In this document: positions 1 to 64,000 of the stretch, one piece after another
How the letters are laid out: every line of letters starts with the position of its first letter
Position numbering within the stretch: the first letter of the stretch is position 1
Program-made: the position numbers and the translations under genes
Assembly: GCA_024238995.1 (NCBI GenBank)
Contig: JANBVL010000001.1
Coordinates: forward strand, 74,059 to 138,058
DNA from: Patescibacteria group bacterium
GTDB taxonomy: Bacteria > Patescibacteriota > Minisyncoccia > Minisyncoccales > JANBVM01
Length of the DNA: 64,000 nucleotides
Direction of reading: 5' to 3'
The notes under the pieces: generated by a model
What the model was told of the DNA's origin: nothing
The model's database searches: none
The model's input: the letters and a program-made list of their open reading frames with translations, nothing else

Positions 1-380
1 GCAGTACCAGCGTTTTTTGCTTTTACTGTTACCGTAAATAATGTTTTATTCTCTGTCGTGCATGTTGGAATTCCAAGAGAAAAATAAAGATTGCTGCAAG
101 TTAATTTATTATCGGGTGAAGCCATTAAATCACTATTAGGAGAAACACTTTGACAGGAAAGCTTATCTAATAATAATGTTCCTTCAACCATACAAACTTT
201 TTGTCCAGCAGGATTAACCTTTACAGATATATTAAACGTGTCCCCTACTTCTTTGCTTTGACTTGTCGGTGAAACATAAATTGAAGGATTTGCCGCTTCC
301 ACTGAATTAGTAAAACCAAATCCAGCAATTAAAATTCCGACACATCCTAAAGTTAAAATTGTAATTTTATTTTTATTCAT
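1..380 (-). CDS. secreted cohesin-like protein, N-terminal fragment (gene runs off the left window edge)
   Basis: Not in ORF track because there is no stop in the window. Minus-strand ATG at 378-380. My translation is MNKNKITILTLGCVGILIAGFGFTNSVEAANPSIYVSPTSQSKEVGDTFNISVKVNPAGQKV... This gives a signal peptide followed by the same Y-x-SP...VG-x-TF-x-SV-x-VN opening as the paralogs at 31.5-39.6 kb. Confidence 0.45.
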   Translation of the reverse strand, partial: MNKNKITILTLGCVGILIAGFGFTNSVEAANPSIYVSPTSQSKEVGDTFNISVKVNPAGQKVCMVEGTLLLDKLSCQSVSPNSDLMASPDNKLTCSNLYFSLGIPTCTTENKTLFTVTVKAKNAGT

Positions 381-385
381 ATATT

Positions 386-997
386 TTATATCGTGCTCCA
401 ATTTAACATTAAAAGCGCAAAATCATATTTATCTACTTTATTATCACTATTTAAGTCTGAATTATTTGCTCCGATTTTTCCCCAGGCAGCCATAATTAAA
501 GCAAAGTCATATTTATCTACTTCATTGTCTTTATTAACATCTCCAGCTTTATAAGTTGGTGGAGGCGTTGCTCCTCCGCCGCCGCCTCCTCCTCCACCAC
601 CACCTCCAGCAGAAGGAGTTGGAGTTTCCTCTGAAGATGAAGTAGTAATGGCCAAATCAAAGTTAACAGTAGGGATTGTATCAATATTAACAGCCGAAAG
701 CTGATTATTGTCATCAATAATTCCATTAACTTTGAACATTATAGTTTTACCTTCATTAGCTTTACCATCAGGAATTTCAATAAAATATATGCCTTCTCTT
801 ATCATAGTGGCAATAGCAACCTCCACATTGTCTATTTCTGCTGAAATTTCTGTATTAAGAGAAGCCGATTGTCCATCTATAATAACACTGCCATATACCA
901 ATAAAGGTATTGACGGTAGTGATGATATAGCCAAAAGCGTCGTAGGACAAACTAATGTAAAAATCACCAAAAATAATTGTAATTTATTAATTTTCAT
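386..997 (-). CDS. secreted dockerin-domain protein (signal peptide, small beta domain, S/T/P plus 12xGly linker, C-terminal dockerin)
   Basis: Hydrophobic N-terminus LFLVIFTLVCPTTLLA. The C-terminus carries two EF-hand-like dockerin repeats, GDVNKDNEVDKYDFALIMAAWG and DLNSDNKVDKYDFALLMLNW. No catalytic domain is recognisable. Confidence 0.75.
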   Translation of the reverse strand: MKINKLQLFLVIFTLVCPTTLLAISSLPSIPLLVYGSVIIDGQSASLNTEISAEIDNVEVAIATMIREGIYFIEIPDGKANEGKTIMFKVNGIIDDNNQLSAVNIDTIPTVNFDLAITTSSSEETPTPSAGGGGGGGGGGGGATPPPTYKAGDVNKDNEVDKYDFALIMAAWGKIGANNSDLNSDNKVDKYDFALLMLNWSTI

Positions 998-1030
998 AAT
1001 TATTTCTTTTCTCTCTTGTACAATACCTCG

Positions 1031-4000
1031 TTAAGGCACTATATTGCCTATTGCGTTAGCATAAAGCCAATAACCAGAACCTGGGTTCATATTATTGTCT
1101 ATACCTGAGACTGGATGGGCTACTGTAGAATAATTCCCATCATAACCATATACTGTTATATAACTTATTCCTGAAAGATAGGTTGAACTCTTTACTGAAT
1201 CTACTGACTTAAATCCTATTAAATTCCATCCTGAAATTACAGGATAAGTAGGTAGGGTTTCTTCTGGTCCTGGCATTTCCACACCATTAACAGTTAAAAT
1301 ATCATCATCATCTTTCATAAATATCCAATAACCTTTTCCATCTTCCATTGTGATTAAATCGCCACCGATACCAGGAATATAACTTAACCAATCTTCAATT
1401 GAAGGATCATAATATTTCACTGTATCTATGTTAGTGCTTATATCAGCTAAAACATCTTCAATAACAGAGCTCTCTGGTATCAACGGCAATGAAATTAAGT
1501 TCCAACCAGCAGATAAAGGAATATTATAAGTAGTTACTGGATCAGGTGTCATATCCATCATAACCTCTGTAAGGCTTACATTAATCGTTCCTTGAATTAA
1601 TCCATTGTTTGAATTATAAGAAGCAGTTACGATAGTCTGTCCTGCTTCATTTGAAGTCAATACTGCCGTAGCTCTTCCATTTATATCTGAAAGCGTAATA
1701 TTAGATAAAGTTCCAATTATAGCAGCAAAATTAACTACAGCACCTTCTACTGGAATACCATTATCTAATACTTGAGCTATTATCAATGCTTGGCTTGTGC
1801 CGTCAGCAGGTAAACTTGCTTTATTTGATGATACCGTAATGCTTGCTATAGTTGGATTTACTATAAAACTCCATATTTTTGTGGTCGAATTGCCAGCATT
1901 ATCAGCAACAGTCACAGTTGCTTCGTATGTGTTGGGATTTAATGGAATTTGAGGTGTATATGTTACGCTGGCAGTGCTTTTAGTAGCATAATCATCAGCG
2001 TATTCGTCACCGCTAAAAGTTAAACCCACACTGTTAATATTTACTCCTGATCCGTTTTCGTTAAATTGTGCACTAATTTCCGGCGTTGCGTCTGAAGTAG
2101 TATCGTGAAGTTCAGGAGTTAAATTAGTAATTTCCGGCGCGGTTGAATCAACTACAAATTCTGTAACACTTAATTCCGTACTTGCGTTTCCGGCGGAATC
2201 AGTAACTGTAATTGTGCAATCGCTATATGTGCCGTCCTCTAATTCGTTGAAAGTGATTGCATTCTCGCCTATAATTGCGCTAGCAGTCGCACTTAAACAA
2301 CTTCCTCCGTAAGTTATTGCTCCTGTTTCATCCGAACTAAATGTATAATCAGGCGTTGAGTCGTTTGTTAGGGTTGATACTGGAGTTACTTCTTGTAATT
2401 CTGGCGCGGTTGCATCTAGTTTTGCTAAATTTGTAGCGATCTTTACTGTTTCAGTATTACCAGCCGCATCAGCAGTAAAATATTTAATGCTATATTCTCC
2501 ATCTAAACTAATATCTATAATTGTTCCTTGCGCTGAATCTGTAGTCGGATTATTACCATCAGTTGTGTAATAAGTTTTTATCGGAGATAACTCATCGTTT
2601 GTTACGGTTAAAATAATGTCAAATGTGGCTGTCTGCCATTCTAAAGGAGTATTATCAGAAGTTGAAGGAGTTGTTTTGTCTAACAATACTGTCACAGAAT
2701 TTATTTCTTCGTTGTTCCCAGCATTATCTGTAGAATAATATCTGACATAATTAGTGCCTTCGGTGGTAACTAAAACTTCTGTTCCTGCTGTGTTCGGCGT
2801 ACAAGCGTTCGCCTGATCAACACAGTAATAGACTGTAGCCACGCCGCTAGTATCGTCATTAGCAGTTAAAGTAAATATCACATTCGTATTCTGCCAATCT
2901 GTCGAAGCATCATCAGTGGTCGCTGGAGCAGTTTTATCTAACTGTAGAGTATCAGATGCTGTTTTAATCTCCTCTAAATTGCCGGCGTTATCTTCACCTC
3001 TGTATTTAATTGCATACTTTCCATCGGTTGAGACAGTGAATTGCCAATTACTATCTTCGTCAACAAAAGATGAGGCGGTTGTTGGGTTTGTGGTATCAAT
3101 TGTGTAATAAACTTTTAAGCAACCTGAATTACCGCCTGCTGTATCATCACAACTCAAAGTTACAGTGACATCAACTGCTTGCCAACTAGCCGGTACATTG
3201 TCTATTGTTGCCGGCGCTTTTTTATCTATTTTAACTGTTCTTGAAACTGTTTCCTGAACATTTCCAGCATTATCTGTAGAAGCATATCTAAGATAAGTTA
3301 TGCCTTCGTCACTAATTATAACGGGATTAACATAATCAGTTGCGGGATCGCAATTATTATTCGTATCAGTGCAATATTTGGTTGTTGTTACTCCTGACAT
3401 TGCGTCAGTTGGAGTTAAGGTAATAGTTTGATCTTCACTCTGCCAAATATTATCTTTAGCAACGTAATTATCTGATGTTGTTGGCACAATTGTATCTTTA
3501 ACCACTGTATCAGTAACAGCATCGCCTTGATTGTCAACTTGGTCGGTTAAATAAACAGTTAAAGTTAATGTGCCGTCATTTAAACCAGTAACATTAATAT
3601 TTATAATTTGTTGATTAGTAGCTGTAATTGTTCCAGTGCTTGTTATAGTCGTGCCTCCTACCGAACTCTCTATTGAATAATTATAGCTTGCATTTTCTTC
3701 AGCGCCAGTAAAAATAAAGGAAAGTGCGGTTTGGTTGCTGTTGTTAATGTAAGATTGGTCAATGGCAACAGTATATCCCGTTGGCGCGACTCCATCGGTA
3801 ATATCCAAATTTGTTGATCCAACGGCAGAAACAACACCTTTGGTGAAATCGTACATTTTGAAACTTATAATGTAATTTGCTTGTTTGCCAATTTTGGCAT
3901 TAAAAGTTGTTGATAAACCATTAGCGCTTTCATAATCGGATTCATTAACGCCGATTAGAAATCCACCTTCTGGTCCCCAAGCTAAAACTAAATCACCTGC

Positions 4001-7000
4001 GCCAGCACTTACATAACTACGCTCTGTTGCATCAGTTACCTCTGCCGGAATATTATCACCTGAAAAAATTATTTCATTAACGGCTAATCCTGGAATTACT
4101 CCATAAAATCTTACTAAATTATCTTTTTCCGTATCCTTTACATTTCCTTGCGTTGTCACAGTTAATGAAAATTCTGCATTCTGTTTGGCAGTAGCGCCCT
4201 CAGAAGTCATTTGAAGGTTTGTGGCGTCATCAAGAATTGTTAACTGCATTTTTTCGTTGTCACCGTTTATTTTCTTTTTATCGTCAATATCATAAAACAC
4301 AAATTTAATATCATAGACGCCAACTTCGGAAATTTTGGCCTTAAAAGTTGTGGTTAAACCAACATCACTTTCATAGGCAGTTTCAGCGTCACCGATTAGA
4401 AATCCACCTTCTGGTCCCCAAGCTAAAACTAAATCATCTGCGCCAGCGCTTACATAACTACGCTCTGTTGCATCAGTTACCTCTGCCGGAATATTATCAC
4501 CCAAAAAAGTTATTTGACCAATGTCTAATCCCGGAATCACGCCATAAAATCTTACTAAATGATCATTTTGGCTGTCGCGAACATTGCCTTTGGAATTTAT
4601 TTCAACGATGAACTCCAAATCCTGCTTTCGGCTAACATCACTGGCTGTCATATGAATTAAAGTCGGAAACACAACATTGACTTTTCTGGTTACTTCTGTT
4701 GCATTATTGCCAGCTGAATCTTTAATATTATAAGTTATGGTATAAGTACCCACCATACTTGTGTCTACTGGATTGACTATAATAATGTTTGCTGTGATGT
4801 TTCCATCTGTATTATCTTCTGCTGTTGCTCCTGCGTCTGTATAAGTCTCCCCTGTTTCAATTTCCACTGAAATATTTCCTGATAATGTTATCACTGGCGC
4901 GATATTATCAATAATAAATGTATTATTAGTTGCCGTTTCGTTTGGATTACCCGCTATATCTGTACCTAAAATCATTACTGTCGCATTTCCGTCGCTTCCG
5001 GCTGGAACATCATATTGGTGAGTCCATACCATTCCACTACCAGACATTGCTGTCTCGATTAAATCTGTATCAGTTGTATCAATAGCGATTGTCGGCGCAC
5101 TAACCATTGGTTCGTTAAAAGTTGCTGTAATTTCTATGGTGTCATCATCTCTTACGGGCCTATTAGGATTATAAGTTAACGCAACCGTTGGTGCGATATT
5201 GTCAATTATATAAGAAGTTTTACCAGTGGCTGTATCATTTGGATTACCAGCCACATCAATAGCAGTGATAGAAATATCAACATCAACATCATTACTAGAT
5301 GGGACATCCCAAGTATATGTCCATACTAAATTATTTGTCTCTGTCATAGCGGCACCTGTCACAATACTGCCAATAGTAATGGCTGGCATTGGGGTTTCAT
5401 CAATATTATTTGCTTCAGTAAAGGTAGCCGTAATTCTCACTATATTAGCATCTCTAACGATGTTGTCAGGGTGGTCATCTGATAAAATGACGGTTGGATT
5501 TTTAGTGTCAATATCAAAAGCGTTTGATAAATTGCCATCCACCTGTATATTTCCCGCTACATCTGTTGCTCCGCTTACGCTTACATTAATATAGTTCATT
5601 TCTACGCCTGCATCAGCCATATTATAAGTAGCTGTATAAGTCTTATTTGAGTTTGACCATAAGTTACTTACTAATGTTAAAGTAGATTCAATTATTGGAT
5701 CAAAAACAATTATTGGAACTGAATCTGAATTCATTGTTTCGTTGTAACCAATAGCAACTGTGAATACTGTAGATATTGTAGTGTCATCAGTAATTAAATT
5801 TATGCTTGGAGTTATTGTAGTTACTATTGGATCAACTGTATCAACCTTAAAATTTCCTGCCTCATTATCAACAACCATTACATTGCCTGCAACATCTTTT
5901 GCGCCTGTTACAGAAATTGTCACAGTTTCTTCTTTATTGTTATCCGAAAGAGTAAAAGTCTCTATCCATGTAGTTCCCGATGGCCAAACACCGTCGTTTT
6001 TAGTTGTTATAGTTTCTGTTATTCCTGTAAATCCAAGAGTTGGAGTTACTGCATCCATTATTTCGCTAAATAAAACGGTTATGACCACATCTCCTGCTTT
6101 GGCAGGATTAGGATTCGCTATTGCACTGACAATAATTGGATTTAATGCATCAATATCAAAAGCGTTTGATAAATTGCCATCCACCTGTATATTTCCCGCC
6201 ACATCTGTTGCTCCACTAACAGAAATATCTACATCAACAACTTCTATACTTGCGTCAGTTACATCATAAGTAAATTCATAAATATTTGAATTTAACCAGC
6301 TTCCACCGTTATTAAATGATAAGGTAGATGAAACTTCTGGAGTAAAAGTAATTATTGGAACTGAAGTTTGATCCATTGCCTCGTTGTAATTAATTGTAAC
6401 TGTAAATGTGCCGAAACCTGCATCAACATCTGTGATTTGAGTTAAATTTGGAGTTATTAAAGATGTTTCTGGCTTTATACTGTCAATCCTAAAATCTACG
6501 TCACTTTCATCGCTCGCTGTATTACCTGCTAAATCCGCGACCACAATTTTTACTTTGACTGTTTCTGAATTAATAGCAGGCACTGTCCAAGAATATGGAC
6601 TGGTGTTTGCCAAACCTTCCTCAATAGTATTCCAAGTAGCTCCGTTATCAGTAGTGTAATGTAAGCTAATTGGATTATCTTCCAAGTTTGTATCATTAAT
6701 TTTTGTAGCGTCCCATGTAATATCTTTAGAAACTGCTCCTGCCCAAAATTCTCCCCCAATAGGCGAAGTAATAGCGCTAGCATCTACGGTCGGATCAATA
6801 TTATCAATTGTAAAAACTCCTGAGACATTATAAACATCTGAATCAAAAGTATCTCTTACTTTAATGTAAGCATTGCCATCTGCTACTTCTGTAGTGTCCC
6901 AAGGATATAAATAATTGCTACAAGGCACACTGTCAGCAAGTCTGTCAGAAACATTTCCAAAATTGTCAGTAGAATAATAAATATTAACTGTATCCCCTCC

Positions 7001-7198
7001 TTCACAGTTAGCGGTCCAAGTTATATTCTGTGTTTCGTTCCAATATTCCCCATTAATCGGAGAAGTAACAGTAATGCCTGTTACGGCCAAGGCATTAGAA
7101 ATAAAAAAACCGCTAACGATTAACATTGCGGCTAAAATAATAAAAGACCCCTGTTTAAGAATCTTTGGTTTGTTATTAATAAATATATTATTGGTCAT
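1031..7198 (-). CDS. giant 2055-aa multi-Ig-domain cell-surface protein (adhesin-like)
   Basis: Uninterrupted 6.2-kb ORF with an N-terminal signal/anchor GSFIILAAMLIVSGFFISNALA. It contains many Ig-like modules with recurrent D-x-AGN motifs. One is DUF5011/HYR-like (ETYTDAGATAEDNTDGNIT...GTYTITYNIKDSAGN) and one is Big_1-like (ITVSSNKASLPADGTSQALIIAQVLDNGIPVEG). The C-terminal domain reads GWNLISLP...GYWI...GWNLIGF...GYWLY. Confidence 0.85.
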   Translation of the reverse strand: MTNNIFINNKPKILKQGSFIILAAMLIVSGFFISNALAVTGITVTSPINGEYWNETQNITWTANCEGGDTVNIYYSTDNFGNVSDRLADSVPCSNYLYPWDTTEVADGNAYIKVRDTFDSDVYNVSGVFTIDNIDPTVDASAITSPIGGEFWAGAVSKDITWDATKINDTNLEDNPISLHYTTDNGATWNTIEEGLANTSPYSWTVPAINSETVKVKIVVADLAGNTASDESDVDFRIDSIKPETSLITPNLTQITDVDAGFGTFTVTINYNEAMDQTSVPIITFTPEVSSTLSFNNGGSWLNSNIYEFTYDVTDASIEVVDVDISVSGATDVAGNIQVDGNLSNAFDIDALNPIIVSAIANPNPAKAGDVVITVLFSEIMDAVTPTLGFTGITETITTKNDGVWPSGTTWIETFTLSDNNKEETVTISVTGAKDVAGNVMVVDNEAGNFKVDTVDPIVTTITPSINLITDDTTISTVFTVAIGYNETMNSDSVPIIVFDPIIESTLTLVSNLWSNSNKTYTATYNMADAGVEMNYINVSVSGATDVAGNIQVDGNLSNAFDIDTKNPTVILSDDHPDNIVRDANIVRITATFTEANNIDETPMPAITIGSIVTGAAMTETNNLVWTYTWDVPSSNDVDVDISITAIDVAGNPNDTATGKTSYIIDNIAPTVALTYNPNRPVRDDDTIEITATFNEPMVSAPTIAIDTTDTDLIETAMSGSGMVWTHQYDVPAGSDGNATVMILGTDIAGNPNETATNNTFIIDNIAPVITLSGNISVEIETGETYTDAGATAEDNTDGNITANIIIVNPVDTSMVGTYTITYNIKDSAGNNATEVTRKVNVVFPTLIHMTASDVSRKQDLEFIVEINSKGNVRDSQNDHLVRFYGVIPGLDIGQITFLGDNIPAEVTDATERSYVSAGADDLVLAWGPEGGFLIGDAETAYESDVGLTTTFKAKISEVGVYDIKFVFYDIDDKKKINGDNEKMQLTILDDATNLQMTSEGATAKQNAEFSLTVTTQGNVKDTEKDNLVRFYGVIPGLAVNEIIFSGDNIPAEVTDATERSYVSAGAGDLVLAWGPEGGFLIGVNESDYESANGLSTTFNAKIGKQANYIISFKMYDFTKGVVSAVGSTNLDITDGVAPTGYTVAIDQSYINNSNQTALSFIFTGAEENASYNYSIESSVGGTTITSTGTITATNQQIININVTGLNDGTLTLTVYLTDQVDNQGDAVTDTVVKDTIVPTTSDNYVAKDNIWQSEDQTITLTPTDAMSGVTTTKYCTDTNNNCDPATDYVNPVIISDEGITYLRYASTDNAGNVQETVSRTVKIDKKAPATIDNVPASWQAVDVTVTLSCDDTAGGNSGCLKVYYTIDTTNPTTASSFVDEDSNWQFTVSTDGKYAIKYRGEDNAGNLEEIKTASDTLQLDKTAPATTDDASTDWQNTNVIFTLTANDDTSGVATVYYCVDQANACTPNTAGTEVLVTTEGTNYVRYYSTDNAGNNEEINSVTVLLDKTTPSTSDNTPLEWQTATFDIILTVTNDELSPIKTYYTTDGNNPTTDSAQGTIIDISLDGEYSIKYFTADAAGNTETVKIATNLAKLDATAPELQEVTPVSTLTNDSTPDYTFSSDETGAITYGGSCLSATASAIIGENAITFNELEDGTYSDCTITVTDSAGNASTELSVTEFVVDSTAPEITNLTPELHDTTSDATPEISAQFNENGSGVNINSVGLTFSGDEYADDYATKSTASVTYTPQIPLNPNTYEATVTVADNAGNSTTKIWSFIVNPTIASITVSSNKASLPADGTSQALIIAQVLDNGIPVEGAVVNFAAIIGTLSNITLSDINGRATAVLTSNEAGQTIVTASYNSNNGLIQGTINVSLTEVMMDMTPDPVTTYNIPLSAGWNLISLPLIPESSVIEDVLADISTNIDTVKYYDPSIEDWLSYIPGIGGDLITMEDGKGYWIFMKDDDDILTVNGVEMPGPEETLPTYPVISGWNLIGFKSVDSVKSSTYLSGISYITVYGYDGNYSTVAHPVSGIDNNMNPGSGYWLYANAIGNIVP
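3951..4060. repeat. intragenic 110-bp near-identical repeat, copy 1 (partner 4392-4501)
   Basis: ccgattagaaatccaccttctggtccccaagctaaaactaaatca...ctctgccggaatattatcacc differs from copy 2 at 2 positions. The 441-bp offset equals a 147-aa tandem domain duplication (LVRFYGVIPGL...NIPAEVTDATERSYVSAGA.DLVLAWGPEGGFLIG occurs twice). Confidence 0.9.
4392..4501. repeat. intragenic 110-bp near-identical repeat, copy 2
   Basis: Direct comparison with 3951-4060 shows 2 mismatches, both transitions. Confidence 0.9.
5508..5572. repeat. intragenic 65-bp near-identical repeat, copy 1 (partner 6150-6214)
   Basis: tcaatatcaaaagcgtttgataaattgccatccacctgtatatttcccgc(t/c)acatctgttgctcc encodes SGATDVAGNIQVDGNLSNAFDID in both modules. 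The offset is 642 bp (214 aa). Confidence 0.9.
6150..6214. repeat. intragenic 65-bp near-identical repeat, copy 2
   Basis: Direct comparison with 5508-5572 shows 1 mismatch. Confidence 0.9.
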
Positions 7199-7513
7199 AT
7201 TTATTTATTAACTTGATTATTAAATTTTATAATAGTAACCGACTAAGTCACTATTGCTCTTAATAAAATATTGAGCCTTTAGAAAACCCTATCACAATGC
7301 AAAGAAGGCTGTCAAGTATGCTCTTTTTTAGCTTTTATAAACCAAAATATTACGGCCAAATTAGATTTTAGCTAGGACATAACATATAAATTAGGAAGGT
7401 AGGACATAATATTCCATTTTTTTTAAAAATCCAATTTAAAATAAATTGAAATGAATATTTAATGAAAGAGTAACGAAAAATCTTAACTTTTCTTAACATT
7501 TTTAACAGGAAGC

Positions 7514-7575
7514 AACGTCGTACAACATAGATTATGCGACACAAAACAGGGCTTTGAGTCCTCGCTCATAGATTG
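7514..7575. repeat. intergenic repeat family, copy A (short form)
   Basis: aacgtcgtacaacatagattatgcgacacaaaacagggctttgagtcctcgctcatagattg. It shares the GTCG(C/T)ACAACATAG head and the AGGGCTTTGAnTCCTCGCTCATAGATT module with copies at 9993-10120 and 11072-11160. Confidence 0.85.
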
Positions 7576-7590
7576 TAAGACATAAAATCA

Positions 7591-7613
7591 TACAATTTAT
7601 CTTGTGAGAAGTA
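7591..7613. repeat. left arm of perfect 23-bp inverted repeat
   Basis: tacaatttatcttgtgagaagta is the exact reverse complement of 8378-8400. Confidence 0.95.
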
Positions 7614-7636
7614 TACAGATCTAATTGTATTTTAGG

Positions 7637-8170
7637 TTAAGCTTTCTTTGACAATTTAGAGATAATCTTTTTAGAAAGCAAATCTGCTGGTTTAGAAACT
7701 TTTTTTAATTTATTTATTGTATATCCAGTATCTCTTGTGTCTAAACTTTGCAGGTGTAGTTTATTCCTTTCGATTCTAACATAGTTTATTTGTTTAAATT
7801 CGCTGGGAGTTATAATTTTATTTCTTTTTAAATAGCGATTTAAAATTTCAAAGGTGACCCCTTTGTCGTCTATGTTTATATTTTTTTTAATTTTTTTACA
7901 TATAAAAACAGCGTCTTCCTTGAAGACATTGCGGGGAATTTGATGCAAACCTTTAAATTCATCTTTTACGCCAACTATATTTCCTGTCTTTTTACTGTAC
8001 ATCTTTACTAATTGATAAACCATTCCTTCTATTATTGTACAAATCAATACAGTTGCTGATCTAAAATAGGCGGACTTTGCTACATTACTTATTCCTTTTT
8101 TATTAGCTTGTTCGAGATAAACAGCAATAGCGGTTGCTCTCCTTTTTATATTTTGCCAGAAAGTCTTCAT
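7637..8170 (-). CDS. hypothetical helical protein (weak HEPN-like hint only)
   Basis: 177-aa ORF whose start overlaps the upstream small ORF by 4 nt (ATGA). The segment VRIERNKLHLQ gives an R-x6-H / R-x3-H spacing that is only loosely HEPN-like. No family recognised. Confidence 0.5.
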   Translation of the reverse strand: MKTFWQNIKRRATAIAVYLEQANKKGISNVAKSAYFRSATVLICTIIEGMVYQLVKMYSKKTGNIVGVKDEFKGLHQIPRNVFKEDAVFICKKIKKNINIDDKGVTFEILNRYLKRNKIITPSEFKQINYVRIERNKLHLQSLDTRDTGYTINKLKKVSKPADLLSKKIISKLSKKA

Positions 8171-8352
8171 TTTTTAATGCTTTTCTCTGCACGAGATAAT
8201 GCCTTACTCAAGGAAGGAAGACCTTTTTCCTTAAGGTAGTTCCCGAGTTTTTTATCAGAACGTGCAGCAAAATCGACGCCATATTGTTTCTCAATGGTAC
8301 CTATTTTAGTATCGGCTCTTTTTCGCCTAAATTGTGATTTTTTACTAGCCAT
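8167..8352 (-). CDS. small basic protein (61 aa), translationally coupled to 7637-8170
   Basis: ORF-track protein MASKKSQFRRKRADTKIG... has a 4-nt stop/start overlap with the downstream gene. An inward-facing TTGTGA-18-TAAAGT promoter-like sequence lies partly inside the right inverted repeat. Confidence 0.5.
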   Translation of the reverse strand: MASKKSQFRRKRADTKIGTIEKQYGVDFAARSDKKLGNYLKEKGLPSLSKALSRAEKSIKK

Positions 8353-8377
8353 ATGTTTTACTTTATCATAAAAATTC

Positions 8378-8400
8378 TACTTCTCACAAGATAAATTGTA
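8378..8400. repeat. right arm of perfect 23-bp inverted repeat
   Basis: tacttctcacaagataaattgta is the reverse complement of 7591-7613. It is followed by cgac, so 8396-8404 ttgtacgac mirrors gtcgtacaa at 7517-7525. Confidence 0.95.
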
Positions 8401-8450
8401 CGACTTTCATTATCCTATCTTAAATATTGTTTCGGATAAAAATATGGGTT

Positions 8451-8870
8451 TTAAAAATTTTGTAGTTCTCTTAGCTCTTTTTTTCCATTTTTACTTAATA
8501 CTCCTTCTCCATATAATTTCCATAGCAAAACTTTATTCTTGAGATAGTTGTGGTGATTTTCGTTAGTTACAGAATATAATATTTCGCCGATATCTGCTTT
8601 CGGACCTATAATCTCGAAAGGCATGTCTTCTAAGTATAGGGAATCTTTTCTTCTGACTTCAAACGTATTACATTCTTTACCACCTATAACTTCTGAATGT
8701 TTTTTAATTCTATCGTTTGAATTCCAATTAAAATAAGGTAAAATTTTTATTTTTAAAACAAATTCCCTAATAATTTCTTCCTTGGAGAAATCTTCTTTAT
8801 CTATTCTTATAATTAGAGAATAAATATGCTCATCTTTATCGCGTTTTTTTGTTTTATATCCTATATACAT
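8451..8870 (-). CDS. hypothetical protein (139 aa)
   Basis: Clean ORF with no signal peptide and no recognisable family. Confidence 0.5.
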   Translation of the reverse strand: MYIGYKTKKRDKDEHIYSLIIRIDKEDFSKEEIIREFVLKIKILPYFNWNSNDRIKKHSEVIGGKECNTFEVRRKDSLYLEDMPFEIIGPKADIGEILYSVTNENHHNYLKNKVLLWKLYGEGVLSKNGKKELRELQNF

Positions 8871-8968
8871 AATATAATTTTATTTCTTTTAGTTAATCTC
8901 TGCTTGGGTTTTTCGGTATACACCATCAATCTCTCTTAGTCAGAATTATTCTTATTAATTAAAATGAA

Positions 8969-9871
8969 TTATTTTATTTTTTCTTGACGAACAATTTTAA
9001 ATCCTTTTTCTTGTACTTTTTTGATAAAATCATTCTTATATTCTTCTGATTTCTCGTTAACCGCTTGATTTAAAAGCAATGATCTCAATTCTGTTCCTGT
9101 ATTAGAAAATACAAGCAAGCCGAAGTCAAATTTTTTTGTCTTTTGTGGACCATCGTAAGTTATTAAAAATAAATCACCAGCAATATTTAAAGATAGAGGC
9201 TTTGAAACTAACAGATCTATGTCATATAAAAGACTAGATGATTGATTAAATATTCCTACATTTGACAAATCAAGGTAATTCATAAAATCAAGATTATACT
9301 TTTTTAATGATTCTTCAGCTGTGAAGCCTAACCTTATAACCCCTATCTTAGTAGAAATAGCAATAAATTTTAAAAAATCTTGTAAATTTTTTTGAGAAAG
9401 ATATTTAACTATCTCTAAAGTTTGATAAGAAAAGCTTCCTGGTTTTTGAATTTCGCCTGATAGGATTTTAGCTAAAACGTCTTGTAGTCTTTCTCTACTT
9501 ACATTTTGTGCCACATCTAGAAATCTCATAGTCCAATCTTTTTCAACCGGCGCTTCAGAGACGGCTTTTCCTTCTAAATCGTTTCGTGTTTTAACTATAA
9601 TATTTTCGAGATTAATTTGTTTATTATATTGTTCTAGTGCAAACCTTTTCTCTGCGCGCCCAAGTATCTTAATTGCTTTTTCTTGTCCCTCTGCTTGGGC
9701 AATAATTTTTTGTTTCTCTACTTCGGCTTCTGCTTGTCCAATCCTTTTTATTTTTTCAGTATCAAATTCAAATATACGATTACCAACAACGCCTATTCCT
9801 TCAGAGATAGTCTCAATTAATTTCTTTAATGGTTTTTCTAAACCAATAATATCTTTTATCGACGTATTCAT
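8969..9871 (-). CDS. DUF2806-like protein
   Basis: EKDWTMRFLDVAQNVSRERLQDVLAKILSGEIQKPGSFSYQTLEIVKYLSQKNLQDF matches from memory the DUF2806 signature (KDW..RF...A..VS.E..Q.LWAKILAGE...PGSFS.RTL). Confidence 0.6.
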   Translation of the reverse strand: MNTSIKDIIGLEKPLKKLIETISEGIGVVGNRIFEFDTEKIKRIGQAEAEVEKQKIIAQAEGQEKAIKILGRAEKRFALEQYNKQINLENIIVKTRNDLEGKAVSEAPVEKDWTMRFLDVAQNVSRERLQDVLAKILSGEIQKPGSFSYQTLEIVKYLSQKNLQDFLKFIAISTKIGVIRLGFTAEESLKKYNLDFMNYLDLSNVGIFNQSSSLLYDIDLLVSKPLSLNIAGDLFLITYDGPQKTKKFDFGLLVFSNTGTELRSLLLNQAVNEKSEEYKNDFIKKVQEKGFKIVRQEKIK

Positions 9872-9992
9872 ATTTTTTTATATTTTAGCACTTTCAAACC
9901 ATCTTTAAAAATACAGAAATTCAATGTAATAAGCGTATGTCGATTATCGAAAAAATATAAGATTTTGGTGTAATTTTGGCGTAACTCTAATT

Positions 9993-10120
9993 AAGGTCGC
10001 ACAACATAGAAAGTCCTCATTCGTTAATGTTGGTATATTCATTTTTTTTAAGGGCTTTGATCCCTCGTCCATAGATTATGCGACACAAAACAGGGCTTTG
10101 AATCCTCGCTCATAGATTGG
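9993..10120. repeat. intergenic repeat family, copy B (long form, two tandem modules)
   Basis: aaggtcgcacaacatag + aaagtcctcattcgttaatgttggtatattca + T8 + agggctttgatccctcgtccatagatt + atgcgacacaaaac + agggctttgaatcctcgctcatagatt + ggtcgcc. Confidence 0.85.
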
Positions 10121-10201
10121 TCGCCAAAAATATACCTTACGCGACATTTATTTCCTCAACTTCGGGCTAAATTTTATTATTATGATTTTTGTTCCGCGAG
10201 T

Positions 10202-10759
10202 TTACCATTTTTCCCAATGTATATTGTTTTCCTTGAATTTGTCTTTTGGCGATTGGTTTTTTTTAACCGGTACGCCAATCGGAATAACATTTAAAGGAAT
10301 AACATATTCAGGGACTCCTAGAATATTCTGAACATTTTTAACTAATGCCTCGGCGGGAAAAACCGCGGTCCAAACCGCGCCATAACCCAAAGCATGAGCG
10401 GCTAATAAAATATTTTCTGAGGCGGCTGAGCAGTCCTGAACCCAAAAATCTTTAAGTAATGACTTAATTGTCACTTTGAGCACAAAATTTAAAAGCTTTG
10501 ATTTGTCGGGTAGACCGCAAACCACAATGGCCGCGTCGGCTTTTGAAAGCATTTTGGCGTAAGGCAGTTTTTTACAAAGCGCGTCTAAAGTTTCCCGTTT
10601 GGTCACAACGACAAATGACCAGGGCTGTCGATTAGCGGCCGATGGCGCCGACATCGCTGCTTTTAACATCGTCAACAAATCCTCTTTTTTAATCTCATCC
10701 CCCGTGAATTCCCGGACGCTATGGCGAGTAAGAATGTTTTTTAAAGCTTCGTTTTCCAT
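10202..10759 (-). CDS. nitroreductase-family oxidoreductase
   Basis: TRHSVREF...APSAANRQPWSFVVV...AAHALGYGAVW are typical FMN nitroreductase-fold motifs. Confidence 0.85.
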   Translation of the reverse strand: MENEALKNILTRHSVREFTGDEIKKEDLLTMLKAAMSAPSAANRQPWSFVVVTKRETLDALCKKLPYAKMLSKADAAIVVCGLPDKSKLLNFVLKVTIKSLLKDFWVQDCSAASENILLAAHALGYGAVWTAVFPAEALVKNVQNILGVPEYVIPLNVIPIGVPVKKNQSPKDKFKENNIHWEKW

Positions 10760-10775
10760 AAAATATTAAACGTGA

Positions 10776-10931
10776 TTATTTATTTTTCCAGTTATTATAT
10801 TCTTCCCAAGTTATAGCATACTTTTCTCTGCATTTTTCAGAACATTTTTCTTCGTCTTCTGAAAAGATGCTAAACCTATTTTCAAATGATGCTCCAGAGC
10901 AAGTACCAAGACAAGCATCAAATCTAATCAT
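10776..10931 (-). CDS. possible small Cys-containing protein (51 aa)
   Basis: Below the track cutoff. My translation is MIRFDACLGTCSGASFENRFSIFSEDEEKCSEKCREKYAITWEEYNNWKNK. Its ATG overlaps the stop of the upstream mini-ORF (ATGA). Confidence 0.3.
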   Translation of the reverse strand: MIRFDACLGTCSGASFENRFSIFSEDEEKCSEKCREKYAITWEEYNNWKNK

Positions 10932-11026
10932 ATTTCTATTATAAACGTTTTGATTTTGTAAATAAAAACTACAACATCTAAAGCTGCTGTAGTAGAAAAG
11001 AAGATAACTAACGCTTTCTTGTTCAT
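10928..11026 (-). CDS. possible 32-aa hydrophobic peptide
   Basis: My translation is MNKKALVIFFSTTAALDVVVFIYKIKTFIIEI. A TTGACA-17-TAAAAA promoter-like sequence lies on the minus strand at 11035-11063. Confidence 0.2.
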   Translation of the reverse strand: MNKKALVIFFSTTAALDVVVFIYKIKTFIIEI

Positions 11027-11071
11027 ATTATTACTTTTTATGTTTTAAAAAGTGACTTGTCAATAATGAAA

Positions 11072-11160
11072 AACGTCGCACAACATAGAAAGTCCTCATT
11101 CGTTAATGTTGGTACATTCAATTTTTTTTAAGGGTCTCAACTCCTCATCCATAGATTGTA
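11072..11160. repeat. intergenic repeat family, copy C (one long module)
   Basis: aacgtcgcacaacatagaaagtcctcattcgttaatgttggtacattcaattttttttaagggtctcaactcctcatccatagattgta is near-identical to the first 70 bp of copy B. Confidence 0.85.
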
Positions 11161-11170
11161 CGGACTTATT

Positions 11171-11197
11171 AAAAAACCACTGACCTCTAGCCAGTGG
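11171..11197 (-). terminator. Rho-independent terminator candidate
   Basis: Minus strand reads ccactggctagaggtcagtgg followed by tttttt. The stem is 6 bp (ccactg/cagtgg), directly 3' of the 11202-11624 gene. Confidence 0.55.
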
Positions 11198-11201
11198 CTT
11201 T

Positions 11202-11624
11202 TCACCTCCACAACAGCTTAATTTTATGAATAACATCCCTAATAAACTGCCAGAGCCTGTCAAGAAATCCTGGTAATTCTTTTTTTACTTCTTCTTTCTC
11301 TTGTTCAAACTCTTGTTCAATAATTTCTTGTCTAATTTCTATCTCCTGCTCTATCCTAGGACCAAAAAAGTTTTTAACTTTTAACCAGACGTTTGTGTAA
11401 GCCCAGTCATACATTTTCTGCCACATTGGCAGAACTTTTCCATACCAAAGCTCTTTAACGACACCAGGTAAATCTCTTTTGCCAATTTCCAAAACCTCCT
11501 CCCCCATTTGCTGAGCTTGTTCAAAAGTTTCTGGCACTTCAATAATAATATCATCCTGGGCAAAAGAAAAGCCTGATAAAACTAGATTAAAAAGTATAAA
11601 AAGTGTTAAAAATCGTTTTTTCAT
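11202..11624 (-). CDS. secreted hypothetical protein (140 aa)
   Basis: Signal peptide MKKRFLTLFILFNLVLSGFSFA. The rest is Glu/Gln-rich and helical. There is a 4-nt overlap with gltX. Confidence 0.6.
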   Translation of the reverse strand: MKKRFLTLFILFNLVLSGFSFAQDDIIIEVPETFEQAQQMGEEVLEIGKRDLPGVVKELWYGKVLPMWQKMYDWAYTNVWLKVKNFFGPRIEQEIEIRQEIIEQEFEQEKEEVKKELPGFLDRLWQFIRDVIHKIKLLWR

Positions 11625-13210
11625 TGTAATAATTCTTTGGCTTGATTAATCCTTTTTAAAGTCTGCTCTTTCCCTAAAATCTCAGCAATTTCAAAAGGTG
11701 GAGCTGAAGACTTCTGGCCTGTTAGAGCAACTCTTAAAGGCCAAAGCAAATATCCCCTATCTTCAATGCTTTTTATCTTTTTACCAAATTTTTCTGATTC
11801 TTGTAAGAGAATATCTGTTAATTTCTGCAAATCAAACTCTTCTTCTTTTAAATCAGACAATATTTTATTACTCCTATCCAACGCTCTTAATACTTCCTGC
11901 TCTGACATGTCTTTCCATTTCAATAAATCTTTATCGTAATCAAGATTTTTTTTGAAAAAGAAATCAACAAATTCTGGAAGATCAGAAAGTTTTTTTAATC
12001 TTTCCTGATAAATTGAAACGATCTTTGATAAAACATCAAAAGTAATCGGTTTTTTTGTCTGAGTGATTTTAAATTTGTTGATTATTTCTTTTCCTCCATA
12101 AGCAGGTGGAAATTGAATTTGCTTGAATTCTAGTTCAATCAAACTATTTTGAATTAAATGTGGAATGCAAAGTTCTGTTAATTTATTGATAGGTTTTTGC
12201 CTGATATAGACACCGTTTAAGAAATCTAATCTTTTCGTGTTAAACACTGCTCCTGATTTTTGAACTTTTTCCAAAGAAAATTCTTTAATCAAAGCATCCA
12301 AAGAAAATATTTCTTTATTAGTATCAGGATTCCAGCCTAAAAAAGCTAAAAAGTTATTCAAAGCTTCAGGCAAATAGCCAAGCTCTTTATACTCTATCAC
12401 TGAAGCTGCTCCATGTCTTTTTGAAAGCTTGCTTTTATCAGAACCTAAAATCAAAGGCAAATGAGCATATTTAACTTTTGGAAAACCTAAAGCTTTCTGA
12501 AGAAGGATTTGTCTTGGAGTATTAGAAATATGTTCCTCTCCCCTTATGACATGAGTTATTTTCATTTCAAAATCATCAATAACACAAGCAAAATTATATA
12601 AAGGCATAGCATCATCTCTGGCAATAACAGTATCCCCCATTAAAGCACTATCAATCTCTATTTTCCCTCTTATTAAATCATTAAACTCTATTTTCTTTGG
12701 AGCAATCATGAATCTGTAAACAAACTTCTTTTTTTGTTTTAAATTATCTTCAACTTCTTGTTCTGATAAACCAGCGCATTTTCCTGAATAACGAGGAGCT
12801 TGGCCTATTGATAATTGATATTCTTTTTGGATCTTCAATTCTTCCTCTGAACAAAAACAATGATAAGCTTTTTTTTCATCTAAAAGCTTCTCCAAATATT
12901 TCTCGTAAATCTCTTTTCTTTCTGACTGCCTGTATGGTCCATAATTTCCATCAATAGCAGGGCCTTCATCAGGCGAAATGCCAAGCCATTTTAAACTTTC
13001 AATAATATTATCTTCATAAACAGGCTTTGACCTTTCTTTATCAGTGTCTTCAATCCTTAAAACAAAAATCCCATTGTTTTGTTTGGCAAATAAGTAATTA
13101 AATAAAGCAGTCCTTGCTCCTCCAACATGGAAAAAACCAGTAGGAGAAGGAGCTATCCTTGCTCTTACTGCGCCTGCTTTAGTTAGCTTTAATTCTTCTT
13201 GAGAGTTCAT
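11621..13210 (-). CDS. gltX: glutamyl-tRNA synthetase
   Basis: RIAPSPTGFFHVGGARTALFNYLFA carries the HIGH-type motif and KLSKRHGA the KMSKS-type motif. The length of 529 aa fits. Confidence 0.95.
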   Translation of the reverse strand: MNSQEELKLTKAGAVRARIAPSPTGFFHVGGARTALFNYLFAKQNNGIFVLRIEDTDKERSKPVYEDNIIESLKWLGISPDEGPAIDGNYGPYRQSERKEIYEKYLEKLLDEKKAYHCFCSEEELKIQKEYQLSIGQAPRYSGKCAGLSEQEVEDNLKQKKKFVYRFMIAPKKIEFNDLIRGKIEIDSALMGDTVIARDDAMPLYNFACVIDDFEMKITHVIRGEEHISNTPRQILLQKALGFPKVKYAHLPLILGSDKSKLSKRHGAASVIEYKELGYLPEALNNFLAFLGWNPDTNKEIFSLDALIKEFSLEKVQKSGAVFNTKRLDFLNGVYIRQKPINKLTELCIPHLIQNSLIELEFKQIQFPPAYGGKEIINKFKITQTKKPITFDVLSKIVSIYQERLKKLSDLPEFVDFFFKKNLDYDKDLLKWKDMSEQEVLRALDRSNKILSDLKEEEFDLQKLTDILLQESEKFGKKIKSIEDRGYLLWPLRVALTGQKSSAPPFEIAEILGKEQTLKRINQAKELLQ

Positions 13211-13231
13211 TAATTTAAATATGAAACAAGG

Positions 13232-14386
13232 CTATGATTTAGTCAAATAACCCATCATATAGCCAGCAATTATTTTTGCTGCCATTGGTTTTGAAAACTC
13301 TTTGGCAGCAATTTTCATTTTTTCCAACTGCTCTGAATGAGAAAACAGATTTTTTAGTTTTTCAAGGAAAAATCGGGAAGTAAAGTTTTTTTCCTCTAAT
13401 ACTATAGTAGCTCCTTTTTTTGAATAAGCATAAGCATTTTCAACTTGATGATTTTGAGCTGATTCTGATAAAGGAATTAAAATTGAAGGCTTTAGCCAGG
13501 CAGCTATTTCAAAAATACTTCCTGAGCCTGCCCTAGATACTACTAAATCACTTGCGGCATAAGCTTTTTTAAGCTCCTGTTCTTTTAAAAAACCAAATGC
13601 ATGATAATACTTTAATAAATATTCAGGGATTACTACTTTTGCTTCTGCTTTTACTTGTTTTATGTTCTTATCACCACACTGATGTATTATTTCAAAATGC
13701 TCAACTAATTCTGCTAATACTTCTAGAATCTCGTCATTAATGCGCTGGGAACCTTGAGATCCTCCCATAATAAAAACAACTGGTTTTTTCCCTGTAATTT
13801 TGAAAAACTGCTTTGCTTCCTGTTCTGAAATATTTAAAATCTCCCTTCTTATTGGATTTCCAGTTAAAATCATTCTTTTGGTAAAGTATGGTGTTTTCGG
13901 AAAAGAAACAAAAATCTCTGTTGAAAACCTGCCTAATATTCTATTAGCCAAACCAGGAACAACATCTGATTCCTGTAAAAATATGGGGACACCTAACAGC
14001 CAGCCAGCAATTACTGCTGGAAGTGACCCAAAACCTCCTTTTGAAAAAATGACATCAGGAGCCAAAATGAATATATATATAAATGCCTGCAAAAGACCGA
14101 TTGGAATTTTAAAAACTAAATCAATAAAATTATTTAAAATACTTTTAGCATTAACGTATCTTCTAATTTTACCAGCTGAAACATGCCTGACTTTAATATT
14201 TTCTTGGGAAAGAAGAATATCAGCAAAATTATCTTTTGGTCCAAGATAAGAAAAATCAATTTCTTTATTCTTTTTTTGCTCAGAAGGAAGCTTTCTGATT
14301 TCTCTCACTATGGCAATAATTGGGAAAATATGTCCCCCACTGCCCCCTCCAGTAAACAGAATTTTAATTTTTTTACCTTTTTTCAT
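13232..14386 (-). CDS. murG: UDP-GlcNAc:lipid I GlcNAc transferase
   Basis: FTGGGSGGHIFPIIAI N-terminal motif, GGSQGS motif, and a position after ftsW in the dcw block. Confidence 0.92.
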   Translation of the reverse strand: MKKGKKIKILFTGGGSGGHIFPIIAIVREIRKLPSEQKKNKEIDFSYLGPKDNFADILLSQENIKVRHVSAGKIRRYVNAKSILNNFIDLVFKIPIGLLQAFIYIFILAPDVIFSKGGFGSLPAVIAGWLLGVPIFLQESDVVPGLANRILGRFSTEIFVSFPKTPYFTKRMILTGNPIRREILNISEQEAKQFFKITGKKPVVFIMGGSQGSQRINDEILEVLAELVEHFEIIHQCGDKNIKQVKAEAKVVIPEYLLKYYHAFGFLKEQELKKAYAASDLVVSRAGSGSIFEIAAWLKPSILIPLSESAQNHQVENAYAYSKKGATIVLEEKNFTSRFFLEKLKNLFSHSEQLEKMKIAAKEFSKPMAAKIIAGYMMGYLTKS

Positions 14387-15505
14387 TTAAACTTTAGATG
14401 TTTTTGAAATATTTAATAAAATACCCACTGCAATAAGTTCTATAATTAAAGCTGTACCTCCATGACTGACAAATGGCAGCGGTATGCCTGTTAAAGGAAT
14501 AACGCCAACCATAGCGCCGATATTAACTAAAGCCTGAATCAAAATCCACGAAGTAATGCCTAGGGCTGTTAAATTAGTGAATTTATTCTTGCTTTGTTTT
14601 CCAATTTTAAATCCTCGCCACAAAAAGAGTAAAAACAGGAAAATCAAAACAACTGAACCAATAAACCCTGTTTCTTCTGCTAAAACAGCGAAAATTGAAT
14701 CTGATATCGGATGAGGCAAAAGGCCAAGTTTTTGCTGGGACATTCCAAATCCTAATCCCCAGATCCCACCTGAGCCTATTGCAATTAAAGATTGCTTGAT
14801 CTGATAACCTGCTCCCATGGGGTCAGTGCCAGGATTAAGAAATATCAATATTCTTTCTAAACGATAAGGTGAAAAATGAATAAGAAGTGAAATTCCCACT
14901 ATCGCAATTAGCCCTAATATTATTGTATGCAAAACAGGATTATTTGCAAAAAAATACATAAGAAACCCAGTAGCTAAAATTACAACCAAAGTCCCTATAT
15001 CAGACTGAAACCACAAGAGCAGGCCAATTAACCCGAGAACTATAATAAAAGCAGCTAAATTCTCCTTTAAGTCTTTTTGGGTCTTTGGTAATTTAAATTC
15101 CTTTTTCTTTCTGCTTTCCATCCAGCTGGCAATATACAGAATAAAAGTAAGTTTTAATATTTCAGAAGGCTGGAAAGAAACTGGACCCAATGAAATCCAT
15201 CTTGCTGCTCTCCCAACTTTAATTCCAATATGGGGCAAAAAAACAAAAGTCATAAGCATTAAATTAAATAAAAGGAAAGCTGGCGCCCATTTTTTCAAGA
15301 GTCCAAGGTCAATTTTTGAAAATATAAAAGCTAAAATAATCCCTGGGATTAAAGCATAAATCATTTGGTGATTAAAATAATAATAAGTGCTTCCAAACTT
15401 TATTTGAGAAACAGATGTAGAAGCACTGGCAAATATAATAATTCCAAAAACAATTAAAAAACCTGTAATAATTATTAGAGCGTGATCAAATTTTCTACCT
15501 GCCAT
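14387..15505 (-). CDS. ftsW: SEDS-family peptidoglycan polymerase FtsW/RodA
   Basis: Polytopic membrane protein with PEtHTDFIFA-like ISDSIFAVLAEETGFIG and PLPFVSHGGT motifs. It lies between murD and murG. Confidence 0.88.
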   Translation of the reverse strand: MAGRKFDHALIIITGFLIVFGIIIFASASTSVSQIKFGSTYYYFNHQMIYALIPGIILAFIFSKIDLGLLKKWAPAFLLFNLMLMTFVFLPHIGIKVGRAARWISLGPVSFQPSEILKLTFILYIASWMESRKKKEFKLPKTQKDLKENLAAFIIVLGLIGLLLWFQSDIGTLVVILATGFLMYFFANNPVLHTIILGLIAIVGISLLIHFSPYRLERILIFLNPGTDPMGAGYQIKQSLIAIGSGGIWGLGFGMSQQKLGLLPHPISDSIFAVLAEETGFIGSVVLIFLFLLFLWRGFKIGKQSKNKFTNLTALGITSWILIQALVNIGAMVGVIPLTGIPLPFVSHGGTALIIELIAVGILLNISKTSKV

Positions 15506-16808
15506 ATAGTTTTACGTATTTTTTAAACAAATTACCTTTCTCTTTATAATCCTTAAAAAGACTGAAGCTGGGCGAAGCTGTTGATAGAAGACAGATTTTT
15601 CCTTTTTTTGTATGTTCATACGCAAGTTTTACCCCGTCTTTCATGTTTAAAACCATAATTGCCTTGAATTTACTATTTTTATCTAGTTCAACAATCTGTT
15701 TATAAATCTTTCCTCCTGTGTCTGGAAACAAAATCAAGACTTTGATTCTGCTTTTTAAAATTCTTTTTGCCAAACCTTTAAAATCAATTCCCCTGTCCAG
15801 CCCTCCTAAAAATATTGTTTCAACATTATTTCCTAACGCATCTAAGGCAGCTATTGTTGCTTCTGGAACGGTTGACAGGGCATCATTGTAAAACTTAATT
15901 CCCTTATATGTTCCAATGCACTCTAACCTATGTGCTAATGGCTTAAATGTTTTAATAGCTTTTAATATGTCTTTATCCTTTATTTTAAATAACCTTGTTG
16001 CAGCAATTGCTGCTTTAATGTTTTCAACATTAAATTCGCCCTTTAATAGAGTTTCAATTCTTTTAATTTTAACTGAACTAATTGGAATCTTTTGAGCTTT
16101 TGATTTTTTAGCAACTTGATTTATAAGTTTATTCTTTGAATTAAAAACCAAATAATCATTTTTCCCCTGATGCTTTGTAATGTTACTTTTGGCTGACAAG
16201 TATTGCTTAAAATTCTCATAATAATCAAGATGTTCTGAATAAATATTTAAAAAAACAGCAATATCAGGGCTTTTTTTAAGGCTCACAAGCTGATGGCTTG
16301 ATAACTCACAAACATAAACATTTTCTTTTTTATCAGACGATAAAAGAGATAACATTGGTTTTCCAATATTGCCAACTAAATATGCTTTCAATTTATTTTT
16401 CTTTAAAATCTCATAAATTAACGAGGCTGTTGTGCTTTTTCCTTTTGTTGCCGTAATACCAATAATTTTTCCTTTACAGTTATTAAAAAAAATCTCTGTT
16501 TGAGAAGTTATTTTCTGTCCTTTTTCTAAAAATGGTTTTAAAACTTTGGGCGGAATTCCAGGGGTTTTAATTATAGAATCATAGTATTTTAAAAACCCAA
16601 GGTAAGATTCACCTAAATGAAGCCTTAATTTCTTGTCCTTTTTTATTGTTGTCTGGGCCTCAGAGTTAAGCTGATTAAACCTAAGCTTATCTCCTATCGC
16701 AATGACTTTTTGAGGAAAACTTTTCCTTAGAAATTTTAAAGTATCCATTCCTTCAATTCCTAATCCCAAAATCAGTATTTTTTTGTTTTTTAATTTATTT
16801 AATTTCAT
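15495..16808 (-). CDS. murD: UDP-N-acetylmuramoyl-L-alanine--glutamate ligase (MurD family)
   Basis: N-terminal Rossmann-like ILILGLGIEG and Mur ligase P-loop GITATKGKSTTAS, in dcw context. Confidence 0.88.
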   Translation of the reverse strand: MKLNKLKNKKILILGLGIEGMDTLKFLRKSFPQKVIAIGDKLRFNQLNSEAQTTIKKDKKLRLHLGESYLGFLKYYDSIIKTPGIPPKVLKPFLEKGQKITSQTEIFFNNCKGKIIGITATKGKSTTASLIYEILKKNKLKAYLVGNIGKPMLSLLSSDKKENVYVCELSSHQLVSLKKSPDIAVFLNIYSEHLDYYENFKQYLSAKSNITKHQGKNDYLVFNSKNKLINQVAKKSKAQKIPISSVKIKRIETLLKGEFNVENIKAAIAATRLFKIKDKDILKAIKTFKPLAHRLECIGTYKGIKFYNDALSTVPEATIAALDALGNNVETIFLGGLDRGIDFKGLAKRILKSRIKVLILFPDTGGKIYKQIVELDKNSKFKAIMVLNMKDGVKLAYEHTKKGKICLLSTASPSFSLFKDYKEKGNLFKKYVKLYGR

Positions 16809-16875
16809 CCTAATATATTAAAAATAGCACAAAATGTGCTTAAAATAAACTACTATAAAAAGAAAGGGTCGGAGA

Positions 16876-18273
16876 TTATCTAAATAAAAAATCATCAAAC
16901 ACCTTAAGAAATTTGTTTTGCAGATTATGATTTTTATTCCAAGCTTCTAACATGTGTTTGGCTTCTTTCCCTAAGTCTGAATGTTCGGATAAGACTTCAT
17001 CTTCAAAATGCTTTAAAAGATAAGGTAGCTTTTTATTATTTTTATTTACCTTCTTTAAACTTAAGTAAAGAGCAATCAAACTTTCTTTAGTAGTTCCAAC
17101 GCATTCAAAAGGTTTAAACTTTCTCTCCCCTATTAACTCTTTCATTAAACCAAGTAGTTCTTTTTTTTCAAAAAGATTTTTTCCAAAAGCTTGAATAAGC
17201 TTCTTAGTTTCAATAAATGGATATAGAATTAAAAAAACAAATAAGCATTTTGAGCACTTCCCACACCACTTTTTAATCGGTTCTCTTTTCCCTGAGTATG
17301 TTTTATGGGCTTCATTGCAACTTAAAAAAACATTGCCATATTTATTAAAATATTTAGAAAATAATTTTCCAATTTGAATTTCATAAAAAGGTCTTAAAAA
17401 ACTAAAATATTCAATATCTTTAGCCAAATATTTTTTAGAGTATTTTCTGAATTTTTCTTCAAAATTAAATGTTTTTGAGTATTGATGATTAATTATTTTT
17501 CCAAGATGCTCAACATTCCCTTCATTAGAACTTCTCTCATTAGAAAAAGCAATGTATTTATAATCATAAATCACGCCAATAAGTGCTGTTAAAAAAGCAA
17601 GATAAGCTGAAAAAGGAGTGTGGCCATTTAAATATTTTTTTCTATTTAATTCTAAAAGCTTTGAATCAATTCTTCTTTTAACAATAATTGTTTTTTTACA
17701 CCCACCAATTTCAAAGATCTTTTTAACATTGTTATTTGGATTTAGAGAAAAACAAGTTAAAAGATGTTTTGACTTTTTTAATATTTCTAAACTAACTATT
17801 GAATCTTTACCTCCCCCGATTGGAAGCAAAATATTATTACTTAATTTTTTGTTAAAAACATTAAAATCTTTTTTATTGCTTGATATTATTTTTAAAGAAT
17901 CAGCGATCTGCCAATTCATCTTATTTTCATAAAAAAACTGACCCATTCCATTTTTAATTAAGTTTTTCAACCATTTAATTTGAAAACTATCTAACTCACC
18001 ACACTTGATTTCAATAACCTTTGAACATGTTGCTTTCCAATAACTAATAAGCTCAACTAACCCCAAATTAAATATTAAGTTATTTAATATACCCTCCCCT
18101 ATTTTCTCAATTCTTGACTGGTCAATATTTTCAATAATTATTTTCGGCTTAAAAAAAATATCTGGTTCAATCTTAAAATTAAAGAATATCTCCAAATTCT
18201 TTTTGGAGATTTTATATGAATAATCAATATAAATAAACTTAGGATATTTTTTTCTTAAAACCTCTGGCTTCAT
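16876..18273 (-). CDS. PP-loop ATPase-like protein inside the dcw block; candidate MurL-type UDP-MurNAc-L-Ala-L-Glu epimerase
   Basis: PIGGGKDSIVSLEIL resembles the SGGxDS PP-loop. A C-terminal CGKCSKC motif is present. The gene sits between mraY and murD. The MurL assignment rests on context and the reported ATP dependence of MurL, not on an alignment. Confidence 0.45.
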   Translation of the reverse strand: MKPEVLRKKYPKFIYIDYSYKISKKNLEIFFNFKIEPDIFFKPKIIIENIDQSRIEKIGEGILNNLIFNLGLVELISYWKATCSKVIEIKCGELDSFQIKWLKNLIKNGMGQFFYENKMNWQIADSLKIISSNKKDFNVFNKKLSNNILLPIGGGKDSIVSLEILKKSKHLLTCFSLNPNNNVKKIFEIGGCKKTIIVKRRIDSKLLELNRKKYLNGHTPFSAYLAFLTALIGVIYDYKYIAFSNERSSNEGNVEHLGKIINHQYSKTFNFEEKFRKYSKKYLAKDIEYFSFLRPFYEIQIGKLFSKYFNKYGNVFLSCNEAHKTYSGKREPIKKWCGKCSKCLFVFLILYPFIETKKLIQAFGKNLFEKKELLGLMKELIGERKFKPFECVGTTKESLIALYLSLKKVNKNNKKLPYLLKHFEDEVLSEHSDLGKEAKHMLEAWNKNHNLQNKFLKVFDDFLFR

Positions 18274-18277
18274 ATGT

Positions 18278-19360
18278 TTAACTTGTAAAAAGTTTAATTG
18301 CTACTCCTAAAAACACAAAAACCAAATTTAAAATCCAGAATCTCATAGTAACCTTATAGGGGGGCCATCCTTTTGCTTCAAAATGATGATGAATGGGAGT
18401 GCAAAGCCAGACTTTTTTCTTAAAAAACTTCTTTGAAAAAAGCTGGATTAATATTGAACCAACCTCTATTACCATTATTCCAGCAATAATCGGCAAAACC
18501 ATTATTGAGTCGGTTAAAAAGGCAACCACTGTCATAGTTGACGTTAAGCCCAAAACACCGGTTTCCCCCATATAGAATTTAGCTGGCGGAATATTGAACC
18601 ATAAAAACGAAAATAATGTTCCAGCAATAATTGCGCAAAATGTAGCTAAGTCAGCTTTGCCTTGGGTAAAAGCAATTACAGAAAATCCAGCAAAAATTGA
18701 AGCGAAAATACCTCCTGCTAATCCATCAATCCCATCAATAACGCCTCCCGACCAAGAAGCAAGCATTACTAATATGAATAATGGTATATACCACCAGCCA
18801 ATGAAAAAGTTTATTCCTTCTGGAAAATTATACATCAAAGGAATATGAATTGTGCTTTTGCTAAGCTTGAAGTAAAACCACAAACTTCCAACTAAACCAA
18901 TTAAAACTACAATCATTAATCTTCTTAAAAAACTCATTCCTCCTCCGGCATATTTTCCCTTTCCAAACACAGTCAAAGCATCATCTACTAGTCCGACAAT
19001 AGAGCCTGCTACTAAAGTAAATAATGGAAGCCAGGTTTCACCACGAGATAGGAAGTTAAAGTTTTTCAGCCACCAAGGATCTTTAAAATGTGATAAACCA
19101 AAAAAGAGGAACACCATTATTAGAACTGAAACCCAGATTAAAATTCCACCCCCTCTTGGTGTTTTTATTTCATTGTCTTTATGTAAAGAATGAAAAACTT
19201 TAGCTTCTTCATTAGTAATTGTTCTTGTTCTTGCAGTTTTCTTCCAGAACTTAATTCTTCTTAAAATCTTTATTAAAAAAGGCGCCCAAATAAAAGAAAT
19301 TGCAGCGCTTATTGCTGATAATATTAAAAGTCTAATAACGTAGAATGTAAAAAGTGTCAT
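18278..19360 (-). CDS. mraY: phospho-N-acetylmuramoyl-pentapeptide transferase
   Basis: Ten-TM-like profile with TPTMGG-like KTPRGGGILIW, GLVDDAL, and FYMGETGVLGLTS...HHHFE motifs. Confidence 0.92.
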   Translation of the reverse strand: MTLFTFYVIRLLILSAISAAISFIWAPFLIKILRRIKFWKKTARTRTITNEEAKVFHSLHKDNEIKTPRGGGILIWVSVLIMVFLFFGLSHFKDPWWLKNFNFLSRGETWLPLFTLVAGSIVGLVDDALTVFGKGKYAGGGMSFLRRLMIVVLIGLVGSLWFYFKLSKSTIHIPLMYNFPEGINFFIGWWYIPLFILVMLASWSGGVIDGIDGLAGGIFASIFAGFSVIAFTQGKADLATFCAIIAGTLFSFLWFNIPPAKFYMGETGVLGLTSTMTVVAFLTDSIMVLPIIAGIMVIEVGSILIQLFSKKFFKKKVWLCTPIHHHFEAKGWPPYKVTMRFWILNLVFVFLGVAIKLFTS

Positions 19361-20277
19361 GAATTAATCCAGTTAATTAGTTTCTGTATTTCTTCTATTC
19401 TTGTATCTGGTGATTCAGCGCCCAATAATATATTTATGAAATAATTTCCATTCTCATCAGAAAACACAAAAACCACACATCCTCCTGCTTTTTCTGTATA
19501 ACCGGTTTTACCTCCAACAATAATCTGATTGTTTAAAATATAAATTCCTGAAATCCCATTTTCTGATAAATATGGGCCGTTTTCTAAAGAGAATTCAAAT
19601 ATTAAGCCATGGTTGCTTAAAACATATTTTGAAAGATTAGCTAAATCATTAACAGTAGAATAATTTGGAACAATATCTATATCATTAGGATCAAGACCCG
19701 TTGGATTAATAAAATAAGTATTATTAAGACCTAATTCTTTAGATTTTTGGTTCATTTTTGCAACAAAATTATCCAGCCCAATTACTTCGGCTAAGGTAAA
19801 GGCTGCATCATTGCTTGAATAATAGAGCATGTACTTTAAAAGCTGCTCTATTGTAATAATCTGACCAGCTTTTAAATTACCATAAATAGGAATATTGTAT
19901 TGAGATGCAGCTTTTTGAGAAACTATTGTTGTTTTTGATAAATCATAATCATTAAGACGCGTATTCTCCATAACAATTAAAGCAGTCATGAGTTTGCTTA
20001 AAGACGCAATTGGCAGAGTTCTATTAATATTTTTTCCAAAAACCATTCTTTCTTTTCCTATTTTATTAACTTTAATAGAAATAACAGAATTAGCTTTAAT
20101 GTCTGGTTTTTGTTTTTTTGGCCTGGCTGAAATATCTACAGCTGCTAAATTCTTGAAAGGTTGAGTAATTTGAGCATAAAAAAACTGCTCCGTTCCTTGC
20201 TGAAAGAAGCTTATTCCCCACCAAAACAAAGAACTCATAATAAAAGACAGTAAAAAAAACTTAGTATTTTTATTCAT
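19357..20277 (-). CDS. serine-type D-Ala-D-Ala carboxypeptidase (peptidase S11 / PBP5-like)
   Basis: SxxK (ASLSKLMTA), SxN (YSSNDAA) and KTG (GKTGYT) motifs in canonical order, with an N-terminal membrane anchor. Confidence 0.85.
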   Translation of the reverse strand: MNKNTKFFLLSFIMSSLFWWGISFFQQGTEQFFYAQITQPFKNLAAVDISARPKKQKPDIKANSVISIKVNKIGKERMVFGKNINRTLPIASLSKLMTALIVMENTRLNDYDLSKTTIVSQKAASQYNIPIYGNLKAGQIITIEQLLKYMLYYSSNDAAFTLAEVIGLDNFVAKMNQKSKELGLNNTYFINPTGLDPNDIDIVPNYSTVNDLANLSKYVLSNHGLIFEFSLENGPYLSENGISGIYILNNQIIVGGKTGYTEKAGGCVVFVFSDENGNYFINILLGAESPDTRIEEIQKLINWINS

Positions 20278-21677
20278 TTACTTTCTTTCTTTTTTTCAAA
20301 TTGAATCTTTAGATCCTTGAGCTGCTCTTTACTAACTTCAGAAGGAGTGTCCATCATCATTCCCCGATTTTCTCCTGTTTTAGGAAAAGCTATTACTTCT
20401 CTAATATTTGGTTCTTTTTGAACTATTGCCACAAACCTATCAATCCCTGGAGCAATTCCGCCATGAGGAGGAACGCCATATTCAAATGCTTTTAATAAAT
20501 GACCAAATCTTTTCCTTATACCTTCTTTTTTATGGCCCATTATCTCAAAAATGGTTTCAAGCATCTTAGGATCATATATTCTTAAACTTCCTCCCCCAAT
20601 TTCATAACCATTTAAAACTAAATCATACTGATAAGCCAGCATGTCTTTAGCATTCTTTTTAACTTTTGAAATATCTTGCTCCTGGGGCCTGGTAAATGGA
20701 TGGTGCACTGCATCAAGTCTTTTCTCAGACTCTTTCCATTCAAACAAAGGAAAATCAACAACAAATCCAAAAGCCAGCTCATCATCATCTTTTTTATTTT
20801 TTCTCAAATCTGGCTTATCGCTACTATACTTTTCCATTGCCTGCTTATAAGTAATTCTAGGAAATGGTGATTTTGTTATTTTCTTTTTTGGAAATAACTT
20901 CTTAACTAAACTTGTAAAAAGCTCTTCAATTAAATTCAAAATATCATCCTGGCCGACAAATGACATTTCAATATCAAGCTGAGTAAATTCTGCCTGCCTA
21001 TCACCTCTTGGATCTTCATCTCTAAAACACCTTGCAATTTGAAAATACTTTTCAATTCCAGCAACCATTAAAAGCTGTTTGTATTGCTGGGGACTCTGAG
21101 GAAGAGCATAAAAATTACCAGGATAAGTTCTTGAAGGAACTAAAAAATCTCTTGCTCCTTCAGGAGTAGATTTTGTCAATATTGGAGTTTCAACCTCTAA
21201 GAATCCTTTTTCAATAAGAAAATCTCTCATAAACTGAATTGTTTTCTGCCTCATCTTTAAGTTTTCCTTTAGTCTTTGCCTTCTTAAATCCAAATAACGA
21301 TACTTCATCCTTATTTCTTCATTTATCTCATAACCATCAGTGTCAATTGGAAAAGGTAAAGTCTTTGCCCTTGAAAAAACCTCAACTTTTTCTACACCAA
21401 GCTCAATTTCTCCTGTTTTAATCTTAGGATTAATCATGTTTTTTGGCCTTTCTCCAATACTGCCTTCAACTAAAACAACCCATTCTGGTTTTAATTCTTT
21501 TGCTATTTTGTAAATTTCTTTATTCTTAGGAGTAAAAACCAACTGCAAAATACCTTGTTTGTCACGAAGGTCAATGAAAACTATCTTCCCATGAGATCTA
21601 ATAGTATCAACCCAACCGCAAACCTTAACCTTTTCTCCAATATGTTTAATTGTTTCGCTTATTAATATTCTTTTCAT
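20274..21677 (-). CDS. aspS: aspartyl-tRNA synthetase, bacterial-type catalytic core without the GAD insertion domain
   Basis: OB-fold N-terminus. Motif 2 is FRDEDPRGDRQAEFTQLDIEMSF and motif 3 is GGIAPGIDR. Only about 12 residues separate SDKPDLR from VVDFPLFE, where E. coli AspRS has about 130. Confidence 0.92.
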   Translation of the reverse strand: MKRILISETIKHIGEKVKVCGWVDTIRSHGKIVFIDLRDKQGILQLVFTPKNKEIYKIAKELKPEWVVLVEGSIGERPKNMINPKIKTGEIELGVEKVEVFSRAKTLPFPIDTDGYEINEEIRMKYRYLDLRRQRLKENLKMRQKTIQFMRDFLIEKGFLEVETPILTKSTPEGARDFLVPSRTYPGNFYALPQSPQQYKQLLMVAGIEKYFQIARCFRDEDPRGDRQAEFTQLDIEMSFVGQDDILNLIEELFTSLVKKLFPKKKITKSPFPRITYKQAMEKYSSDKPDLRKNKKDDDELAFGFVVDFPLFEWKESEKRLDAVHHPFTRPQEQDISKVKKNAKDMLAYQYDLVLNGYEIGGGSLRIYDPKMLETIFEIMGHKKEGIRKRFGHLLKAFEYGVPPHGGIAPGIDRFVAIVQKEPNIREVIAFPKTGENRGMMMDTPSEVSKEQLKDLKIQFEKKKESK

Positions 21678-21728
21678 AAATAATTAAAAAAACTTTTTTG
21701 AAAAAAAGCAAATAAACTGAAGCTGATT

Positions 21729-22115
21729 TCATTTCAAATACTTTTTTACTTTTTCAACAAACTGTTTGGGAGTAAAATCTGCTTTAATAAGATAATCTTT
21801 TACCCCAAAGTCAATTGCTTTTCTTCTTGCCTCTACTCCATCATAATTTGTAAAAACAATTACTGGTATTGCTGCAATTTCAAGATCTTTTTTAAGCCAT
21901 TTTAAAAAAAATAACCCACTTTCCCTAGGAAGTAAAAGATCAAGAATAATTAAATCAGGTTTTTCCTTTTTTGTAATTTCAAGCGCTTCTTTTGATTCAA
22001 TAGCTGAAATAACTTCAAAACCAGCTTTTACAAATGTATCATAATACATTTCTGCTAATACTTTCTCGTCTTCAACGATCAGTATTTTCTTTTTTAAAGA
22101 TTTTCCTTTGCTCAT
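21729..22115 (-). CDS. single-domain response regulator (receiver only)
   Basis: KILIVEDE...DLIILDLLLP...K receiver motifs and no output domain. It overlaps the kinase gene by 44 nt. Confidence 0.85.
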   Translation of the reverse strand: MSKGKSLKKKILIVEDEKVLAEMYYDTFVKAGFEVISAIESKEALEITKKEKPDLIILDLLLPRESGLFFLKWLKKDLEIAAIPVIVFTNYDGVEARRKAIDFGVKDYLIKADFTPKQFVEKVKKYLK

Positions 22116-23721
22116 ATTTAATAGGAATCTTTATGTTAAAAGCAGAACCTTTTTCCCTTCCAGAACTTTTAACACTAATACTTCCATTATGCATTTCTGC
22201 AAATTCTTTTGCAATGTATAATCCCAATCCAGCGCCTTCTACCCATGTTCTTTTGCCAGCAGACCCCCTTGAGAAGATTTTGAAAAGTTTGTCTAATTCT
22301 GATTTAGTCATGCCTGCCCCAGTGTCAGAAATTTCAATTTCACAAGCACCATTTTCTTGAGCATATTCTATTGTTATTCCCCCTGTTTCAGTGTATTTAA
22401 TTGCATTATCAATAATATTTAAAATAACCTGCCTTATTTTCATCCTATCTAACAACACTCTTTCTAGTCTTGTTTTTGGCTTTTCCCATTTTAAATAAAG
22501 ATTTTTTGCTCTGGCCAAGTTTTTAAGCTCTATTATTATACTACTAATTAAATCTTCTAAAGCAAATTCTTCTGTTGCCACCTCCATTTTCCCAGACTCA
22601 ATCCTTGAAATGCTTAAAAGATCATTAACTAATTTTATTAATCTTTCGACAGAAGTGTAAACATTTTTCAAAGGTTTTTTCATTTTCAATGGAAATTCTC
22701 CATAAGTCTTATCCTTTATCAACGACACATAGCCCTTAATAGCTGTTAAAGGAGTTCTTAATTGATGAGATGCAATAGAAATAAACTCTGATTTAGCAAT
22801 ATCAAGTTTTTTAAGCTCTTTATATGCTTTTTCTAAATCTTGACTTATCTTTTCAATCTGCTCTCTTCTTCTTATCTCGTCTATTGTAGCTCTAATTAAG
22901 TAATAACCAAAAATACAAAATAGGATAAAAACACTAGAATTTAAAACCTTTAACCAGAGAATTTCATTTACCCAAGCTTGAACAAGTAAAATTAGCGCTA
23001 TTACCACTACAAAAAGCTCAACAAGAACTACTTTAATTTGGAAAAGATGGTGCTTGGCAATAGCAACAGTAACAAAAATAGAAAATATAATAGTGGCTAA
23101 TGGACCATAATTGGCAATATTAAAAAAACCAAGATAAGGAAATACAATATTAGTAGTAAAACCAAAGATTAAAGATATTGTTAAACCTGTTAACACATAC
23201 TTAATCTGAAGCTTTTCAATTGTTTTGTCATATTTTCTCAGTTTTAAAAACAAGACAGCTCCAACAAAAAATGAAATCAGAGAATAATTGATAACATAAA
23301 GGTTATATAATTGCCCGTAAACAGTTTCTCGTTGTCCAGGTCCAATTATGATCTCTTCGCTAGCTACCAGCGGCGTAAAAGTTGTCAGGATAAAAAGAGC
23401 CAAAAACAAGGGGATTAGATACTTACTTATCTTCTTGAATTCAAAAAGAGATTCGGTAGGAAAAACTACTGCGAATTTCAATAAATAGTACAAAATTGGA
23501 ATAACCATTGCAAAATTAATTCTTCCCAGCCACAACACCCATTGAGGACTTTCAAGGCTGTAGTATAAAAAAAGAGAAATCAACCAAGCATTTGCAGATA
23601 TTACGCTAAGAAAAAAAGTTTTATTTACTTTTTCCTTTCTGCCTTTTAATAATACAAAACCAGCTAATAAAAAATTAGAAAAAATTGATATAAAGTAAGT
23701 TAAGCTCTCTGTTATGGACAT
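22072..23721 (-). CDS. membrane sensor histidine kinase
   Basis: The roughly 270-aa N-terminus is polytopic. The H-box is IASHQLRTPLT, and HATPase_c N/G boxes follow (NIIDNAIKYT, DTGAGM, GAGLGLYIAKE). Confidence 0.88.
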   Translation of the reverse strand: MSITESLTYFISIFSNFLLAGFVLLKGRKEKVNKTFFLSVISANAWLISLFLYYSLESPQWVLWLGRINFAMVIPILYYLLKFAVVFPTESLFEFKKISKYLIPLFLALFILTTFTPLVASEEIIIGPGQRETVYGQLYNLYVINYSLISFFVGAVLFLKLRKYDKTIEKLQIKYVLTGLTISLIFGFTTNIVFPYLGFFNIANYGPLATIIFSIFVTVAIAKHHLFQIKVVLVELFVVVIALILLVQAWVNEILWLKVLNSSVFILFCIFGYYLIRATIDEIRRREQIEKISQDLEKAYKELKKLDIAKSEFISIASHQLRTPLTAIKGYVSLIKDKTYGEFPLKMKKPLKNVYTSVERLIKLVNDLLSISRIESGKMEVATEEFALEDLISSIIIELKNLARAKNLYLKWEKPKTRLERVLLDRMKIRQVILNIIDNAIKYTETGGITIEYAQENGACEIEISDTGAGMTKSELDKLFKIFSRGSAGKRTWVEGAGLGLYIAKEFAEMHNGSISVKSSGREKGSAFNIKIPIKYEQRKIFKKENTDR

Positions 23722-24572
23722 TAATTATGTAAAAAATGTTTTCTGCTTTTCTCAGTCCACTCTGATATACTCTGTTCAGTTAACTCTTTATTAAAAGCTT
23801 TTTTAGCTAGTTGAAAATAAGGTATGGCTACCAAAACGCAACCCATATCCCCTTTGTTAATTTTTTTTGATACAAGATCTACAAAAATCTCTTTATACTT
23901 TACTCTCTGATTTTTTCCTATTTCTATAATGCTCTGAACTGTATTGAAATAAACTCTTTCTTTAATAGCGTCTATATTCTGTTCTTCGGTGATTATTTCT
24001 CCAACATCCTCCATGAACAAGCATGCAGCACTACTTCTATCTTCAGGTATTCCAATAGCTACTGTTCCATATAAATAAGCAGGGCCTGATTTATAATAGG
24101 ACTTTACAGCGCAAGGAACATGAGTGCCTGGTAAAAGTGGAAAGTGGCGCTTGTCATTGGTGCCAAAAAGCGCTTGAGCTGCTTCTCTTAAATTTTCTCC
24201 ACTCTTAATCTTTATTCCACCAAATTTTTTAAGGCTTTTTTCCGACAAAAAAGAAGGCAATCCTATGCCTTCCTTTTTTGCAACATCATAGCCCCAAATT
24301 AAACCCTGGGGTCCGCAGAATGAAGATACTACGCTCATATTTATCTGACCGATATAAGCACTGCTAACTTCTGCTTTGTCATAAGCTAATATGGAATCAA
24401 GTTTTTTTGAGCCAGGATGGCTAAATACCTGCTTAAAACTCTCTATCCCCACAACTAAAGCAGTTAAATAGCTGTCTTGGCCTGGATATCCTGCACAATA
24501 TTGCTCAAAAGGAGAGATAGCTGATTCTAATATTTTCTTTTCCGAAAAACTAACTTTCATAGATAATCTCAA
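23721..24572 (-). CDS. hdcA: pyruvoyl-dependent histidine decarboxylase-family proenzyme
   Basis: AYDKAEVSSAYIGQINMSVVSSFCGPQG closely parallels Lactobacillus 30a HdcA SYDRAETKNAYIGQINMTTASSFTGVQG as I recall it. The Ser-Ser self-cleavage pair is at codons 83/84 (24321-24326). FPLLPGTHVPCAVK and LFMEDVGE also match. Confidence 0.82.
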   Translation of the reverse strand: MRLSMKVSFSEKKILESAISPFEQYCAGYPGQDSYLTALVVGIESFKQVFSHPGSKKLDSILAYDKAEVSSAYIGQINMSVVSSFCGPQGLIWGYDVAKKEGIGLPSFLSEKSLKKFGGIKIKSGENLREAAQALFGTNDKRHFPLLPGTHVPCAVKSYYKSGPAYLYGTVAIGIPEDRSSAACLFMEDVGEIITEEQNIDAIKERVYFNTVQSIIEIGKNQRVKYKEIFVDLVSKKINKGDMGCVLVAIPYFQLAKKAFNKELTEQSISEWTEKSRKHFLHN

Positions 24573-24649
24573 TTAATTCCAATTTACTGATTTAATCTAG
24601 AGAAATTTATTATATTAAATTATATAACATTAATAAAATTCAAGCAATA

Positions 24650-24682
24650 AAATAAAAAAGGGCCGGAAAGCAATTTCCGGCT
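24650..24682 (-). terminator. Rho-independent terminator
   Basis: Minus strand reads gccggaaattgctttccggc followed by ccttttttatttt. The stem is an 8-bp GC-rich pairing, immediately 3' of the 24690 gene. Confidence 0.7.
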
Positions 24683-24689
24683 AATTATG

Positions 24690-25448
24690 TTATGAGAAAC
24701 GAGAAGCTATTGACATAACGCTCTTGACCTTTGCTGTTGTCACGCTCTGAGCAATCTTTAATACTGATCTGAAATCAGCGTTGTAAAGAAAAACTATCTT
24801 TTTTCCGCCAACTTCAATCTTTCTTATTGGCTTGAACCCCATAAAGATTGCCAGAGGAACGATATTCGACTCTGGAGTGCTCCAAAAAATAGTCTGTTTC
24901 ACTCCTTGTTCAAATGCCATCTCCAGGCCAGGCCTGAAAAGAAAACGGATTGGGTCTATCCCGCCTCTGAACTCTTTCAAAATAGCAAATTCATCATAGA
25001 AAAGGATTTTATCACTTTTTTCCCTCAATAAAGTTTCTATGCTTTGAATTTTTTGTTCATCTACTGATTCAGCTTTCATTAACAGGCTTGCTTTAATTCT
25101 TTCTGCAACACTGCCAGTCTCAATTAGAGACCCCCAACTGAATCCAGCAATAGGATTTTCAGGATTACCGTCCATCATAGTAAGAACAGGTTCGGATTCT
25201 CCAGTGATGTCTCTTTCTATCTTTTCTCTTGTTTCAACCTCTTCCCAAGTTTCTTCCCAAGGTGGTTCAAGAAATACACTTTGATAAGCTTTAACAAGAG
25301 CTTTCAGCATATTTTCAGGAATAATTTTGGAAAAGTAACTATAGTATCTTTGATTTTCTTCGGGTTGAATTGAAGATCCGCCTCGTTCTCTTATTTTTAT
25401 CCTTATGGTCCATAGCCGTAAGAACTTTCGTATTATCCAGTATTTCAT
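24690..25448 (-). CDS. hypothetical protein, possibly GNAT-like acyltransferase
   Basis: The track ORF extends to 25493, but a canonical promoter ends 4 nt before that ATG. GAGG-8 nt-ATG at 25448 (MKYWIIRKF) is the more plausible start. AYQSVFLEPPWEETW and FYDEFAILKEFRGG resemble GNAT motifs only loosely. Confidence 0.55.
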   Translation of the reverse strand: MKYWIIRKFLRLWTIRIKIRERGGSSIQPEENQRYYSYFSKIIPENMLKALVKAYQSVFLEPPWEETWEEVETREKIERDITGESEPVLTMMDGNPENPIAGFSWGSLIETGSVAERIKASLLMKAESVDEQKIQSIETLLREKSDKILFYDEFAILKEFRGGIDPIRFLFRPGLEMAFEQGVKQTIFWSTPESNIVPLAIFMGFKPIRKIEVGGKKIVFLYNADFRSVLKIAQSVTTAKVKSVMSIASRFS

Positions 25449-25495
25449 TTTCATTACCTCTTTTTCAACATGCAACATCGTTGCATACTGCATTG

Positions 25496-25523
25496 ATTAT
25501 ACAAATAAATTTATTTTTGTCAA
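25496..25523 (-). promoter_or_regulatory. sigma70-type promoter
   Basis: Minus strand reads TTGACA, a 16-nt spacer (AAAATAAATTTATTTG), then TATAAT. Confidence 0.6.
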
Positions 25524-25534
25524 CATGGTTGTTA

Positions 25535-25592
25535 AAATAAAAAAGTGCGTGATTTTAAGCTTTAAAAAATTTTAAAACTATATAAATCACGC
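25535..25592 (-). terminator. conserved 3' flank / long-hairpin terminator, copy 1 (partner 25939-25995)
   Basis: Minus strand reads GCGTGATTT...AAATCACGC (9-bp stem) followed by ACTTTTTTATTTT. The roughly 57 bp, including the last codon and TGA, are nearly identical behind both small membrane genes. Confidence 0.5.
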
Positions 25593-25838
25593 CGAATGTT
25601 GAATAACTTTTTCTTCTGTATCACGATCCAGAAAGATTATGAAAGACAGAAGCAAGGGAACGAGCCCAATTATAATGAGTGCCCATCCTCCCAAGATGTG
25701 GGTATCATATTGGGTAGTTGCTGGTTCGCTATCTGGTGGAATATCTATATTCCACTCTACTATTGTTGGCTCACCAAAAATCATTAAGCCCAAACCAGCA
25801 GCTATCAGGAACAAACCTAACATCAAAAGAAACAACAT
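25587..25838 (-). CDS. small two-TM membrane protein, paralog 1
   Basis: MLFLLMLGLFLIAAGLGLMIFGEPTIVEWNIDIPPDSE...LGGWALIIIGLVPLLL. The track start (GTG 25862) lies inside a conserved GGAGGTGATAGAAA leader that is in a different frame in paralog 2. I therefore prefer the ATG at 25838. Confidence 0.6.
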   Translation of the reverse strand: MLFLLMLGLFLIAAGLGLMIFGEPTIVEWNIDIPPDSEPATTQYDTHILGGWALIIIGLVPLLLSFIIFLDRDTEEKVIQHSA

Positions 25839-25886
25839 TATTTTCTCTCTTATTTCTATCACCTCCTTGAAAGAACTTAAGATTTA

Positions 25887-25917
25887 TTATAATAACAGAG
25901 ATAACAATTTTGTCAAT
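25887..25917 (-). promoter_or_regulatory. conserved promoter-like leader of paralog 1
   Basis: Minus strand TTGACAAAATTGTTATCTCTGTTATTATAAT aligns with TTGACAAAATTATTAGTTTTGTTATCGTGATAAAT upstream of paralog 2 (26277-26312). Confidence 0.45.
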
Positions 25918-25938
25918 GTGTCTATAATATTAGGATAT

Positions 25939-25995
25939 AAATAAAAAAAATGCGTGATTTTAAGCTTTAAAATTTTAAAACTATATAAATCACGC
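25939..25995 (-). terminator. conserved 3' flank / long-hairpin terminator, copy 2
   Basis: Same gcgtgattt...aaatcacgc hairpin and T-run as 25535-25592. Confidence 0.5.
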
Positions 25996-26286
25996 TATTG
26001 GAGGAATTTGTTCTTCTTTATAGTGTTGCGACAAAGGACTTGCTAACATTATAAATATTAATCCAGTTACAACCATCCCTAATCCCATCTGGATGTGATG
26101 GCTGTATTCATTATTTGTGTCTTGCGGGATATCTATATCCCAAGTTGCTGTTGCTGGCTCACCAAAAGACATGATGGATATCCCAACAATTATCAGGATT
26201 AATCCTGATAAGAAAAACAAATCCAGATTATTGGTTCCTATTTTTCTATCACCTCCTGATATACAAAAGAACTTAGAATTTATCAC
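25990..26286 (-). CDS. small two-TM membrane protein, paralog 2 (true start probably internal)
   Basis: FGEPATATWDIDIPQDT and the two TM segments parallel paralog 1. The N-terminal roughly 20 codons overlap the conserved leader, so the start is uncertain. Confidence 0.55.
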   Translation of the reverse strand: MINSKFFCISGGDRKIGTNNLDLFFLSGLILIIVGISIMSFGEPATATWDIDIPQDTNNEYSHHIQMGLGMVVTGLIFIMLASPLSQHYKEEQIPPIA

Positions 26287-26332
26287 GATAACAAAACTAA
26301 TAATTTTGTCAATAAATCCTGCTTCCGCCCCT

Positions 26333-27628
26333 TTATCCGCCCTTCAGCTTTAAACTCACATCATCATAAATGTTGCCAGCACCCATAATTATAATAACTT
26401 CTTGTCCATTTAAATTCTGCCTTAAAAATTCGATTATCTTCTCTTTTGCAATATAAATCACAGAGTCTTTATTTACAGCTTTAACTAATTTTTCAGAACT
26501 TATTTCTTCCCTTATTTCTTCATCTTCCCTGCCAACTACATCGTAAATGTCAGTAATAATCAATTTATCTACTGGTGCATTTTTAAAAGTTTCAATGAAA
26601 TCATCAAATAAATAATGAGTTCTTTGATATTGATGAGGTTGAAAAAAACACCAAATCTTTTTTTTAGGATATTTCTCACGAGCTGCTTTTAAAGTAAGGT
26701 TAATTTCTGTTGGATGATGAGCATAATCGTCAATTAGGGTATATGGTTTAGGGTTTAATATTTCAGTAATTTCAAATCTTCGCCAAGATCCTTTATATCG
26801 TGACAATACCTTATGAGAATCTATATCTTTAATTTTTAAAATTCTTGCAACTTTTAAAGCCGCTAAAGCATTAGAAACATTAAAATCGCCAGGAATCTGC
26901 AGAACATCTTTCATCCCTACAGCTTCTTTATCCTTTAAAGAATACCAATCTGCTTCTTCAACAATCTTATGAATGTTTTCATCATCCTTGTTTGCAACTA
27001 TAATTCCATCTTCTTTTAAATTAGCAATAAACTTTTTAAATCCATTTAAAACGCCTTGTAAATTACCATAATGGTCTAAATGATCTGCTTCAATTGTTGT
27101 TAAAACAATTATATTAGGATAGTAATTTAAAAACGATTCAAAATGTTCACAAGCTTCAATAACTAAATACTTTGAATTTCCCACTCTACAGCTTGAGTTG
27201 TCAAATTCTTTAAGCTTTGTTCCCACAATCACAGTTGGATCCAAGCCTGCTTCAATCAATAACAAACCTATCATTGCAGTTGTTGTACTTTTCCCATGAG
27301 TTCCAGTAATAGCTATAGTAAAATATTTCTTACTTAACTCTCCAAGAGCTTGAGGGTAAGTCATTATCTTTAAACCATTTCTTTTAGCTTTTTCAAGTTC
27401 AGGATTACTTTCTGGTACTGCAGGACTATAAATTACTAAATTAATATTATCAGCCATGTTTTCAGATTTATGCTTTCCTATAAAAATCTTTACTTTTCTT
27501 TTTTCAAACCAATCAGTGATTTCTGTTGAACCTAAATCAGAACCAGTTATATTGTGGCCTTTTTCAAGATAATATTTAGCTAAAGCTGATACTCCAATTC
27601 CACCAATTCCAATAAAATGAATTTTCAT
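26333..27628 (-). CDS. murC: UDP-N-acetylmuramate--L-alanine ligase
   Basis: MKIHFIGIGGIGVSALAKYYLEKGHNITGSD is a MurC-type N-terminus. The P-loop is GTHGKSTTTAM. Confidence 0.92.
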   Translation of the reverse strand: MKIHFIGIGGIGVSALAKYYLEKGHNITGSDLGSTEITDWFEKRKVKIFIGKHKSENMADNINLVIYSPAVPESNPELEKAKRNGLKIMTYPQALGELSKKYFTIAITGTHGKSTTTAMIGLLLIEAGLDPTVIVGTKLKEFDNSSCRVGNSKYLVIEACEHFESFLNYYPNIIVLTTIEADHLDHYGNLQGVLNGFKKFIANLKEDGIIVANKDDENIHKIVEEADWYSLKDKEAVGMKDVLQIPGDFNVSNALAALKVARILKIKDIDSHKVLSRYKGSWRRFEITEILNPKPYTLIDDYAHHPTEINLTLKAAREKYPKKKIWCFFQPHQYQRTHYLFDDFIETFKNAPVDKLIITDIYDVVGREDEEIREEISSEKLVKAVNKDSVIYIAKEKIIEFLRQNLNGQEVIIIMGAGNIYDDVSLKLKGG

Positions 27629-27636
27629 AGCAAAGC

Positions 27637-28194
27637 TTATGGTTTTAATGGGAATGATTGCATCACTGAATACTCTGCGTCAGTTCGTTTTAATTGACTT
27701 TCCATTATTTCAATTGAGTTTACTTCAAAACTTAAATTAATGCCTTGTTCAATCTGCAGTCTTTCTTCTGGCTCAATATTTCTAAACTCCCATTGCCTTA
27801 ACCTAGCTAAAGTTATATGGGGACTATATGCTCTTTTTTCTTTTTTAAAAGAAAGATTAGACAATGAATTTTCTAAATCCGCTCGTAATTCTCCCAATTG
27901 CTCTGATATCTCACCTACTGCCCAAATCATTCTTGGTGTTTTTTTAGGCGGACCATAACAGATTTTATTTAAAGTTAAGGAAAAAAAATTATGATTTTTA
28001 ACAACTTGTTCTGTATTTTTTAGTATTTCAGATATTTCATCTTCTTGAACATAACCTAAAAAAAGCAAAGTAATATGAATATTTTGTTTTTTTGTCCATC
28101 TTGCTGGCAATTCCTGGTATTTTAAACTATAACCATTAAGCTTGTTTTTAACTTTTTCAGGCAAATTAATAGCAATAAAGAGTCTGTGGCGCAT
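27637..28194 (-). CDS. thpR: RNA 2',3'-cyclic phosphodiesterase (2H family, ThpR/LigT)
   Basis: Two HxT motifs (HITLLFLG and HITLAR) at the expected spacing. Confidence 0.85.
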   Translation of the reverse strand: MRHRLFIAINLPEKVKNKLNGYSLKYQELPARWTKKQNIHITLLFLGYVQEDEISEILKNTEQVVKNHNFFSLTLNKICYGPPKKTPRMIWAVGEISEQLGELRADLENSLSNLSFKKEKRAYSPHITLARLRQWEFRNIEPEERLQIEQGINLSFEVNSIEIMESQLKRTDAEYSVMQSFPLKP

Positions 28195-28274
28195 AATTTT
28201 ACTATAACACAGGTTTAAATTTAATAAAGCTATAATTGATGAATCTTTCTAAATAGTCTAAAATAAAAAAACAC

Positions 28275-29444
28275 ATGAAACAAAAACTTTTAGAGGTAGG
28301 AATAAGTGAGATAGCTGTTTCCATTCCAAAATGGCATATTGGCGTGGAAAAAATAGCTCAACAAGGCAGTCTGTCCAAAGAGTATGTAAGTGGAGGACTT
28401 GGCCTTATTCAAGCCAGAATCCCCTATCAAACCTCTCTAGAACAGCTAATAACCAGAGCGCTTAAGAAAATAAACCATCAAGACATTGATAGGTTTTTTA
28501 TTGCAACTGAATCAGACTATGATATTTCCAAAGCAGAAATAGGAATAACAACTATTAAAAACCTTAATCTTACTGCAGTTCCATTTCAATTGAAGTTTGC
28601 CTGTCTTTCAGGAGTCCAGGCATTGCTTTTAGCATGTGAATATACTGTTGCCCACAATAAACCTGCTATTGTCATAGCAGCAGACCGTTCAGTTTATGAA
28701 GATGAAAAAGCAGAAGTTACTCAAGGGGCAGGAGCAGTAGCTATTAGGATTGAACAAAACCCAAAACTATTAATATTAGACTTTAAAAACATTGGGCAAT
28801 ATTCAAAAGATATAAATGACTTTAGAGTGCCGATTAACACTGCTCCATTTCCAAAAGTTGATGGTCCTCTAACAAAACCAGCTTTTATAAAATGTATCAT
28901 TAAAGCAACTAATGACTACAAAACAAAAAATCAAGGATGTGATTCAATAGTAAAAACAGCCGACCATATTGTTATGCATACTCCATTTCCTAAAATGATT
29001 GTCTGGGCCTCAGCAGCGCTCTGGTATTATGAAAAATACAAAAGCGGATTAGATCTGCTAAAAGAATGTTTAATTAATCCTCAGTTATTTACTAAATTTA
29101 AAGAAATATTAGACAGGACGAGAAAAGCTCTGGATTTTCAGACATTCTTTCAGCAAAAAGTAAGACCCGGGCTTCGTTACAACCCCTATATTGGAAATTG
29201 CTATACAGTTTCTGTTTTTATTTCCTTAATTTCCGCTTTAGAGCAAGCTAAAAACAATCAAAATATCTGTATTATAGGCTATGGAGGTGGCTCAGGATCT
29301 TTAGCTTTAATGGGTAAATCAGTAAAATCTAACTTCCAAAGTGACTTAATTCATCAAATAAAAAATGGCAATGAATTAACCTTCCAGCAATATCAAGAGT
29401 GGCGAACTAATGCTGTAAAAAAAATAAGGGGGTCTCTGGCTTAA
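28275..29444 (+). CDS. mvaS: hydroxymethylglutaryl-CoA synthase
   Basis: ATESDYDISKA (the GTES.D Glu), catalytic Cys context FACLSGVQALLLACEY (compare EACYAATPAIQLAKDY), MHTPFPKM His motif, and GNCYTVSVFISL Asn motif. Confidence 0.78.
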   Translation: MKQKLLEVGISEIAVSIPKWHIGVEKIAQQGSLSKEYVSGGLGLIQARIPYQTSLEQLITRALKKINHQDIDRFFIATESDYDISKAEIGITTIKNLNLTAVPFQLKFACLSGVQALLLACEYTVAHNKPAIVIAADRSVYEDEKAEVTQGAGAVAIRIEQNPKLLILDFKNIGQYSKDINDFRVPINTAPFPKVDGPLTKPAFIKCIIKATNDYKTKNQGCDSIVKTADHIVMHTPFPKMIVWASAALWYYEKYKSGLDLLKECLINPQLFTKFKEILDRTRKALDFQTFFQQKVRPGLRYNPYIGNCYTVSVFISLISALEQAKNNQNICIIGYGGGSGSLALMGKSVKSNFQSDLIHQIKNGNELTFQQYQEWRTNAVKKIRGSLA

Positions 29445-29445
29445 T

Positions 29446-29745
29446 ATGAGATTTTCAATTAAAAATAAGAATAAATACAATTTTGCTATGTTGCTTAGAA
29501 AGATCGGATATAAGTATCTGGGCAAAACTGACAAGCAAGAGTATAATCTTGTTAAACCTTTTGAAAGAGGCGGTTATCCAAGATTTCATATTTATTTAAT
29601 AATCAATGAAAAAGAAATGGTTTTTAATATACATTTAGATCAAAAAAAACCTATATACAAAGGCGCTCCAGCTCACGGCGCTGATTATGAAGGCAAAGTT
29701 ATAGAACAAGAAGCTCAAAGAATAAAACAAGCTTTATTAGAATGA
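29446..29745 (+). CDS. hypothetical protein (99 aa)
   Basis: Tightly packed between mvaS (1-nt gap) and the next gene (4-nt overlap). No family recognised. Confidence 0.55.
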   Translation: MRFSIKNKNKYNFAMLLRKIGYKYLGKTDKQEYNLVKPFERGGYPRFHIYLIINEKEMVFNIHLDQKKPIYKGAPAHGADYEGKVIEQEAQRIKQALLE

Positions 29746-30410
29746 TTAATAAAAAAGTAGCTCAAATATTATACGAGATAGGAGACTTATTAGATATTCA
29801 GGGAGTAGCTTATAAACCTAAAGCTTATAGAAAGGCTGCCAAGACTTTAGGGGACCTGAAAGAAAATATTTCCCAAATTTATAAGAAACAAGGAATTAAG
29901 GGAATTAAAAAGATTCCAGGTATTGGGGAAAGCATTGCCAAAAAAATTGAAGAATATTTAAAAAAGAAAAGGATTAAATATCATGAAGAGCTAAAAGAAA
30001 AATCAACCATTCGACAAATTATTACTCATTATTTTAAAACCAAAGGACTGAGCTTAGCAGAACTTAAAAAAAACGCTAAAAAAAGAAAAATAGTTTACTC
30101 CCGCTTCACTAAGCCGGCTAAACAACTTCTGACACTAGCAGGTTCTGTGGAAAAAGCTAAAGCTGCAATTTCCAAAGTGGCCGGATGGGCAAAATCTAGG
30201 AATTTAGATTATGCGATTGAAACAGTTTTTAAAAAATGGCTGGAACTTGATAGATTAAAACCAAAAGAAATTGTCAAAAAACCATATTATAGAAACGATC
30301 CAATGATCTGGTCAGAAACAAAAAAAAAGTGGTATGTTATTGATAGAAACGGCGATTGGCTTGAATTTGCTGATCAAGAATCAAAAATTGAATGGCGTAT
30401 TGTTAAATAA
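29742..30410 (+). CDS. helix-hairpin-helix protein with Pol X N-terminal-like domain
   Basis: VAQILYEIGDLLDIQGVAYKPKAYRKAAKTLGDL...IPGIGESIAKKIEEYL resembles the family X polymerase 8-kDa/HhH region. No polymerase palm is present. Confidence 0.6.
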   Translation: MINKKVAQILYEIGDLLDIQGVAYKPKAYRKAAKTLGDLKENISQIYKKQGIKGIKKIPGIGESIAKKIEEYLKKKRIKYHEELKEKSTIRQIITHYFKTKGLSLAELKKNAKKRKIVYSRFTKPAKQLLTLAGSVEKAKAAISKVAGWAKSRNLDYAIETVFKKWLELDRLKPKEIVKKPYYRNDPMIWSETKKKWYVIDRNGDWLEFADQESKIEWRIVK

Positions 30411-30417
30411 TAGAATT

Positions 30418-30978
30418 ATGCTCTCTTATTCAGAATTAAAAAGAAAATCAAGGATTATTATAGATAAAGAACCATATGAAATAATAGAAGCAAACTCTAC
30501 TGTAAAAGCTAGGGGCTCCTCTGTTTTGCAAACCAAGTTAAGGAATTTAAAAACAGGGAATGTAGTTTCTAAAACATTTCATCCTTCAGATTCTTTAGAA
30601 GAACCTGAAATTTCAAAATTAGAAGTAAAATTCATTTATTCTCATAAAGATAAATTTGTCTTCACTAAAAAAGATAATCCATCTGAAAGATTTGAATTAA
30701 CAGCTGGCCAGATTGGTGAACAAGTAATTTTTTTAACACAAAATTCTATAGTAGAAGCTTTAGTCTTTAATAATGAAGTAATTAATATTTCCCTGCCCAT
30801 TAAAGTGAACTTAAGAGTCAAAGAAGCTCCGCCAAGCGTAAAAGGAGAATCTCAATCTGGGAATAAAAGTGTTGTTTTAGAAACTGGAGCTAAAATCACT
30901 GTCCCCTCTTTTATAAAAACTGGGGATGTTGTTGAAGTGAATACTGAGAGTAAAGAGTATGTAAGAAGGATTGAGTAA
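30418..30978 (+). CDS. efp: elongation factor P
   Basis: The EF-P N-terminus MLSYSELKRKSRIIIDKEPYEIIEA begins at ATG 30418. The track start 30334 overlaps the previous gene and adds non-EF-P residues. Confidence 0.92.
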   Translation: MLSYSELKRKSRIIIDKEPYEIIEANSTVKARGSSVLQTKLRNLKTGNVVSKTFHPSDSLEEPEISKLEVKFIYSHKDKFVFTKKDNPSERFELTAGQIGEQVIFLTQNSIVEALVFNNEVINISLPIKVNLRVKEAPPSVKGESQSGNKSVVLETGAKITVPSFIKTGDVVEVNTESKEYVRRIE

Positions 30979-31007
30979 ATAGTAATTTAAACCCCAAAAT
31001 GGAAAGA

Positions 31008-31030
31008 GGAAGCAATATATTATTGCTTCC
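31008..31030. terminator. bidirectional hairpin terminator between convergent genes
   Basis: ggaagcaata-tat-tattgcttcc is a perfect 10-bp stem with T/A-rich flanks. Confidence 0.6.
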
Positions 31031-31054
31031 TATAAATTATTTAATCTACCCTAT

Positions 31055-31390
31055 TTACAGAGTAAAGTGTTGTTTAATCAGCTCTAAAAAAATGTCTTTT
31101 TCAACTGGTCCTACATCCAGGCCCCTTACTATCAACATGATAATATTTAGGGTATTGATGGATAGTTCACTAAGATGATTTTTAGCAAACTCGGAAAGAA
31201 TTTCTTGCTTATTCATTCCTATGCCTTGATCTTCAACCATTTTCATAGTTACATCTATGCCCAGTGCCTCACCAACACTGATTTCGGACTTCTCAAAGAA
31301 ATCTGGACTTTCTTTTAGAGTTTTTCTCAATTGATTTGCTTGTTTTTGTAGCTGTTCTATAAAGATATCTTCTTTCGTTTTCTCTTTCAT
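31055..31390 (-). CDS. hypothetical protein (111 aa)
   Basis: Clean helical ORF with its own promoter. No family recognised. Confidence 0.5.
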   Translation of the reverse strand: MKEKTKEDIFIEQLQKQANQLRKTLKESPDFFEKSEISVGEALGIDVTMKMVEDQGIGMNKQEILSEFAKNHLSELSINTLNIIMLIVRGLDVGPVEKDIFLELIKQHFTL

Positions 31391-31424
31391 TTTTATCGCC
31401 AGATGGTATTAGCCATCCAAATAA

Positions 31425-31453
31425 AGTATACAACTATTGTACTATTTTGTCAA
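31425..31453 (-). promoter_or_regulatory. sigma70-type promoter
   Basis: Minus strand reads TTGACA, a 17-nt spacer, then TATACT. Confidence 0.55.
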
Positions 31454-31513
31454 TATTACTTAAGCCAGTGAACAAGCGCGGGCTGATAATTTTAACTACT
31501 ATTAAAATATCGT

Positions 31514-33247
31514 TTATTCTAATTCTTTTTCTATGTCTTCAATCTCCTTGCCAATGAAATCCTGAACAATTTTAAAGTCTTCTCTTAAATCATCGTAAAG
31601 TTTCCTTTCCTTTTTATTAAAACCAGACCGTGAATCAAACATCTCAATTTGACTCTCAACCTCCTTTTCTAGCAATTCAAATCCTCGAAGAACGCTCTTT
31701 CTTACTTCCCGAGTCTCTTTTCGCAACGTCTTTTTTGTCTGCCCGACATTATAAACAAGGTATCCTATAAAAAGAAATCCTAGGAACAAAGATAAAGATA
31801 AAAACAGAATTATGCTTTTAAAAGAAATTGTGAATATGCCTAAGGATATGCCGCTTAATGATACTTCAATTTTATGAACATCTGAATCATTGCTGAAAAC
31901 TCCTCTTTCATCCTGTACTTTAGCTGATAAGGAATAAATGCCTGACTGGACTAGCTCTTTTGTAGAAAAAGACCATTCTCCTAGTTGATTGCTTCTGCTG
32001 TACCATTCTTTCACATTTTGGCCATTTTTTTCCAAAGAAATTATGATCTTAACTTCAGGCAGCGCTTGGCCCTCAAGATAGAATATTTCTTCTCCAGCAA
32101 TATATTTTTCCGGCCAGACACTAATAACAGGAGTTTCAATAGGCTCTATGTCAACCAAAGTATTTGCTTGAGCGCTATTACCAGCCCTATCTACTGCTCT
32201 GACTATGATTCTGTGACTGCCTGGAACCTGAAAAGGCATAGAAAAAGGATTAATCTGGGCAAGCAGCACATTATAAAAGTCTCCTTCTCCAATTTTAAGC
32301 TCATAACGACTGATTCCTGAAACGTCATCATCTGTTTCAAAATACAAGTCTGGTTCAGGATTAGTAACATCTCCTTTATTATCAATTGTCACTTCAAATG
32401 GATAAGGCGACAGGTTGTCAACTTGAATCCTATAATGAACTGATTGAGTCCATTCTGTTTCATTTTCTAATCTAAGATGGAAATACCATACACCATCAGC
32501 AACTCCTTTATAGGTTTTAGATTGAATCAAACCTTCAGATTTAGTATCAGGTATGGTTTCTGAATTTTGATCTAACAAGAAGCTAACTCCAGTAGTGTCA
32601 GGTGTTAACACCCATTGGAAATAAGGGTCATTGTTGTTATACCATTCGTCTTGCTGGACATGGGTTGGACTAAAAATCTGCAAAGGAGCAGTTTCTAATT
32701 CAGATTGAGAAATAACTGTTGTTTGTTGAATAAAATACTTAGCTTCCTTAAGAAAGAGTAAAACATTTGTTCCTTCTCCATCATCAGCTAAAATCTTACC
32801 CTCACCAAAGGCAATATGAACTATTCCTTGTTTTTTCCCTTTAAAGTTTATGGTTATTATGTTTCCTATTTGCTGAAAACCAGGATGCGGCAACCCTCCA
32901 GCAAATGAAATTGTACCGTCAGAATTAGAAAAAGCTGGTTCTTCTGGCCAAAGAGCAAAAACAGAATCATCTTGGGAAATACTTAACACCTCTAGTGTAT
33001 CAGCAGGAAAATGAATAACAGCTTGAGCAGAATTAATAGGGATATCTCCTGTCTTGATTTTCACTTCCACAGAAAAACTATCTCCTAATTTAAAAGTTTC
33101 ACTGCCAGGAGAAAGAAAAAGTGAAGATCCTTTAACCTCAACAGCCTGGCTTATTCTTACACCTAAAACCAGCACCAGAACAACACCAAGAAGAAAAACA
33201 ACAATACTGACTATGCTTTTTTTACATTTGTTAATATTTTTAATCAT
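31514..33247 (-). CDS. cohesin-like single-pass membrane protein, paralog 6 (577 aa, extra Ig-like domain)
   Basis: Signal peptide, then SLFLSPGSETFKLGDSFSVEVKIKTGDIPINSAQAVIHFPADTLEVLSIS...GTISFAGGLP. The middle motif is DGVWYFHLR. There is a C-terminal TM (ILFLSLSLFLGFLFIGYLVY) and a charged tail. Confidence 0.75.
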   Translation of the reverse strand: MIKNINKCKKSIVSIVVFLLGVVLVLVLGVRISQAVEVKGSSLFLSPGSETFKLGDSFSVEVKIKTGDIPINSAQAVIHFPADTLEVLSISQDDSVFALWPEEPAFSNSDGTISFAGGLPHPGFQQIGNIITINFKGKKQGIVHIAFGEGKILADDGEGTNVLLFLKEAKYFIQQTTVISQSELETAPLQIFSPTHVQQDEWYNNNDPYFQWVLTPDTTGVSFLLDQNSETIPDTKSEGLIQSKTYKGVADGVWYFHLRLENETEWTQSVHYRIQVDNLSPYPFEVTIDNKGDVTNPEPDLYFETDDDVSGISRYELKIGEGDFYNVLLAQINPFSMPFQVPGSHRIIVRAVDRAGNSAQANTLVDIEPIETPVISVWPEKYIAGEEIFYLEGQALPEVKIIISLEKNGQNVKEWYSRSNQLGEWSFSTKELVQSGIYSLSAKVQDERGVFSNDSDVHKIEVSLSGISLGIFTISFKSIILFLSLSLFLGFLFIGYLVYNVGQTKKTLRKETREVRKSVLRGFELLEKEVESQIEMFDSRSGFNKKERKLYDDLREDFKIVQDFIGKEIEDIEKELE

Positions 33248-34552
33248 CTACATTTTATGTATTTTTCTTTTTAATTCTTCTTCTTTTTTCTTCCATTCAG
33301 TCTTAACTTTATCTAAAACATCCATCCTTTTATAAATGTATTTATGGCTTTTCCACCAGCGAGAGATATTTATGGCAATGAAGATTGATAAAGGAACAAG
33401 AAACAGAATCGCCTTCCACCAAGAAAGGAAAATAGTAAATATGCTTATCCCGCTTTTTGAAATGTAAAATAATCTTGTGCTGGGAATAATTTCTATTCTT
33501 TCTGAAGCATCCTGCCAATTCATAGCTTGGTCATAGGCTCTTACTACTATCTCATATTCTCCTAAGTCAAGATTATGCAGCCGGTAAGGACTATTCACTT
33601 CTACAAAGAAACTGGCTTCTTTGTTCTGAACAGTTTTTCTAAGATTAACTGCTTTCATTTCATAATGATCTAAGCCAGAAAGAGCATCAGTAGTAATAAA
33701 AGAAACAACTGGCGCTCTGGCAGCAGTAACTGGTGAGTTGGGGGTAGGTTCAAAGCTAAGTTTAAAAATGGCTGGTGGAGTTGTATCTATTTGAACAAGA
33801 TAATGAGTAACCCCTCCCCAACCTCCTCCTTTCTTGGCTTTTATGTGAAAATACCATATTCCATCTTCTAAATCGACGTAAGAAACTGACGCATGACTTC
33901 CCTCAGAAATATTATCTGGTACTGTATGAAAATTCTGGTCAATACTATAGCTGAAATCAGTTACTCCTGTTTCTTTTTGCCAAGCAAAAGCTGGATTATT
34001 GTTTTTGTACCATTTATTTTGGTCAGTGTAAGTAGAAGAAAATACTTTTGGTCCTGCTGGCGGAGGAATCTTTAAACTATAAAAGCCCTCTCCCATTGAA
34101 GTTAAAATATTAGTTCCTTTGCCATCGTCTAAAAGAACCTGAGAAGAATCTAAGAATTCAATAAAAGTTTCTCCTGGAGAAATGACTCTAAAAGTAATTG
34201 TAGAAACCAATCCCGAAGAAGTGTTGATTCCTGGAGATGGCACTCCTCCTTGAAAAGAAACAGTTCCTTCAATATTAGAATAAGTGGGTTGAGCAATCCA
34301 GACTGAAATGAATGATTTTCCAGCAACCGGGCTAGCTACCTGAAGTTTTCTAGGATCAAATTTCAAATCTACTTCTACGGCATTAATATCATTTCCTCCA
34401 GTATTAACAAAAATAGAAACATTAAAAGTGCTTCCAATGAAAAAAGTGCCAATATTAGGAGAGAAATACAAAGAAGCACCTTCAGCACTAACGACAAAAG
34501 GCACGAAAAAGGAAAATATTATAATAAATACTATATAAAATGATTTTTTCAT
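33248..34552 (-). CDS. cohesin-like single-pass membrane protein, paralog 5
   Basis: ASLYFSPNIGTFFIGSTFNVSIFVNTGGNDINAVEVDLKFDPRKLQV...GTVSFQGGVPSPGI, then DGIWYFHIKAKKGG, a C-terminal TM, and a Lys/Glu tail. Confidence 0.78.
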   Translation of the reverse strand: MKKSFYIVFIIIFSFFVPFVVSAEGASLYFSPNIGTFFIGSTFNVSIFVNTGGNDINAVEVDLKFDPRKLQVASPVAGKSFISVWIAQPTYSNIEGTVSFQGGVPSPGINTSSGLVSTITFRVISPGETFIEFLDSSQVLLDDGKGTNILTSMGEGFYSLKIPPPAGPKVFSSTYTDQNKWYKNNNPAFAWQKETGVTDFSYSIDQNFHTVPDNISEGSHASVSYVDLEDGIWYFHIKAKKGGGWGGVTHYLVQIDTTPPAIFKLSFEPTPNSPVTAARAPVVSFITTDALSGLDHYEMKAVNLRKTVQNKEASFFVEVNSPYRLHNLDLGEYEIVVRAYDQAMNWQDASERIEIIPSTRLFYISKSGISIFTIFLSWWKAILFLVPLSIFIAINISRWWKSHKYIYKRMDVLDKVKTEWKKKEEELKRKIHKM

Positions 34553-34588
34553 CGCTAATAATATAATTATAGCATACTCTAAAGTCTG

Positions 34589-36016
34589 CTAAATTCCTTT
34601 ATTTGATTCATTATTATTGAAAGGAGGTTTTTCACCTCTTAATTTTCTTGCTAATCTCTCTGCTTCTTCTACTTCTTTTCCTTCTTCAGGCTTTATTTTA
34701 CGGATTTTCTCCTCTAATTTCTTAACATCTTCAATCTCTTTTTCAGCTTGTTCTACTTCTTTGCGCAATCTTACTGACAAGTCTTTTCTTTGCTTACGCT
34801 GATATATTAAAATTCCCGAAACAATACCTATCAATAATATCATATAAGCTAACCACCAAGGAAAGAATAAATCCCTTATCCTTAATCCCTGACTATCGTA
34901 AAAAATAAAAGAATTAACAATATTTAAAGTTGTTTTAGCTTCAGTGGAATTTCCAGCTTTATCATATGTCATAACAATAATAGCGTATTTCCCTGCCCTC
35001 TCAAACGGAATTCTATAAGGTGAAACCACTTCTATGAAAAATGGATTGGCTTCACTTTTAGAATCAGAAAGATCAACTATGCTAACTTCATAATAATCAA
35101 TGCCAGAAAGCAAATCATCAGTAGAAAAATAAGCGAAGAATCTTGATCCAGTTACCCCGCCTATTGTTTCAATATCAATTTTAAATTCTTGAGGAGGGAT
35201 AGCATCAATATGCAAAGGATAATGAGTGGTTCCTCCAAAAACACCTCCTTTTTTTGCTTTTATATGAAAATACCAGATTCCATTTTTAACATCATTAAAA
35301 GTAACTGAATTCTCTTTACCTTCAGAAATATTGTCTGGGATTCCTTGAGGGTCTTGGTCTAAACTATAACTAAAATCAGTTACTCCTGGTTCTGTACTCC
35401 AAAAAAAACTTGGGTTATTGTTTTTATACCAAGTAGTAAGGCTGGGATGAGTGGGCGAAAAAAGCTTGGGTCCTTCAGGCGGAGAAAGTACTAAAGTATA
35501 GTTTCCAATAGCAGTGCTTTTAAGAATATTTGTGCCTTTTCCATCAGCCAGTAAAACCTTTGAAGAATCTGAAAATGAGATGGTAACTATTCCTGGAGCT
35601 TTGGCTCGAAAACTAATTGTTGACACCAAACCAGCTGAGGTTTTGATTCCAGGAGAAGGCACGCCTCCTTTAAAACTAATAATGCCTTGTTTATTTGAAT
35701 AAAACGGCTGGTCAGCCCAAACTGAAATAAAAGAAGAGCCAGCAGTTGGACTGGTAACTTGAAGAAGACCTGGTGAGAATTCTAAATCTACTTGAACAGC
35801 ATTAATACTGCTTCCTTCAGTATTTACAAAAACAGAAACATCAAAAGTAGTGCCAACAAAAAAAGTGCCCTGATAAGGAGAGAGATACAAAGAAGCACTT
35901 TCTCCTTCTGCTTTTGTTGGTTTGATTAAAAAAGCTCCTAATAGAAAGACCACGATAAACAAAGCTATAATCTTAATAAGCTTTCCTGTTTTTTCTAATA
36001 TAAAATTCTGCTTCAT
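34589..36016 (-). CDS. cohesin-like single-pass membrane protein, paralog 4
   Basis: ASLYLSPYQGTFFVGTTFDVSVFVNTEGSSINAVQVDLEFSPGLLQV..., then NGIWYFHIKAKKGG, TM AYMILLIGIVSGILIY, and a coiled-coil-like tail. Confidence 0.78.
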   Translation of the reverse strand: MKQNFILEKTGKLIKIIALFIVVFLLGAFLIKPTKAEGESASLYLSPYQGTFFVGTTFDVSVFVNTEGSSINAVQVDLEFSPGLLQVTSPTAGSSFISVWADQPFYSNKQGIISFKGGVPSPGIKTSAGLVSTISFRAKAPGIVTISFSDSSKVLLADGKGTNILKSTAIGNYTLVLSPPEGPKLFSPTHPSLTTWYKNNNPSFFWSTEPGVTDFSYSLDQDPQGIPDNISEGKENSVTFNDVKNGIWYFHIKAKKGGVFGGTTHYPLHIDAIPPQEFKIDIETIGGVTGSRFFAYFSTDDLLSGIDYYEVSIVDLSDSKSEANPFFIEVVSPYRIPFERAGKYAIIVMTYDKAGNSTEAKTTLNIVNSFIFYDSQGLRIRDLFFPWWLAYMILLIGIVSGILIYQRKQRKDLSVRLRKEVEQAEKEIEDVKKLEEKIRKIKPEEGKEVEEAERLARKLRGEKPPFNNNESNKGI

Positions 36017-37371
36017 TTTTCTTCTTGTGATGATTTTTCTTTTTCCTTTAATTTCTTTTCCAATTCTTGTTTTTTTTCTTCAAACTCTTCTGCAAATTCT
36101 TCTGTAGCTTCTTCTGTTTTTCTTTTTCTTTTTTCAATCTTTTTAATTTCAGACAAAGCTTCTTCAATTTCTTTTGTCGCTTTTTTAAATCCAAGCTTAC
36201 CTCTTCTCTTATAGGCCGCTACAACCAAATACCCAATCCCAAATCCAATTGCATAAATTAAACTCCGTGGAAGAAGAAAGTTTTTGAATTGAAGTCCTTT
36301 ACCTTCAATGTAAGAAAGAACTGGACTAATCAATCGAAAAGTAATTTGCTCCTGTCTTAAATTGCCTGATTTATCAAAAACCCTGACAATAATGTTATAT
36401 CTTCCAGATTTCTCATAAGGAATTTTATAAGGAGAAACAGCTTCAGTAAAAAAAGGCTGTGAAAGTTCAGGCTCTCTAAGATCTCTCAAACTAATTTCAT
36501 AATAGTCTATGCCTGAATAAATATCTTTGGTTTCAAAATAAATAAAGCGGGAATAAGTATCAATCTCTGGATTAAAACTTTGAGGCGGATTATTATCTAT
36601 CTTTATTATATAATGACTAGTCTTACCCCAAACTCCTGACTTTTTAGCCCTTAAGTGAAAATACCAGATGCCGTCTGCAACATCTGCATAAGATTTAAAG
36701 TTAATGTCTCCCTCAGATACTTCATCTGGCTCTTCTTGCGGATTTTGAGAAAGACTAAAGCTAAAATCAGTCATGCCATACTCCCTTATCCAATTAAAAG
36801 AAGGGTTATTATCCTGATACCAGACATCAAGATCTGGATGCGATGTCGATAAAAGCCTTGGTCCTTCTGAAGGTGGTACTGAAATCTGATAACTGCCTCC
36901 AATTAATATAGGAGAAATTGATGTGCCTTTCCCGTTATTAAGCAGAACTTTTGAAGAATCTAAAAATCCTATATTCGCTTTCCCAGGCATCTTGGCCCTG
37001 AAAGTAATGGTTGAAATCAATCCTGCAGAAGTAGTAATTCCTCCTGGCATTCCTCCTCTGAAAGAAATCTTTCCTGTGGCATTAGAATAAGTTGGAGGAG
37101 AAAGCCATTGAGAAACAAAAGATTCTCCACTGACTGGGCTAGTAACCTGAATTATGTCTGGAGGGAATGTTAAATCCACATCTACTGCATTAACCTCTTC
37201 GCCTTTAGTATTTATATATATAGATACATTAAAAGTGCTTCCCATGAAAAAAGTGCCGCTCTTGGGAGAAAGATATAAAGTGGCAGTGTCAGCTTTAACC
37301 ATTATGGGCACCATACCAATCATTGCTGATACAAAAGTAAATATTAATAAAGTAATAATGCTTTTTTTCAT
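36013..37371 (-). CDS. cohesin-like single-pass membrane protein, paralog 3
   Basis: ATLYLSPKSGTFFMGSTFNVSIYINTKGEEVNAVDVDLTFPPDIIQV..., then DGIWYFHLRAKKSG, a TM, and a Glu/Lys tail. Confidence 0.78.
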   Translation of the reverse strand: MKKSIITLLIFTFVSAMIGMVPIMVKADTATLYLSPKSGTFFMGSTFNVSIYINTKGEEVNAVDVDLTFPPDIIQVTSPVSGESFVSQWLSPPTYSNATGKISFRGGMPGGITTSAGLISTITFRAKMPGKANIGFLDSSKVLLNNGKGTSISPILIGGSYQISVPPSEGPRLLSTSHPDLDVWYQDNNPSFNWIREYGMTDFSFSLSQNPQEEPDEVSEGDINFKSYADVADGIWYFHLRAKKSGVWGKTSHYIIKIDNNPPQSFNPEIDTYSRFIYFETKDIYSGIDYYEISLRDLREPELSQPFFTEAVSPYKIPYEKSGRYNIIVRVFDKSGNLRQEQITFRLISPVLSYIEGKGLQFKNFLLPRSLIYAIGFGIGYLVVAAYKRRGKLGFKKATKEIEEALSEIKKIEKRKRKTEEATEEFAEEFEEKKQELEKKLKEKEKSSQEEK

Positions 37372-37386
37372 TCTTTAATTTGAGAG

Positions 37387-38634
37387 TTATGGATAACCTT
37401 TCTTAGTATATTTTTTCCGCAGCCACCATATTAAAACACCTGCTCCGCCTAATAAAACAAATGTTAAAAGCCAAACCAACCACCAGGAAAAAAGAGTTCC
37501 TCTGATTTCCAGACCACTGCCTTCAATATGAGTTATTAGAGGGGTCATCAACCTAAACCTGATTTCCTGTTCCCTTATATTCCCTGCTCTATCTACTGCT
37601 TTAATAATAACATTATATTTACCAGGTTTTTTGAAAGGAACTTTGTAAGGTGATGTTTCTTCTGTTAAAAATACCCGGGATGGTTCTGGCACACTTAAAT
37701 CAATCAAACCCACCTCATAATGGTCAATGCCTGAATAATCATCGCTAGTTTCAAAATAAATCAATGTCTGGTAGCTAACCAAACGATTATAGCTTTTAAC
37801 TTCAGGCTTAAATTCCTTTGGAGTATTAACATCTGCGCGAATCTGAACATGACTTGTTTGTCCCCAGACTCCTTGTTTTTTTTGCCTTAAATGAAAATAC
37901 CATATTCCATCAGAGACATCAGTAAAAGAAACCTGGCCTTCATTTCCTTCTGAAATGCCGTCTGGTCTTTTACTAGGATTTTGGTCGAAACTCCAAGAAA
38001 AATCAGTTACTCTGCTTTCTTTTTCCCAGGAAAAAGCTGGGCTTGAGTCTGAATACCAAACATTTGGATTAGGATGAGTTGGAGAAAAAACTTCAGGACC
38101 TTCTGGCGGAGGAATTAGAATCTGGTATTTTGCATTAATAGTGCTGGTTAAAATATCAGTTCCTTTGGCATCATTTAAAAGCACTTTTGATGATTCTGTA
38201 AATTCAATTCTAGCAGTTCCAGAAGTTACTGCTCTAAAAGTAATGGAAGAAACCAAACCAGCAGAAGTGCTGATGCCTCCTGGGATCCCTCCTTGAAAAC
38301 TAATAATTCCTCTTTCATTTGAGTAACTGGGAGGAGTAATCCATTCAGTAATCAAAGAAGTGCCAGCAGTAGGAGATGTAACTTGCAAGATGTTTGGAGG
38401 AAACTTCAATTCAGTTTGAACAACATTGATTTCATTACTTTCAGTATTAATAAAAATAGAAACACTAAAAGTACTGCCCACTAAAAAACTGCCTGACGAA
38501 GGAGAAAGATAAAGTTGAGCACTGTTTGATTGGACAGCTTGAGGAAATCCCAAAACCCAGGAGAGTAAAACACCAAACAACAATAATTTACTATTCACCT
38601 TCTTCATAATGGTTTCTTGAAGCAGACTCATCAT
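37387..38634 (-). CDS. cohesin-like single-pass membrane protein, paralog 2 (start probably MKKVNSK at 38607)
   Basis: AQLYLSPSSGSFLVGSTFSVSIFINTESNEINVVQTELKFPPNILQV..., then DGIWYFHLRQKKQG, and C-terminal TM WLLTFVLLGGAGVLIWW. Confidence 0.78.
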   Translation of the reverse strand: MMSLLQETIMKKVNSKLLLFGVLLSWVLGFPQAVQSNSAQLYLSPSSGSFLVGSTFSVSIFINTESNEINVVQTELKFPPNILQVTSPTAGTSLITEWITPPSYSNERGIISFQGGIPGGISTSAGLVSSITFRAVTSGTARIEFTESSKVLLNDAKGTDILTSTINAKYQILIPPPEGPEVFSPTHPNPNVWYSDSSPAFSWEKESRVTDFSWSFDQNPSKRPDGISEGNEGQVSFTDVSDGIWYFHLRQKKQGVWGQTSHVQIRADVNTPKEFKPEVKSYNRLVSYQTLIYFETSDDYSGIDHYEVGLIDLSVPEPSRVFLTEETSPYKVPFKKPGKYNVIIKAVDRAGNIREQEIRFRLMTPLITHIEGSGLEIRGTLFSWWLVWLLTFVLLGGAGVLIWWLRKKYTKKGYP

Positions 38635-39559
38635 GAAACAAGGCGGAATCTTTATGTTGTCTTTTCTTTTTTAACCATATCAGTCCTGCTCCAATGAGAA
38701 TGCTAAAAGTAATTATCCAATAAAACAAAGCTTTATTCTTTTTAATTACTGGAATATGTTCAGCAATATATTCATTACCTGCTTTGTCAATTGCTTTTAC
38801 CCTTATTGTATCATTTAATCCCTGGTCTTCCAGCAAATAGGGGCTGTCAGCTCTTTTCCATTCCCTTTCTCCTTCCTGAACTTCATAATGAGCAATACCT
38901 GTTTGTTTATCAGTAGTAGAAAATGTAATAAAATATTTACCTTCAAAAACACCAGGGCTCTGTTCAAGTATTATTAGGAATGATTCTGGAATAGTAACAT
39001 CACCTTTTAACAGCTCCTGCCACTCTTGTCTTGGAAACTCTGGTATTCCAGACAATATGCTTAAAAGCGCTCCATTTGTAATAAGAGAAGCTTTTGTGCC
39101 TAATCCATCATGAAGCAACACATAGGAATTTTCTGAGAATTCTATTTTGGTAGAAATTGGTTTATTTACTAATGGAGTTTGATATACCTGAAAGATCATT
39201 CTTCCAAGCAGATTACTTGTTCCAGGATCACCAGCTAACTCACCACAATATCCTCCTGGAATCCCGCCTGAAAAAGAAACTAAACCTGTTTCATTAGAAA
39301 ATTCTGGTTCCTTTGCCCAAAGAGAAAGCAATGAATTTCCTTGACTAAAATCTTTAATTTCTAAAACATTGCTGGCAAAACTTAATTCAACTTTCACTGT
39401 ATTAATACACTCTCCTTGTGTATCTATTTTTGCTTCTACTATAAAGGTGTCGCCTTGATAATATCCACTGCTGGACGGTTCTAGATATAAAATAGCTGCC
39501 CCACTTGATAAGGGGAAAAATAATAATAGTAGAAGTATGAATAATGAATTACGAGTCAT
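38591..39559 (-). CDS. cohesin-like single-pass membrane protein, paralog 1 (short, lacks the WYFH middle domain)
   Basis: AILYLEPSSSGYYQGDTFIVEAKIDTQGECINTVKVELSFASNVLEI...GLVSFSGGIPGG, with C-terminal TM FYWIITFSILIGAGLIW. Confidence 0.72.
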   Translation of the reverse strand: MTRNSLFILLLLLFFPLSSGAAILYLEPSSSGYYQGDTFIVEAKIDTQGECINTVKVELSFASNVLEIKDFSQGNSLLSLWAKEPEFSNETGLVSFSGGIPGGYCGELAGDPGTSNLLGRMIFQVYQTPLVNKPISTKIEFSENSYVLLHDGLGTKASLITNGALLSILSGIPEFPRQEWQELLKGDVTIPESFLIILEQSPGVFEGKYFITFSTTDKQTGIAHYEVQEGEREWKRADSPYLLEDQGLNDTIRVKAIDKAGNEYIAEHIPVIKKNKALFYWIITFSILIGAGLIWLKKKRQHKDSALFHDESASRNHYEEGE

Positions 39560-39591
39560 GAATTATGATAAATTTGTTTTTAATTCTTAAT

Positions 39592-40677
39592 TTATCCTGT
39601 CCACCAATACATAAGTATTGAGAAATCAATTAAATCAACAATCCCATCTTTATTTTGGTCAACACAAGCGTCATATTTCCCCCACCAATAAAGCAGAATA
39701 GAAAAATCAACAAGACTGGTCCTTCCGTTTTTATTAAAATCAGCTCTAGGGCAAAATGCTGGCACTATTGCTTCACCAATTACAAATTCTAAAGCATGGG
39801 AAAAACTACTCACAAGCCCCTCAGGAGACAAAGCACTGGCTTTGATATAGTAAGAATCCTCGTCTAGTAAAGAGGTGTTAAAAGAAAAAGTGTAATCTCC
39901 TCTTTGGTCAGCTTTAACTTTATTTATAATAGTCTCTTGGGTATCCAAAGATTTAAGATAAAGACTTATTTCACTTTGAGGAGCAGTCTGGCCTGAAACA
40001 TGCAATAACTCTCCTTTTTCAAGCTGGTTTTTCTCTATCTTAATAGTAGGAGGAATAAGAATATCACCAATAACTACTGTCATGCCAAGAGAAATAGTTA
40101 CTGTAAGAGAAAAAGTAATGGATTTTCTTCCTGCCTTATCTTCAGCCCAAAGTCCAAAAGTATAAGTACCGCCTGTAAGACTATTAATCTCTATTTTAAA
40201 TGCAGCTAATGAATCAGCTCGTGCAGTAGCAATTATGTTTCCATCTTTTAATGTGAAAATTGAGGCATATGGGTAAGCTTTTCCCTGAAGAATAACTTTG
40301 GTCACTGGCTCTCTTGGATAAGGAAGTCCAGGTGGAGTTGGCGGAGGAGGCTCTATTAAACAAGTAGAACTACAACCATCGCCAGAATTAGCATTACTGT
40401 CATCACATTCCTCTCCTTCTCCGTCTTGAATAATCCCATCACCACAACGAGGACCTAAACCACTGCAATCATTTTTACAGAAACCGTATTCTCCGTTATT
40501 CACTCCATCATCACATTCTTCTTCTATTTCAAGAATATCATTTCCACATACCCCTAATATCTTAGCACTAATAGAAACTCCGCTCTGGGCTTGAACGGAG
40601 TCAAAGCTAAAAGCCAATATTAAAAGTACAGAACTAAGTATTGAAATAATTAAAAATAAATTTAGCCATTTTTTCAT
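39592..40677 (-). CDS. secreted Cys-rich-repeat protein with C-terminal dockerin
   Basis: Signal peptide, then CGNDILEIEEECDDG...CGDGIIQDGEGEECDD...GDGCSSTC (DUF4215-type Cys-rich repeats). A Pro-rich linker and an Ig-like middle follow. Dockerin repeats are ADFNKNGRTSLVDFSILLYWWG and DQNKDGIVDLIDFSILMYWW. Confidence 0.78.
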   Translation of the reverse strand: MKKWLNLFLIISILSSVLLILAFSFDSVQAQSGVSISAKILGVCGNDILEIEEECDDGVNNGEYGFCKNDCSGLGPRCGDGIIQDGEGEECDDSNANSGDGCSSTCLIEPPPPTPPGLPYPREPVTKVILQGKAYPYASIFTLKDGNIIATARADSLAAFKIEINSLTGGTYTFGLWAEDKAGRKSITFSLTVTISLGMTVVIGDILIPPTIKIEKNQLEKGELLHVSGQTAPQSEISLYLKSLDTQETIINKVKADQRGDYTFSFNTSLLDEDSYYIKASALSPEGLVSSFSHALEFVIGEAIVPAFCPRADFNKNGRTSLVDFSILLYWWGKYDACVDQNKDGIVDLIDFSILMYWWTG

Positions 40678-40703
40678 TTTTCATTCTCTTTAAAATTGAA
40701 GAG

Positions 40704-41768
40704 TTACTTTATGCCCATTGCTTTCTTCTTTTTTACTATTCTTTTTTTTGTTTTCGTTGTTTCTCTTCTTTTTATTTGCATCCCAGCTTTAGCTAATATC
40801 CATTTATTATACCACTTAATTACTTGAAAAATAATAAATAATATTATTATTGTAATTAAAGAATTTAATAGCATCAACCTCCAAGGAAGAATCCAAAAAC
40901 TTAAGCTGTCTTGAGCGCTTTTTTCCTCTTTCCCAAATTCTATATCTAAAATAGCACGATAATAACCAAATCCAAGGCTATTTTTCTCTTTTTTTAATTC
41001 TTCAAAAAATCCCTGCGCATCCGCTTTATCAATAGGATTTTCTGCATTTAACGTAATAGAAAATGCTCTTTCAGCTCCTGGCAATGCATAATATTTATTT
41101 GGGTTAGCTGAAAGAACAGATATTGCTTTGCCAAAAATATTTTTAATTGTTATTTTTCCTTCAGGTTTTAAATGTACAGTTCCATTGTTTTTTAATAGAT
41201 AACTAAAATCAATTGGCAAATAATTAAAAAATTCTTTATTGGTTTGAAAGTTTTTAATTTGTCCATCTTCAATTACTTCTCCTGAAACATTAAGCAAGAC
41301 CAATATTGCTATTCTACTGCTAATTCCAACACTGCCGTCACCAGATCCTTTTGGAGAAGAAGTTCCCCAAAAAATAGCTGCATAATTACCACCTGCATTT
41401 GCATTTTCAGGAATTCTAATAGTAAAAGAAGTTCTTATTCGTTCTTTCATCTTTAAATGCACTTCTGAAGGAGAAACTTCAATCCACGAAGCCAGTCCTG
41501 ATACTTCTCCAGTGAAAACTGGATCTCCCCAAGTCCCCTGCGTTTCAACACTCTCAAAAGAAGAATAAAAAGTTGAGTCACGGTTTCCACTATTAATTAA
41601 AGTAATTGTTCCAGAAATTACATCTCCTGGATCACCTGAAAATTCAACTTTTGCCGGAGAGACAGTTAAGGCGTAAGAGTTTGAAATAAAAATACTGCAA
41701 CCCAAAATAATAAAAACTATAAGAATAAGTGGTTTTTTCATTTCATTTAAATTAAATAGCCAAGTCAA
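40704..41768 (-). CDS. surface protein with two Ig-like (DUF916 / PapD-like) domains and C-terminal TM anchor
   Basis: Signal peptide, then LTVSPAKVEFSGDPGDVISGTITLINSGNRDSTF and SWIEVSPSEVHLKMKERIRTSFTIRIPENANAGGNYAAIF. The C-terminal TM is LMLLNSLITIIILFIIFQVI, followed by a Lys-rich tail. Confidence 0.6.
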   Translation of the reverse strand: MTWLFNLNEMKKPLILIVFIILGCSIFISNSYALTVSPAKVEFSGDPGDVISGTITLINSGNRDSTFYSSFESVETQGTWGDPVFTGEVSGLASWIEVSPSEVHLKMKERIRTSFTIRIPENANAGGNYAAIFWGTSSPKGSGDGSVGISSRIAILVLLNVSGEVIEDGQIKNFQTNKEFFNYLPIDFSYLLKNNGTVHLKPEGKITIKNIFGKAISVLSANPNKYYALPGAERAFSITLNAENPIDKADAQGFFEELKKEKNSLGFGYYRAILDIEFGKEEKSAQDSLSFWILPWRLMLLNSLITIIILFIIFQVIKWYNKWILAKAGMQIKRRETTKTKKRIVKKKKAMGIK

Positions 41769-41811
41769 TATAAAATTAACATGGAACTAAACAATTTCTT
41801 TAAAAATTGCC

Positions 41812-42429
41812 TTAAAGAGTATTAGAACAAGTGTAAGTAATTATATCTGAATAACTACCGGCTAGGTTTGCTCCACTAATTGCTGCTTGATAATACAAAA
41901 TAAGTCTTGCATCAACTACAGCACCTGTACTTGAAGCCACATTGACATCAGTAATTTCAAAACCACCAACATCACTAGTTGTTGATGCATTGTCATATCT
42001 GGCAGCTATTGTCATAGCAGTTCCAAAATCAGTACTTGTAGCCTGCAAACCATAACCCTCTGTTCCTGCTCCCAAACTAGATGTATTCCCAAAAGAACCA
42101 TCAGCTGAACCGATAAGATCAGGGCCACCAGCATAGTATAATCCTGGATCTGAAGTATCTCCATCGTCCTGAGCTTTAAGAACAGCAACAGCATTACTAT
42201 TAAGATTAACTGTAGTGCTACCGTAAGCAGTTGTCACTGAACCTGTAGTTAAAGTTCCAAAACTAGCAGTATTAGTGCTGAAATTACAACTAATACCTGA
42301 TCCCACTGTTGCTGAAATAGTAACATCATCACTCTTAGCCACATTTAAATTAGATGATAATGAAATAATTACAGCTAAACCCAATACCGCAATAATAAAT
42401 AAATCTTCTTTCTTAATTATCATTTTCAA
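41812..42429 (-). CDS. secreted pilin-like protein (205 aa) with SCPU/Csu-like sequence pattern
   Basis: Signal peptide, then ISCNFSTNTASFGTLTTGS...LAGSYSDIITYTCS. This is a Cys first strand plus FGTL and a terminal aGxYxDxitytC pattern. The whole mature part is homologous to the C-terminus of 42546-44354. Confidence 0.6.
   Translation of the reverse strand: MKMIIKKEDLFIIAVLGLAVIISLSSNLNVAKSDDVTISATVGSGISCNFSTNTASFGTLTTGSVTTAYGSTTVNLNSNAVAVLKAQDDGDTSDPGLYYAGGPDLIGSADGSFGNTSSLGAGTEGYGLQATSTDFGTAMTIAARYDNASTTSDVGGFEITDVNVASSTGAVVDARLILYYQAAISGANLAGSYSDIITYTCSNTL
41945..42015. repeat. 71-bp near-identical stretch shared by the two pilin-like genes, copy 1
   Basis: acatcagtaatttcaaaaccaccaacatca(c/t)tagttgttgatgcatt(g/a)tcatatctggcagctattgtcat has 2 mismatches versus 42679-42749. 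Confidence 0.9.
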
Positions 42430-42545
42430 TTTTACTTTACTTTAATTTTCTATTTTTAAATGAATCGAAAACGACCTTTTATTTTTTATACTATCTAATT
42501 AATTTATCATAATAAGTCAAATTTTGAAATTGTGGAAAACTTTTT

Positions 42546-44354
42546 TCATTCACTTACTGAACAAGTATAAGTAATTACGTCTGCATAACTACCCACTACA
42601 TTTGACACACTACTTGCTGCTTTATAATACAAAATAATCCGCCTGTTGGTTACAGCAGCAGTACTTGAAGCCATAGTCACATCAGTAATTTCAAAACCAC
42701 CAACATCATTAGTTGTTGATGCATTATCATATCTGGCAGCTATTGTCATTACAGCGCCACTTCCATAATCAGTACTTGTAGCTTGCAAACCATAACCTTC
42801 TATTCCTGCTATCAAACTAGCTGTATTCCCAGAAGCACTATCAGCTGAACCGATAAGATCAGTTGTAGCGCTGGACTTATATAGTCCTGGATTTCCAGTA
42901 TCTCCATCGTCCTGAACTTTAACAAAAACAGTACCACCACTTGTAATATCAATAGTAGTACTGCCATAAGCAGTTAAAACTGCACTTGATGTCAAAGTTC
43001 CAAAACTAGCAGTAGTAGTGCTGAAATTACAGGTTAAAGAAGGAGCTTCAGTAACTATTGCTGGATAACCATCAGCATTATAACCATCCAATAAAGTACT
43101 ATTAGATTTTATCATTCGAAAACAATAAGTGGTACTGCCTGGGGCATTGTTATTTTGAACCACCCAATCCCATTCTCCATCTTGGCCATTAGCAATAGCC
43201 AAAAGATTAGCTACCGAGGGATTAGCTTCTTCATAAGATTCTCTAACATTAGAACTGCTTAACAAAGTAGAAGTGGTAGTGGCCTCCTCATCTGTGCCTG
43301 TATTATCATAGCCTCGCCAGATGACTCCAGAAGCTAATCCTCCTACATCACTCCAGGAAGCAACAGCCGGACAACCAGTGGTTGAAGTGCCGTACTGAAG
43401 TTTAAAGGCCTGGGTAGAGGTAGTTAAATCAACTGTGCCAATTGTAATATTCATCCTTATTCGATAAACCGCACTTGAGGTAGCATTAGTAGAGGTAGTG
43501 TTTTCATTAGCCATTGCTCCCGCTGGTTGCACTGAATCTGCATTCCAATACCATCGTGAGTCATTTTGAGTAAAAGTAGGGGTAGGCACAGGATTAAGAC
43601 TAACTCCAGCTTCTATCCAGTCTACACCCAGTCCTAATGTCCATGCCATATCAGATTGAGCATCATTAGCAGTAACACTGCTTCCTGCTCCATCACAGTT
43701 ATTTGTACTATCGTTCCATTGCTGTGCTCCATCTCCGCTTTCGGTCAATGTTGTTGAATTTGCAGCAGATACTACATCATAAACTAAATCCCCTGAAGTA
43801 GTAGGAATTGGTATGTTTGCTGCTAGTCCACTTCCAAAATTACTATTCCAACCATCATCAGGAGTTGTAGTATCAATGCTTGAAAAAACTACTGCTGTAT
43901 GAACTGAACCATTCCAATTAGAATTGTTATCATCCCAAGTTATTGTAACTGTGGCAGATTTTTGAGTAGGTGAAATTTTTTTATAAATATGAACAGTAGC
44001 TTTACCATTCTGGGCTTCTCCTACTAAAGAAAGAGGTTCATTTGCTGTTGCAGCATCCCAGACAACCGAAGAAGCAAATTTACCAGTACTCTTTTGCATG
44101 GCTGAAATAAAAACATAAATAGCTGTCCCCGCTGTAGCATCTACGCTAGTAATTGTTGAAGAAAGGGACTTCTTATCAAAAGATGTAGTTGTGCTTTCAA
44201 CTGTAATTGCCGCCTGTGCTTTTTGAACTTCCGGCGGAAACGGTGGATTCTGCCAAATCCTCGGCTGACCAGAAAACAACCAACTTATCGTTAGCAAGAA
44301 AATAAGGCAAGTCAGTAAAAAATTCCCTAATTTATTCTTGACAAGTTTTGTCAT
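42546..44354 (-). CDS. large secreted/anchored protein (602 aa) ending in the same pilin-like module
   Basis: N-terminal hydrophobic segment NFLLTCLIFLLTISWLF and a Thr/Ser/Asn-rich beta region. The C-terminal approximately 160 aa (LTCNFSTTTASFGTLTSS...VGSYADVITYTCS) parallel 41812-42429. Confidence 0.65.
   Translation of the reverse strand: MTKLVKNKLGNFLLTCLIFLLTISWLFSGQPRIWQNPPFPPEVQKAQAAITVESTTTSFDKKSLSSTITSVDATAGTAIYVFISAMQKSTGKFASSVVWDAATANEPLSLVGEAQNGKATVHIYKKISPTQKSATVTITWDDNNSNWNGSVHTAVVFSSIDTTTPDDGWNSNFGSGLAANIPIPTTSGDLVYDVVSAANSTTLTESGDGAQQWNDSTNNCDGAGSSVTANDAQSDMAWTLGLGVDWIEAGVSLNPVPTPTFTQNDSRWYWNADSVQPAGAMANENTTSTNATSSAVYRIRMNITIGTVDLTTSTQAFKLQYGTSTTGCPAVASWSDVGGLASGVIWRGYDNTGTDEEATTTSTLLSSSNVRESYEEANPSVANLLAIANGQDGEWDWVVQNNNAPGSTTYCFRMIKSNSTLLDGYNADGYPAIVTEAPSLTCNFSTTTASFGTLTSSAVLTAYGSTTIDITSGGTVFVKVQDDGDTGNPGLYKSSATTDLIGSADSASGNTASLIAGIEGYGLQATSTDYGSGAVMTIAARYDNASTTNDVGGFEITDVTMASSTAAVTNRRIILYYKAASSVSNVVGSYADVITYTCSVSE
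42679..42749. repeat. 71-bp near-identical stretch, copy 2
   Basis: See 41945-42015. The flanking roughly 450 bp are also clearly similar by eye. Confidence 0.9.
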
Positions 44355-44556
44355 TTTTTTTATTTTATCAAATTTTATTCAGCAAAGAAACTGTGAAAAA
44401 CTTTAATGCAAAATTATTTTTCTTTTTATTCTGTTATTTTACCAAAAACCAAAAAATCATCAAACAAAAAAGAGCAAGGCTTGATAAAATACATCAGAAA
44501 GATTAAAATAAATAATGATTATTCTTGAAAATCTTACTATTCTAATATTATAAAAC

Positions 44557-44781
44557 ATGACCCTTCGTCACATACCTTTAAATAAACAAAAAAAATACCT
44601 CAAAATAAAAGAGGTGGCAGAATTATTTGGAGTCACTCCTTTAACGCTTCGTAATTGGGATAAAGCAGGAAAATTAAAAGCTTATCGCCACCCCATAAAT
44701 AATTACCGCATTTACAAACCACAAGAAGTTGAGCTTTTTCTGCGAAAGATTGAATCAGGAAAAAAAACAATGCTTGGATAG
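44557..44781 (+). CDS. MerR/excisionase-family helix-turn-helix protein (74 aa)
   Basis: LKIKEVAELFGVTPLTLRNWDKAGKLKAYRHPINNYRIY is the typical HTH_17 / MerR-like N-terminal pattern. Confidence 0.75.
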   Translation: MTLRHIPLNKQKKYLKIKEVAELFGVTPLTLRNWDKAGKLKAYRHPINNYRIYKPQEVELFLRKIESGKKTMLG

Positions 44782-44794
44782 AACTATGAACATT

Positions 44795-44826
44795 AAAAAA
44801 CTGACAGATAATCCTGTCAGTTTTTT
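44795..44826. terminator. bidirectional Rho-independent terminator
   Basis: aaaaaa-ctgacag-ataatc-ctgtcag-tttttt is a 7-bp perfect stem flanked by A6 and T6. Confidence 0.75.
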
Positions 44827-44842
44827 AATTTATCATTTTTAA

Positions 44843-44992
44843 CTATCGCCTAGATTTTATTGGGCCAGATTCTGAAGCCCGCAAGCGCGTCATGGCAGTT
44901 CTTGCTCTGTTAGCAGAAGGATAAGTTTTTTTCTTAGTCCACTTACCTCCTTTTTTCTCAAATAAGGTTTTCTTAAATCTTTTATAAGGCAT
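44843..44992 (-). CDS. possible small basic protein (49 aa)
   Basis: Below the track cutoff. My translation is MPYKRFKKTLFEKKGGKWTKKKTYPSANRARTAMTRLRASESGPIKSRR. It ends just before the bidirectional terminator. Confidence 0.3.
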   Translation of the reverse strand: MPYKRFKKTLFEKKGGKWTKKKTYPSANRARTAMTRLRASESGPIKSRR

Positions 44993-45061
44993 AATTGTAT
45001 ATTATGTTTGTAAGATAGCTTTATTTTCAAAAAATTTCAAGTATAAAAAATCTATCAATTT

Positions 45062-45745
45062 TTAAAGCAATTTGAACTTATTTATCACCAACCCAAACTT
45101 ATAGCCTAAGTGTTTTGCTGCTTTTCGGCAGTAAATCATTCTATCAGTAAAAATCTCAAAGTATTCCATTACAGGAACAAAATTAGTGTCAATTTTTAAA
45201 GTTAAGCTAATGTTTTTTACTTTTTTATTAATTCCAAGCTTTGAAAATTCAGTAGCATAATTAACCCTGTCATGAATATCAGTTTTAATGTCATTAACAT
45301 TATTGGAATTTACCCTTGAGCGACGAACATCTGATTTATCAGCTAAAATGACAACAGCTGAAACAGAGCTTGGTAACTCAATATCTTCGTGTTTAGGTAG
45401 AATATCTTCTTTATCATGAAAAGTAATTGCCTGCATAATTAAAGCCAGTTCTTCAGGTAAAAAATCATCTTTAAATACTTGGCTAAAAAGCATGGAACCA
45501 AGGTAATTATGATGGCTTCTGCTTAAAAAATTACCCATGTCATGACAAAAGCCAGCAATAGCTGATAGTTCCTGTTTTTGAGTTGAAAGACCTATTTCTT
45601 TTGCAATTGTTCTTGCCCTATCAGCCACTAAACTTGAATGCTCTAAACCATGTTCAGTATAACCTGATTTTTTTAAAACATTTTCAGTTTGTTTAATAAA
45701 TTCTAAAATGTATGGATTTTTTTTGACTTCAGTTAAAGTAATCAT
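45062..45745 (-). CDS. HD-domain phosphohydrolase
   Basis: LEHSSLVA...GFCHDMGN contains the H...HD metal-binding motif. Confidence 0.8.
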   Translation of the reverse strand: MITLTEVKKNPYILEFIKQTENVLKKSGYTEHGLEHSSLVADRARTIAKEIGLSTQKQELSAIAGFCHDMGNFLSRSHHNYLGSMLFSQVFKDDFLPEELALIMQAITFHDKEDILPKHEDIELPSSVSAVVILADKSDVRRSRVNSNNVNDIKTDIHDRVNYATEFSKLGINKKVKNISLTLKIDTNFVPVMEYFEIFTDRMIYCRKAAKHLGYKFGLVINKFKLL

Positions 45746-45972
45746 ATTCTCTTTAAAATTTCTAAATACTGCTTAGGATTAATCCCAAGAATTCTTAAGT
45801 TATTTCGGATAACAAAAATCGGTAGCTCTTTATCTCGAGGAACAACTACCGGTCTTTTTAAATCTTCTCGCCAATATATTCGGTGGTCTCCTTTTTCTCT
45901 TTTGAAATAACAACCTACAAATAAAAGAAATTTTTCAAACTTTTTATAATTGATGGGCGTCAAACGAGCCAT
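45742..45972 (-). CDS. hicA: HicA-family mRNA interferase toxin
   Basis: 76 aa. KGDHRIYWRED..RPVVVPRDKELPIFVIRNNLRILGI is a YcfA/HicA-like pattern. Confidence 0.78.
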   Translation of the reverse strand: MARLTPINYKKFEKFLLFVGCYFKREKGDHRIYWREDLKRPVVVPRDKELPIFVIRNNLRILGINPKQYLEILKRI

Positions 45973-45978
45973 ACTTTA

Positions 45979-46311
45979 TCATACTGAAACCTGAACAGTT
46001 TCAGATTCTTGAGAGATAATTATTGGCGGAACCCATTCTTTTTGGCTTTTTTTCCAACCCAATCCTTGCAGGACTTCTTCTAGTGTGCCTTTTTTAACAA
46101 GCTCTTCAAAAAAAATATTAACGATTTCTATAAATCGTTTTTTAGCTTCCTCATAGCTCTTGCCTGAAGTAGATAAATCAAGGGTTGGTGTATAGGCAAT
46201 AAATCTTTTACCCTCTCGAAGCATAGAAACTGAAAGTTTAAATTCTAGTTTAGTTTTTCTCATATTTTTTAATTCCGAAAGAATTAAGATTATGAGACGA
46301 TTTCGTCTCAT
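45979..46311 (-). CDS. hicB: HicB-like antitoxin (start likely MRKTKLEF at 46263)
   Basis: REGKRFIAYTPTLDLSTSGKSYEEAKKRFIEIVNIFFEEL has the HicB/UPF0150 N-domain pattern. It lies directly upstream of hicA. Confidence 0.68.
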   Translation of the reverse strand: MRRNRLIILILSELKNMRKTKLEFKLSVSMLREGKRFIAYTPTLDLSTSGKSYEEAKKRFIEIVNIFFEELVKKGTLEEVLQGLGWKKSQKEWVPPIIISQESETVQVSV

Positions 46312-46384
46312 GTTCTTATTATATTACGTTTAAAGCTTATGTCAATTTAAAAAATTTAAAACAATCATATTTTTATGCTTTTAA

Positions 46385-47668
46385 TTATTCTAACAAATCT
46401 TGCGTTGTTGTTGAAAGCGCTCCTCTTGTATAAAAGTTTTCTGGGCTCCAGATCATGAAACCAGAAAAATCATCTTTTAAAGCATCTTGAACTGCATTAA
46501 TTTCTAACCTCACTTCCTCTTCCCCATATTCAGCTCCTAAATCAAAATCCTGAAGCCATGGCCTTAACTTGGCTTGTGTTGAAGTGGTAGTTTTAAAAGC
46601 ATTAAGTTTAAACAAGCCAGCTTCCATTGCATTTTTAACTACCTCATAAGGATACTCAGCCGGATTGTCATATCCAATGTAACCTTGGGCATAATGAGAA
46701 GGATAAACCATTGGAGAAACAAAATCAAAATACTGATAAGCATGTTCAATTTTTTGACCAATTCCCAAATCAGATATTTCAGTAGAAAGTCCAAAAAGAT
46801 CAGCTGACAAAACAGCATTAGGAAGCTTTTCTCTTAAATAAGAATAAAAGCCTTTAATCACTGAAATTCTTGTAGTGCCGGTGCTATTCCATAAAGAAAA
46901 ACTTAAATCCCCTAAATCACCGTCAGAAGGAAAACGAATATAGTCAAAATTCAACTCATCAAAGCCCTGATTTAAAACATCTCTAGCAATAGCAATATTA
47001 TAATCCCATGCTTCTTCGCTTGATGGATCAATCCAGGCCAAACCCATCTTATCAAGCCAAAGCAAAGAGTCATCTGATTTCCTCTTCACTGCTAAATCAG
47101 GCCTTGACCAAGCTAGAATAGGATCCTGGAAAACACTAATTCTGGCAATAGTATAAATTCCATTTTTGTGAAATTTCTCAACTAAAGCTTTAACATCTGG
47201 AATTAAATATCTTTCAGCATTATATTCTTCAACCTCAGCAACCTCAGTATTATAGCTTACATAACCTGACCAGTCTTTGATATCAATCACAACAGCATTA
47301 ATCTCTGTGTTTTTAGCCAAATCAATCACATAATTAGTCATATAAGGACTAGCTGCTGACCAAGCAGTTAAATAAACTGCTTTTATTATTTCAGGCGCCT
47401 GAAAACCTGATTTTTCAATTTCGAGTTCAGTACTAGTAGCTGTTTTAGAAACAATTACAGAAAGAATTTCTTTTTCAGTAATCTCTTCTTCAACAATTTC
47501 TTGCTCTTCAACATGTTCTTCAGATTCATATTCTTGATATTCCTGCTGCTCTGGCAAAAAAACAGACTCATAAACATTAACAAAAGAATCTTTAAGAAAA
47601 AACAATACTATAAAAAACAAAAAAATTACAAAATACTGATTTTTAAGCAAGTCTTTAACGCTCTTCAT
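46385..47668 (-). CDS. putative glycoside hydrolase, DUF4015 (GHL) TIM-barrel family
   Basis: IKAVYLTAWSA...NAVVIDIKDWSGYVSY...IYTIARISVFQD...LAWIDPSSEEAWDYNIAIARDVLNQGFDELNFDYIRFP matches the DUF4015 pattern. An N-terminal TM anchor is present. Confidence 0.78.
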   Translation of the reverse strand: MKSVKDLLKNQYFVIFLFFIVLFFLKDSFVNVYESVFLPEQQEYQEYESEEHVEEQEIVEEEITEKEILSVIVSKTATSTELEIEKSGFQAPEIIKAVYLTAWSAASPYMTNYVIDLAKNTEINAVVIDIKDWSGYVSYNTEVAEVEEYNAERYLIPDVKALVEKFHKNGIYTIARISVFQDPILAWSRPDLAVKRKSDDSLLWLDKMGLAWIDPSSEEAWDYNIAIARDVLNQGFDELNFDYIRFPSDGDLGDLSFSLWNSTGTTRISVIKGFYSYLREKLPNAVLSADLFGLSTEISDLGIGQKIEHAYQYFDFVSPMVYPSHYAQGYIGYDNPAEYPYEVVKNAMEAGLFKLNAFKTTTSTQAKLRPWLQDFDLGAEYGEEEVRLEINAVQDALKDDFSGFMIWSPENFYTRGALSTTTQDLLE

Positions 47669-48026
47669 TTTTCAAGTTTTTGAATAAAAAAACAGCCTTT
47701 AATTATTAGGTTGTTTTTTAATATTCTAATTTTATTCCTAATTTGTCTGCAATTTGTTTTATCCATTTTTCATGACGATTCACTTTATATGATAAAATAA
47801 GCATTTCTTAAAAATAAGCATCAGCTCTTTTCGCATAAGCATCAACAGAAATTTGAAGCTCTGAAAAACTGTTTAACATTTCTTCTTTAAAAGACAAAAA
47901 ATCTTCTTTGGTGGCAAAGACTTCTTTATTAGCTTCAATTATTCTCTGTATATCTTTATCAGTAAGCATATTAATTTTCCTCTACTCATTTTTATTATAA
48001 CTTGTAAAGTAATCGTGTCAAACTTT

Positions 48027-48557
48027 TTACTTTTCAATTCCAAATTCCATTGATTTTTTAATTTGAATCATTTCTAAAGGATCAACATCTTTTAAAGAAT
48101 TGCCTTTAAACTCTTGAATCACTTTAATTCCTTCAATGTCAATATCAACACGGCTCCTTGAAGCTAATATTAAATTGGGTTCTCTTATTTCACCCTCAGC
48201 AGGGCCTTTAGTTATAAAGCATTTTCTTGCATCCATAATAATTAAGTCAGGATGAATTAATTTGTTTAACTCAGCTATTTTTTCCTGAAGATTTTTCAAA
48301 TGAAGCCTGACGCGCTCAATTGGCTTCATAAAACCAATAGATAATTTTAAAGCTCCGGTAAATTGAGCATATGAATGAGTTTTTAAATTAGGTAAAAGTA
48401 TCAACTTGTCAGCTCTTTCTAAAAATTCAGTTACTGAAACTGTCTTTAGAAATTTACCATTGGGAACTTGTTTTTTAATCCATTTCCTTTCATCAAAATT
48501 ATATATTCTTGGAGGTATTTCTATTTTCTCCAAATCAAAAACACCAAGCTTTTCCAT
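48027..48557 (-). pseudogene. DUF362 gene, C-terminal fragment (split by element insertion)
   Basis: LILLPNLKTHSYAQFTGALKLSIGFMKPIERVRLH is the DUF362 core. The apparent ATG abuts the recombinase stop (1-nt overlap). The N-terminal fragment is at 62660-62923. Confidence 0.8.
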
Positions 48558-50149
48558 TACTTTACGAGTATTGAGGCGTAGTCAAAGGTTGGTATAGGTA
48601 GCTTCATTAGTTCCTCTTTTCTCTTTGTTGAGAGCTTGGAAATTGAAATATAACCAGTTATCATTATCCTTCCTGTATCAGAATTGTAAGTGATTGTTTT
48701 TACAATACTCTTAAGCAGTTTTTTAATCTGTTCAGGCTTTAATATATTCAACTGAACTTTGGTCAGACTGGCAAACTCTTTTAAGCTGTTGATTATATCC
48801 TGCTTACTGGTTGCTTGAGATAACCTTACTTCAATCCCTTTTAAATCTTTCTTGATTTCCCTTTCAATCAAAGTATAGTTCTCTATCTTTGCCTCAAATT
48901 CTTCTATGCTTATAAAATCTTTATCCCAAAGTCGCCATACCTCACTCTTCTTTTTCTTTGTAATGGCTTGGTGCTTTAATAGGTCTTGTTTTAAATCACC
49001 TAACGATTGCTTTTCTTTGTCCCCTTCTTTTAACCGAAATATGTATTTGATAAGGATTTTAGGATTCTGTAATGCCTCTTTGATTTTGCCCCAGATATAA
49101 TCTTCAATAAACTCCTTCTTTATCATTCTAGAATTACATTTAAAAACCTCTGGAAAACTCTTGGGCTTTGAACTGCATACATAATAGGAATACTTATTAT
49201 GATGGCAGATACCAACCATTCTTGAGCCACACTTTTCACACCTCATTAAGCCACTCAAAAGATAAGTGTTCTTTGTTTTACCATAGAGCTTAAAATTCTT
49301 TTTTCTCAACTCCTGAACTTTATCAAATGTTTCTCTGTCAATTATGGCAGGGACTTTAACCATCAACCAATCTTTTCTGTTATTATTCACTTTGCTTGAT
49401 TTGACTTTTCTATTAAATTTCACTCTCTTGTTCTTTGGTTCAGAACTTTTGGTTTTATTGTAATACCAATTACCAATGTAGGTTTCACTCTTTAGAACTC
49501 TAGCAATTCCCTGTGGTCTCCAAATCTTATTATCCCCATAACGTATTTTTTTCAAGTGAAATGCTTTAGTTGTTCCAGTAATGGTTTGGTGTTCAAGATA
49601 AAGATTGAAGATAAGTTTTACAATCTTTGCTTCTTCAGGTTCTATCTTTAACTGCCAATCCCCCTTCTTGTTTTTAATGAACCTATAACCATAAGTTGCA
49701 CAACTCCTGATAAGCTTCCCATTTTTTACTTTGTGCAGTTTCCCTCTGCGACTTCTTTCTATGAATTGCCTTTTTTCGTGTTCAGCTAACAAGCTCTCAA
49801 TATCAGTTAAAAGTTTGTTTTCTTCTGTTAGCACTCGGTCTTTAAAGACCACTTCAATTCCTCGCTTCTCTAATTCTTTTAACACTATGAGTTGGTTAAG
49901 ATGGTCTCTGCTCAACCTATCGGCAGAATGAACATAAAGAGCTTCAAACAAACCTTCTTTAGCGTCATCTCTTAACTTGTCTAGAGAGGGTCTTGCCAAA
50001 GTTCCACCACTCCAACCATTATCAATATATTCTTTAACTATTTCAAAGTCTTTACAGATTTCCTTTAATACTGCCAACTGACTTTCAATAGTCCTTTCGT
50101 CTTTTTGTCTTTGGGTGCTAACCCTAACGTAGATTGCTACTTTTTTCAT
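48557..50149 (-). CDS. large serine recombinase (integrase)
   Basis: The resolvase catalytic N-terminus VAIYVRVSTQRQ carries the Ser nucleophile context. A recombinase domain, a zinc ribbon (CEKCGSRMVG...YYVCS) and a long coiled-coil C-terminus follow. Length is 530 aa. Confidence 0.92.
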   Translation of the reverse strand: MKKVAIYVRVSTQRQKDERTIESQLAVLKEICKDFEIVKEYIDNGWSGGTLARPSLDKLRDDAKEGLFEALYVHSADRLSRDHLNQLIVLKELEKRGIEVVFKDRVLTEENKLLTDIESLLAEHEKRQFIERSRRGKLHKVKNGKLIRSCATYGYRFIKNKKGDWQLKIEPEEAKIVKLIFNLYLEHQTITGTTKAFHLKKIRYGDNKIWRPQGIARVLKSETYIGNWYYNKTKSSEPKNKRVKFNRKVKSSKVNNNRKDWLMVKVPAIIDRETFDKVQELRKKNFKLYGKTKNTYLLSGLMRCEKCGSRMVGICHHNKYSYYVCSSKPKSFPEVFKCNSRMIKKEFIEDYIWGKIKEALQNPKILIKYIFRLKEGDKEKQSLGDLKQDLLKHQAITKKKKSEVWRLWDKDFISIEEFEAKIENYTLIEREIKKDLKGIEVRLSQATSKQDIINSLKEFASLTKVQLNILKPEQIKKLLKSIVKTITYNSDTGRIMITGYISISKLSTKRKEELMKLPIPTFDYASILVK

Positions 50150-50285
50150 AATTCTTTTTTTGCTTATTTTTTTTAGATTTTAAAATATCACTTACAAATT
50201 GTGTAAATTCTTCTTTATGATTAGGATTCGGCTCAAACTTTATAATCAGTTTAGTTTGTTTCTTTCTTTTCTGTCTTTTTGCCAT
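50124..50285 (-). CDS. small basic ORF (53 aa) overlapping the recombinase start; KFEPNP family
   Basis: My translation is MAKRQKRKKQTKLIIKFEPNPNHKEEFTQFVSDILKSKKNKQKKNYEKSSNLR. The first roughly 35 aa parallel ORF 60593-60784. Confidence 0.4.
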   Translation of the reverse strand: MAKRQKRKKQTKLIIKFEPNPNHKEEFTQFVSDILKSKKNKQKKNYEKSSNLR

Positions 50286-50299
50286 AATTTTGTTAAGGT

Positions 50300-50354
50300 T
50301 TAGAGATTTCAGAAATGGTCGCCCAAAACTGAAACCTCTAAATCTGCGACCATT
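50300..50354. promoter_or_regulatory. two interleaved inverted repeats plus GGTCGCCCAAAACTGAA motif
   Basis: IR-a is ttagagatttcag (50300-12) against ctgaaacctctaa (50329-41), 12/13 matched. IR-b is aatggtcgc (50314-22) against gcgaccatt (50346-54), 9/9 matched. The arms interleave, so the two structures are mutually exclusive. Confidence 0.5.
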
Positions 50355-50385
50355 ATTTTAATTATCTATGCCAACCTTTTAATTA

Positions 50386-50940
50386 TTATATGTCTTTTTT
50401 AATTGCTTTAACACACAAATGCCCACCTAACATTCTCAAACTTGGCAAATATCTTTTATTAAGTTTATCGCTTGTTATTTCAACCTTAAATCCTTTTAAT
50501 AATCTCTCAATGGCATTTGGAGTATAAAAAAGTTTGTGGTCTTCATCTCCTATGCTGTCTTCTCTTTTTAGTAAAAATCTCAAAATTCTATGAAGAGCAT
50601 AAGGATTAGGAGTAGTTAGAATCAATAATCCATTCGTTTTTAAAACTCTTTTCGCTTCTGATATAAAAGATTGTGGAGAATATGTATGTTCTAATAACTC
50701 TGCCATTATAATTGTATCAAAGGTTTCATCTTTAAAAGGTAAGTCATCGGCATTTCCTATTACTTGATTCTTTAAATTTAATTTCTTGGCTAATCTTTTA
50801 TTATTATCTAATCCAATTATTTGTGGAAACATAACTTGAAGTTCTTTAAATAGTTTTCCATCTCCTCCTAAATTGCCTATGTCTAAAATTGATTGACCAA
50901 CAATACTTTCTTTTATGAAACTGATTCGTGTTCCTAACAT
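50386..50940 (-). CDS. class I SAM-dependent methyltransferase
   Basis: ILDIGNLGGDG is motif I, and DTIIMAELLEH and NGLLILTTPN follow in a Methyltransf_11-like layout. No DPPY/NPPY DNA-MTase motif is present. Confidence 0.78.
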   Translation of the reverse strand: MLGTRISFIKESIVGQSILDIGNLGGDGKLFKELQVMFPQIIGLDNNKRLAKKLNLKNQVIGNADDLPFKDETFDTIIMAELLEHTYSPQSFISEAKRVLKTNGLLILTTPNPYALHRILRFLLKREDSIGDEDHKLFYTPNAIERLLKGFKVEITSDKLNKRYLPSLRMLGGHLCVKAIKKDI

Positions 50941-50944
50941 TATT

Positions 50945-51115
50945 TTAATAATCTGTTATGGTTATTTTCCTTCTGCCCTTTCCCTTATCCCATCTATCAA
51001 GAATGTTTTTGATTTTACCAACATAGTCCTTGATTTTTACAAGGCGTTTTTGGTCTCTTTTAAACTGGAGATATATCACTAAGTCTATTGTGATTTTTCG
51101 TCTTTTATTTGTCAT
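50945..51115 (-). CDS. possible small basic protein (56 aa)
   Basis: Below the track cutoff. My translation is MTNKRRKITIDLVIYLQFKRDQKRLVKIKDYVGKIKNILDRWDKGKGRRKITITDY. It lies 4 nt upstream of the methyltransferase start. Confidence 0.3.
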   Translation of the reverse strand: MTNKRRKITIDLVIYLQFKRDQKRLVKIKDYVGKIKNILDRWDKGKGRRKITITDY

Positions 51116-51271
51116 ATACTAGTATTATGACTTTTTCATAAACTAATGTCAAGTATTTTTTTAATTGATTCTATTTTTATGGCTCTTTTTTGAAAATACT
51201 ACAATTTGATACCCCCTCAAACGCCCACTTGACACCCCTAAGAACTTAATATAGATTAAACTATTAAAAAA

Positions 51272-51289
51272 GGTCGTCCCAAAACTGAG
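51272..51289. promoter_or_regulatory. second copy of GGTCG(C/T)CCCAAAACTGA motif in the divergent control region
   Basis: ggtcgtcccaaaactgag compared with ggtcgcccaaaactgaa at 50317-50333. Confidence 0.4.
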
Positions 51290-51333
51290 GGATTATATCA
51301 GTATATAGAAAGCAATTAAAATAGGAAGAAAAT

Positions 51334-52302
51334 ATGAACAAAATAGAGATAAAAAACTTACTCAAAAAAAGTCCTATTGCAATGATTGTAGCTGGATTGT
51401 TAGGAGCTGGAATAGTTTCAGCAATGGTTTTAGCTGTCTATACTACAATGCTAGGAGTGGGTAATGTAGAACAAGCAGTCATATTTGGAAATGGAGATGT
51501 TGAAAAAACATATACTATTGGAAGCTCTAATGCAATTGCTGGAAACACCTATACCCAAGATTATAATTTGAAGAACCAATCAGAAACCACAGCACCGATT
51601 AAGTTTATCACTACACAATGTATAGTTGGTGGTGGAAATTGTAATACTCCAGAACACATTGAAGAAGGTGTAAAAACTTCTTACTGGAGTGCTGTAGAGT
51701 TAGAGAATAAAAACCCTGATTGGAATATTATAGATGATAATACAAGAGCAACTTTGACTTATGAATTATTATCTCCGACCTTCAATTATGAATTTGAAGC
51801 TACAGGACTAGATGTTAATGAAAACTATTCCTTGATTTACTACGCAGATAAACCTGAAAGGTTTGAAAATTGGGGTGGTAATAATCCAGGAGTATTGATT
51901 GCTGAATTTATAACTGATGATGAGGGAAACATTTCTGAAGAAGGAAACAAAAATCTTCAAATGAATTTGCCTACTTCACCAGATTGGAATGCTACTGCCG
52001 AAGCAAATTATTGCGATAGCGATAGTTATGATTTATGCAGAGGAGCAAAGATTTGGTTAGTTCCATCATCTAGTTATAATGATATAACAAAGGAACTTAA
52101 TGGTTGGAATCCAGATACTTACTTATTTGAAACAGACCTGATTACTTATGACGATACTGACACAGATGGAGTGGCGTTATATTTAGGAACAGGAATGCTG
52201 AATTTCTTTGTTAAGAATGAATTTGCAGTCAATCTTGCACCTGGCGAATATAAGGTAAAGACAGAAGTAATCCCAGTAGCAGAGCTAATAGCAGAATTGT
52301 AA
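51334..52302 (+). CDS. N-terminally anchored extracellular protein (322 aa), unknown family
   Basis: TM/signal PIAMIVAGLLGAGIVSAMVLAVY, then an acidic, Asn/Thr-rich beta-type sequence. First gene of a 4-gene plus-strand operon. Confidence 0.6.
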   Translation: MNKIEIKNLLKKSPIAMIVAGLLGAGIVSAMVLAVYTTMLGVGNVEQAVIFGNGDVEKTYTIGSSNAIAGNTYTQDYNLKNQSETTAPIKFITTQCIVGGGNCNTPEHIEEGVKTSYWSAVELENKNPDWNIIDDNTRATLTYELLSPTFNYEFEATGLDVNENYSLIYYADKPERFENWGGNNPGVLIAEFITDDEGNISEEGNKNLQMNLPTSPDWNATAEANYCDSDSYDLCRGAKIWLVPSSSYNDITKELNGWNPDTYLFETDLITYDDTDTDGVALYLGTGMLNFFVKNEFAVNLAPGEYKVKTEVIPVAELIAEL

Positions 52303-52309
52303 AGAAAAC

Positions 52310-52370
52310 CTGATAGCTATACAAGGAATAGCTATCAGAGGTAGGTTTATTTCTTTGAAGTAAATCTACC
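52310..52370 (+). promoter_or_regulatory. two consecutive intercistronic hairpins
   Basis: ctgatagcta-tacaaggaa-tagctatcag is a perfect 10-bp stem. It is followed by ggtaggtttat...gtaaatctacc (imperfect), ending 8 nt before ATG 52378. Confidence 0.55.
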
Positions 52371-52377
52371 CCTGATT

Positions 52378-53232
52378 ATGAACAAAATATCAAAAAGTTT
52401 AATAGTTCTATTTTTAGCTTTTCTTTTTGGAAGTAGTTTTGGGATTTTTTCTATCCAAGCTCAAAATGATAAACTTATTTTAGAACTATCTTCTAAAGAA
52501 TGCGATATTCAATATAGTGGTGAGAGTTGCATTATTGAACTGAAACTTACTAATAATACTGATAAAATTCTTAATGGAGAAACATCTTTACATATAGATT
52601 ATAAAGGTATTTGTGGAGATGGTTTTTTTGATGGAGAAGGAATTAAAGCTCAATTTTCTATTACAGATAATAGTTGGTTAGACTTCTTGGGTTGGAAAGA
52701 TGGAACAACAGCAGTTTCAGGTTTTGAAATCGTTAAAGGCGAAACTCAATCAAAACTTAAGATAAAGACTGCTTCAAATCTTTGCCCTGGAGAATATACT
52801 TTCATTCTTGAATTAAAAGGAACTACTGCTGAAGAAGAATACACAAGCATTCCACTAGTAATGATACAAATAGGTGATGCGATAATTCTTCCTCAACCTT
52901 TTTTAGAAATTCCAGAAATTGACACTACTGATACTGAAAAGATAGTTGCCGTCTCAGGAGAAGAAGAAATAACTACTTTAACTAAAAAGGATTCTGAAAC
53001 TGAATTTATTGGAGAAAAAGAGGAAGAAAAGGAGAAAGGAGAGGAAAAAGTTGTTATTGAAGGGATTCAAAAAGGTTTAGTTTCAATGATAGCGTCTATA
53101 GGTATGATTTGGGGAGAAATCAGTAAATCTGCTTTTCTAACAATTATTGTGATTTTATGTTTAATGGGTTTAGTTCTTATCGGTATCAAAGAGTGGAGAC
53201 TATTTCAGAAAAAAAAAGAAGAAAGAAAATAG
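52378..53232 (+). CDS. type I membrane protein with Ig/CARDB-like ectodomain (284 aa)
   Basis: Signal peptide LIVLFLAFLFGSSFGIFSIQA, then ESCIIELKLTNNTDKILNGETSLHIDY. An acidic linker follows, then C-terminal TM FLTIIVILCLMGLVLIGI and a KKKEERK tail. Confidence 0.6.
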   Translation: MNKISKSLIVLFLAFLFGSSFGIFSIQAQNDKLILELSSKECDIQYSGESCIIELKLTNNTDKILNGETSLHIDYKGICGDGFFDGEGIKAQFSITDNSWLDFLGWKDGTTAVSGFEIVKGETQSKLKIKTASNLCPGEYTFILELKGTTAEEEYTSIPLVMIQIGDAIILPQPFLEIPEIDTTDTEKIVAVSGEEEITTLTKKDSETEFIGEKEEEKEKGEEKVVIEGIQKGLVSMIASIGMIWGEISKSAFLTIIVILCLMGLVLIGIKEWRLFQKKKEERK

Positions 53233-53289
53233 CTTGTTGGTCGGCTAAGCTATAAAGTAAATAATTAAATAAAAAACCAATGGAATAAA

Positions 53290-53799
53290 ATGTTTAAAAA
53301 ACTTACAGCTTTATTAGTGTTATCTGCTCTGCTTTTAGTTAGTGGAGCTTTTACATTTGCTAGTAATGAGGAAGCCATTATCGGCTCTATAACTCCTAAA
53401 GTCTTAAATGTTTCCATTAGCACAGATGGGGAAATTGACTGGGGACTTATGGATTTGGGGCAAGTTAAAGACACAATGACTTTAATAGATACACAGACCA
53501 TCACAAATATTGGTTCAGTTTCATTTACAATCAGTTTGAAAGTTTCGGATTCAATTCCTTCAAATTGGCAATACATAAATGCTATACCAAGTTTGACAAA
53601 CGAATTCAGTCAGGAGTGGGCTTTGAATTCTTCTGGGTGGACGTTCTTCAATGCTGATAATTCTTACTTGGCAAGTGGTATGACATTAGACCCTTCAACT
53701 TCAGTAAGTATGGATTTAAGATTCTATATGCCAGTAGTTCTCAGCTCAGGAGTCGCTCCACAAACTTTTCTGACATCAGTTTTGGCAGTTGCTTTGTAA
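53290..53799 (+). CDS. secreted beta-rich protein (169 aa), possibly pilin-like
   Basis: Signal peptide LTALLVLSALLLVSGAFTFA. ITPKVLNVSISTDGEIDWGLMDLGQ...ITNIGSVSFTISLKV is reminiscent of the first strands of 41812-42429. Confidence 0.6.
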   Translation: MFKKLTALLVLSALLLVSGAFTFASNEEAIIGSITPKVLNVSISTDGEIDWGLMDLGQVKDTMTLIDTQTITNIGSVSFTISLKVSDSIPSNWQYINAIPSLTNEFSQEWALNSSGWTFFNADNSYLASGMTLDPSTSVSMDLRFYMPVVLSSGVAPQTFLTSVLAVAL

Positions 53800-53815
53800 G
53801 GTTTGGATTTGTTGA

Positions 53816-53838
53816 GGTGGGTATTTTCTCTACCCACC
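53816..53838 (+). promoter_or_regulatory. intercistronic hairpin just before start codon
   Basis: ggtgggta-ttttctc-tacccacc is a perfect 8-bp stem ending 4 nt before ATG 53843. The right arm CTACCC resembles the one before ATG 52378. Confidence 0.5.
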
Positions 53839-53842
53839 AATT

Positions 53843-54388
53843 ATGAAACTAAAACTTATAACAACAATTATTTTATTTTCATTGATAAGCTCTAGTGCTT
53901 CAAGCATTGGAATCTATCCTGTCGCTTTAAAGTTTGATGATGAGCTTTTAATGGGCAAACGATATAAAAATTCACAAATTACTATTATCAATACAAATGA
54001 TGAGGCAGGTTATTTTAAAGTCGGTGTAGCCAATTTAACAAAAGAGAATTTTGATAAGCTGAATTCTGATTGGATAAAAATTAAACCTGAAAAGTTCTAT
54101 CTAGAGGTAGGTTCTAGTCAAACGATTACTTTATCATTAAAAATTCCTCCCAAAACAAGATTGATATATTTTCAAGTTTATGGCGTTATAGAAACTTTTT
54201 CTGTTGAAGAAGTTGAATCAGGAGTTATGGGTGTGGGAGTTGCTGTGGGTTCTAAACTATCTTTTAAGGTTTCTAAAAAGAATGTCCCAAAATGGAAATT
54301 GCTCTGGTGGAACATTACAGACAGATTAAGATATTTTATGGCTTGGGGTGGTAATTTTATGCCTTTCAGTTTTACTCTTAAAAGATAA
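53843..54388 (+). CDS. secreted Ig-like (DUF916 / chaperone-like) protein (181 aa)
   Basis: Signal peptide, then IGIYPVALKFDDELLMGKRYKNSQITIINTNDEAGYF and WIKIKPEKFYLEVGSSQTITLSLKIPPKT. These parallel LTVSPAKVEF...ITLINSG and WIEVSPSEVHL...FTIRIPENA of 40704-41768. Confidence 0.55.
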   Translation: MKLKLITTIILFSLISSSASSIGIYPVALKFDDELLMGKRYKNSQITIINTNDEAGYFKVGVANLTKENFDKLNSDWIKIKPEKFYLEVGSSQTITLSLKIPPKTRLIYFQVYGVIETFSVEEVESGVMGVGVAVGSKLSFKVSKKNVPKWKLLWWNITDRLRYFMAWGGNFMPFSFTLKR

Positions 54389-54470
54389 GAAGTTGAGGTT
54401 TGATACCATTAAATACCCTGTATGATGGTTCTTTACTTGTAAAAGGACTTTAAATGCGTCTAACAGCATT

Positions 54471-54686
54471 TTAAACTAGGTTCTCCCTGTAATCAGCTAG
54501 ATTCTTCCTAACAAACCAAACTGCGTTTTTCTCCTCATCAGAAAGTTTTACTCCCCTCTTGCGATTCATAAGCCAAAGTGCTGTGTTAATAATGGTTCTC
54601 TTTTTAACAGGCACTCCAAAGAAATCTTTTGTCGCTTCAATGATTTGTTTTTGCTTTTCAGATTGTTTTGTGGGTAGAGTTCTCAT
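54471..54686 (-). CDS. hypothetical protein (71 aa)
   Basis: Begins 2 nt after the terL stop. No family recognised. Confidence 0.5.
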   Translation of the reverse strand: MRTLPTKQSEKQKQIIEATKDFFGVPVKKRTIINTALWLMNRKRGVKLSDEEKNAVWFVRKNLADYRENLV

Positions 54687-54688
54687 AG

Positions 54689-56233
54689 TTATTCATAAGC
54701 ATTGCCTCTGCTCCTTCTGTCCAGTATTGCTTGAACTTTCTTTTGGCTTTTTACTTTATCTCCTATTTTTTCAAAAGTAATTTTCTTTTCTTTGTAATTT
54801 TCAAATTGTTCAAATAAAGATTTTCTGGAAGTGATTATGTCTTTATCTTCCATTTCCCAGAATCCTAACAGAGTTGAAATAACATCATCATCGTGAAAGG
54901 AACGTTCTGCTCCTGCTCCTGACTGCCGTGCTGAATCATTCCAGACAAACGTTTTAAATTCTTCACAAGTTTGCTTATCATAGATACTAACTAAATCTTT
55001 TCTTAATAAGTCCTGAAAATTACTAATCAGGGCTTGTTTAGTTTGATAGCTTGTTTTCCAGCCGAGCTTCTGGGTTTCTTTTCTTCCCCAAGAGCTAGTA
55101 TCAAAAGTTGTTCTTCTATAAATGTTTAGATCACTAATACCCAATAAAAGAGCCTGACCACTAGCATTTACTTCTGGAATTATTAGGGGAGTTAAACTGC
55201 TCCTTTTGTTATATTTTTCATAAATGAATCTTGTCTTTTCTATTAAGGCAGGAATAGGAATCTTGCCATTAAACTTTGCAACTTTCTGACCATCAGAAGA
55301 AATAACACTTATACTACTTGGGTCAATGACACCTTCACTTCCATCAACCCCAATCTGATAAAACTTATTCATTGGTTGCTCCCAGATTTCAAATCCTTCT
55401 TCAACAGCAATCGGTTCTTTCACCATTGCTTCAAACTTTTTTATGTATTCTGTGGCAAAAACATTGTTCTGCAACAATAGGGATATGTCCCAATTTCCCT
55501 TAACATACCTTTGAATGTAATTCTCATCGTGTTGCAACTGGTCTTGCAAATAGTCATCTGGCAAATAAGGATTATCTAGCATTGAGAATTGAAAAGTTTC
55601 AAAATCAGTTCTCTTATTTACATTCTGTATAAATTCAGGATAAACCCAAAAGTTAGCAGGATTCATATTTAAAAAAGCACATCTGATTGGAGAAGTTGTC
55701 CTCCTCAATCTTCCACACAAGGTTAGAAAAACTGATTTTTCAATTTCTTCTGCTTGGTCTAGGGCAAATCCTGACAGGTTCATTCCTTTCAAAGACTGGT
55801 TGGCTTTTCTGATGTCTGACAGGCTTCCGCTCATTAAAGCGTCTAAACCAAAAAATATAATTTTACTGCCATTAAAAAACTCAACAATGCCTGACTTAAC
55901 CCTGTGCTTATACCATTTGGCATTTGGAATTAACTCCCACAGCAAAGGCAAAATTGTTTTTTCAAGGTCTGCAACATAACGTCTGCCCAACAGAAATTCA
56001 GAATTAGGAAAGAACCAACAAAGCAGAAGCATTTTACTCAACATTGCTAGAGTTTTACCAGAACCTAAACCTCCATACAAAATCTGAAATCTTGCTTTGC
56101 TATTCAGGAACTTAATCTGCTCTGGCAGAAATTTATATTTCTTTTTTCCATACTGCCACTCTTTGACTTGATAACCCTTAAGCCATTCTTCACCCAGTTT
56201 ATTAAATTGTTTTGTCAGTTCTTGTGTATTCAT
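54689..56233 (-). CDS. terL: phage terminase large subunit
   Basis: Walker A is YGGLGSGKT and Walker B-like is GFALDQAEE. The C-terminal RNase H-like nuclease has IGVDGSEG and FHDDDVISTLLG. Confidence 0.8.
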   Translation of the reverse strand: MNTQELTKQFNKLGEEWLKGYQVKEWQYGKKKYKFLPEQIKFLNSKARFQILYGGLGSGKTLAMLSKMLLLCWFFPNSEFLLGRRYVADLEKTILPLLWELIPNAKWYKHRVKSGIVEFFNGSKIIFFGLDALMSGSLSDIRKANQSLKGMNLSGFALDQAEEIEKSVFLTLCGRLRRTTSPIRCAFLNMNPANFWVYPEFIQNVNKRTDFETFQFSMLDNPYLPDDYLQDQLQHDENYIQRYVKGNWDISLLLQNNVFATEYIKKFEAMVKEPIAVEEGFEIWEQPMNKFYQIGVDGSEGVIDPSSISVISSDGQKVAKFNGKIPIPALIEKTRFIYEKYNKRSSLTPLIIPEVNASGQALLLGISDLNIYRRTTFDTSSWGRKETQKLGWKTSYQTKQALISNFQDLLRKDLVSIYDKQTCEEFKTFVWNDSARQSGAGAERSFHDDDVISTLLGFWEMEDKDIITSRKSLFEQFENYKEKKITFEKIGDKVKSQKKVQAILDRRSRGNAYE

Positions 56234-56682
56234 AAGTCTTTAAAATTAAATCTGTGTGGGTTGGGTATATATTATAATGTAAGGAATCAAGTGGTTGGTC
56301 TCCCCCCCCTTATGTTCGGTTAATGTTCGGTTGTTGATAGGTCTCACAATATATCTTGTGCGACGTTATTTGTTCTTAAATCAGTATTCTTAATAGGTTC
56401 GTTATTCTTGACTGGCTCTAAACCTTGCTAGGAGCTGATTCTATGCCTCTAATATGAAGCGAGGAATTAACCTTGCCCTAGTTTATTAAGCTGAATATAT
56501 CCTTATCTAACCTCTTTGTGCCTGGGATTGTGGTGGGAAAGAAAGAGCGTGTGTATATGGTGCAGATACCATTCAGATATAACCATTAAGAGTTAATACC
56601 ATTCAATAACTATTCATTAGTATCTTTCTTTTCTTTGCGATTTGTTAAGACCAGTTCTTTGTGTTCTATCCTTATCTGTTTT
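56234..56682. other. 449-bp non-coding spacer between terS-like gene and terL with several short direct repeats
   Basis: No ORF on the coding strand. atgttcggtt occurs twice in tandem (56312-56332). gtgtgtatat is at 56549-58. ataccattca occurs twice, 30 bp apart (56566-75 and 56596-605), with ataaccatta between them. Confidence 0.7.
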
Positions 56683-57168
56683 CTATGTTTCTTCTTTATT
56701 CTTTTTCTTTGTGCCATTCTTTTGTTCTATCACTTCTCCTTGTTCTATCTGCTCCTTTTCTTTTGGAGCTGACATAGTTATATTAAGAGAGCCTAAATCT
56801 ATCAGAGCCTTATCTTCTCTAGGATAATGCGACAGAACTTTATTGTATTCTTGGACAGCTTGAAGTTTAGCTCTCGTATCTCCACTTTCAATTAGCCCTT
56901 TTAATATACTAGCGACTTCAGTAGGACTTATTAACGACCTCAAAATATCAGCAAACTTCTTGCCCTCATCTAACTTAATCAGTTCCACCAAATCTTTTTG
57001 TTTCTTTAACTCTTTTTGATATAGTTCGTTCTTGCCCAATTTAAAACCAATCTGATAAGCATTGGCTCTATCTTTTGCGTTATAGCATTGTAAAACAGCG
57101 TCATTTCTATCAATGCCCCTTGCCTCTAAATCAAGGACACATTTTTGTTTTAGTGTTAAATTTCTCAT
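56683..57168 (-). CDS. terminase small subunit-like HTH protein
   Basis: LTLKQKCVLDLEARGIDRNDAVLQCYNAKDRANAYQIGFKLGKN resembles the Terminase_2 N-terminal HTH (ltpkq..F...y...n...Aa..AGY). It is positioned upstream of terL. Confidence 0.55.
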   Translation of the reverse strand: MRNLTLKQKCVLDLEARGIDRNDAVLQCYNAKDRANAYQIGFKLGKNELYQKELKKQKDLVELIKLDEGKKFADILRSLISPTEVASILKGLIESGDTRAKLQAVQEYNKVLSHYPREDKALIDLGSLNITMSAPKEKEQIEQGEVIEQKNGTKKKNKEET

Positions 57169-57232
57169 TATTTTACTTTTTCAGGCTTCTAGGTTGCGTT
57201 CTAACAAGAGTAAAACAGATAGTTGATAGTTA

Positions 57233-57745
57233 TTATTCATACTGACTTCTAGCTCTTGGTTTAGGTTTCTGTCCTCTGTCTTTCTCTATTGCTTTCTCTC
57301 TTTCCCTTTCATCAACAGCAATCCTTTTAGCTATGGTTTCTTTCTTTTCTTTCTCTTTGGCTAACCTTTCATTCTCAAAAATAACAGATTCTTTTAATGA
57401 TTTCTCTTGGTTTTTTACTGCCTGTTCTCGCAATGGCATTAAAGTAATTCTTGAGTTAAGTTTCTTTTCCAACTTTGAAATTTTGGCTTTCTCCCGATTG
57501 TAAGCTATAAATTCTTTTCCATATTTATCCCTTTCTCTTTGTGTAATTTCTCCAACCTCTTTTGCAAATGGGTCTCTCTTGGATTTAATCATTTCCATTA
57601 ACTCTTTAGCGTCTTTTGATAATTGCCTTCTTCTTGCCAGAATAATTTGTTTCATTCTAGGAATTGAAACTTTAGATTCATTAACTTTTCCTTTCAATCT
57701 CTGAAAGTTCTTATATTTACTTTTTAATATCTCCTCTTGGTTCAT
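57233..57745 (-). CDS. Lys/Glu-rich coiled-coil protein (170 aa)
   Basis: Clean ORF of low complexity. No family recognised. Confidence 0.5.
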   Translation of the reverse strand: MNQEEILKSKYKNFQRLKGKVNESKVSIPRMKQIILARRRQLSKDAKELMEMIKSKRDPFAKEVGEITQRERDKYGKEFIAYNREKAKISKLEKKLNSRITLMPLREQAVKNQEKSLKESVIFENERLAKEKEKKETIAKRIAVDEREREKAIEKDRGQKPKPRARSQYE

Positions 57746-57763
57746 AATTTATTGTTTGATTAG

Positions 57764-57985
57764 TTATTTACCCTGCCATTCAGAAAAGGATTGATGTTTC
57801 TTTTTAGGAGGAGTTGAATAGTCAGGGACATAAGGGATAGAAGAAAACTCTTTGGCTTTTGTCTCTTCAAAAGACTGAACCTTAGGTTGTTTCCCCCACC
57901 CCTCCTTTTTAGCAACTTTATCTATTGCTTCATTAAGTTCCCTTAACTTATCCTCTTGCCACTTTTTAAACTCATCAGGGGTCAT
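57764..57985 (-). CDS. hypothetical protein (73 aa)
   Basis: It shares DEFKK and a C-terminal SF-x-x-W motif with 58165-58539. Confidence 0.5.
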   Translation of the reverse strand: MTPDEFKKWQEDKLRELNEAIDKVAKKEGWGKQPKVQSFEETKAKEFSSIPYVPDYSTPPKKKHQSFSEWQGK

Positions 57986-58141
57986 TTAGTTATTCTTAAT
58001 TGTTTCTCTTTTTTGCTTACCTGCAATATCCTTGTTCATTTTTTGAACTTGTTTTTTTGGTAAGCTAGGGTGGAAGTTCTCAACTTTCTTTCGGCTTAAC
58101 ATTTTGCTCCTTTTTGGCGATTTTGATTTGTTTCCTCGCAT
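57986..58141 (-). CDS. possible small basic protein (51 aa)
   Basis: Below the track cutoff. My translation is MRGNKSKSPKRSKMLSRKKVENFHPSLPKKQVQKMNKDIAGKQKRETIKNN. Its stop directly abuts the ATG of 57764-57985. Confidence 0.35.
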   Translation of the reverse strand: MRGNKSKSPKRSKMLSRKKVENFHPSLPKKQVQKMNKDIAGKQKRETIKNN

Positions 58142-58164
58142 AGTTTTTTATTTATTTTTAGTTA

Positions 58165-58539
58165 TTATTTTTTCTTCAACCTTTTAGCTCTCCAACTTTC
58201 AAAAGAGGGGTATTTCTTTGGAGTTTCTTGAACAGAAGCTCCTCCCTCAATTTCATTTTGGGCAATCACTCCCTTTTTAAACTCATCAAAAGGTAAGATT
58301 GTTTCTAATTCTGTTCCAGACTTCTCTAATCTCATTCCCTCAATCCCTTGTTTAACAAAATCACTTTCAGCTGTTTCAGAAAGAGTTTCCCCTCTTCCTT
58401 TTGCTACTACCTTAATTTCTTTAATTTCCTCATCAGAATAACCCTCTAAAACAAGAGCTTCTTCCTCTTGAGCCATTGTTTTTTCTTTTGTTTCTTTATT
58501 TTCTTCTGACATAATCTTTTTTGGCTGGGGAAGAGCCAA
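58165..58539 (-). CDS. acidic hypothetical protein (124 aa)
   Basis: PFDEFKKG and the C-terminal PSFESWRAKRLKKK parallel 57764-57985. Confidence 0.5.
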   Translation of the reverse strand: MALPQPKKIMSEENKETKEKTMAQEEEALVLEGYSDEEIKEIKVVAKGRGETLSETAESDFVKQGIEGMRLEKSGTELETILPFDEFKKGVIAQNEIEGGASVQETPKKYPSFESWRAKRLKKK

Positions 58540-58664
58540 GCGACTGACGAATGACTCTGACCCAGCGTTATTTTAATCTTTTACTTATTTTTCTTTGAAA
58601 ATGACCTTTATATCTGCGATCTAACAAGTTTTTTAATTAAAGTTGATATTTTATACTTACAAAT

Positions 58665-58754
58665 ATATAGGGGGGAAGGAGTGTATGCACACACCAAGAT
58701 ATAGATTTGAGGTGTATGCACCAAACGTGTGTGTATACAACCCTCTCCCCCTAT
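58665..58754. promoter_or_regulatory. ori-like iteron cluster bracketed by G-rich/C-rich inverted arms
   Basis: atataggggggaagg ... gtgtatgcac (58681-90) ... gtgtatgcac (58712-21) ... gtgtgtatac (58729-38) ... ccctctccccctat. An AT-rich tract lies immediately upstream (58600-58664). The cluster is directly 3' of the P-loop replication gene. Confidence 0.5.
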
Positions 58755-60079
58755 TGTTTTGACTCTACTTTTTCTTGAATTGGTATAATCAACATCTTCC
58801 TTCTGTCCATTGAGTCAGGCTCTTGGGTAATAAGACCAGCAGTAGACCACATAGGCACTATTTCTCGCCTTAATTGTTCATCAGATATAGGTCTTCCATA
58901 ACATCTAAAATGTTCATTCATTATTTCTTGCCTAGTTATTCCAACAATACCTTCAATCCACAGGGGTAAAACAATTTTATTGAAAAGGTCAAAAATGTAA
59001 GGTGGCAAATTGAGTTCTTGGCTTTGGGAGATTACTTCCCATATTTTTAAAGCATTCTTAAAATCTTCTTTCTTGCAAGTAATAACCTTATTTTCATTTA
59101 TTCCCCTGTGCCAGAGATTCAATAAAGCAAATGCTTTGGTCAAAGAAATCAATCTGGCAATATCTCTACTATGTCTTGGTTTTAAAAACTTCTTATGTCT
59201 TGATAAAAACTCCTTTTCTATTGTTTCTTTAAGCTGTTCAGAAATCTCAATACCCTTAACCCCAGTTTGTCTAATAGACTCAATCCTTTCTTTTAATTCA
59301 GTCCTTTTTGGGTTTGCTTCTAACTCTTTTCTATAAGTTTTATAGTTTGATTCTTTTTTTATTCTTTCAATTATTGATTCCCTAATTTTCTCTTGGGAGA
59401 TTTCAGGGCTTAAGAGAAGAAATCTTGTCGCTTCTTGCTCATCAATCTTTAATCCAGCAGAGCAGAAAATAACTGATGGGTAGCCCCTAACAACAATGTT
59501 TTTGGTTCGCAGTTTTCTTTTACTTCGGTCTGTAATCTTCACAAGAATTTCCTTCTTGTCGTGGGATAAAACAGGTCTCAAATGCTGAAGTAATAAAGTG
59601 TGTGGTTGGTCTAAAAATACTAAAATTTTCCTTTCAAGATTTATGACATACTGCCCATCTTTATTTTTTTTGGCTTGGTCGTGAAAAAAAGCTGTTGGGC
59701 TACAATACCCTACCTCAATCAAATCTTCTTTTGGAAATAATTTTCCAACTTCCAGAGGAATATAACTTTTTCCTGTGGAGCTTGGAGCATTGAAACTAAT
59801 GTTAAATTGAGATTTCTCTGTAAAAGCTGATAACTGGCAAAGGAAAGTTGCTAGTTTATTTTCTTGGTCTGATTTGATTGTTAAGCCCAAAACATTAAGC
59901 AATTCTTCCACCGATAAATAATCAAAAGTTTTAGGTGCTTCTTTCTTTTCTTCTTCTTTTGAAACAAATTGTTTCTCTATTTTTTTTCTTAAATCTTCAA
60001 ATACCATTACCCTTTCAAGCTGTTTGTCAGAGGCAAGTAGGAAAGGGTTTAAACTTAACCACTCACCCCCAACAAACAA
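58751..60079 (-). CDS. P-loop NTPase, putative replication initiator/helicase
   Basis: Walker A is NAPSSTGKSY and Walker B-like is ILVFLDQPH. The gene follows the primase zinc-finger gene. No closer family recognised. Confidence 0.5.
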   Translation of the reverse strand: MFVGGEWLSLNPFLLASDKQLERVMVFEDLRKKIEKQFVSKEEEKKEAPKTFDYLSVEELLNVLGLTIKSDQENKLATFLCQLSAFTEKSQFNISFNAPSSTGKSYIPLEVGKLFPKEDLIEVGYCSPTAFFHDQAKKNKDGQYVINLERKILVFLDQPHTLLLQHLRPVLSHDKKEILVKITDRSKRKLRTKNIVVRGYPSVIFCSAGLKIDEQEATRFLLLSPEISQEKIRESIIERIKKESNYKTYRKELEANPKRTELKERIESIRQTGVKGIEISEQLKETIEKEFLSRHKKFLKPRHSRDIARLISLTKAFALLNLWHRGINENKVITCKKEDFKNALKIWEVISQSQELNLPPYIFDLFNKIVLPLWIEGIVGITRQEIMNEHFRCYGRPISDEQLRREIVPMWSTAGLITQEPDSMDRRKMLIIPIQEKVESKQ

Positions 60080-60087
60080 CTTTTAAG

Positions 60088-60663
60088 TTAGTTATTTAAC
60101 ATTTTAACTGCTGACACAAAATCTAAACCTCGTAATTTCATTGTTAGGTCAATGATGTCTCCTGATTCTTTGCAAGAAAAACAATGGTAAAATTCATTTT
60201 TTAAATAAAGAGATGGTCTCTTGTCTGGGTGGAAAGGACATAAAGCCCAGATTTTATTTCTTATCTCAAGGAATTTAGAAAAAGGTTGCTGTTTAGCTCT
60301 TTGAATATCCTCGTTAGTTATTTTTCCTTTTCTAAATCTTGGAGGATTTAGCAACCAACTCAATTCTTTATGCTCTTTTATCAGCCTATCTAACTTATCT
60401 CCTGCCCAGACTTTAATTATTTGCTGTTGAAACCATTTCTTAAAGCCCTTAAGCAAAAGGGTTCTTTTTAAACTGATTTTAATTTGTAATGTTAAAGTTT
60501 TAATCTCTTTTTCTAACTTAATTAACCTTTCTTCTAAATACCTTTTTGCCTCTGGAAAAATCTCTAATAGTTGCCTATCAGTAAAAAACTCCTTATTTTC
60601 TAGATAACTTTTTTCCCACTCTTGAATTAGATTCCTTAAAATTGTTTCCTCGCTTATCAGCAT
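60088..60663 (-). CDS. CHC2 (DnaG-type) zinc-finger protein without TOPRIM domain
   Basis: CPFHPDKRPSLYLKNEFYHCFSCKESGDIIDL matches the zf-CHC2 pattern CPFH.EKTPSF.V......CFGCG..GD.I.F. Confidence 0.7.
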   Translation of the reverse strand: MLISEETILRNLIQEWEKSYLENKEFFTDRQLLEIFPEAKRYLEERLIKLEKEIKTLTLQIKISLKRTLLLKGFKKWFQQQIIKVWAGDKLDRLIKEHKELSWLLNPPRFRKGKITNEDIQRAKQQPFSKFLEIRNKIWALCPFHPDKRPSLYLKNEFYHCFSCKESGDIIDLTMKLRGLDFVSAVKMLNN

Positions 60664-60784
60664 TTTGATATTTCTTAAAATTTTCTCTTAAATCACTACC
60701 CAAAAAACTAAAAACCTTTTCCATCATTTGAGGATTTGGTTCAAATTTGTAATTAAGTTTGAAAGGTTTTTTAGTTTTCTTCAT
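60593..60784 (-). CDS. small basic ORF (63 aa) overlapping the zinc-finger gene start; KFEPNP family
   Basis: MKKTKKPFKLNYKFEPNPQMMEKVFSFLGSDL parallels the mini-ORF at 50124-50285. The DNA is also similar (aggatttggttcaaatttgtaattaagttt against aggattcggctcaaactttataatcagttt). Confidence 0.45.
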   Translation of the reverse strand: MKKTKKPFKLNYKFEPNPQMMEKVFSFLGSDLRENFKKYQNADKRGNNFKESNSRVGKKLSRK

Positions 60785-60909
60785 TGTTGGCAGTAAAGAA
60801 CATTCTTGCTAGTTTCACCTTACCACGCACTTTTGAAGAATTTGGCAAATCCTAGACAATCAAAAAAAACACTCATTTTAAGAGTGTTTTGTATCAAATC
60901 AAGTCTTAA

Positions 60910-62121
60910 CTAATCTTTAAATGGTGGGATATTACCCTCTAACCAAAACTGGTAAGAGGATTTTTCTTTTTTGATTCTCTTTAATCTTGGCAATATCATT
61001 CTTTCTTTACCAGTCTTTCTTTTAATAAACTTTTGATATTCTTTTTCCATCTTATTTTGGTATTCTTGGTCATCATAATACCTAACTAAATCACCCTTTA
61101 GTTCAACATACTTTATTAGCGTTAATGGTGGTCTTAAATATCTTTTTAAAGTTTTAGAGGATTGAGTTTTTGGTTTTACTGCGTTTAACCAATCTTCCCA
61201 GTCTTTTTCTGCTATCTCAATAAGATTTAAGGCTGGATATTTTTCTGCAAGATAGCGAAGTCTTGGATTAATGTTAAGATTGATTTGTTTTTCTGTTGAA
61301 GGAGTCCTTTCACTTTCATAAAAATTCCTTTTAAAAAAAGCATCTATTACTTCATCAGGCGACGCTTTTTCTATCTGTTTATAAATCTTTTTAAGATACC
61401 TTTTTTGCTTTTCATTTGTTGGATAAATCGGCAATAAAGTTGTTGGTTCAAGAATTGAGATTGGTATTTCAAGTTCTATATCATAAAGAAAATTATTGAA
61501 AACCCAAACAAAACCTGCTTGTTCATTCAAGGGGCTGAAACCTTTAACAATTTGCTTAATATCTTCTATCATTGGTTTCCAATCCCAACGTGCTTGTTTA
61601 AGAACCCATTTTGAGAGTTCAGGAGTTAGGTAAAGATTTCTCTCCTCATTTTTAATTTTAATCTTTGAATCATCTTTTTGTTTAAGTGGTCGGTAGAGCT
61701 TATATTTTTCTCTAAATAACTTTTTTCTTTGCTGATATTCTTTATCATTAACTACCATTATAGACAAGTTTTGGTTTCTTCTTTCATAATCTTTTAGGTC
61801 AAAGTCTTTAGATGAGTAATCAAAAATAGGAATTTCAATAATTGGTTTTATTTCAACTTTTCTCTTATTAACAGAAAGACCACCTTTAACCATTTTCTTT
61901 AACCTTACTACCCCCCACATTCCTTTTCTTTCTTTCCAAAGCCCTCTTAAACGTTTCTTGTTTTTCCTATTTTTAATCGCTTTCTCAAATTCTTCTTTTG
62001 TGGGTAGTCTTTTAAACCTAACTTCTTGCCATAATTTTTTTACTATCGCTTCAAATTCTTCAAAGACTTTTACAAAAGAAATGTCTATTTTTTTAATTGT
62101 GTTTTTTTTCTGTTTTGCCAT
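60910..62121 (-). CDS. Lys-rich hypothetical protein (403 aa)
   Basis: Long clean ORF. No family recognised. Confidence 0.55.
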   Translation of the reverse strand: MAKQKKNTIKKIDISFVKVFEEFEAIVKKLWQEVRFKRLPTKEEFEKAIKNRKNKKRLRGLWKERKGMWGVVRLKKMVKGGLSVNKRKVEIKPIIEIPIFDYSSKDFDLKDYERRNQNLSIMVVNDKEYQQRKKLFREKYKLYRPLKQKDDSKIKIKNEERNLYLTPELSKWVLKQARWDWKPMIEDIKQIVKGFSPLNEQAGFVWVFNNFLYDIELEIPISILEPTTLLPIYPTNEKQKRYLKKIYKQIEKASPDEVIDAFFKRNFYESERTPSTEKQINLNINPRLRYLAEKYPALNLIEIAEKDWEDWLNAVKPKTQSSKTLKRYLRPPLTLIKYVELKGDLVRYYDDQEYQNKMEKEYQKFIKRKTGKERMILPRLKRIKKEKSSYQFWLEGNIPPFKD

Positions 62122-62135
62122 TGGTTAAAGGGCTT

Positions 62136-62180
62136 TTCGTGAGGCAAAAACCAATGGAAATTTTAATCTTGCCCCACGAA
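62136..62180. promoter_or_regulatory. 12-bp inverted repeat (operator or hairpin)
   Basis: ttcgtgaggcaa-21 nt-ttgccccacgaa, 11/12 complementary, between two element genes. Confidence 0.45.
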
Positions 62181-62206
62181 TAACCCTGATTTATTTTTAT
62201 TCTTGC

Positions 62207-62422
62207 TTAAGGTCTTAAATTTTCTTTTCCCCTCAATTCTTCTGCTTTTTTAATAAGGTATTTTGCCAACTCACTAACAAACTCATTTATGTCTTTACTC
62301 TTCTCTGCAATTTCTTCTATTTCATTTCTTTTTTGCCAAAACAACTTGTGTGTTGCTTGACTAGTAGCAAGAAAATTTAAAGCTTGTTCTAACAATACAA
62401 ATGCACCTGCATTTAATTTCAT
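62207..62422 (-). CDS. hypothetical helical protein (71 aa), first gene at the element's right end
   Basis: Clean ORF. No family recognised. Confidence 0.5.
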   Translation of the reverse strand: MKLNAGAFVLLEQALNFLATSQATHKLFWQKRNEIEEIAEKSKDINEFVSELAKYLIKKAEELRGKENLRP

Positions 62423-62487
62423 AGATTTAAGTTAATTTTTATTTAATAAATTCCGACCTTGAAAAGTTATTTTTATTCAAACCAAAA

Positions 62488-62570
62488 AGGGACAACCCTG
62501 CTGGATACCACCTTATTTAAGGGCAGAACAGAATTGTCCCTCTTTACCCTTAAATATAAATTGGTATCCA
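62488..62570. promoter_or_regulatory. nested inverted-repeat structure near the right end of the element
   Basis: Pairs are agggacaa/ttgtccct, ggatacca (62503-10)/tggtatcc (62562-69), and ccttatttaaggg/cccttaaata. Confidence 0.5.
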
Positions 62571-62659
62571 CTTTTCATCTTACTTGTTTCAAACAAAAAA
62601 TCAAAGCTTTTTAAACTTTGATTTTAATGTTAAATTGTAATGAAATGTAATCTAAGCCT

Positions 62660-62923
62660 TTAACTTCCTCTCTTTAAACTCATGGTAGAAGAATCACCTA
62701 TCATTACAATTTTAGCGCCACACTCATAAATCAATTCAACAACAGCTCTTAAAAATCCAATGTCAGTTGAAGCCGGGCTTGGGTCAGCCGTATTAAAATT
62801 AGGTTTTAGCAAAACTGTTTCTCCCCTATTTATGAATTTTTTAAAACCACCAATTTCATTTACAGCTTTTAAAACTGACTCTTTTAAATTACTTTCAACT
62901 TTTACCTTGCTGACTTTATTCAT
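62660..62923 (-). pseudogene. DUF362 gene, N-terminal fragment
   Basis: GETVLLKPNFNTADPSPASTDIGFLRAVVELIYECGAKIVMIGDSS is the DUF362 N-terminal pattern. The reading frame ends 4 codons into foreign sequence (..SLKRGS*). Confidence 0.8.
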
Positions 62924-62966
62924 ATCTATTATTTTAAGTTTTTAAGGGTTTTTTGTCTATTTTAAA

Positions 62967-62989
62967 TAAAAAAACTGGCTCTAGGCCAG
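62967..62989 (-). terminator. weak terminator candidate after uppS
   Basis: Minus strand reads ctggc-ctaga-gccag followed by tttttttattt. The stem is only 5 bp. Confidence 0.35.
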
Positions 62990-63016
62990 CTCCTAAATAT
63001 AAACTGAAATAGACAG

Positions 63017-63697
63017 CTATCCTCCGTATCTTCTTTGTCTTTTTACGTATTCTGAAATTGCCCGATTTAAATCCTTTTTATTAAAATCAGGCCAATATTT
63101 TTTAAAAAAGTAAAGCTCGCTATAAGCAGCCTGCCAAATTAAAAAATTAGAAATACGCTGCTCTTTTCCTGTTCTGATTATTAAATCCAAATCAGAAGTC
63201 CAAAGATTTTGAGAAATATCATCTTCACTAATTTTATCAACAGGAATTTTCTGCTTAATAATGTTTTTAACAGCTTCAACAATCTCTGCCCTGCCCCCAT
63301 AACTTAATGCAAAATTCAAGGTCATGGCTTTATTGTTCTTGGTTAAATCTTCTATTTTTTTAATTGACAACTGAACAGCCTTTGGTAATCTGTCCCTTTG
63401 CCCAATCACTTTTATTTTAATATCTTGTTTAGAGGCTTCCTTAAAATGTGACTGCATTTTTTCAACTAGCTTCATTAAATAATTTATTTCTTTTTTTGGT
63501 CTTTTCCAATTTTCAGTTGAAAACACAAAAAGCGTTAAGGTCTTGACTCCTTTTTCTTTGCACCAATTTATCACCTTTTTAATATTGTCCAATCCCTCTT
63601 TATGACCTTCAAAAGCAGACAATCCCTTCTCTTTTGCCCACCTTCTATTGCCATCTAAGATAATGCCTAAATGGCTTGGAACTTGTTTAATGCTCAT
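63017..63697 (-). CDS. uppS: undecaprenyl-diphosphate synthase (cis-prenyltransferase)
   Basis: HLGIILDGNRRWAKEKGL, LTLFVFSTENWKRP and RTGKEQRISNFLIWQAAYSELYF are canonical UppS motifs. Confidence 0.93.
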   Translation of the reverse strand: MSIKQVPSHLGIILDGNRRWAKEKGLSAFEGHKEGLDNIKKVINWCKEKGVKTLTLFVFSTENWKRPKKEINYLMKLVEKMQSHFKEASKQDIKIKVIGQRDRLPKAVQLSIKKIEDLTKNNKAMTLNFALSYGGRAEIVEAVKNIIKQKIPVDKISEDDISQNLWTSDLDLIIRTGKEQRISNFLIWQAAYSELYFFKKYWPDFNKKDLNRAISEYVKRQRRYGG

Positions 63698-64000
63698 AAT
63701 AAGAAATCGCTTTCTATTTTAAAATTTGTTGGCAGCGCCCATGGAGCTTTAAAACCAAAAAAATATGCTGATTTTGTTGCTAATTTTGAAAAATTAATTC
63801 TTGGTAAAAAAAACCTTTTAAGCTCTTTTTTATATTTTAAAAAATCTGGGAAATTTTTCAATAGAATGTCGGCTCCAATAAGGCCCCAGATGACTCCCCC
63901 GCCTGACCATGGTTTAGTCAATCCTGCAGCATCGCCACATAAAGTGATGCGGTTATTAGATGGTATTATAAGGCCTTGAGGTATTAAAGCTGAAACAAAG
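63694..64000 (-). CDS. FAD-dependent oxidoreductase, geranylgeranyl-reductase family (C-terminal part; gene runs off the right edge)
   Basis: The frame stays open to the window end upstream of the track's TTG start. It reads ...RITLCGDAAGLTKPWSGGGVIWG, the GDAAG..P.SG.GI motif of this family. Confidence 0.6.
   Translation of the reverse strand, partial: FVSALIPQGLIIPSNNRITLCGDAAGLTKPWSGGGVIWGLIGADILLKNFPDFLKYKKELKRFFLPRINFSKLATKSAYFFGFKAPWALPTNFKIESDFLL

Follow-up and report, generated by a model that had tools for sequence, protein, structure and literature searches.

The window, meaning the whole stretch of 64,000 nucleotides analysed here, had been read from its sequence alone as encoding a pyruvoyl-type histidine decarboxylase (HDC) homologue, a polytopic histidine kinase and a receiver-only response regulator, and all three reading frames lie on the minus strand where that reading had placed them. 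The stop codon of HDC overlaps the start codon of the kinase by 1 nt, the base common to both in TAATG, and the kinase and receiver frames overlap by 44 nt, both as first described. Its list of members was incomplete, as it had overlooked the upstream reading frame at 24690-25493, which encodes a GNAT-fold protein and is part of the same conserved unit, here called the GNAT-HDC-kinase cassette. The features of the locus are as follows.

21729..22115, minus strand: receiver-only response regulator of 128 aa, with acceptor Asp59 and a match to PF00072
22072..23721, minus strand: kinase ORF, encoding a polytopic histidine kinase
22072..22854, minus strand: kinase core, residues 290-549, with a DHp domain that contains His319 and a CA domain with N, G1 and G2 boxes
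22855..23721, minus strand: kinase sensor part (residues 1-289), made up of a HisKA_7TM bundle, which has a beta-hairpin facing outward, and two more membrane helices
22855..26332, no strand assigned: variable block in comparison with G082, a syntenic relative, from tblastx/tblastn synteny
23721..24572, minus strand: HDC-like ORF (P0001), encoding a putative pyruvoyl HDC-family proenzyme
24321..24326, minus strand: codons of the predicted serinolysis site Ser83-Ser84 of the HDC homologue, at which Ser84 would become the pyruvoyl group
24662..24681, minus strand: hairpin resembling a terminator, in the gap between GNAT and HDC, its 8-bp stem containing 5 GC pairs and leading into a T run
24690..25493, minus strand: GNAT-fold acyltransferase-like gene (P0004), a 267-aa ORF assigned from its fold
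25496..25523, minus strand: TTGACA-16-TATAAT element resembling a promoter, immediately 5' of the GNAT gene, with 12/12 consensus matches

The HDC homologue had been given a length of 283 residues; its family assignment stands, and its start is most likely the ATG at 24560, giving 279 residues, since the closest homologues are 278-279 residues long and begin MK(V/I)SF. The true start of the GNAT gene is probably Met14 (25454) or Met6 (25478), and the promoter-like site at 25496..25523, recognised solely by its consensus match, would if used place this start at a downstream ATG (25478, 25454 or 25448). In the window the terminator-like hairpin splits the GNAT gene from the HDC gene. A TTGCTT-17-TATAAT element 3' of this hairpin can be read by eye and falls below the threshold of the promoter scan, which listed no promoter between the two genes. 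Scans of 20-28 kb for tRNA genes and Rfam families gave no matches.

The HDC homologue matches PF02329 at 147.3 bits (cut-off 25) over profile positions 5-272 of 294, confirming the family proposed by the sequence-only reading, and it matches both chains of PDB 1PYA/1HQ6. Its TIGR00541 score of 129 bits lies below the equivalog cut-off of 346.65, and by the NCBI criterion it is accordingly classed as a family member and not an equivalog. It shares with HdcA of Lactobacillus 30a and L. reuteri (1PYA/1HQ6) the Pfam family PF02329, the Ser-Ser-Phe cleavage site and the pocket or catalytic residues Ile59, Asp63, Glu66, Ser81, Lys155 and Glu197, but is only about 30% identical to that enzyme and about 30 residues shorter. 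The HdcA-type motif AYIGQINMSVVS|SFCGPQG is present, with Ser83-Ser84 encoded at 24321-24326, and relatives keep the site, Ser-Ser-Phe being invariant in 47/47 cassette-clade sequences. The catalytic and pocket residues of the window protein are D65, E68, S83, S84, F85, K157 and E188. Across the same 47 sequences the equivalents of 30a Asp63, Glu66, Ser81, Ser82, Phe83 and Glu197 are invariant, and 46 of the sequences have K or R at the Lys155 position; the Tyr62 equivalent is Phe in 35, and the Phe195 equivalent varies among L, F, I and M. We take the roles of Asp63, Glu66, Ser81, Ser82, Phe83, Lys155 and Glu197 in the 30a enzyme to be those of the 1PYA literature, Asp63 presumably being the residue that binds the imidazole ring. 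Judged by these residues, the HDC homologue looks catalytically competent.

The classical hdc cluster comprises HdcB, HdcP and HisS, whereas the window locus is without these and has the GNAT protein and the 7TM kinase as partners. The sequence-only reading was right that neither hdcB nor hdcP is adjacent, and no homologue of either was found elsewhere in the 642-kb genome (phmmer with L. reuteri queries against all six-frame ORFs). It had also suggested searching the genome for an antiporter; the sole amino-acid-permease match, and the only candidate APC exchanger, is a marginal AA_permease_2 match (29 bits) about 60 kb away. hdcB is absent from all 70 HDC loci surveyed. hdcP occurs in no cassette locus and is confined to nine Bacteroides loci on the non-cassette side of the HDC tree, where the antiporter is of the hdcP type (E 1e-85 to 1e-91). 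This pairing of decarboxylase and antiporter is the classical alternative, used to define histamine producers in surveys (PMC8465708). No exchanger or other recurrent transporter was found in 46 cassette loci. We considered aspS as a part of the cassette (compare hisS in lactic acid bacteria) and rejected it: it is linked in three close relatives alone, and therefore reflects local synteny outside the unit.

The GNAT protein has no Pfam or NCBIfam match, and fold search alone identified it. Its AlphaFold model (pLDDT 93.1) returned 457 Foldseek matches in the PDB at E<=1e-3, all of them GNATs, and aligned with 1WWZ at Z 15.8 (VIA) and an rmsd of 2.6 A over 155/157 residues; a profile search against PDB sequences was marginal (AAC(6'), E 0.042). 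The CoA loop reads R-G-G-x-x-P, one residue shorter than the canonical Q/R-x-x-G-x-G/A. Many GNAT types tie at Z 14-16, such that the fold does not resolve the subfamily and the acceptor and donor are guesses. The protein has a basic amphipathic N-terminal helix, and some members of its family carry zinc-ribbon inserts. A word-based homologue search gave 11 matches, all named 'hypothetical protein', and an exhaustive profile search was needed beyond this; the family comprises 364 clusters. HdcB gave no match as a relative of the family, and prediction of an HDC-GNAT complex scored 0.00, a value that does not bear on binding either way. The best structural matches include N-acetyltransferases of biogenic amines, namely 4FD6 (Foldseek E 3e-8) and 7CIV, which aligns with the model at Z 15.0 over 183 residues. 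Enzymes of this kind, insect arylalkylamine, agmatine and polyamine N-acetyltransferases and bacterial Eis, acetylate biogenic amines, histamine included (PMC5799202, PMC6070697). The window protein has the GNAT fold in common with these enzymes, but its identity to them is 9-16%, it does not belong to their sequence families, and unrelated GNATs tie with them in Z. An acyl donor is plausibly available. A 2-oxoacid:ferredoxin oxidoreductase is encoded in the genome (POR_N, 170 bits); no CoaE was detected there, and CoA would therefore have to be salvaged. Acyl-ACP was rejected as donor, as no acyl carrier protein or PP-binding protein was detected in the window genome.

The kinase core scores 64.1 bits for HisKA and 86 bits for HATPase_c, and it contains His319 together with the N, G1 and G2 boxes. 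When the kinase N-terminus is scanned alone it matches HisKA_7TM (PF16927) at 38.2 bits against a cut-off of 28.6; we know of no ligand for this family. HisKA_7TM has been listed simply as a sensor domain (PMC5847659). The model of the 7TM sensor (pLDDT 89.2) has a conserved outward beta-hairpin at residues 120-135. Its top 50 fold matches are all GPCR 7TM domains with Z 13.8-17.0, the best (Z 17.0) having an rmsd of 3.2 A over 209 aligned residues, and Z values of 14-17 between helical bundles may reflect common arrangement alone. In the model, then, the sensor domain of the kinase looks like a receptor with a GPCR-like 7TM bundle. The outer side of the sensor is slightly more conserved (permutation p 0.03), and the outward positions 50, 54, 69, 123, 131 and 139 differ between HDC-linked and methyltransferase-linked receptors, which have a common scaffold. 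The HisKA_7TM family occurs in 176/401 genomes of the phylum, and most of its members are therefore expected to sense something else; HDC-linked members form a separate high-scoring subfamily. The receiver matches PF00072 at 77.1 bits and has no output domain, and all five receivers of the genome are single-domain proteins without DNA-binding domains. The genome encodes three HisKA kinases, one of them dedicated to the HDC cassette.

The trio of GNAT, HDC and kinase is a cassette conserved in several groups, among them candidate phyla and Actinomycetota. Across 70 HDC loci from species genomes, the kinase, HDC, GNAT and receiver are the only four gene families that recur, and no recurrent envelope or biosynthetic genes were found beside the cassette. 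On the HDC tree, a quick version with a weakly supported basal split, both the GNAT and the 7TM kinase partners are present in 39/48 rows of the cassette part, with most rows lacking the pair at contig ends, compared with 0/22 rows having a GNAT or kinase on the side of Lactobacillus and Bacteroides HdcA; the cassette label was so clustered in 0/500 shuffles. Both partners are missing at four cassette-side loci (L029, L038, L043 and L046), and two sampled GNAT-HDC pairs (L090 and L093) have no 7TM neighbour. In most cassette loci the gene immediately upstream of HDC is the GNAT gene, and the two often overlap; HDC and kinase are mostly separated by -4 to +26 nt. Actinomycetota loci retain this adjacency of kinase and HDC although their kinase is inverted, and the kinase has the same 7TM domain (E 1e-27 to 1e-35). 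Our unbiased sample consisted of 401 genomes of the phylum. Distribution is patchy (4/151 genomes of the order, 5/401 of the phylum). The four best 7TM matches in this sample (298-317 bits; next 222) come from four genomes, precisely those that have a full HDC gene, and each match adjoins that gene; GNAT and HDC are present together and adjacent in three of these genomes. The coupling of HDC to a sensor kinase, remarked on in the sequence-only reading, is thus conserved across phyla and real rather than accidental. The proposed link to a complete two-component system held for the kinase but not for the receiver, which follows the kinase directly in just 5/30 testable loci and was rejected as a conserved cassette member. 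Literature searches found no paper describing the GNAT-HDC-kinase cassette.

Variation among relatives further delimits the unit. The syntenic relative G082 keeps the Mur ligase, the kinase core (61% identical), the receiver (70%) and aspS (78%), but its kinase has a 6TM_PilS (PilS-like) sensor, the sensor part of the window kinase has no homology there, and G082 has neither GNAT nor HDC. Within the variable block lie GNAT, HDC, a pair of small membrane ORFs and the segment of the kinase gene that codes for the sensor. The flanks of the block are conserved, with the Mur ligase on one side and, on the other, the kinase core, receiver, aspS and two additional genes. That G082 has the same core, receiver and aspS with another sensor and without GNAT or HDC shows that GNAT, HDC and the sensor domain are the block that is inherited. 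A natural fusion known from its protein sequence alone, P0182, joins GNAT (residues 6-200) to HDC (206-478). Four methyltransferase-like::GNAT fusions are without HDC, and each directly precedes a protein with a related 7TM domain, three of these being 7TM-GAF-HD proteins.

That the enzymes are co-inherited with a 7TM sensor points to a unit, so far undescribed, whose enzymes would make a small amine-derived molecule and whose sensor would respond to something of the same chemistry. In our preferred reading, to which we give a probability of roughly 45%, the unit is a 'make-and-sense' signalling cassette: decarboxylation of histidine yields an amine, N-acylation follows, and the resulting product is what the 7TM kinase senses. 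Judging from the conserved residues, the HDC proenzyme would cleave itself between Ser83 and Ser84 to generate the pyruvoyl group, and as a pyruvoyl HDC homologue would then turn histidine into histamine in the cytoplasm. The fold, adjacency and natural fusion of the GNAT protein suggest that it would N-acylate this amine, most simply with acetyl-CoA, to give a neutral product that could exit the cell unaided by the exchanger on which classical hdc clusters depend. Co-inheritance suggests that the HDC-linked 7TM sensor would bind the acyl product, or a close relative in the series from histidine to histamine to acyl-histamine, and that ligand at the outward-facing pocket and hairpin would switch the fused kinase. 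The kinase would in turn phosphorylate the stand-alone receiver and, since all five receivers are single-domain, the output would probably be protein-protein rather than transcriptional. Signalling is the best fit among the functions that the sequence-only reading had listed; pH or energy homeostasis of the type found in lactic acid bacteria is unlikely without an exchanger. A more far-reaching version, tentative and somewhat doubtful as a whole, is that the HDC-linked HisKA_7TM is a GPCR-like bacterial receptor for an N-acyl histamine made by two adjacent enzymes. This would be a new class of chemical signal, autocrine or cell-to-cell, whose three-part block of two enzymes and a sensor domain plugs into resident kinase or HD-phosphohydrolase outputs in ultra-small episymbionts and has been passed between phyla.

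The same linkage data would also fit regulation by substrate, in which the 7TM kinase responds to histidine, histamine or acidity outside the cell and adjusts a pathway that consumes histidine. The enzymes would then be a regulated or adaptive arm rather than makers of the signal, serving nutrient use, amine detoxification by acetylation or cytoplasmic proton consumption. Classical decarboxylase systems of lactic acid bacteria are acid- and substrate-induced, and the tight translational coupling of HDC to kinase seen in these short gaps suits a co-regulated operon. We nevertheless consider this unlikely: without an exchanger or recurrent transporter in the 46 cassette loci no proton-motive benefit is apparent, the five receivers without DNA-binding domains and the rarity of a receiver after the kinase (5/30) mean that transcriptional feedback on the operon is not evident, and GNAT relatives without any decarboxylase keep their 7TM partner. 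Less likely still is a decarboxylase that acts on another amino acid or a peptide-bound residue to give a different metabolite, for envelope modification or as a secondary metabolite, with a kinase that monitors the envelope. A different substrate had been raised in the sequence-only reading, but the pocket residues show no sign of one, the equivalents of Asp63, Glu66, Ser81, Phe83 and Glu197 being invariant, including that of Asp63, presumably the imidazole-binding residue, and envelope or biosynthetic genes do not recur with the cassette. These observations have to be set against a TIGR00541 score far under the equivalog cut-off, the Phe in place of Tyr62 in 35/47 sequences and the variable Phe195 position (L/F/I/M), and, on the GNAT side, the zinc-ribbon inserts of some members and the basic amphipathic N-terminal helix.

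The GNAT-fold protein might instead be a maturation or regulatory factor of the pyruvoyl proenzyme that replaces HdcB, the product then being plain histamine. The precedent is PanZ/PanM of enterobacteria, a GNAT-fold factor that binds acetyl-CoA and triggers cleavage of pro-PanD (PMC4410942, PMC3398536, PMC3496974). We regard this as improbable, even with hdcB absent from the genome and from all 70 loci and with GNAT adjoining HDC, often overlapping it, and fused to it in P0182. Four GNATs of the same family are fused to a methyltransferase-like domain beside a 7TM protein and without HDC, which is unexpected for a dedicated maturase; HDC enzymes of the non-cassette side, except those of Firmicutes, have neither HdcB nor the cassette GNAT nearby; and the GNAT protein has 250 aa, with extra helices at both termini, and far exceeds PanZ in size. 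That the adjacency has no functional meaning, the genes being a decaying or selfish accessory insert, would accord with the patchy distribution (4/151 in the order, 5/401 in the phylum), but is very improbable given that all ORFs are intact, the catalytic residues are invariant, and the linkage survives across phyla and through inversion, fusion and changes of gene order.

Candidate-phyla bacteria have tiny genomes with few sensors. If the make-and-sense reading is correct, it would provide a first ligand for the widespread, uncharacterised HisKA_7TM sensor family, a first signalling molecule for candidate-phyla bacteria, and a case of amine signalling via a seven-helix receptor outside eukaryotes. 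The sensor-swap polymorphism is a ready-made design for a ligand-testing chimeric reporter. Surveys of histamine producers that require decarboxylase and antiporter (PMC8465708) overlook a whole branch of the HDC family.

Two further known systems are comparable to the cassette. In PanD/PanZ, as here, a GNAT-fold protein is genetically paired with a pyruvoyl-dependent decarboxylase proenzyme (PMC4410942, PMC3398536). The fold of PanD differs from that of the HDC homologue, PanZ has about 127 aa, and the cassette GNAT family, unlike a dedicated partner of the PanZ type, is also found without HDC but with a 7TM partner. Pairs of an autoinducer synthase and a polytopic sensor kinase include CqsA/CqsS of Vibrio, LqsA/LqsS of Legionella, and LuxM/LuxN. 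In pairs of the CqsA/CqsS type, as in the cassette, an enzyme that forms a small molecule lies beside a kinase with a multi-helix membrane domain as its only sensor, and the inferred logic is common to both, namely to make a diffusible molecule and to sense it in or at the membrane. The enzymes are unrelated: in place of a PLP acyl-CoA transferase the cassette has a pyruvoyl decarboxylase and a GNAT. Its GPCR-like HisKA_7TM sensor is unrelated in fold to CqsS-type sensors.

The histidine decarboxylase-like (HDC) gene of the window lies in a run of four genes, followed by aspS, which read in gene order:

24690-25493, minus strand: GNAT-fold ORF, 267 aa
23721-24572, minus strand: HDC-like ORF
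22072-23721, minus strand: kinase, 549 aa
21729-22115, minus strand: receiver, 128 aa

A sequence-only reading had reported the last three of these ORFs, and on rechecking its coordinates and overlaps are correct: a one-base overlap of the HDC stop codon with the start of the kinase (TAATG), a 44-nt overlap of the kinase ORF with the receiver ORF, and a Ser-Ser motif at HDC residues 83-84 (codons 24321-24326). The HDC protein more likely starts at the ATG at 24560 than at the ORF start, since its nearest homologues are 278-279 aa, while the GNAT start is placed at Met6 to Met16 by homologue alignment and by the position of a perfect TTGACA-16-TATAAT directly 5' of the gene. A terminator-like hairpin lies 3' of the GNAT gene, and so the GNAT gene of this genome may be on a transcript separate from that of HDC, kinase and receiver; at many of the other loci, unlike the window, the GNAT and HDC genes overlap. 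The window is low in GC and comes from a 642 kb genome (15 contigs, completeness rated 100%); among public sequences, a Candidatus Nealsonbacteria chromosome (L002) is its closest relative. Between the Mur ligase and GNAT genes are paralogous small minus-strand ORFs (25587-25862, 91 aa; 25990-26286, 98 aa), each with two hydrophobic helices, a promoter-like site before it and the common motif FGEP...W(N/D)IDIP; they have no Pfam match and are missing at the L002 locus.

Assignment of the protein to the pyruvoyl HDC family is upheld by profile search, with 147.3 bits against PF02329 (cut-off 25) and only 129 bits against the NCBI equivalog model TIGR00541 (cut-off 346.65), and the protein aligns with both chains of the Lactobacillus 30a enzyme (1PYA/1HQ6). 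With L. reuteri HdcA as ruler, we checked 47 cassette-clade sequences (cassette: GNAT, HDC and kinase with a HisKA_7TM sensor) at what we take to be the pocket and catalytic residues of the 30a structures. Asp63, Glu66, Ser81, Ser82, Phe83 and Glu197 are invariant (47/47), the Ser-Ser site among them; 45 sequences retain Ile59, 46 have K or R at Lys155, 35 have Phe in place of Tyr62, and Phe195 varies among hydrophobics. The protein is apparently a divergent yet competent pyruvoyl enzyme. The earlier suggestion of a different substrate gains nothing from these sequences, whose pocket residues give no argument against histidine.

The upstream ORF matches nothing in Pfam or NCBIfam, and its database relatives are all named 'hypothetical protein'. 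Its model (pLDDT 93.1, alignment of 29 relatives) contains a complete GNAT domain, and Foldseek returned 457 matches at E<=1e-3, headed by insect arylalkylamine and dopamine N-acetyltransferases, with LasI, TofI and FeeM also listed. The best match by VIA-align reached Z 15.8 (rmsd 2.6 A, 155/157 residues); since many GNAT types tie at Z 14-16, the fold of the predicted structure is certain and the subfamily is not. In four other loci (L017, L020, L022, L028) the GNAT gene carries a zinc-ribbon-like insert with two CxxC pairs after a conserved W-x-E motif.

Kinase residues 1-229 match HisKA_7TM (38.2 bits, cut-off 28.6), a family merely listed as a sensor domain (PMC5847659). The sensor model (pLDDT 89.2) comprises seven helices, a beta-hairpin (120-135) that separates helix 4 from helix 5, and a further pair of membrane helices that lead into the DHp helix. 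The positive-inside rule predicts that the N-terminus and hairpin face outward. Conservation is slightly higher in the outer halves and loops (0.48 vs 0.425, permutation p 0.03), where conserved residues include Trp46, Arg67, Asn69, Glu123, Thr133, Gly136 and Asn191. The top 50 matches of a non-Foldseek structure search were all GPCR 7TM domains (Z 17.0 to 13.8; in most rows rmsd 3.2-3.8 A over 206-223 residues), and the best Foldseek match was GPR156 (E 8e-4); as the search tool cautions that helical bundles reach Z ~14 through arrangement alone, the modelled likeness of the HDC-linked sensor to GPCRs is one of shared architecture, not homology.

To place this arrangement, 70 HDC loci were surveyed, one genome per species, with partners scored by profile HMMs built for this analysis. 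In nearly all loci of several candidate phyla HDC is directly preceded by GNAT and directly followed by a kinase whose membrane domain is homologous, as also in a Vicinamibacterales MAG and in MAGs labelled Gammaproteobacteria or Pseudomonadales, with intergenic gaps mostly of -4 to +26 nt. Seven Actinomycetota loci have a convergent kinase that is still adjacent to HDC and whose 7TM domain is the same: six match at E 1e-27 to 1e-35, and L041 has two split ORFs with weaker matches (6e-15 and 4e-07). In a quick maximum-likelihood tree of the 70 HDC proteins, the cassette part has both partners in 39/48 rows, kinase only in three and GNAT only in two (four of these five at contig ends), and neither in four (L029, L038, L043, L046). 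The other side, 22 rows including L. reuteri HdcA, Bacteroides, Methylobacter and Methylocystis, has neither partner in any row. The partner label was as tightly clustered in 0/500 shuffles; as the basal fork is weakly supported, we claim that partner-linked HDC rows cluster on this tree, not that they form a clean clade. When the neighbours were clustered all-against-all, kinase, HDC, GNAT and receiver were the only four families to recur, and no transporter did; the receiver is directly 3' of the kinase in only 5/30 testable loci. Several loci vary the layout. Tandem 7TM-only ORFs of about 225 aa, with no kinase, lie a few kb upstream of the cassette (L070 1057-3117; L044 244-909 and 4120-4797), and a second 7TM kinase paralogue just upstream of GNAT (L007 5386-6990; L021 5381-7018) leaves sensor kinases flanking both enzymes. 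In two Thermodesulfobacteriota loci where GNAT was not found (L038 1171-2388; L043 6845-8008), a protein of about 390-405 aa with HATPase_c, and neither HisKA nor 7TM domain, overlaps HDC upstream.

The cassette is a rare accessory. In an unbiased sample of 401 genomes from the phylum, HDC was found in five (one a fragment) and the GNAT family in five, the two together, and adjacent, in three, whereas the 7TM family is common (176/401). Against a 7TM profile built from HDC-linked receptors, for which a higher subfamily score is expected, the best four matches scored 298-317 bits and the next 222; these four come from precisely the four genomes in which HDC is complete, and each adjoins HDC. 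The 77-bit gap and this perfect coincidence show, at the level of profile scores, that a distinct HDC-linked 7TM subfamily exists. Within the order, HDC occurs in 4/151 genomes, and in 0/3 of the same family.

One same-family genome (G082) is syntenic with the window on both flanks (identities: orf185 65%, Mur ligase 66%, kinase core 61%, receiver 70%, aspS 78%, orf306 49%, orf360 74%) and lacks GNAT and HDC; a small ORF and genes for a TrmB regulator and NAD synthase occupy that position. The two kinases can be aligned only from residue 290 of the window protein on (61% identity, 82% positives). The G082 kinase (440 aa; L086 = G082:C1:170000-188000, 11953-13275) carries on the orthologous core an N-terminal 6TM_PilS domain, which has no counterpart anywhere in the window's genome, and the two other kinases of that genome share only 35-37% identity with the G082 core. 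Hence 22855-26332 is a single block, either gained or lost, that spans GNAT, HDC and the part of the kinase gene that codes for the sensor. Its right junction is in frame, at the membrane domain/DHp border; L002 shares the block, with the sensor part 83% identical vs 72% for the kinase core.

Searched exhaustively as a profile, the GNAT alignment matched 364 clusters at E<=1e-10. One protein, P0182 (483 aa; one contig, protein sequence read), is a natural fusion of GNAT (6-200) and complete HDC (206-478; PF02329 139.8 bits). Four clusters have a SAM-methyltransferase-like domain in front of GNAT and no HDC nearby, and in 4/4 a protein with a related 7TM domain is directly next (three at E 1e-50 to 1e-60 against our own profile, the fourth by a precomputed HisKA_7TM match); three of these neighbours are HisKA_7TM-GAF-HD and one is cut by a contig end. 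The variant cassettes, methyltransferase-like::GNAT then HisKA_7TM-GAF-HD (HD_5), without decarboxylase, are:

L088 4607-8588
L096 1952-5836
L087 3719-6609

In L096 a GAF-GGDEF protein just upstream hints at cyclic-di-GMP output. The methyltransferase-linked receptors keep the scaffold and change outward residues (L50N, Y54D, N69S, E123V, R131A/S, Y139F), a pattern in three sequences that fits different ligands for different partner enzymes. Among ten GNAT representatives whose neighbours were looked up, four of them chosen for length, HDC was adjacent or fused in six, and a 7TM neighbour was present in 6/8 testable (not in L090 and L093). At L093 (355-4465) HDC stands in one string with a gene for a PLP-dependent Orn/DAP/Arg decarboxylase and a tandem pair of GNAT-family genes, beside a phage-type integrase.

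The enzyme pair and one sensor subfamily have thus been co-inherited through inversion, gene-order changes, fusion and domain swap, a history best accounted for by a sensor ligand that comes from the chemistry of HDC and GNAT. The absence of hdcB and an antiporter beside the gene extends to the whole genome, in which queries from the L. reuteri plasmid cluster (hdcP-hdcA-hdcB-hisS) found no homologue of hdcB or hdcP; hisS is on a different contig, and AA_permease_2 gave only a marginal 29-bit match some 60 kb off. We tentatively favour (probability about 0.45) a scheme, every chemical step of which we infer, in which the 7TM kinase would sense the product of the two enzymes: there is no exchanger, acylation would neutralise the amine and so let it leave the cell, and the conserved face of the sensor is outward. 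That the kinase instead senses the substrate and regulates its use, a reading which the linkage data fit as well, we consider rather unlikely. Another substrate or product of the enzymes we regard as improbable. There is precedent for GNAT as maturase of the pyruvoyl proenzyme in PanZ/PanM, a GNAT-fold activator of pro-PanD (PMC4410942, PMC3398536, PMC3496974), but a maturase-only role is weakened by the methyltransferase::GNAT fusions, which keep the 7TM partner without HDC, and we regard it as very improbable.

Gene content makes acyl-CoA a plausible donor for GNAT and not acyl-ACP: the genome encodes a 2-oxoacid:ferredoxin oxidoreductase, and no acyl carrier protein, CoaE or acetate kinase was found in it, nor any Acetyltransf_1 match above cut-off. 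It has three HisKA kinases and five receivers (C1, C4, C6, C7), all in stop-to-stop ORFs of 126-153 aa, and in a search of the whole genome no response regulator was found to carry an output domain, DNA-binding or otherwise.

Our literature search found no paper describing a cassette of GNAT, HDC and 7TM kinase. On the other side of the HDC tree, nine Bacteroides loci (among L052-L064, e.g. L052 9568-11001, E ~1e-88) have an hdcP-type antiporter about 0.7 kb downstream of HDC (E 1e-85 to 1e-91), in agreement with a published survey (PMC8465708). This classical arrangement contrasts with the cassette, and the HDC family therefore splits by context into two branches, one of decarboxylase with exchanger and the other of decarboxylase with GNAT and 7TM kinase.

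Follow-up and report, generated by a model that had tools for sequence, protein, structure and literature searches.

A Patescibacteria gene cassette that looks like a distant cousin of Gram-positive WxL surface-display clusters

Genes at the locus

The window, a stretch of 64,000 nucleotides, comes from a MAG of Patescibacteria, an ultra-small bacterium. Three open reading frames lie head to tail on its minus strand, at 42546-44354, 41812-42429 and 40704-41768. The first encodes a large module protein of 602 aa (the same as database protein P0193), the second a small module protein of 205 aa from a TTG start (KJI70_00610 in NCBI, 203 aa), and the third an anchor protein of 354 aa, also from TTG (KJI70_00605, 345 aa). 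The original prediction had described these frames, two strands of the anchor, a module common to the other two proteins and a 71-nt near-identical stretch, and all of them are present where it had placed them; its remark that no usher or sortase is nearby also held, since the interval from 31.5 to 50.1 kb encodes neither.

It had missed, however, that the cassette is larger and conserved across Patescibacteria, with the three genes making up its 5' part. The next gene of the cassette (39592-40677, minus strand) encodes a 361-aa protein in which Pfam and NCBIfam reveal Cys-rich repeats and an Ig domain (Big_6), and which ends in a duplicated dockerin-like Ca-loop segment terminating in WWTG; the C-termini are conserved among homologues, and the dockerin match itself is below the Pfam threshold. 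Then follow five tandem genes for cohesin-like surface proteins (33248-39559, minus strand: 38591-39559, 37387-38634, 36013-37371, 34589-36016 and 33248-34552), which have a cohesin-like domain at the N-terminus; the four that were inspected (34589-39559) also have a C-terminal TM segment. Three of the five pass the Pfam Cohesin gathering threshold, and the 38591-39559 protein has an OmpL47-type barrel match. On the other side, in divergent orientation on the plus strand, a 74-aa MerR/HTH_17 protein (44557-44781; MerR, E 1e-12) is a possible local regulator; small HTH genes of this kind were found only at loci L001, L002 and L070, so this linkage is not kept across the family.

The WxLIP-like anchor protein

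The anchor protein consists of a signal peptide, two Ig-like domains (aa 34-161 and 169-293), a TM helix from about residue 296 and a Lys-rich cytoplasmic tail. Its AlphaFold model has a pLDDT of 91.8, with a helix at 296-353. The strands LTVSPAKVEF and WIEVSPSEVHL, from which a PapD/DUF916-like anchored protein had been predicted, are present in it, and that prediction proved correct: the protein is a divergent WxLIP homologue (DUF916-DUF3324-TM). Four lines of evidence lead to this assignment. Pfam WxLIP_PGBD (PF06030) is matched by 10 of the 31 family members (best E 2.6e-9), the window's own protein lying below every Pfam WxLIP threshold; the family profile finds EfmWxLIP1 in the PDB at E 1.3e-6; hhalign against five Firmicute WxLIPs gives 97.2% and E 3e-11 over 253 columns, spanning both Ig domains and the TM helix; and the best structural matches of the model are 9i1y (9i1y_A, E 2.9e-12) and 9i25_C, at E 3e-12 to 1e-11. 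Thus the solved E. faecium WxLIP is the top match of the model, and chaperone-usher chaperones come second.

The Firmicute PGBD motif NQIDKxxxYFDLK is absent from the anchor. In domain 1, a loop of lower confidence (141-150, pLDDT 64) leads into a hydrophobic strand that is almost invariant (L156, V161, G163), and basic residues are kept at positions 40 (K/R in 89%) and 152 (95%), one in the first strand of the domain and the other in its last. This conserved pair presumably recalls R8/K112 of PapD, which we take as a lead only.

The C-terminal module and the history of its two copies

The large protein carries an N-terminal signal or anchor sequence, a variable unannotated region of about 430 aa and the module (aa 435-602, nt 42549-43052); it has no match in Pfam or NCBIfam, and its N-terminal region has counterparts in only some of the large genes upstream at other loci. 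The small protein has a signal peptide, a conserved N-terminal strand (DVTISATV) and then the module alone (aa ~41-205, nt 41815-42309). The two modules, which start (I/L)(S/T)CNFST.TASFGTLT and end GSY(S/A)D(I/V)ITYTCS, are identical at 108 of 165 residues by BLASTP (65%, E 2e-66), and the model of the small protein (m67eb361861da) is all-beta with a pLDDT of 90.5. They belong to an unannotated family of about 165 aa with at least 1055 clusters. The module has the character of a tag: all 150 proteins among the matches listed (129-3576 aa) carry it up to their last residues, its end is the exact C-terminus in 110 of 112 ORFs, and the N-terminal regions ahead of it are diverse. The last residue is Phe or Tyr in 104 of 110 module proteins, whereas those of the window end in CSNTL and CSVSE, without the family-typical aromatic residue. 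A conserved Cys pair between first and last strand, raised by the original prediction, was found in a module subfamily, where it co-varies.

The module is not detectably a WxL domain: it has no Pfam match and no Trp, PF13731 matched none of 30 members even at E≤1, and hhalign against WxL gave 0.25% and about 1%. Every test run agreed with the earlier idea of a ligand module different from WxL. The solved WxL chain 9i25_A was also not among the best 50 Foldseek matches of the module, which suggests that the partner may be an unrelated domain and that the binding mode may differ. The likeness to SCPU/Csu pilins that had been proposed is weakly supported, because Pfam SCPU matches, though sub-threshold, run collinearly through the entire module and Foldseek matches it to CsuA/B with probability 0.85, but the SCPU score stays at 17.5 bits, below the cutoff of 22.4.

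The module-coding DNA of the two genes is 77% identical over its whole length, and within it the tract at 41945-42015 of the short gene (minus strand), encoding MTIAARYDNASTT(S/N)DVGGFEITDV, differs from its partner at 42679-42749 of the long gene (minus strand) by exactly 2 mismatches (69/71 nt identical). The tract had been correctly seen, though the divergence of its surroundings was overstated, and its reading as the footprint of recent homogenisation by gene conversion, or of recent duplication, did not stand. When codon columns were shuffled, a run of this length was rare (P=0.001), but this shows that conserved columns are clustered and not by itself that conversion occurred. The tract encodes a 24-residue motif, the most conserved of the clade, and it is kept equally well across genomes and paralogue types (64-68/72 nt, vs 69/72 within the window); the long and short copies of the window match the short copy of L003 at 68/72 and 66/72. 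Nor do synonymous sites set the tract apart: 20 of its 22 codons are identical, against 68 of 86 elsewhere in the module (Fisher p=0.17).

Across four related genomes, short copies group with short and long with long, and orthologues are closer than paralogues along the whole module, so the duplication is old and predates these genomes. The paralogue dS in the window (0.33) is lower than the orthologue dS to L094, the most distant genome (0.74-1.2), and the grouping follows lineage at third codon positions (99-100% support) but paralogue type at positions 1+2, as conversion would have it. However, the GC3 of L094 is 0.24-0.30 vs 0.10-0.21, a shift which can by itself draw third positions together; what is left is a hint of older concerted evolution, confounded by the GC3 shift. 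In the clade of the window genome, L003 and L093, paralogue dS across genomes (0.35-0.46) is about that within genomes (0.33-0.39), which places any homogenisation before this clade. Recent conversion of the module copies is thus very unlikely.

Anchor-module partnership and comparison with known systems

All 73 related GTDB loci have a module gene immediately upstream of the one for the WxLIP-like protein (64 by hmmsearch, with the module ORF ≤400 bp upstream on the same strand, and 9 by hhalign at 97-99.9%). We consider, with a probability of roughly 0.55, that the cassette is the Patescibacteria counterpart of the WxL/WxLIP display cluster, in which module-tagged surface proteins are captured non-covalently by the anchor. 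The anchor would hold its two Ig-like domains outside the cell and its C-terminal helix in the membrane, and the Sec-secreted module proteins would be caught by their beta-sandwich tag, probably through beta-strand complementation involving the strand that closes domain 1 (aa 148-165), which is conserved and comes after the low-confidence loop. K40 and R152 could grip the free C-terminus of the module. The loop and strand of the anchor, its basic pair, the aromatic module ends and the low-confidence module start are compatible with such complementation. Homology and fold of the anchor, the unbroken adjacency of the genes and the terminal place of the module are direct results, from which we infer the binding, its geometry and the adhesive role. 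The large protein would then display its variable N-terminal region on the surface, plausibly for adhesion, and the small one may be an accessory or competing partner, like the small WxL proteins of Firmicutes. Several observations count against WxL-type capture, namely the module without detectable WxL homology, the absence of 9i25_A from its best 50 Foldseek matches, the sub-threshold Pfam score of the window's anchor, the missing PGBD motif and the non-aromatic ends of the window's modules.

The module proteins could instead be pilin-like subunits of an usher-independent donor-strand-exchange fibre, in which the N-terminal strand (DVTVSATV) of one subunit would complete the fold of the next, with the large protein as tip adhesin and the anchor as PapD-like chaperone, assembly platform or base anchor. 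Donor-strand-exchange subunits make up all of the module's top Foldseek matches (TLP-1a/b, CsuA/B, PsaA, FimF/A, DraD, DaaE, CanA), led by TLP-1a/b with a probability of 0.97 (E 0.03, TM 0.47-0.48), and the collinear SCPU matches point the same way. The module model starts with 10 residues that are conserved, yet form its lowest-confidence internal block (mean pLDDT 69) without assigned secondary structure in the monomer, and the anchor model matches the chaperones CsuC, Caf1M, CfaA, FimC and SafB at E 1e-10 to 5e-8. All structural matches of the module are nevertheless weak (E ≥ 0.03, TM ≤ 0.48), and the anchor is nearer to WxLIP, a known 1:1 binder according to the title of PDB 9i25 ('WxLIP bound to long WxL'), than to any chaperone. 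Moreover, in 61 of 64 loci the gene adjoining the anchor encodes a protein of about 360 aa with an N-terminal domain ahead of the module, and often no other module gene is present (41 of 73 loci have a single one), which means that free N-terminal donor strands are no general feature; the fibre therefore seems unlikely.

Quite unlikely, too, is a module that binds the cell wall (peptidoglycan or S-layer) while the anchor only stabilises or organises it, or while both stand independently in a surface-protein island. WxL domains are reported to bind peptidoglycan, with WxLIP proposed as their stabiliser (PMC10599100), and many wall-binding tags are C-terminal, as the module always is, but the module has no similarity to known wall-binding domains in Pfam, NCBIfam or PDB, and the 73/73 adjacency favours a specific partnership over independence.

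The resemblance to Firmicute WxL/DUF916 loci that had been noted is supported. In Firmicute WxL/WxLIP clusters (Listeria lmo0549-0552, E. faecium locus A, L. plantarum csc), homology to the anchor extends through its two Ig domains and TM helix; Listeria lmo0549-0552 has the same order of large, small and anchor genes, and order and small/large pairing agree both with this locus and with the published WxL locus definition (PMC10599100). The cassette differs in that its partner domain lacks W-x-L motifs, a PF13731 match and an hhalign value above 1%, in having neither LPXTG gene nor sortase, in its usual partner being the two-domain protein of about 360 aa, in running on into dockerin-like and cohesin-like genes, and in its host, since Firmicutes supply >91% of WxL sequences (PMC9772566). 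The closest named relatives of the anchor are actinobacterial DUF916 proteins (hhalign 99.7%, E 1e-26) of Clavibacter, Cellulosimicrobium, Streptomyces and Arthrobacter plasmids, whose loci likewise encode a secreted protein of about 210 aa directly upstream; these small proteins, however, look WxL-like (VTDTR...W.V; hhalign 47%, E 2e-4 to WxL) and match the module only in the last strand (4%).

Archaic chaperone-usher Csu pili share a two-Ig-domain chaperone, CsuC, that resembles the anchor model (E 5e-10), besides the module's likeness to CsuA/B, the SCPU collinearity, the Cys pair of the subfamily and the basic pair in domain 1 of the anchor. In contrast, the window system has no usher and no outer membrane, its chaperone-like protein is membrane-anchored, the SCPU cutoff is not reached, and polymerisation is only a proposal here. 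Usher-less fibres (TLP-1 pond fibrils, described in PMC11494351, TasA and CanA) are likewise built of secreted beta-sandwich subunits whose N-terminal strand lies outside the core, but the similarity is weak, without a sequence relationship, and they have no WxLIP-like partner.

With the dockerin-like and cohesin-like/TM genes immediately downstream of the anchor, the operon has a second pair for non-covalent anchoring, which speaks for the display reading. Unlike cellulosome-type anchoring, they come without glycoside hydrolases, the cohesin-like proteins are individually TM-anchored and the dockerin match is sub-threshold. A homologue of the dockerin-like gene is present in 62 related GTDB loci, and in most of these its start lies between about -90 and +30 bp relative to the stop codon of the WxLIP-like gene; cohesin-like genes, usually two, follow it in 52 of 80 GTDB loci.

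Gene layout and the membrane-anchored protein

The gene arrangement described in the original prediction was confirmed. Three ORFs lie head to tail on the minus strand, encoding a large module protein of 602 aa (42546-44354), a small module protein of 205 aa (41812-42429) and an anchor protein of 354 aa (40704-41768), with gaps of 116 bp and 43 bp between them. A terminator scan found no terminator-like sites between the three ORFs; promoter and terminator counts were no higher than in shuffles and an internal terminator was absent, which is compatible with a single operon, and no more than compatible. The GC content of the window is low (33%), and its proteins are identical to entries of a "Patescibacteria group bacterium" MAG (P0001 is KJI70_00610 and P0068 is KJI70_00605).

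One flank of the three ORFs carries genes for cohesin-like proteins, while the other carries genes for a MerR/HTH_17 protein, an HD-domain protein, HicA/HicB, DUF4015, DUF362 and a serine recombinase. The small MerR/HTH_17-only protein (44557-44781, +) adjoins the cassette, as it does in three distant loci (L001 4783-4983, L002 and L070) and not in most, and may be a local regulator. We rejected a parallel to RwpL, the HTH regulator of Lactiplantibacillus plantarum WxL genes, because RwpL is of the MarR type, whereas the window neighbor is MerR/HTH_17 and is not kept across loci. Just upstream of the cassette, region 45742-50149 (-) holds a HicA toxin gene, a HicB-like partner, a DUF362 fragment-like ORF and a large serine recombinase, suggesting that a mobile or rearranged region has its edge here. 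Elsewhere in the window there is an ORF of 2055 aa (1031-7198, -).

The anchor protein has a signal peptide, beta-rich domains, a C-terminal TM helix and a Lys-rich tail. Its AlphaFold model (pLDDT 91.8) places one beta-sandwich at residues 34-161, a second at 169-293 and a helix at 296-353, which bears out the predicted C-terminal TM anchor; a signal peptide, two tandem Ig-like beta-sandwiches, a C-terminal TM helix and a length of about 320-380 aa are the architecture of WxLIP proteins. In the window protein itself, Pfam returned no match to PF06030 (WxLIP_PGBD, formerly DUF916) even at E≤1, and fn3_5 was the sole, weak match. At the family level, PF06030 is matched by 10 of 31 aligned members (best E 2.6e-9), and the 120 database relatives of the anchor grade into PF06030 carriers. 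Searched against the PDB, the family profile found EfmWxLIP1 at E 1.3e-6. By hhalign, the family alignment matched five Firmicute "DUF916 and DUF3324" WxLIPs at 97.2% (E 3.3e-11) over 253 columns (33-310 vs 49-334), covering both Ig domains (PGBD and HBD) as well as the TM helix, and matched four actinobacterial DUF916 proteins at 99.7% (E 1e-26). The top Foldseek matches of the anchor model were the Enterococcus faecium WxLIP entries 9i1y_A/B and 9i25_C ("bound to long WxL"; E 3e-12 to 1e-11), and next came the chaperone-usher chaperones CsuC, CfaA, Caf1M, EcpB, FimC and SafB (E 1e-10 to 5e-8), alongside CEP192 SPD-2, RbmA and ciliary Ig-repeat proteins. Because of this profile homology to WxLIP and the Foldseek matches to WxLIP and then to chaperones, the label "PapD/DUF916-like" was right on both counts, and judged by sequence profiles and predicted fold the anchor is a WxLIP homologue. 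The motif conserved at the N terminus of the WxLIP PGBD, NQIDKxxxYFDLK (PMC10599100), was not found in the anchor family, the consensus of which reads ALTVSPxxxExxGDPG at this position; hhalign pairs this region with YFDL of the Listeria protein, the motif not being conserved.

Two or three WxLIP-like genes stand in tandem in L001 (344-4426), L067, L070 (7839-12144) and L074, sometimes with module genes interleaved, suggesting cassette duplication. Additionally, a 181-aa ORF about 10 kb from the window cassette (53843-54388, +) matches domain 1 of the WxLIP-like profile weakly (E 5.7e-6), has weak ASH/Cep192-type Ig matches and may encode a lone anchor-type Ig domain.

The shared C-terminal module and its relation to WxL

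The small and large proteins have their C-terminal 165 residues in common (65% identity, E 2e-66), and the predicted boundary motifs of this module are present exactly as quoted. Neither Pfam nor NCBIfam has a match for it. A profile built from 30 members retrieved 1055 clusters (50% identity) at E≤1e-3, of which 494 reach E≤1e-10. Among the matches listed, in host proteins of 129-3576 aa, the match extends to the protein end in 150 of 150. In related loci, 110 of 112 ORFs end the module on their last residue, which is Phe or Tyr in 104 of 110 module proteins, typically as T-A-N-F within the pattern T-[AG]-x-[FY]-COOH (L004-L082). The N-terminal regions of the large members are diverse and mostly lack annotation. 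The module is thus always C-terminal and occurs in small domain-only as well as large multidomain proteins, a trait also of WxL domains. It represents a large, unnamed and undescribed domain family that merits its own profile, with which the surface proteins carrying it could be annotated.

The AlphaFold model of the module (pLDDT 90.5) is all-beta. Residues 1-10 (DVTISATVGS) are conserved and have no assigned structure, with a mean pLDDT of 69, the lowest of any internal block. A Cys pair in the first and last strands had been proposed as a check; both residues are present in 28 members, the first only in 0, the last only in 2 and neither in 106, where Phe and a small residue take their place. 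This near-perfect co-variation fits a disulfide in this subfamily only, so that the pair exists and co-varies but does not characterize the whole family. Proteins of the window subclade carry the Cys pair and terminate in C-S-N-T-L or C-S-V-S-E, in contrast to T-[AG]-x-[FY] in most of the family, and the two states are mutually exclusive.

Comparison of the module model with the PDB by Foldseek gave no good match. The top matches were TLP-1a/b (E 0.03, probability 0.97, TM 0.47-0.48), which form donor-strand-exchange fibrils from pond water (PMC11494351), and CsuA/B (6fq0_B) matched weakly (E 0.039, probability 0.85, TM 0.39/0.47), followed by further donor-strand pilins. PF05229 (SCPU) has weak matches in 6 of 30 members (best E 0.0044), collinear with the model (4-136 of 138 in protein P0044, 4-73 in P0056), but the best score of 17.5 bits stays under the gathering cutoff of 22.4. 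The proposed likeness to SCPU/Csu-type pilins is weakly supported, by these collinear matches below the cutoff and by the CsuA/B match. A PDB sequence search with the module profile returned nothing relevant.

For comparison with WxL domains, genuine WxL loci were drawn from annotated plasmids, and the resulting 10-sequence alignment matches PDB 9i25_A, "WxL domain surface protein", at E 1.7e-11. PF13731 (WxL) has no match at E≤1 in the 30 module sequences, nor in the two window proteins. The module of the small protein is without Trp, and the family consensus has none at the places corresponding to the Trp-x-Leu motifs. Against the WxL alignment, hhalign gave 0.25% with the 30 module sequences and about 1% with a 136-sequence module alignment, in which only the last one or two strands (G-x-Y-x-x-T-hydrophobic-T) align; when hhalign compared the module profile with single sequences, namely the actinobacterial small proteins and Listeria WxL, nothing aligned past the last strand. 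Chain 9i25_A is not among the best 50 of 609 Foldseek matches of the module model, entry 9i25 being in the library, as its chain C was returned for the anchor. Judged by the sequence and profile comparisons, the module is not a member of the WxL family, and by analogy the cassette would work like a WxL cluster with a different or unrecognizably diverged tag.

The predicted resemblance to Firmicute WxL/DUF916 loci with a different ligand module held up. The Listeria lmo0549 cluster (L088) runs from a large WxL internalin through an LPXTG protein and a small WxL protein to DUF916/DUF3324, and the window has the same order minus the LPXTG gene, with a partner that is not WxL. On actinobacterial plasmids, an unannotated secreted protein of about 210 aa lies upstream of each DUF916 gene; these proteins are WxL-like (hhalign 47%, E 2e-4) and unlike the Patescibacteria module (4%). 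Those encoded directly upstream of the DUF916 genes on the Clavibacter and Cellulosimicrobium plasmids (L083 5245-5871, L084 5064-5708) are annotated as "hypothetical" and look like WxL relatives without the second Trp (…YSSTLTLTLFE) that Pfam PF13731 misses. Most WxL clusters have been described in Firmicutes, which account for more than 91% (PMC9772566). The "Signal-strapping" paper (PMC12537917) names DUF916 only as a neighbor, and was rejected as the source of 9i25.

Conservation of the cassette and candidate modes of surface display

A scan with one anchor motif over one genome per GTDB species confirmed 168 relatives; the cassette is present in at least 168 species-representative genomes, and the best 80 loci of the 168 were compared. 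Patescibacteria-type labels are found on 66 of the 80; the others are short contigs or differently labelled bins and are probably mis-binned. The same cassette is carried by L003 (NJBH01000039.1, "Promethearchaeota archaeon Loki_b32"), which is 74-77% identical to the window, and by L005, L013, L014, L017, L023, L026, L065, L072 and L079, which also bear odd labels. The labels, that of L003 included, comprise Asgard archaeon, Rikenella, Bacillota, Polynucleobacter, Pirellulales and "uncultured Gammaproteobacteria", and the contigs look like mis-binned or mislabelled Patescibacteria rather than transfers.

Upstream synteny was counted in those 73 loci whose sequence extends 1.3 kb or more beyond the anchor on its upstream side. 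A module ORF ends within 400 bp of the anchor on the same strand in 64 of them (hmmsearch), and the upstream module was recovered by hhalign at 97-99.9% in the other 9, giving a module gene directly upstream in 73/73. One to four module genes precede the anchor, two in the window. The usual neighbor is a protein of about 364 aa, in which an N-terminal domain of about 190 aa is joined to the module, and the module-only form of about 205 aa seen in the window is rare (3/64). Even in the distant L001, the anchor of which reaches Pfam WxLIP_PGBD, the upstream gene still bears the module (hhalign 92%). The anchor is thus clustered, as WxLIPs are, with genes for a partner domain, here one other than WxL.

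The best-supported reading, by analogy with the solved WxL-WxLIP complex (PDB 9i25), is that the C-terminal module is bound non-covalently by the WxLIP homologue, which sits in the membrane and would thereby tether module-bearing proteins to the cell surface; we infer the binding itself. Capture could proceed by strand complementation. In the anchor model, a low-confidence loop (141-150, pLDDT 64) precedes the near-invariant hydrophobic last strand of domain 1, and two positions are conserved as basic, one in the first strand (K40, 89% K/R) and one where the last strand of domain 1 begins (R152, 95%). These features, together with the obligate free C terminus of the module and its conserved N-terminal strand, to which the monomer model assigns no structure, are compatible with strand complementation. 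In PapD, R8 and K112 hold the pilin carboxylate; K40 and R152 recall this pair, which is a lead and no test.

The main rival to non-covalent capture is a donor-strand-exchange fiber of module subunits, with a membrane-anchored, PapD-like WxLIP homologue as the chaperone and root of Csu/SCPU-like subunits; the product would be an usher-independent, donor-strand-complemented surface fiber or adhesin stalk in monoderm Patescibacteria. The pilin-like structural matches of the module (TLP-1a/b, CsuA/B and other donor-strand pilins) speak for it, and the anchor model matches the fold of CsuC, Caf1M and FimC. It is weakened because most loci encode a single two-domain module protein without a free N-terminal strand. 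Csu-type chaperone-usher systems use a soluble periplasmic PapD-like chaperone, whereas the anchor has a C-terminal TM helix and stands closer to WxLIP; neither an usher nor a sortase is encoded within 31.5-50.1 kb of the window, as had been predicted. We consider the fiber improbable. If true, it would connect WxL/WxLIP display of Gram-positive bacteria evolutionarily with the chaperone-usher pili of Gram-negative ones, and with the linked cohesin-dockerin genes it would amount to a phylum-wide apparatus for attachment to host cells. The match of the anchor fold to chaperone-usher chaperones and the weak match of the tag to Csu-type pilins raise the question of a common origin of WxL-type display and chaperone-usher pili.

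The cassette continues downstream of the anchor into region 31514-40677 (-). In 62 of the 80 GTDB loci, the gene that comes next after the anchor is a homologue of 39592-40677, the product of which combines an Ig domain with a C-terminal duplicated dockerin-like segment (...DLNGDGKVNLIDFSI...WTG). Dockerin_1 scores 18.3 bits, under the cutoff of 22.9, and the duplicated Ca-binding segment is present; in the C termini displayed for related loci, the duplicated D.N.DG...DFSI segments are easily recognized and conserved, and a strict regex for the Ca-loop motifs found both in 16/65 and one in 34/65. Cohesin-like proteins, usually two, come next in 52 of the 80 loci, and a TM-like segment is present at the C terminus in 82 of 120 such ORFs. 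The window has five cohesin-like genes, three of which pass PF00963 (31.6, 28.0 and 26.1 bits against a cutoff of 24.1), and a sixth, related surface protein (31514-33247) without a Pfam cohesin match. The whole cassette order is kept in the close relatives L092 and L094. As dockerin-like and cohesin-like genes follow the module and anchor genes, the operon appears to combine two anchor-and-cargo sets, the module with the WxLIP-like anchor and dockerin with cohesin. No glycoside hydrolase is attached to the cohesin-dockerin pair. SEML1_0315, the essential "dockerin" protein of Southlakia (PMC10633639), was rejected as a cassette homologue, being a lone 927-aa gene in an unrelated neighborhood.

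Our literature searches, incomplete in coverage and thus not proving novelty, found no description joining WxL/DUF916 or cohesin-dockerin cassettes with Patescibacteria/CPR; the anchor family is already known, while neither the tag domain nor the extended cassette has been described. The WxLIP anchor family reaches beyond Firmicutes to Actinobacteria and Patescibacteria, and in each of these two groups the C-terminal tag is a different one or has diverged strongly. A life attached to other microbes is presumed for Patescibacteria, and to our knowledge few of their surface structures are understood, type IV pili apart. In a phylum where surface biology matters, an unannotated cassette that becomes readable by analogy with WxL-WxLIP is a concrete candidate for surface display and contact with the host, and one that can be tested.

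History of the paired module genes

At the DNA level the module regions of the two genes are 77% identical overall, and 41945-42015 differs from 42679-42749 by 2 mismatches in 71 nt. This near-identical tract, which the original prediction had attributed to gene conversion or recent duplication, is real; its explanation is not borne out. The short/long pair occurs in four genomes (the window, L003, L092/L093 and L094), in which module identity is 67-82% for short-short, 63-76% for long-long and 52-68% for short-long comparisons, orthologues being closer than paralogues. Codon positions 1+2 (W, L003, L093 and L094; 41815-42309 and 42549-43052) group the genes by paralogue type, with 77% support for the short clade. 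Both observations argue that the duplication of the module genes is old.

The tract encodes MTIAARYDNASTT(S/N)DVGGFEITDV, the most conserved motif of this clade, and its identity is 69/72 nt within the window, 68/72 between the window long gene and the L003 short gene, and 64-66/72 for other cross-genome pairs. Where the amino acid is identical, the codon is so too at 20/22 sites in the tract vs 68/86 outside (Fisher p=0.17), and the strong T3/A3 codon bias (GC3 0.10-0.21) produces high synonymous identity everywhere. Because of the conserved motif, the similar cross-genome identity, the p value and the codon bias, the tract does not appear to be a conversion footprint. Codon position 3, which conflicts with the tree from positions 1+2, groups the genes by genome lineage with 99-100% support. 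Paralogue dS is 0.33-0.39 within the window, L003 and L093 genomes and 0.65 within L094, and orthologue dS to L094 is 0.74-1.27. The dS pattern and the lineage grouping of third positions hint at older concerted evolution, although the higher GC3 of L094 alone could be enough for this pattern. The dN/dS of the module is high, at 0.4-1.0 among close relatives.

Follow-up and report, generated by a model that had tools for sequence, protein, structure and literature searches.

A patescibacterial integrative element with both terminase subunits and no head genes, a candidate for a new type of phage satellite

A mobile element of 14,102 bp interrupts a DUF362 gene in an ultra-small bacterium (CPR/Patescibacteria). 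It encodes a large serine recombinase, a replication module and both subunits of a phage terminase, and genes for a portal, capsid or tail are absent. We analyzed it within a 64,000-nucleotide stretch of DNA (the window), where it occupies positions 48573–62672 plus a 2-bp AA core. The element is probably a phage satellite of a new kind, one that supplies the terminase itself and would hijack the procapsids of a helper phage. Its family, not described before, is defined by complete TerS and TerL, a scaffold homolog in some members, and the lack of portal, capsid and tail genes. The original prediction, made from the window alone, had wavered between a new satellite type and structural genes too divergent to recognize. 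The comparative evidence favors a satellite.

The element is a 14,102-bp circle that was integrated by the large serine recombinase at an AA core within DUF362. Intact DUF362 genes (264–268 aa, up to 86–90% identical) occur in relatives in the same UppS-DUF362-DUF4015 synteny, which establishes that the empty site exists. The two pieces in the window are parts of one gene, as had been proposed. The N-terminal part (62673–62923, minus strand; ORF 62660–62923) matches positions 1–44 of the Pfam DUF362 profile and includes the attL core, and the C-terminal part (48027–48572, minus strand; ORF 48027–48557) matches positions 68–196 and includes the attR core. When mapped against intact homologs, the AA crossover copies fall at 48571–48572 (attR) and 62673–62674 (attL). 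This placement follows from the fact that the syntenic homologs read STMSLNTRKVMEKLGV, and that the attR side already encodes L-N-T-R-K-V-M-E-K in the DUF362 frame, so that the C-terminal part reads (L)NTRKVMEKLGV.... The rebuilt attB, ...ACCATGAGTTTA-AA-TACTCGTAAAGTAATGG..., gives back the same conserved stretch, and its translation, MIGDSSTMSLNTRKVMEKLGVFDLEKI, is identical to the consensus of the intact homologs. Thus attL and attR have a common 2-bp core, and joining them restores the target gene. The attP site is reconstructed as ...GACTACGCCTC-AA-GAGAGGAAGTTAAAGG..., and an exact search of IMG/VR for this junction gave no match. The split gene had been recognized correctly in the original prediction; the left edge, placed at 48558, had not. 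Joining the halves at AA/AAAG (...SLKVMEK...) is incorrect because NTR is kept in the intact homologs and is already encoded at attR. The real crossover lies 13 bp further in.

The predicted recombinase at the left junction (48557–50149, minus strand; 530 aa) has the three Pfam domains of a large serine recombinase, all above their cutoffs (Resolvase 8e-30, Recombinase 4e-20 and Zn_ribbon_recom 6e-15). Its ORF spans attR, and the final five codons and the stop are host-derived. Orthologs are located at the end of all seven related elements described below. In one of these, L005, a 75-aa ORF at the left end is similar to the C-terminus of an L100-type recombinase. This ORF is not a missing recombinase end, as the recombinase of L005 is itself complete.

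A zinc-finger protein together with a helicase-like NTPase gives the element a replication module of its own. The former (60088–60663, minus strand) is a CHC2 (DnaG-type) zinc-finger protein that matches Zn_ribbon_DnaG (2.7e-15, residues 137–189), lacks Toprim, and has a homolog in the sister element L007. The latter (58751–60079, minus strand) is a P-loop NTPase equivalent to the helicase-like half of replication proteins of the primase-helicase type. It has 1414 homologs, and the larger of these carry the region C-terminal to Prim-Pol, AEP+PriCT_1, RepB_primase or DnaG-ZnF+Toprim. A sequence search of the P-loop protein against the PDB returned nothing useful. Both proteins had been predicted, along with iterons after the P-loop gene. 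The iterons are less convincing, and amount to two copies of GTGTATGCAC within a 35-nt imperfect inverted repeat (58660–58761). Its position adjacent to the replication genes makes this repeat a candidate replication origin.

Both terminase subunits are intact. TerL (54689–56233, minus strand; 514 aa) matches Terminase_3 (5.9e-13) and phrog_2 (3e-29, residues 31–465), and its ATPase and nuclease domains are complete: alignment A2 shows no variation in the Walker A motif GSGKT, the DQxEE motif, D297 or D448/D449. TerS (56683–57168, minus strand) is encoded directly upstream of terL in all elements. Its family profile matches 83 loci, and three of seven family members match phrog_51, 'terminase small subunit' (best E value 7e-5). 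The window copy gave no direct family match, and its assignment comes from its family. A structure model of TerS was uninformative (pLDDT 54.5; no Foldseek match at E ≤ 0.001), and a profile search against the PDB returned nothing useful. The phage terminases closest to both subunits are those of viruses with portal and capsid genes. None of the observations named beforehand as contrary to the original prediction was made: the terminase passes its HMMs, and an empty attB exists.

How unusual this gene content is can be seen from related terL loci. Among 135 informative loci, defined as having at least 2.5 kb of downstream sequence, the portal gene directly follows terL in 123. In these ordinary phage relatives terL is followed by genes for an SU10-like portal, a scaffold-position protein and an HK97-type capsid protein. 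The 12 loci without a portal represent seven distinct elements (the window, L005, L007, L022/L100, L102, L103 and L014), and the capsid gene is also missing from every one of the 12. The large serine recombinase is confined to these same loci among those surveyed. The seven elements are 12.5–14.5 kb long, are inserted in DUF362, comM-like or comEC genes, and all have an intact TerL; the nearest relatives of the window TerL are found among them. Their gene order is conserved: regulator, replication genes, terS, terL, small ORFs, recombinase. Sister elements have HTH_17/MerR-like and sigma70_r4-like genes, and no regulator, including any of the AlpA/Stl type, was found in the window copy. L007, examined as a possible circular contig, has no terminal repeat. 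A scan of genome contigs for related loci recovered eight. In viromes, a profile scan of IMG/VR found 80 terL loci, with a portal in all where this could be tested and no satellite among them, and a scan of IMG/VR with the single TerL protein found nothing. The largest related phage contigs are ∼40–44 kb, about three times the size of the element.

The predicted lack of head and tail genes was confirmed by more sensitive searches. Pfam and PHROG models for portal, capsid, protease and tail matched no ORF of the element, and family-specific portal and capsid profiles at maximum sensitivity, along with HHalign, found nothing in any element protein. A hidden module was therefore not revealed by remote homology. 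The 403-aa ORFan (60910–62121, minus strand), the leading large gene of the leftward operon, is the only ORF without an assigned function that is big enough for a capsid or portal, and therefore a full head-tail module cannot hide in the element. This ORFan matches itself alone among 5.8 billion proteins, does not resemble the genes that come first in the sister elements, and gave nothing useful in a sequence search against the PDB. Compared by HHalign with the portal and capsid profiles of the family, it reached a probability of ≤0.2%, and a single-sequence AlphaFold model (pLDDT 36) was uninformative. From the gene set expected of a Caudoviricetes prophage (capsid, portal, TerL and tail), the element has TerL alone, and its coding capacity is insufficient.

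The impression that nothing capsid-related is present does not hold, however. A 124-aa ORF (58165–58539, minus strand) is homologous to, but shorter than, the protein whose gene lies between those for portal and capsid in the related phages. Its residues 11–72 align with positions 70–131 of a phage-only profile of 187 positions built from 77 sequences (E 8e-11). Members of the phage family are 170–210 aa long with an acidic N-terminus, and a single member matches phrog_206, 'head scaffolding' (0.003). The gene position, composition and this weak PHROG match suggest that the phage protein is a putative scaffold. The copy in L014 is full-length, whereas that in the window is truncated. The scaffold homolog is nearest to one phage subclade and TerL to another, which does not point to any one helper lineage.

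Satellites and phages also have in common a cis element of ∼75 nt. In the window it spans 56251–56333 (minus strand), stops 18–20 nt short of the terL ATG, and contains two direct repeats of ACCGAACAT, a G8 tract, TATATA and CCCACACAGA. Short direct repeats specific to the element precede it there. The cis element lies 5′ of terL, on the same strand, in each of the seven satellite-like elements and in 30 or more phage loci. No other occurrence was detected in the 1.88 Mb searched. It is a packaging site or, alternatively, a late promoter. A reading as a structured RNA is rejected, as there is no consensus structure or Rfam match, and the spacing departs from that of a canonical sigma-70 promoter.

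The remaining genes include probable cargo. A predicted SAM-dependent methyltransferase (50386–50940, minus strand) is confirmed as class I by its Methyltransf_11 match (3e-16), and it also weakly matches PADLOC mad2 (4e-8). The four-gene operon at 51334–54388, which is on the opposite (plus) strand, encodes proteins of 322, 284, 169 and 181 aa. Each begins with a hydrophobic signal or anchor segment, in agreement with the prediction of secreted or membrane-anchored products. None of the four belongs to a Pfam, PHROG, NCBIfam or PADLOC family; L007 encodes a homolog of the 181-aa protein (8609–9385). Of the smaller ORFs on the minus strand, a basic 53-aa ORF (50124–50285; cluster C9) is a paralog of 60593–60784 and a homolog of L005 6809–6955, and a 71-aa ORF directly 3′ of terL (54471–54686; cluster C6) is conserved in four elements. 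Three basic, coiled-coil-like ORFs (57233–58141; 170, 73 and 51 aa) have no family matches and no homologs in related loci. A further 71-aa ORF (62207–62422), the first gene after attL, also has no family matches.

Indirect support for a satellite nature comes from the phage-derived terS, terL and scaffold homolog, from the cis element shared with phages, and from the lack of capsid genes. We propose that, during replication of a related helper phage in the cell, the element excises itself and is replicated. The element TerS would bind the element's own repeats, and TerL would cut at the conserved core. This TerS/TerL complex would then dock on the helper portal and package satellite DNA into the helper's procapsids. 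Capsid assembly may be steered to a smaller shell by the truncated scaffold homolog, and such a shell would suit a genome about one-third the size of the helper's, as with P4/P2 and SaPI/80alpha. P4 uses the capsid-size factor Sid, and the genomes are 11.6 versus 33.6 kb. The methyltransferase and the four secreted proteins would be carried along. The chances appear about even for the more specific proposal that these elements form a new satellite class on ∼40-kb CPR phages, having an orthogonal terminase, their own repeats and a scaffold-derived capsid-size factor, and lacking capsid and portal.

Known satellites resemble the element only in part. Some PICIs encode scaffold-like proteins that redirect capsid size (CpmB). 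Like the element, PICIs such as the SaPIs are ∼10–15 kb in length, encode an integrase, a primase/replicase and TerS, and are without capsid, portal or tail genes. The element matches this layout with a serine instead of a tyrosine integrase, a zinc-finger and helicase-like pair, and TerS. PICIs use their helper's TerL, whereas the element encodes a full TerL of its own and resides in Patescibacteria. PICIs are induced when their master repressor is relieved by a protein of the helper phage. Indeed, terL falls outside the PICI definition (layout summarized in PMC10085698), and it is intact in all seven elements. The cfPICI and the Streptomyces satellites MulchRoom and MiniFlayer also carry both terS and terL, yet these have capsid, portal, protease/scaffold and head-tail connector genes and steal tails only; the element lacks capsid, portal and connectors. 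P4-like satellites are likewise integrative and replicative, and the element, at about one-third of the presumed helper genome and with a candidate capsid-size factor, is similar in these respects. However, P4 has no terminase genes and uses the helper's cos and terminase, and the element has no homology to P4 proteins. Prophages and islands of large serine recombinases share the recombinase adjoining attR, the 2-bp core and the coding-gene insertion restored by excision, but they are full prophages or non-viral, whereas the element has the packaging part of a phage only. Across the literature searched, known satellites have terS alone or terL along with capsid and portal genes, and no experimental precedent was found among satellites for a TerL obliged to dock on a foreign portal.

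Other explanations account for the data less well. It is unlikely that the element integrates and replicates independently of any helper and spreads by another route, such as natural transformation, vesicles or episymbiont cell–cell contact, with its terminase retained, for example, for concatemer processing or as a defence that interferes with phage packaging. It does have its own replication and integration modules, its secreted cargo could act at the cell surface, and defences that target or mimic terminase are known from satellites. Yet the searches turned up no genes for conjugation or other transfer in the element, and the combination of terS, terL, scaffold-position homolog and shared cis element fits packaging and is hard to explain otherwise.

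A lineage of defective prophages is also improbable. Such a remnant of a ∼40-kb temperate phage would have lost its structural module and would now move vertically or by its recombinase only. A phage origin is clear for TerS, TerL and the scaffold-position homolog, and in a neighbor-joining tree the element TerLs are nested among TerLs of portal-bearing phages. However, seven independent elements are alike in size and gene order, occupy three target genes in different hosts, and keep intact recombinase and TerL motifs. Chance decay would not repeatedly strip the portal-to-tail genes and yet spare terS and terL. Moreover, no related phage locus carries the recombinase, and thus no full-size temperate ancestor of this form has been seen.

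A very small autonomous virus, with a capsid and portal too divergent to recognize (e.g., the ORFan and the secreted proteins), is most improbable: the ORFan has no usable structure model and four further proteins have no assignable family, but TerL is 50–60% identical to TerLs whose partners are an SU10-like portal (560 aa) and an HK97-type capsid protein (∼310 aa), a portal divergent enough to score ≤0.4% with family profiles and HHalign is unlikely, the largest unassigned ORFs of sister elements (191–375 aa) are mutually non-homologous, the secreted proteins have signal peptides, and tail and lysis genes are lacking.

If the preferred reading as a satellite is correct, possession of both terminase subunits without head genes represents a third strategy, beside TerS-only redirection and the building of an own head. 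It would mean that a satellite TerL is able to work on a foreign portal, and the elements offer a natural test of the specificity of the TerL-portal contact. [quoted passage not shown] For CPR, these elements would answer that question, as the first such parasite of a virus proposed for the group. For genetics in an uncultivated phylum, the elements provide a set of large serine integrases whose att sites are defined, as well as the conserved cis element. The targets include competence genes (comEC and comM-like). As these organisms are thought to rely on taking up DNA, competence could be switched by integration and excision. The satellite would also add a third layer of nested parasitism, living on a phage that lives on an episymbiotic bacterium.

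The DUF362 gene of the window is divided into two pieces on the minus strand that both match the Pfam DUF362 profile, the segment at 62660-62923 at positions 1-44 and the segment at 48027-48557 at positions 68-196. When the joined protein was used as a query, more than 1000 homologs were recovered, and the best of these (264-268 aa, up to 86-90% identical) come from Paceibacteria-type Patescibacteria. Intact homologs read ...IGDSSTMSLNTRKVMEKLGVFDLEK... across the junction and reside in the same UppS-DUF362-DUF4015 neighborhood that flanks the window copy. Such uninterrupted, syntenic genes in relatives mean that the empty site exists, as expected if the original prediction of a disrupted gene is right. 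In intact relatives DUF362 overlaps DUF4015, whereas the window instead has a 358-nt gap (47669-48026) that holds a 53-aa ORF (47808-47969).

The element itself is real, but its attachment site was first misplaced. Joining the two halves at a shared AA/AAAG was rejected, since this loses three residues, NTR, that are kept in intact homologs. The attR side in the DUF362 frame encodes L-N-T-R-K-V-M-E-K. Because this side already supplies NTR, the crossover falls on an AA dinucleotide, found at 48571-48572 in attR and at 62673-62674 in attL, and the element length is 14,102 bp. The attB joined at this core (empty-site sequence ACCATGAGTTTAAATACTCGTAAAGTAATGG) translates to MIGDSSTMSLNTRKVMEKLGVFDLEKI, exactly the conserved homolog sequence, and attP is GACTACGCCTC-AA-GAGAGGAAGTTAAAGG (junction sequence GACTACGCCTCAAGAGAGGAAGTTAAAGG). 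The protein proposed as a large serine recombinase at the left junction (530 aa, minus strand) indeed carries Resolvase, Recombinase, and Zn_ribbon_recom domains. Its ORF crosses attR, and therefore its last five codons and stop are host-derived and its C-terminus would be different in the excised form.

Nearly all genes between the DUF362 halves are encoded on the minus strand, and the G+C content across 48.0-62.9 kb (∼32%) resembles that of the remainder of the window. The whole window contains no tRNA genes and no Rfam matches. Besides the recombinase, the minus strand encodes a SAM methyltransferase, TerL, a zinc-finger protein of the CHC2 type, a P-loop protein, and several small ORFs. 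The assignment of TerL holds in profile searches (Terminase_3, 5.9e-13; phrog_2, 3e-29 across both the ATPase and nuclease halves), and the Walker A motif GSGKT, DQxEE, and the nuclease aspartates are kept and are invariant across a 20-sequence alignment. The TerS candidate, orf161 (56683-57168, minus strand), belongs to a family whose genes immediately precede terL in every element. The family profile matches 83 loci, and three of seven members match phrog_51, annotated "terminase small subunit." Among 1414 homologs of the P-loop protein, the longer ones carry the shared part C-terminal to Prim-Pol, AEP+PriCT_1, RepB_primase, or DnaG-ZnF+Toprim domains. This arrangement identifies the protein, at the level of sequence, as the helicase-like half of a primase-helicase; the zinc-finger ORF immediately upstream has no Toprim domain. 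Four plus-strand ORFs (51334-54388) each begin with a hydrophobic signal or anchor segment and have no family match in Pfam, PHROGs, NCBIfam, or PADLOC. Far to the left in the window lies a 2055-aa ORF (1031-7198, minus strand).

Two paralogous small basic ORFs of the element (50124-50285 and 60593-60784, minus strand) have a K..KFEPNP...F motif in common with a small ORF of the sister element L005 (6809-6955). The first overlaps the beginning of the recombinase gene, and the second precedes the gene for the zinc-finger protein; regulators or recombination directionality factors are possible roles for them. The interval from attL to the first gene of the element contains nested inverted repeats at 62484-62570 (TGGATACCA/TGGTATCCA, TTAAGGG/CCCTTAA, and GGGACAA/TTGTCCC, with a minus-strand T-run after this third pair), which have no Rfam match. 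These repeats could form an alternative-structure leader or a terminator, or could be protein-binding sites near attP.

The reported absence of head genes persists under sensitive searches. Unfiltered portal and capsid profiles score at most 5 bits against any element protein, and when the five largest window proteins without an assignment were compared with these profiles by HHalign, probabilities were at most 0.4%. The 403-aa protein (60910-62121, minus strand) is an ORFan whose AlphaFold model is unusable. One possible trace of a head module is orf124 (58165-58539, minus strand), a truncated homolog of a phage protein whose gene lies between those for portal and capsid. Its residues 11-72 align to positions 70-131 of a 187-position profile built from 77 phage-only sequences (E = 8e-11). 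The sister element L014 has a full-length copy directly 3′ of terL, and L007 has a marginal one. The phage proteins resemble scaffolding proteins in position, size, and acidic N-terminus, and one member weakly matches phrog_206, "head scaffolding." We therefore regard the phage family as putative scaffolds.

Relatives of this TerL number in the hundreds in metagenomes. Logan contig L185 (run SRR8799001 of the source sample) carries the TerL of the window element, and exactly this TerL is also on a 144.6-kb contig. Our survey covered 180 loci with terL, drawn from assemblies, GTDB genomes, JGI metagenomes, and IMG/VR. They were searched with locally built profiles for TerS, recombinase, portal, capsid, and the gene that separates the last two; 135 loci were informative, having at least 2.5 kb downstream of terL. 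An SU10-like portal gene lies immediately 3′ of terL in 123 of these, usually followed by a gene for a 170-210-aa acidic protein and then a Phage_capsid_4/HK97-type capsid gene. The other 12 loci represent seven distinct elements (the window element; L005/6/20; L007; L022/100/101; L102; L103/104; L014). None of the 12 has a portal or a capsid gene, and among the loci surveyed only they carry the large serine recombinase. A comM-like Mg-chelatase gene is split by L005 (∼13.1 kb) and L100 (∼14.2 kb), and comEC by L102 (∼13.0 kb) and L014 (∼13.6 kb, at Competence-profile position 32/33). L007 and L103 each occupy a contig alone (12.7 and 12.5 kb).

Gene order is conserved among the elements. A large gene comes first, which is sigma70_r4-like in L005, L102, and L014. 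Small ORFs, a pair of replication genes, and terS follow, and then a gap of 450-850 nt, terL, further small ORFs, opposite-strand small ORFs including one for an HTH_17 protein, a small resolvase, and the large recombinase adjoining attR. The window copy differs from its sisters in three respects: its replication module is a different one, neither the small resolvase nor the HTH_17 gene is present, and it has the methyltransferase and secreted-protein cargo in addition. In a neighbor-joining tree, the TerLs of the elements group with those of the portal-bearing phages L012/L021 and L034/L035 in one larger clade; the closest TerL from a true phage shares 53% identity. The terS-terL gap of L100 holds an extra 191-aa ORF (9370-9945; 6284-6859 in L022/L101) downstream of the conserved element described below. 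This ORF has a faint match to NUMOD3 (homing-endonuclease type) and homologs ∼3.7 kb downstream of terL in eight phage loci, and looks like a mobile nuclease gene.

All seven elements have a conserved ∼75-nt DNA block in the terS-terL gap. It comprises a run of 6-10 G residues, a (T)A(A/G)GTC(G/A)AGTC-like sequence, ∼15 nt, TATATATA, and (G)CCCnnCCACACAGAC; in short it is the G-run/CACACAGA element, and its overall form is G-run ... TATATATA ... CCACACAGAC. In the window the block spans 56251-56309 on the minus strand and stops 18-20 nt short of the ATG of terL. Element-specific short direct repeats are located just upstream of the G-run: ACCGAACAT twice in the window (56312-56333), ACCGAACA twice in L005, ATAGAACA twice in L022, and ATAAGGC three times in L058. 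Block and repeats together occupy 56251-56333 (minus strand) in the window. Other copies of the conserved DNA are at 9590-9685 in L005, 9842-9904 in L081, 1-58 in L153, and about 30 further loci. When both strands of 1.88 Mb were searched with a strict pattern, ∼30 distinct sites were found, all of them upstream of terL and in its orientation, whether in a satellite or in a phage, and none elsewhere. The block has no consensus RNA structure, and its spacing is unlike that of a sigma-70 promoter. In 18 of 28 phage contigs with a genuine contig end on the 5′ side it lies within 600 nt of this end, and one contig begins exactly at the G-run, but this enrichment is only suggestive because poly-G may break assemblies for technical reasons.

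Cos and pac sites usually consist of TerS-bound repeats adjoining a core cut by TerL. By analogy, the block is a candidate packaging site in which TerS would bind the variable repeats beside a TerL-cut core. It is also a candidate late promoter that could be read by the sigma70_r4-like proteins encoded by phages and some satellites. Either reading ties the satellites to the late or packaging program of the phages.

The element integrates site-specifically and has its own replication module and intact phage-type TerS and TerL. It also carries a scaffold-position homolog and a phage-shared cis element, lacks portal, capsid, and tail genes, and follows a recurrent design. From these features we infer, with moderate confidence, that it is a phage satellite using helper procapsids. 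When a related helper phage infects or is induced, the element would excise and replicate; its own terminase would then recognize its DNA and fill helper procapsids via the helper portal, and the putative scaffold fragment encoded by orf124 may reduce capsid size. Among contigs of related phages, the largest cluster at 40-44 kb, ∼3 times the 12.5-14.5 kb of the elements, and P4/P2 and SaPI/80alpha have the same helper-to-satellite ratio. A helper-independent integrative element that keeps its terminase for another role is unlikely, since it is hard to reconcile with the presence of both terminase genes along with the scaffold homolog and the cis element. We consider a lineage of defective prophages quite improbable as well, given the repeated, size-constrained design, the intact enzymes, and the three different target genes. 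A tiny autonomous virus is very doubtful on grounds of coding capacity and because the TerL is close kin of enzymes that work with a 560-aa portal.

The seven portal- and capsid-less elements thus lend comparative support to the original prediction of a new satellite type. The definition of PICIs comprises an integrase, a regulator, a primase-replicase, terS, and optionally a gene for capsid morphogenesis, but not terL (PMC10085698); our element is alike in layout but has terL. In cfPICIs, as in the Streptomyces satellites MulchRoom and MiniFlayer, terL occurs together with capsid, portal, and connector genes, and the element is outside the cfPICI definition because it has neither capsid nor portal genes. 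Some modules of marine VEIMEs contain terS, with TerL expected by the authors to come from the helper (PMC9618062), and mycobacterial EPIPs carry terS (PMC12822802). According to a 2025 preprint, satellites of viruses that infect CPR bacteria or DPANN archaea are unknown (10.1101/2025.02.15.638363). In the literature searched, no satellite is described that has both terS and terL yet lacks head genes; because coverage was incomplete, this is absence of evidence and not proof of novelty.

The two comEC insertions (L102 and L014) are in different hosts. At the left end of L005, a 75-aa ORF (4507-4734) resembles the C-terminus of an L100-type recombinase (residues 476-518); since L005's own recombinase is complete, this ORF may be left over from an element that previously occupied this comM-like site. 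Sister elements are inserted in competence-related genes, and genes for DNA uptake could be turned off by integration and on again by excision.
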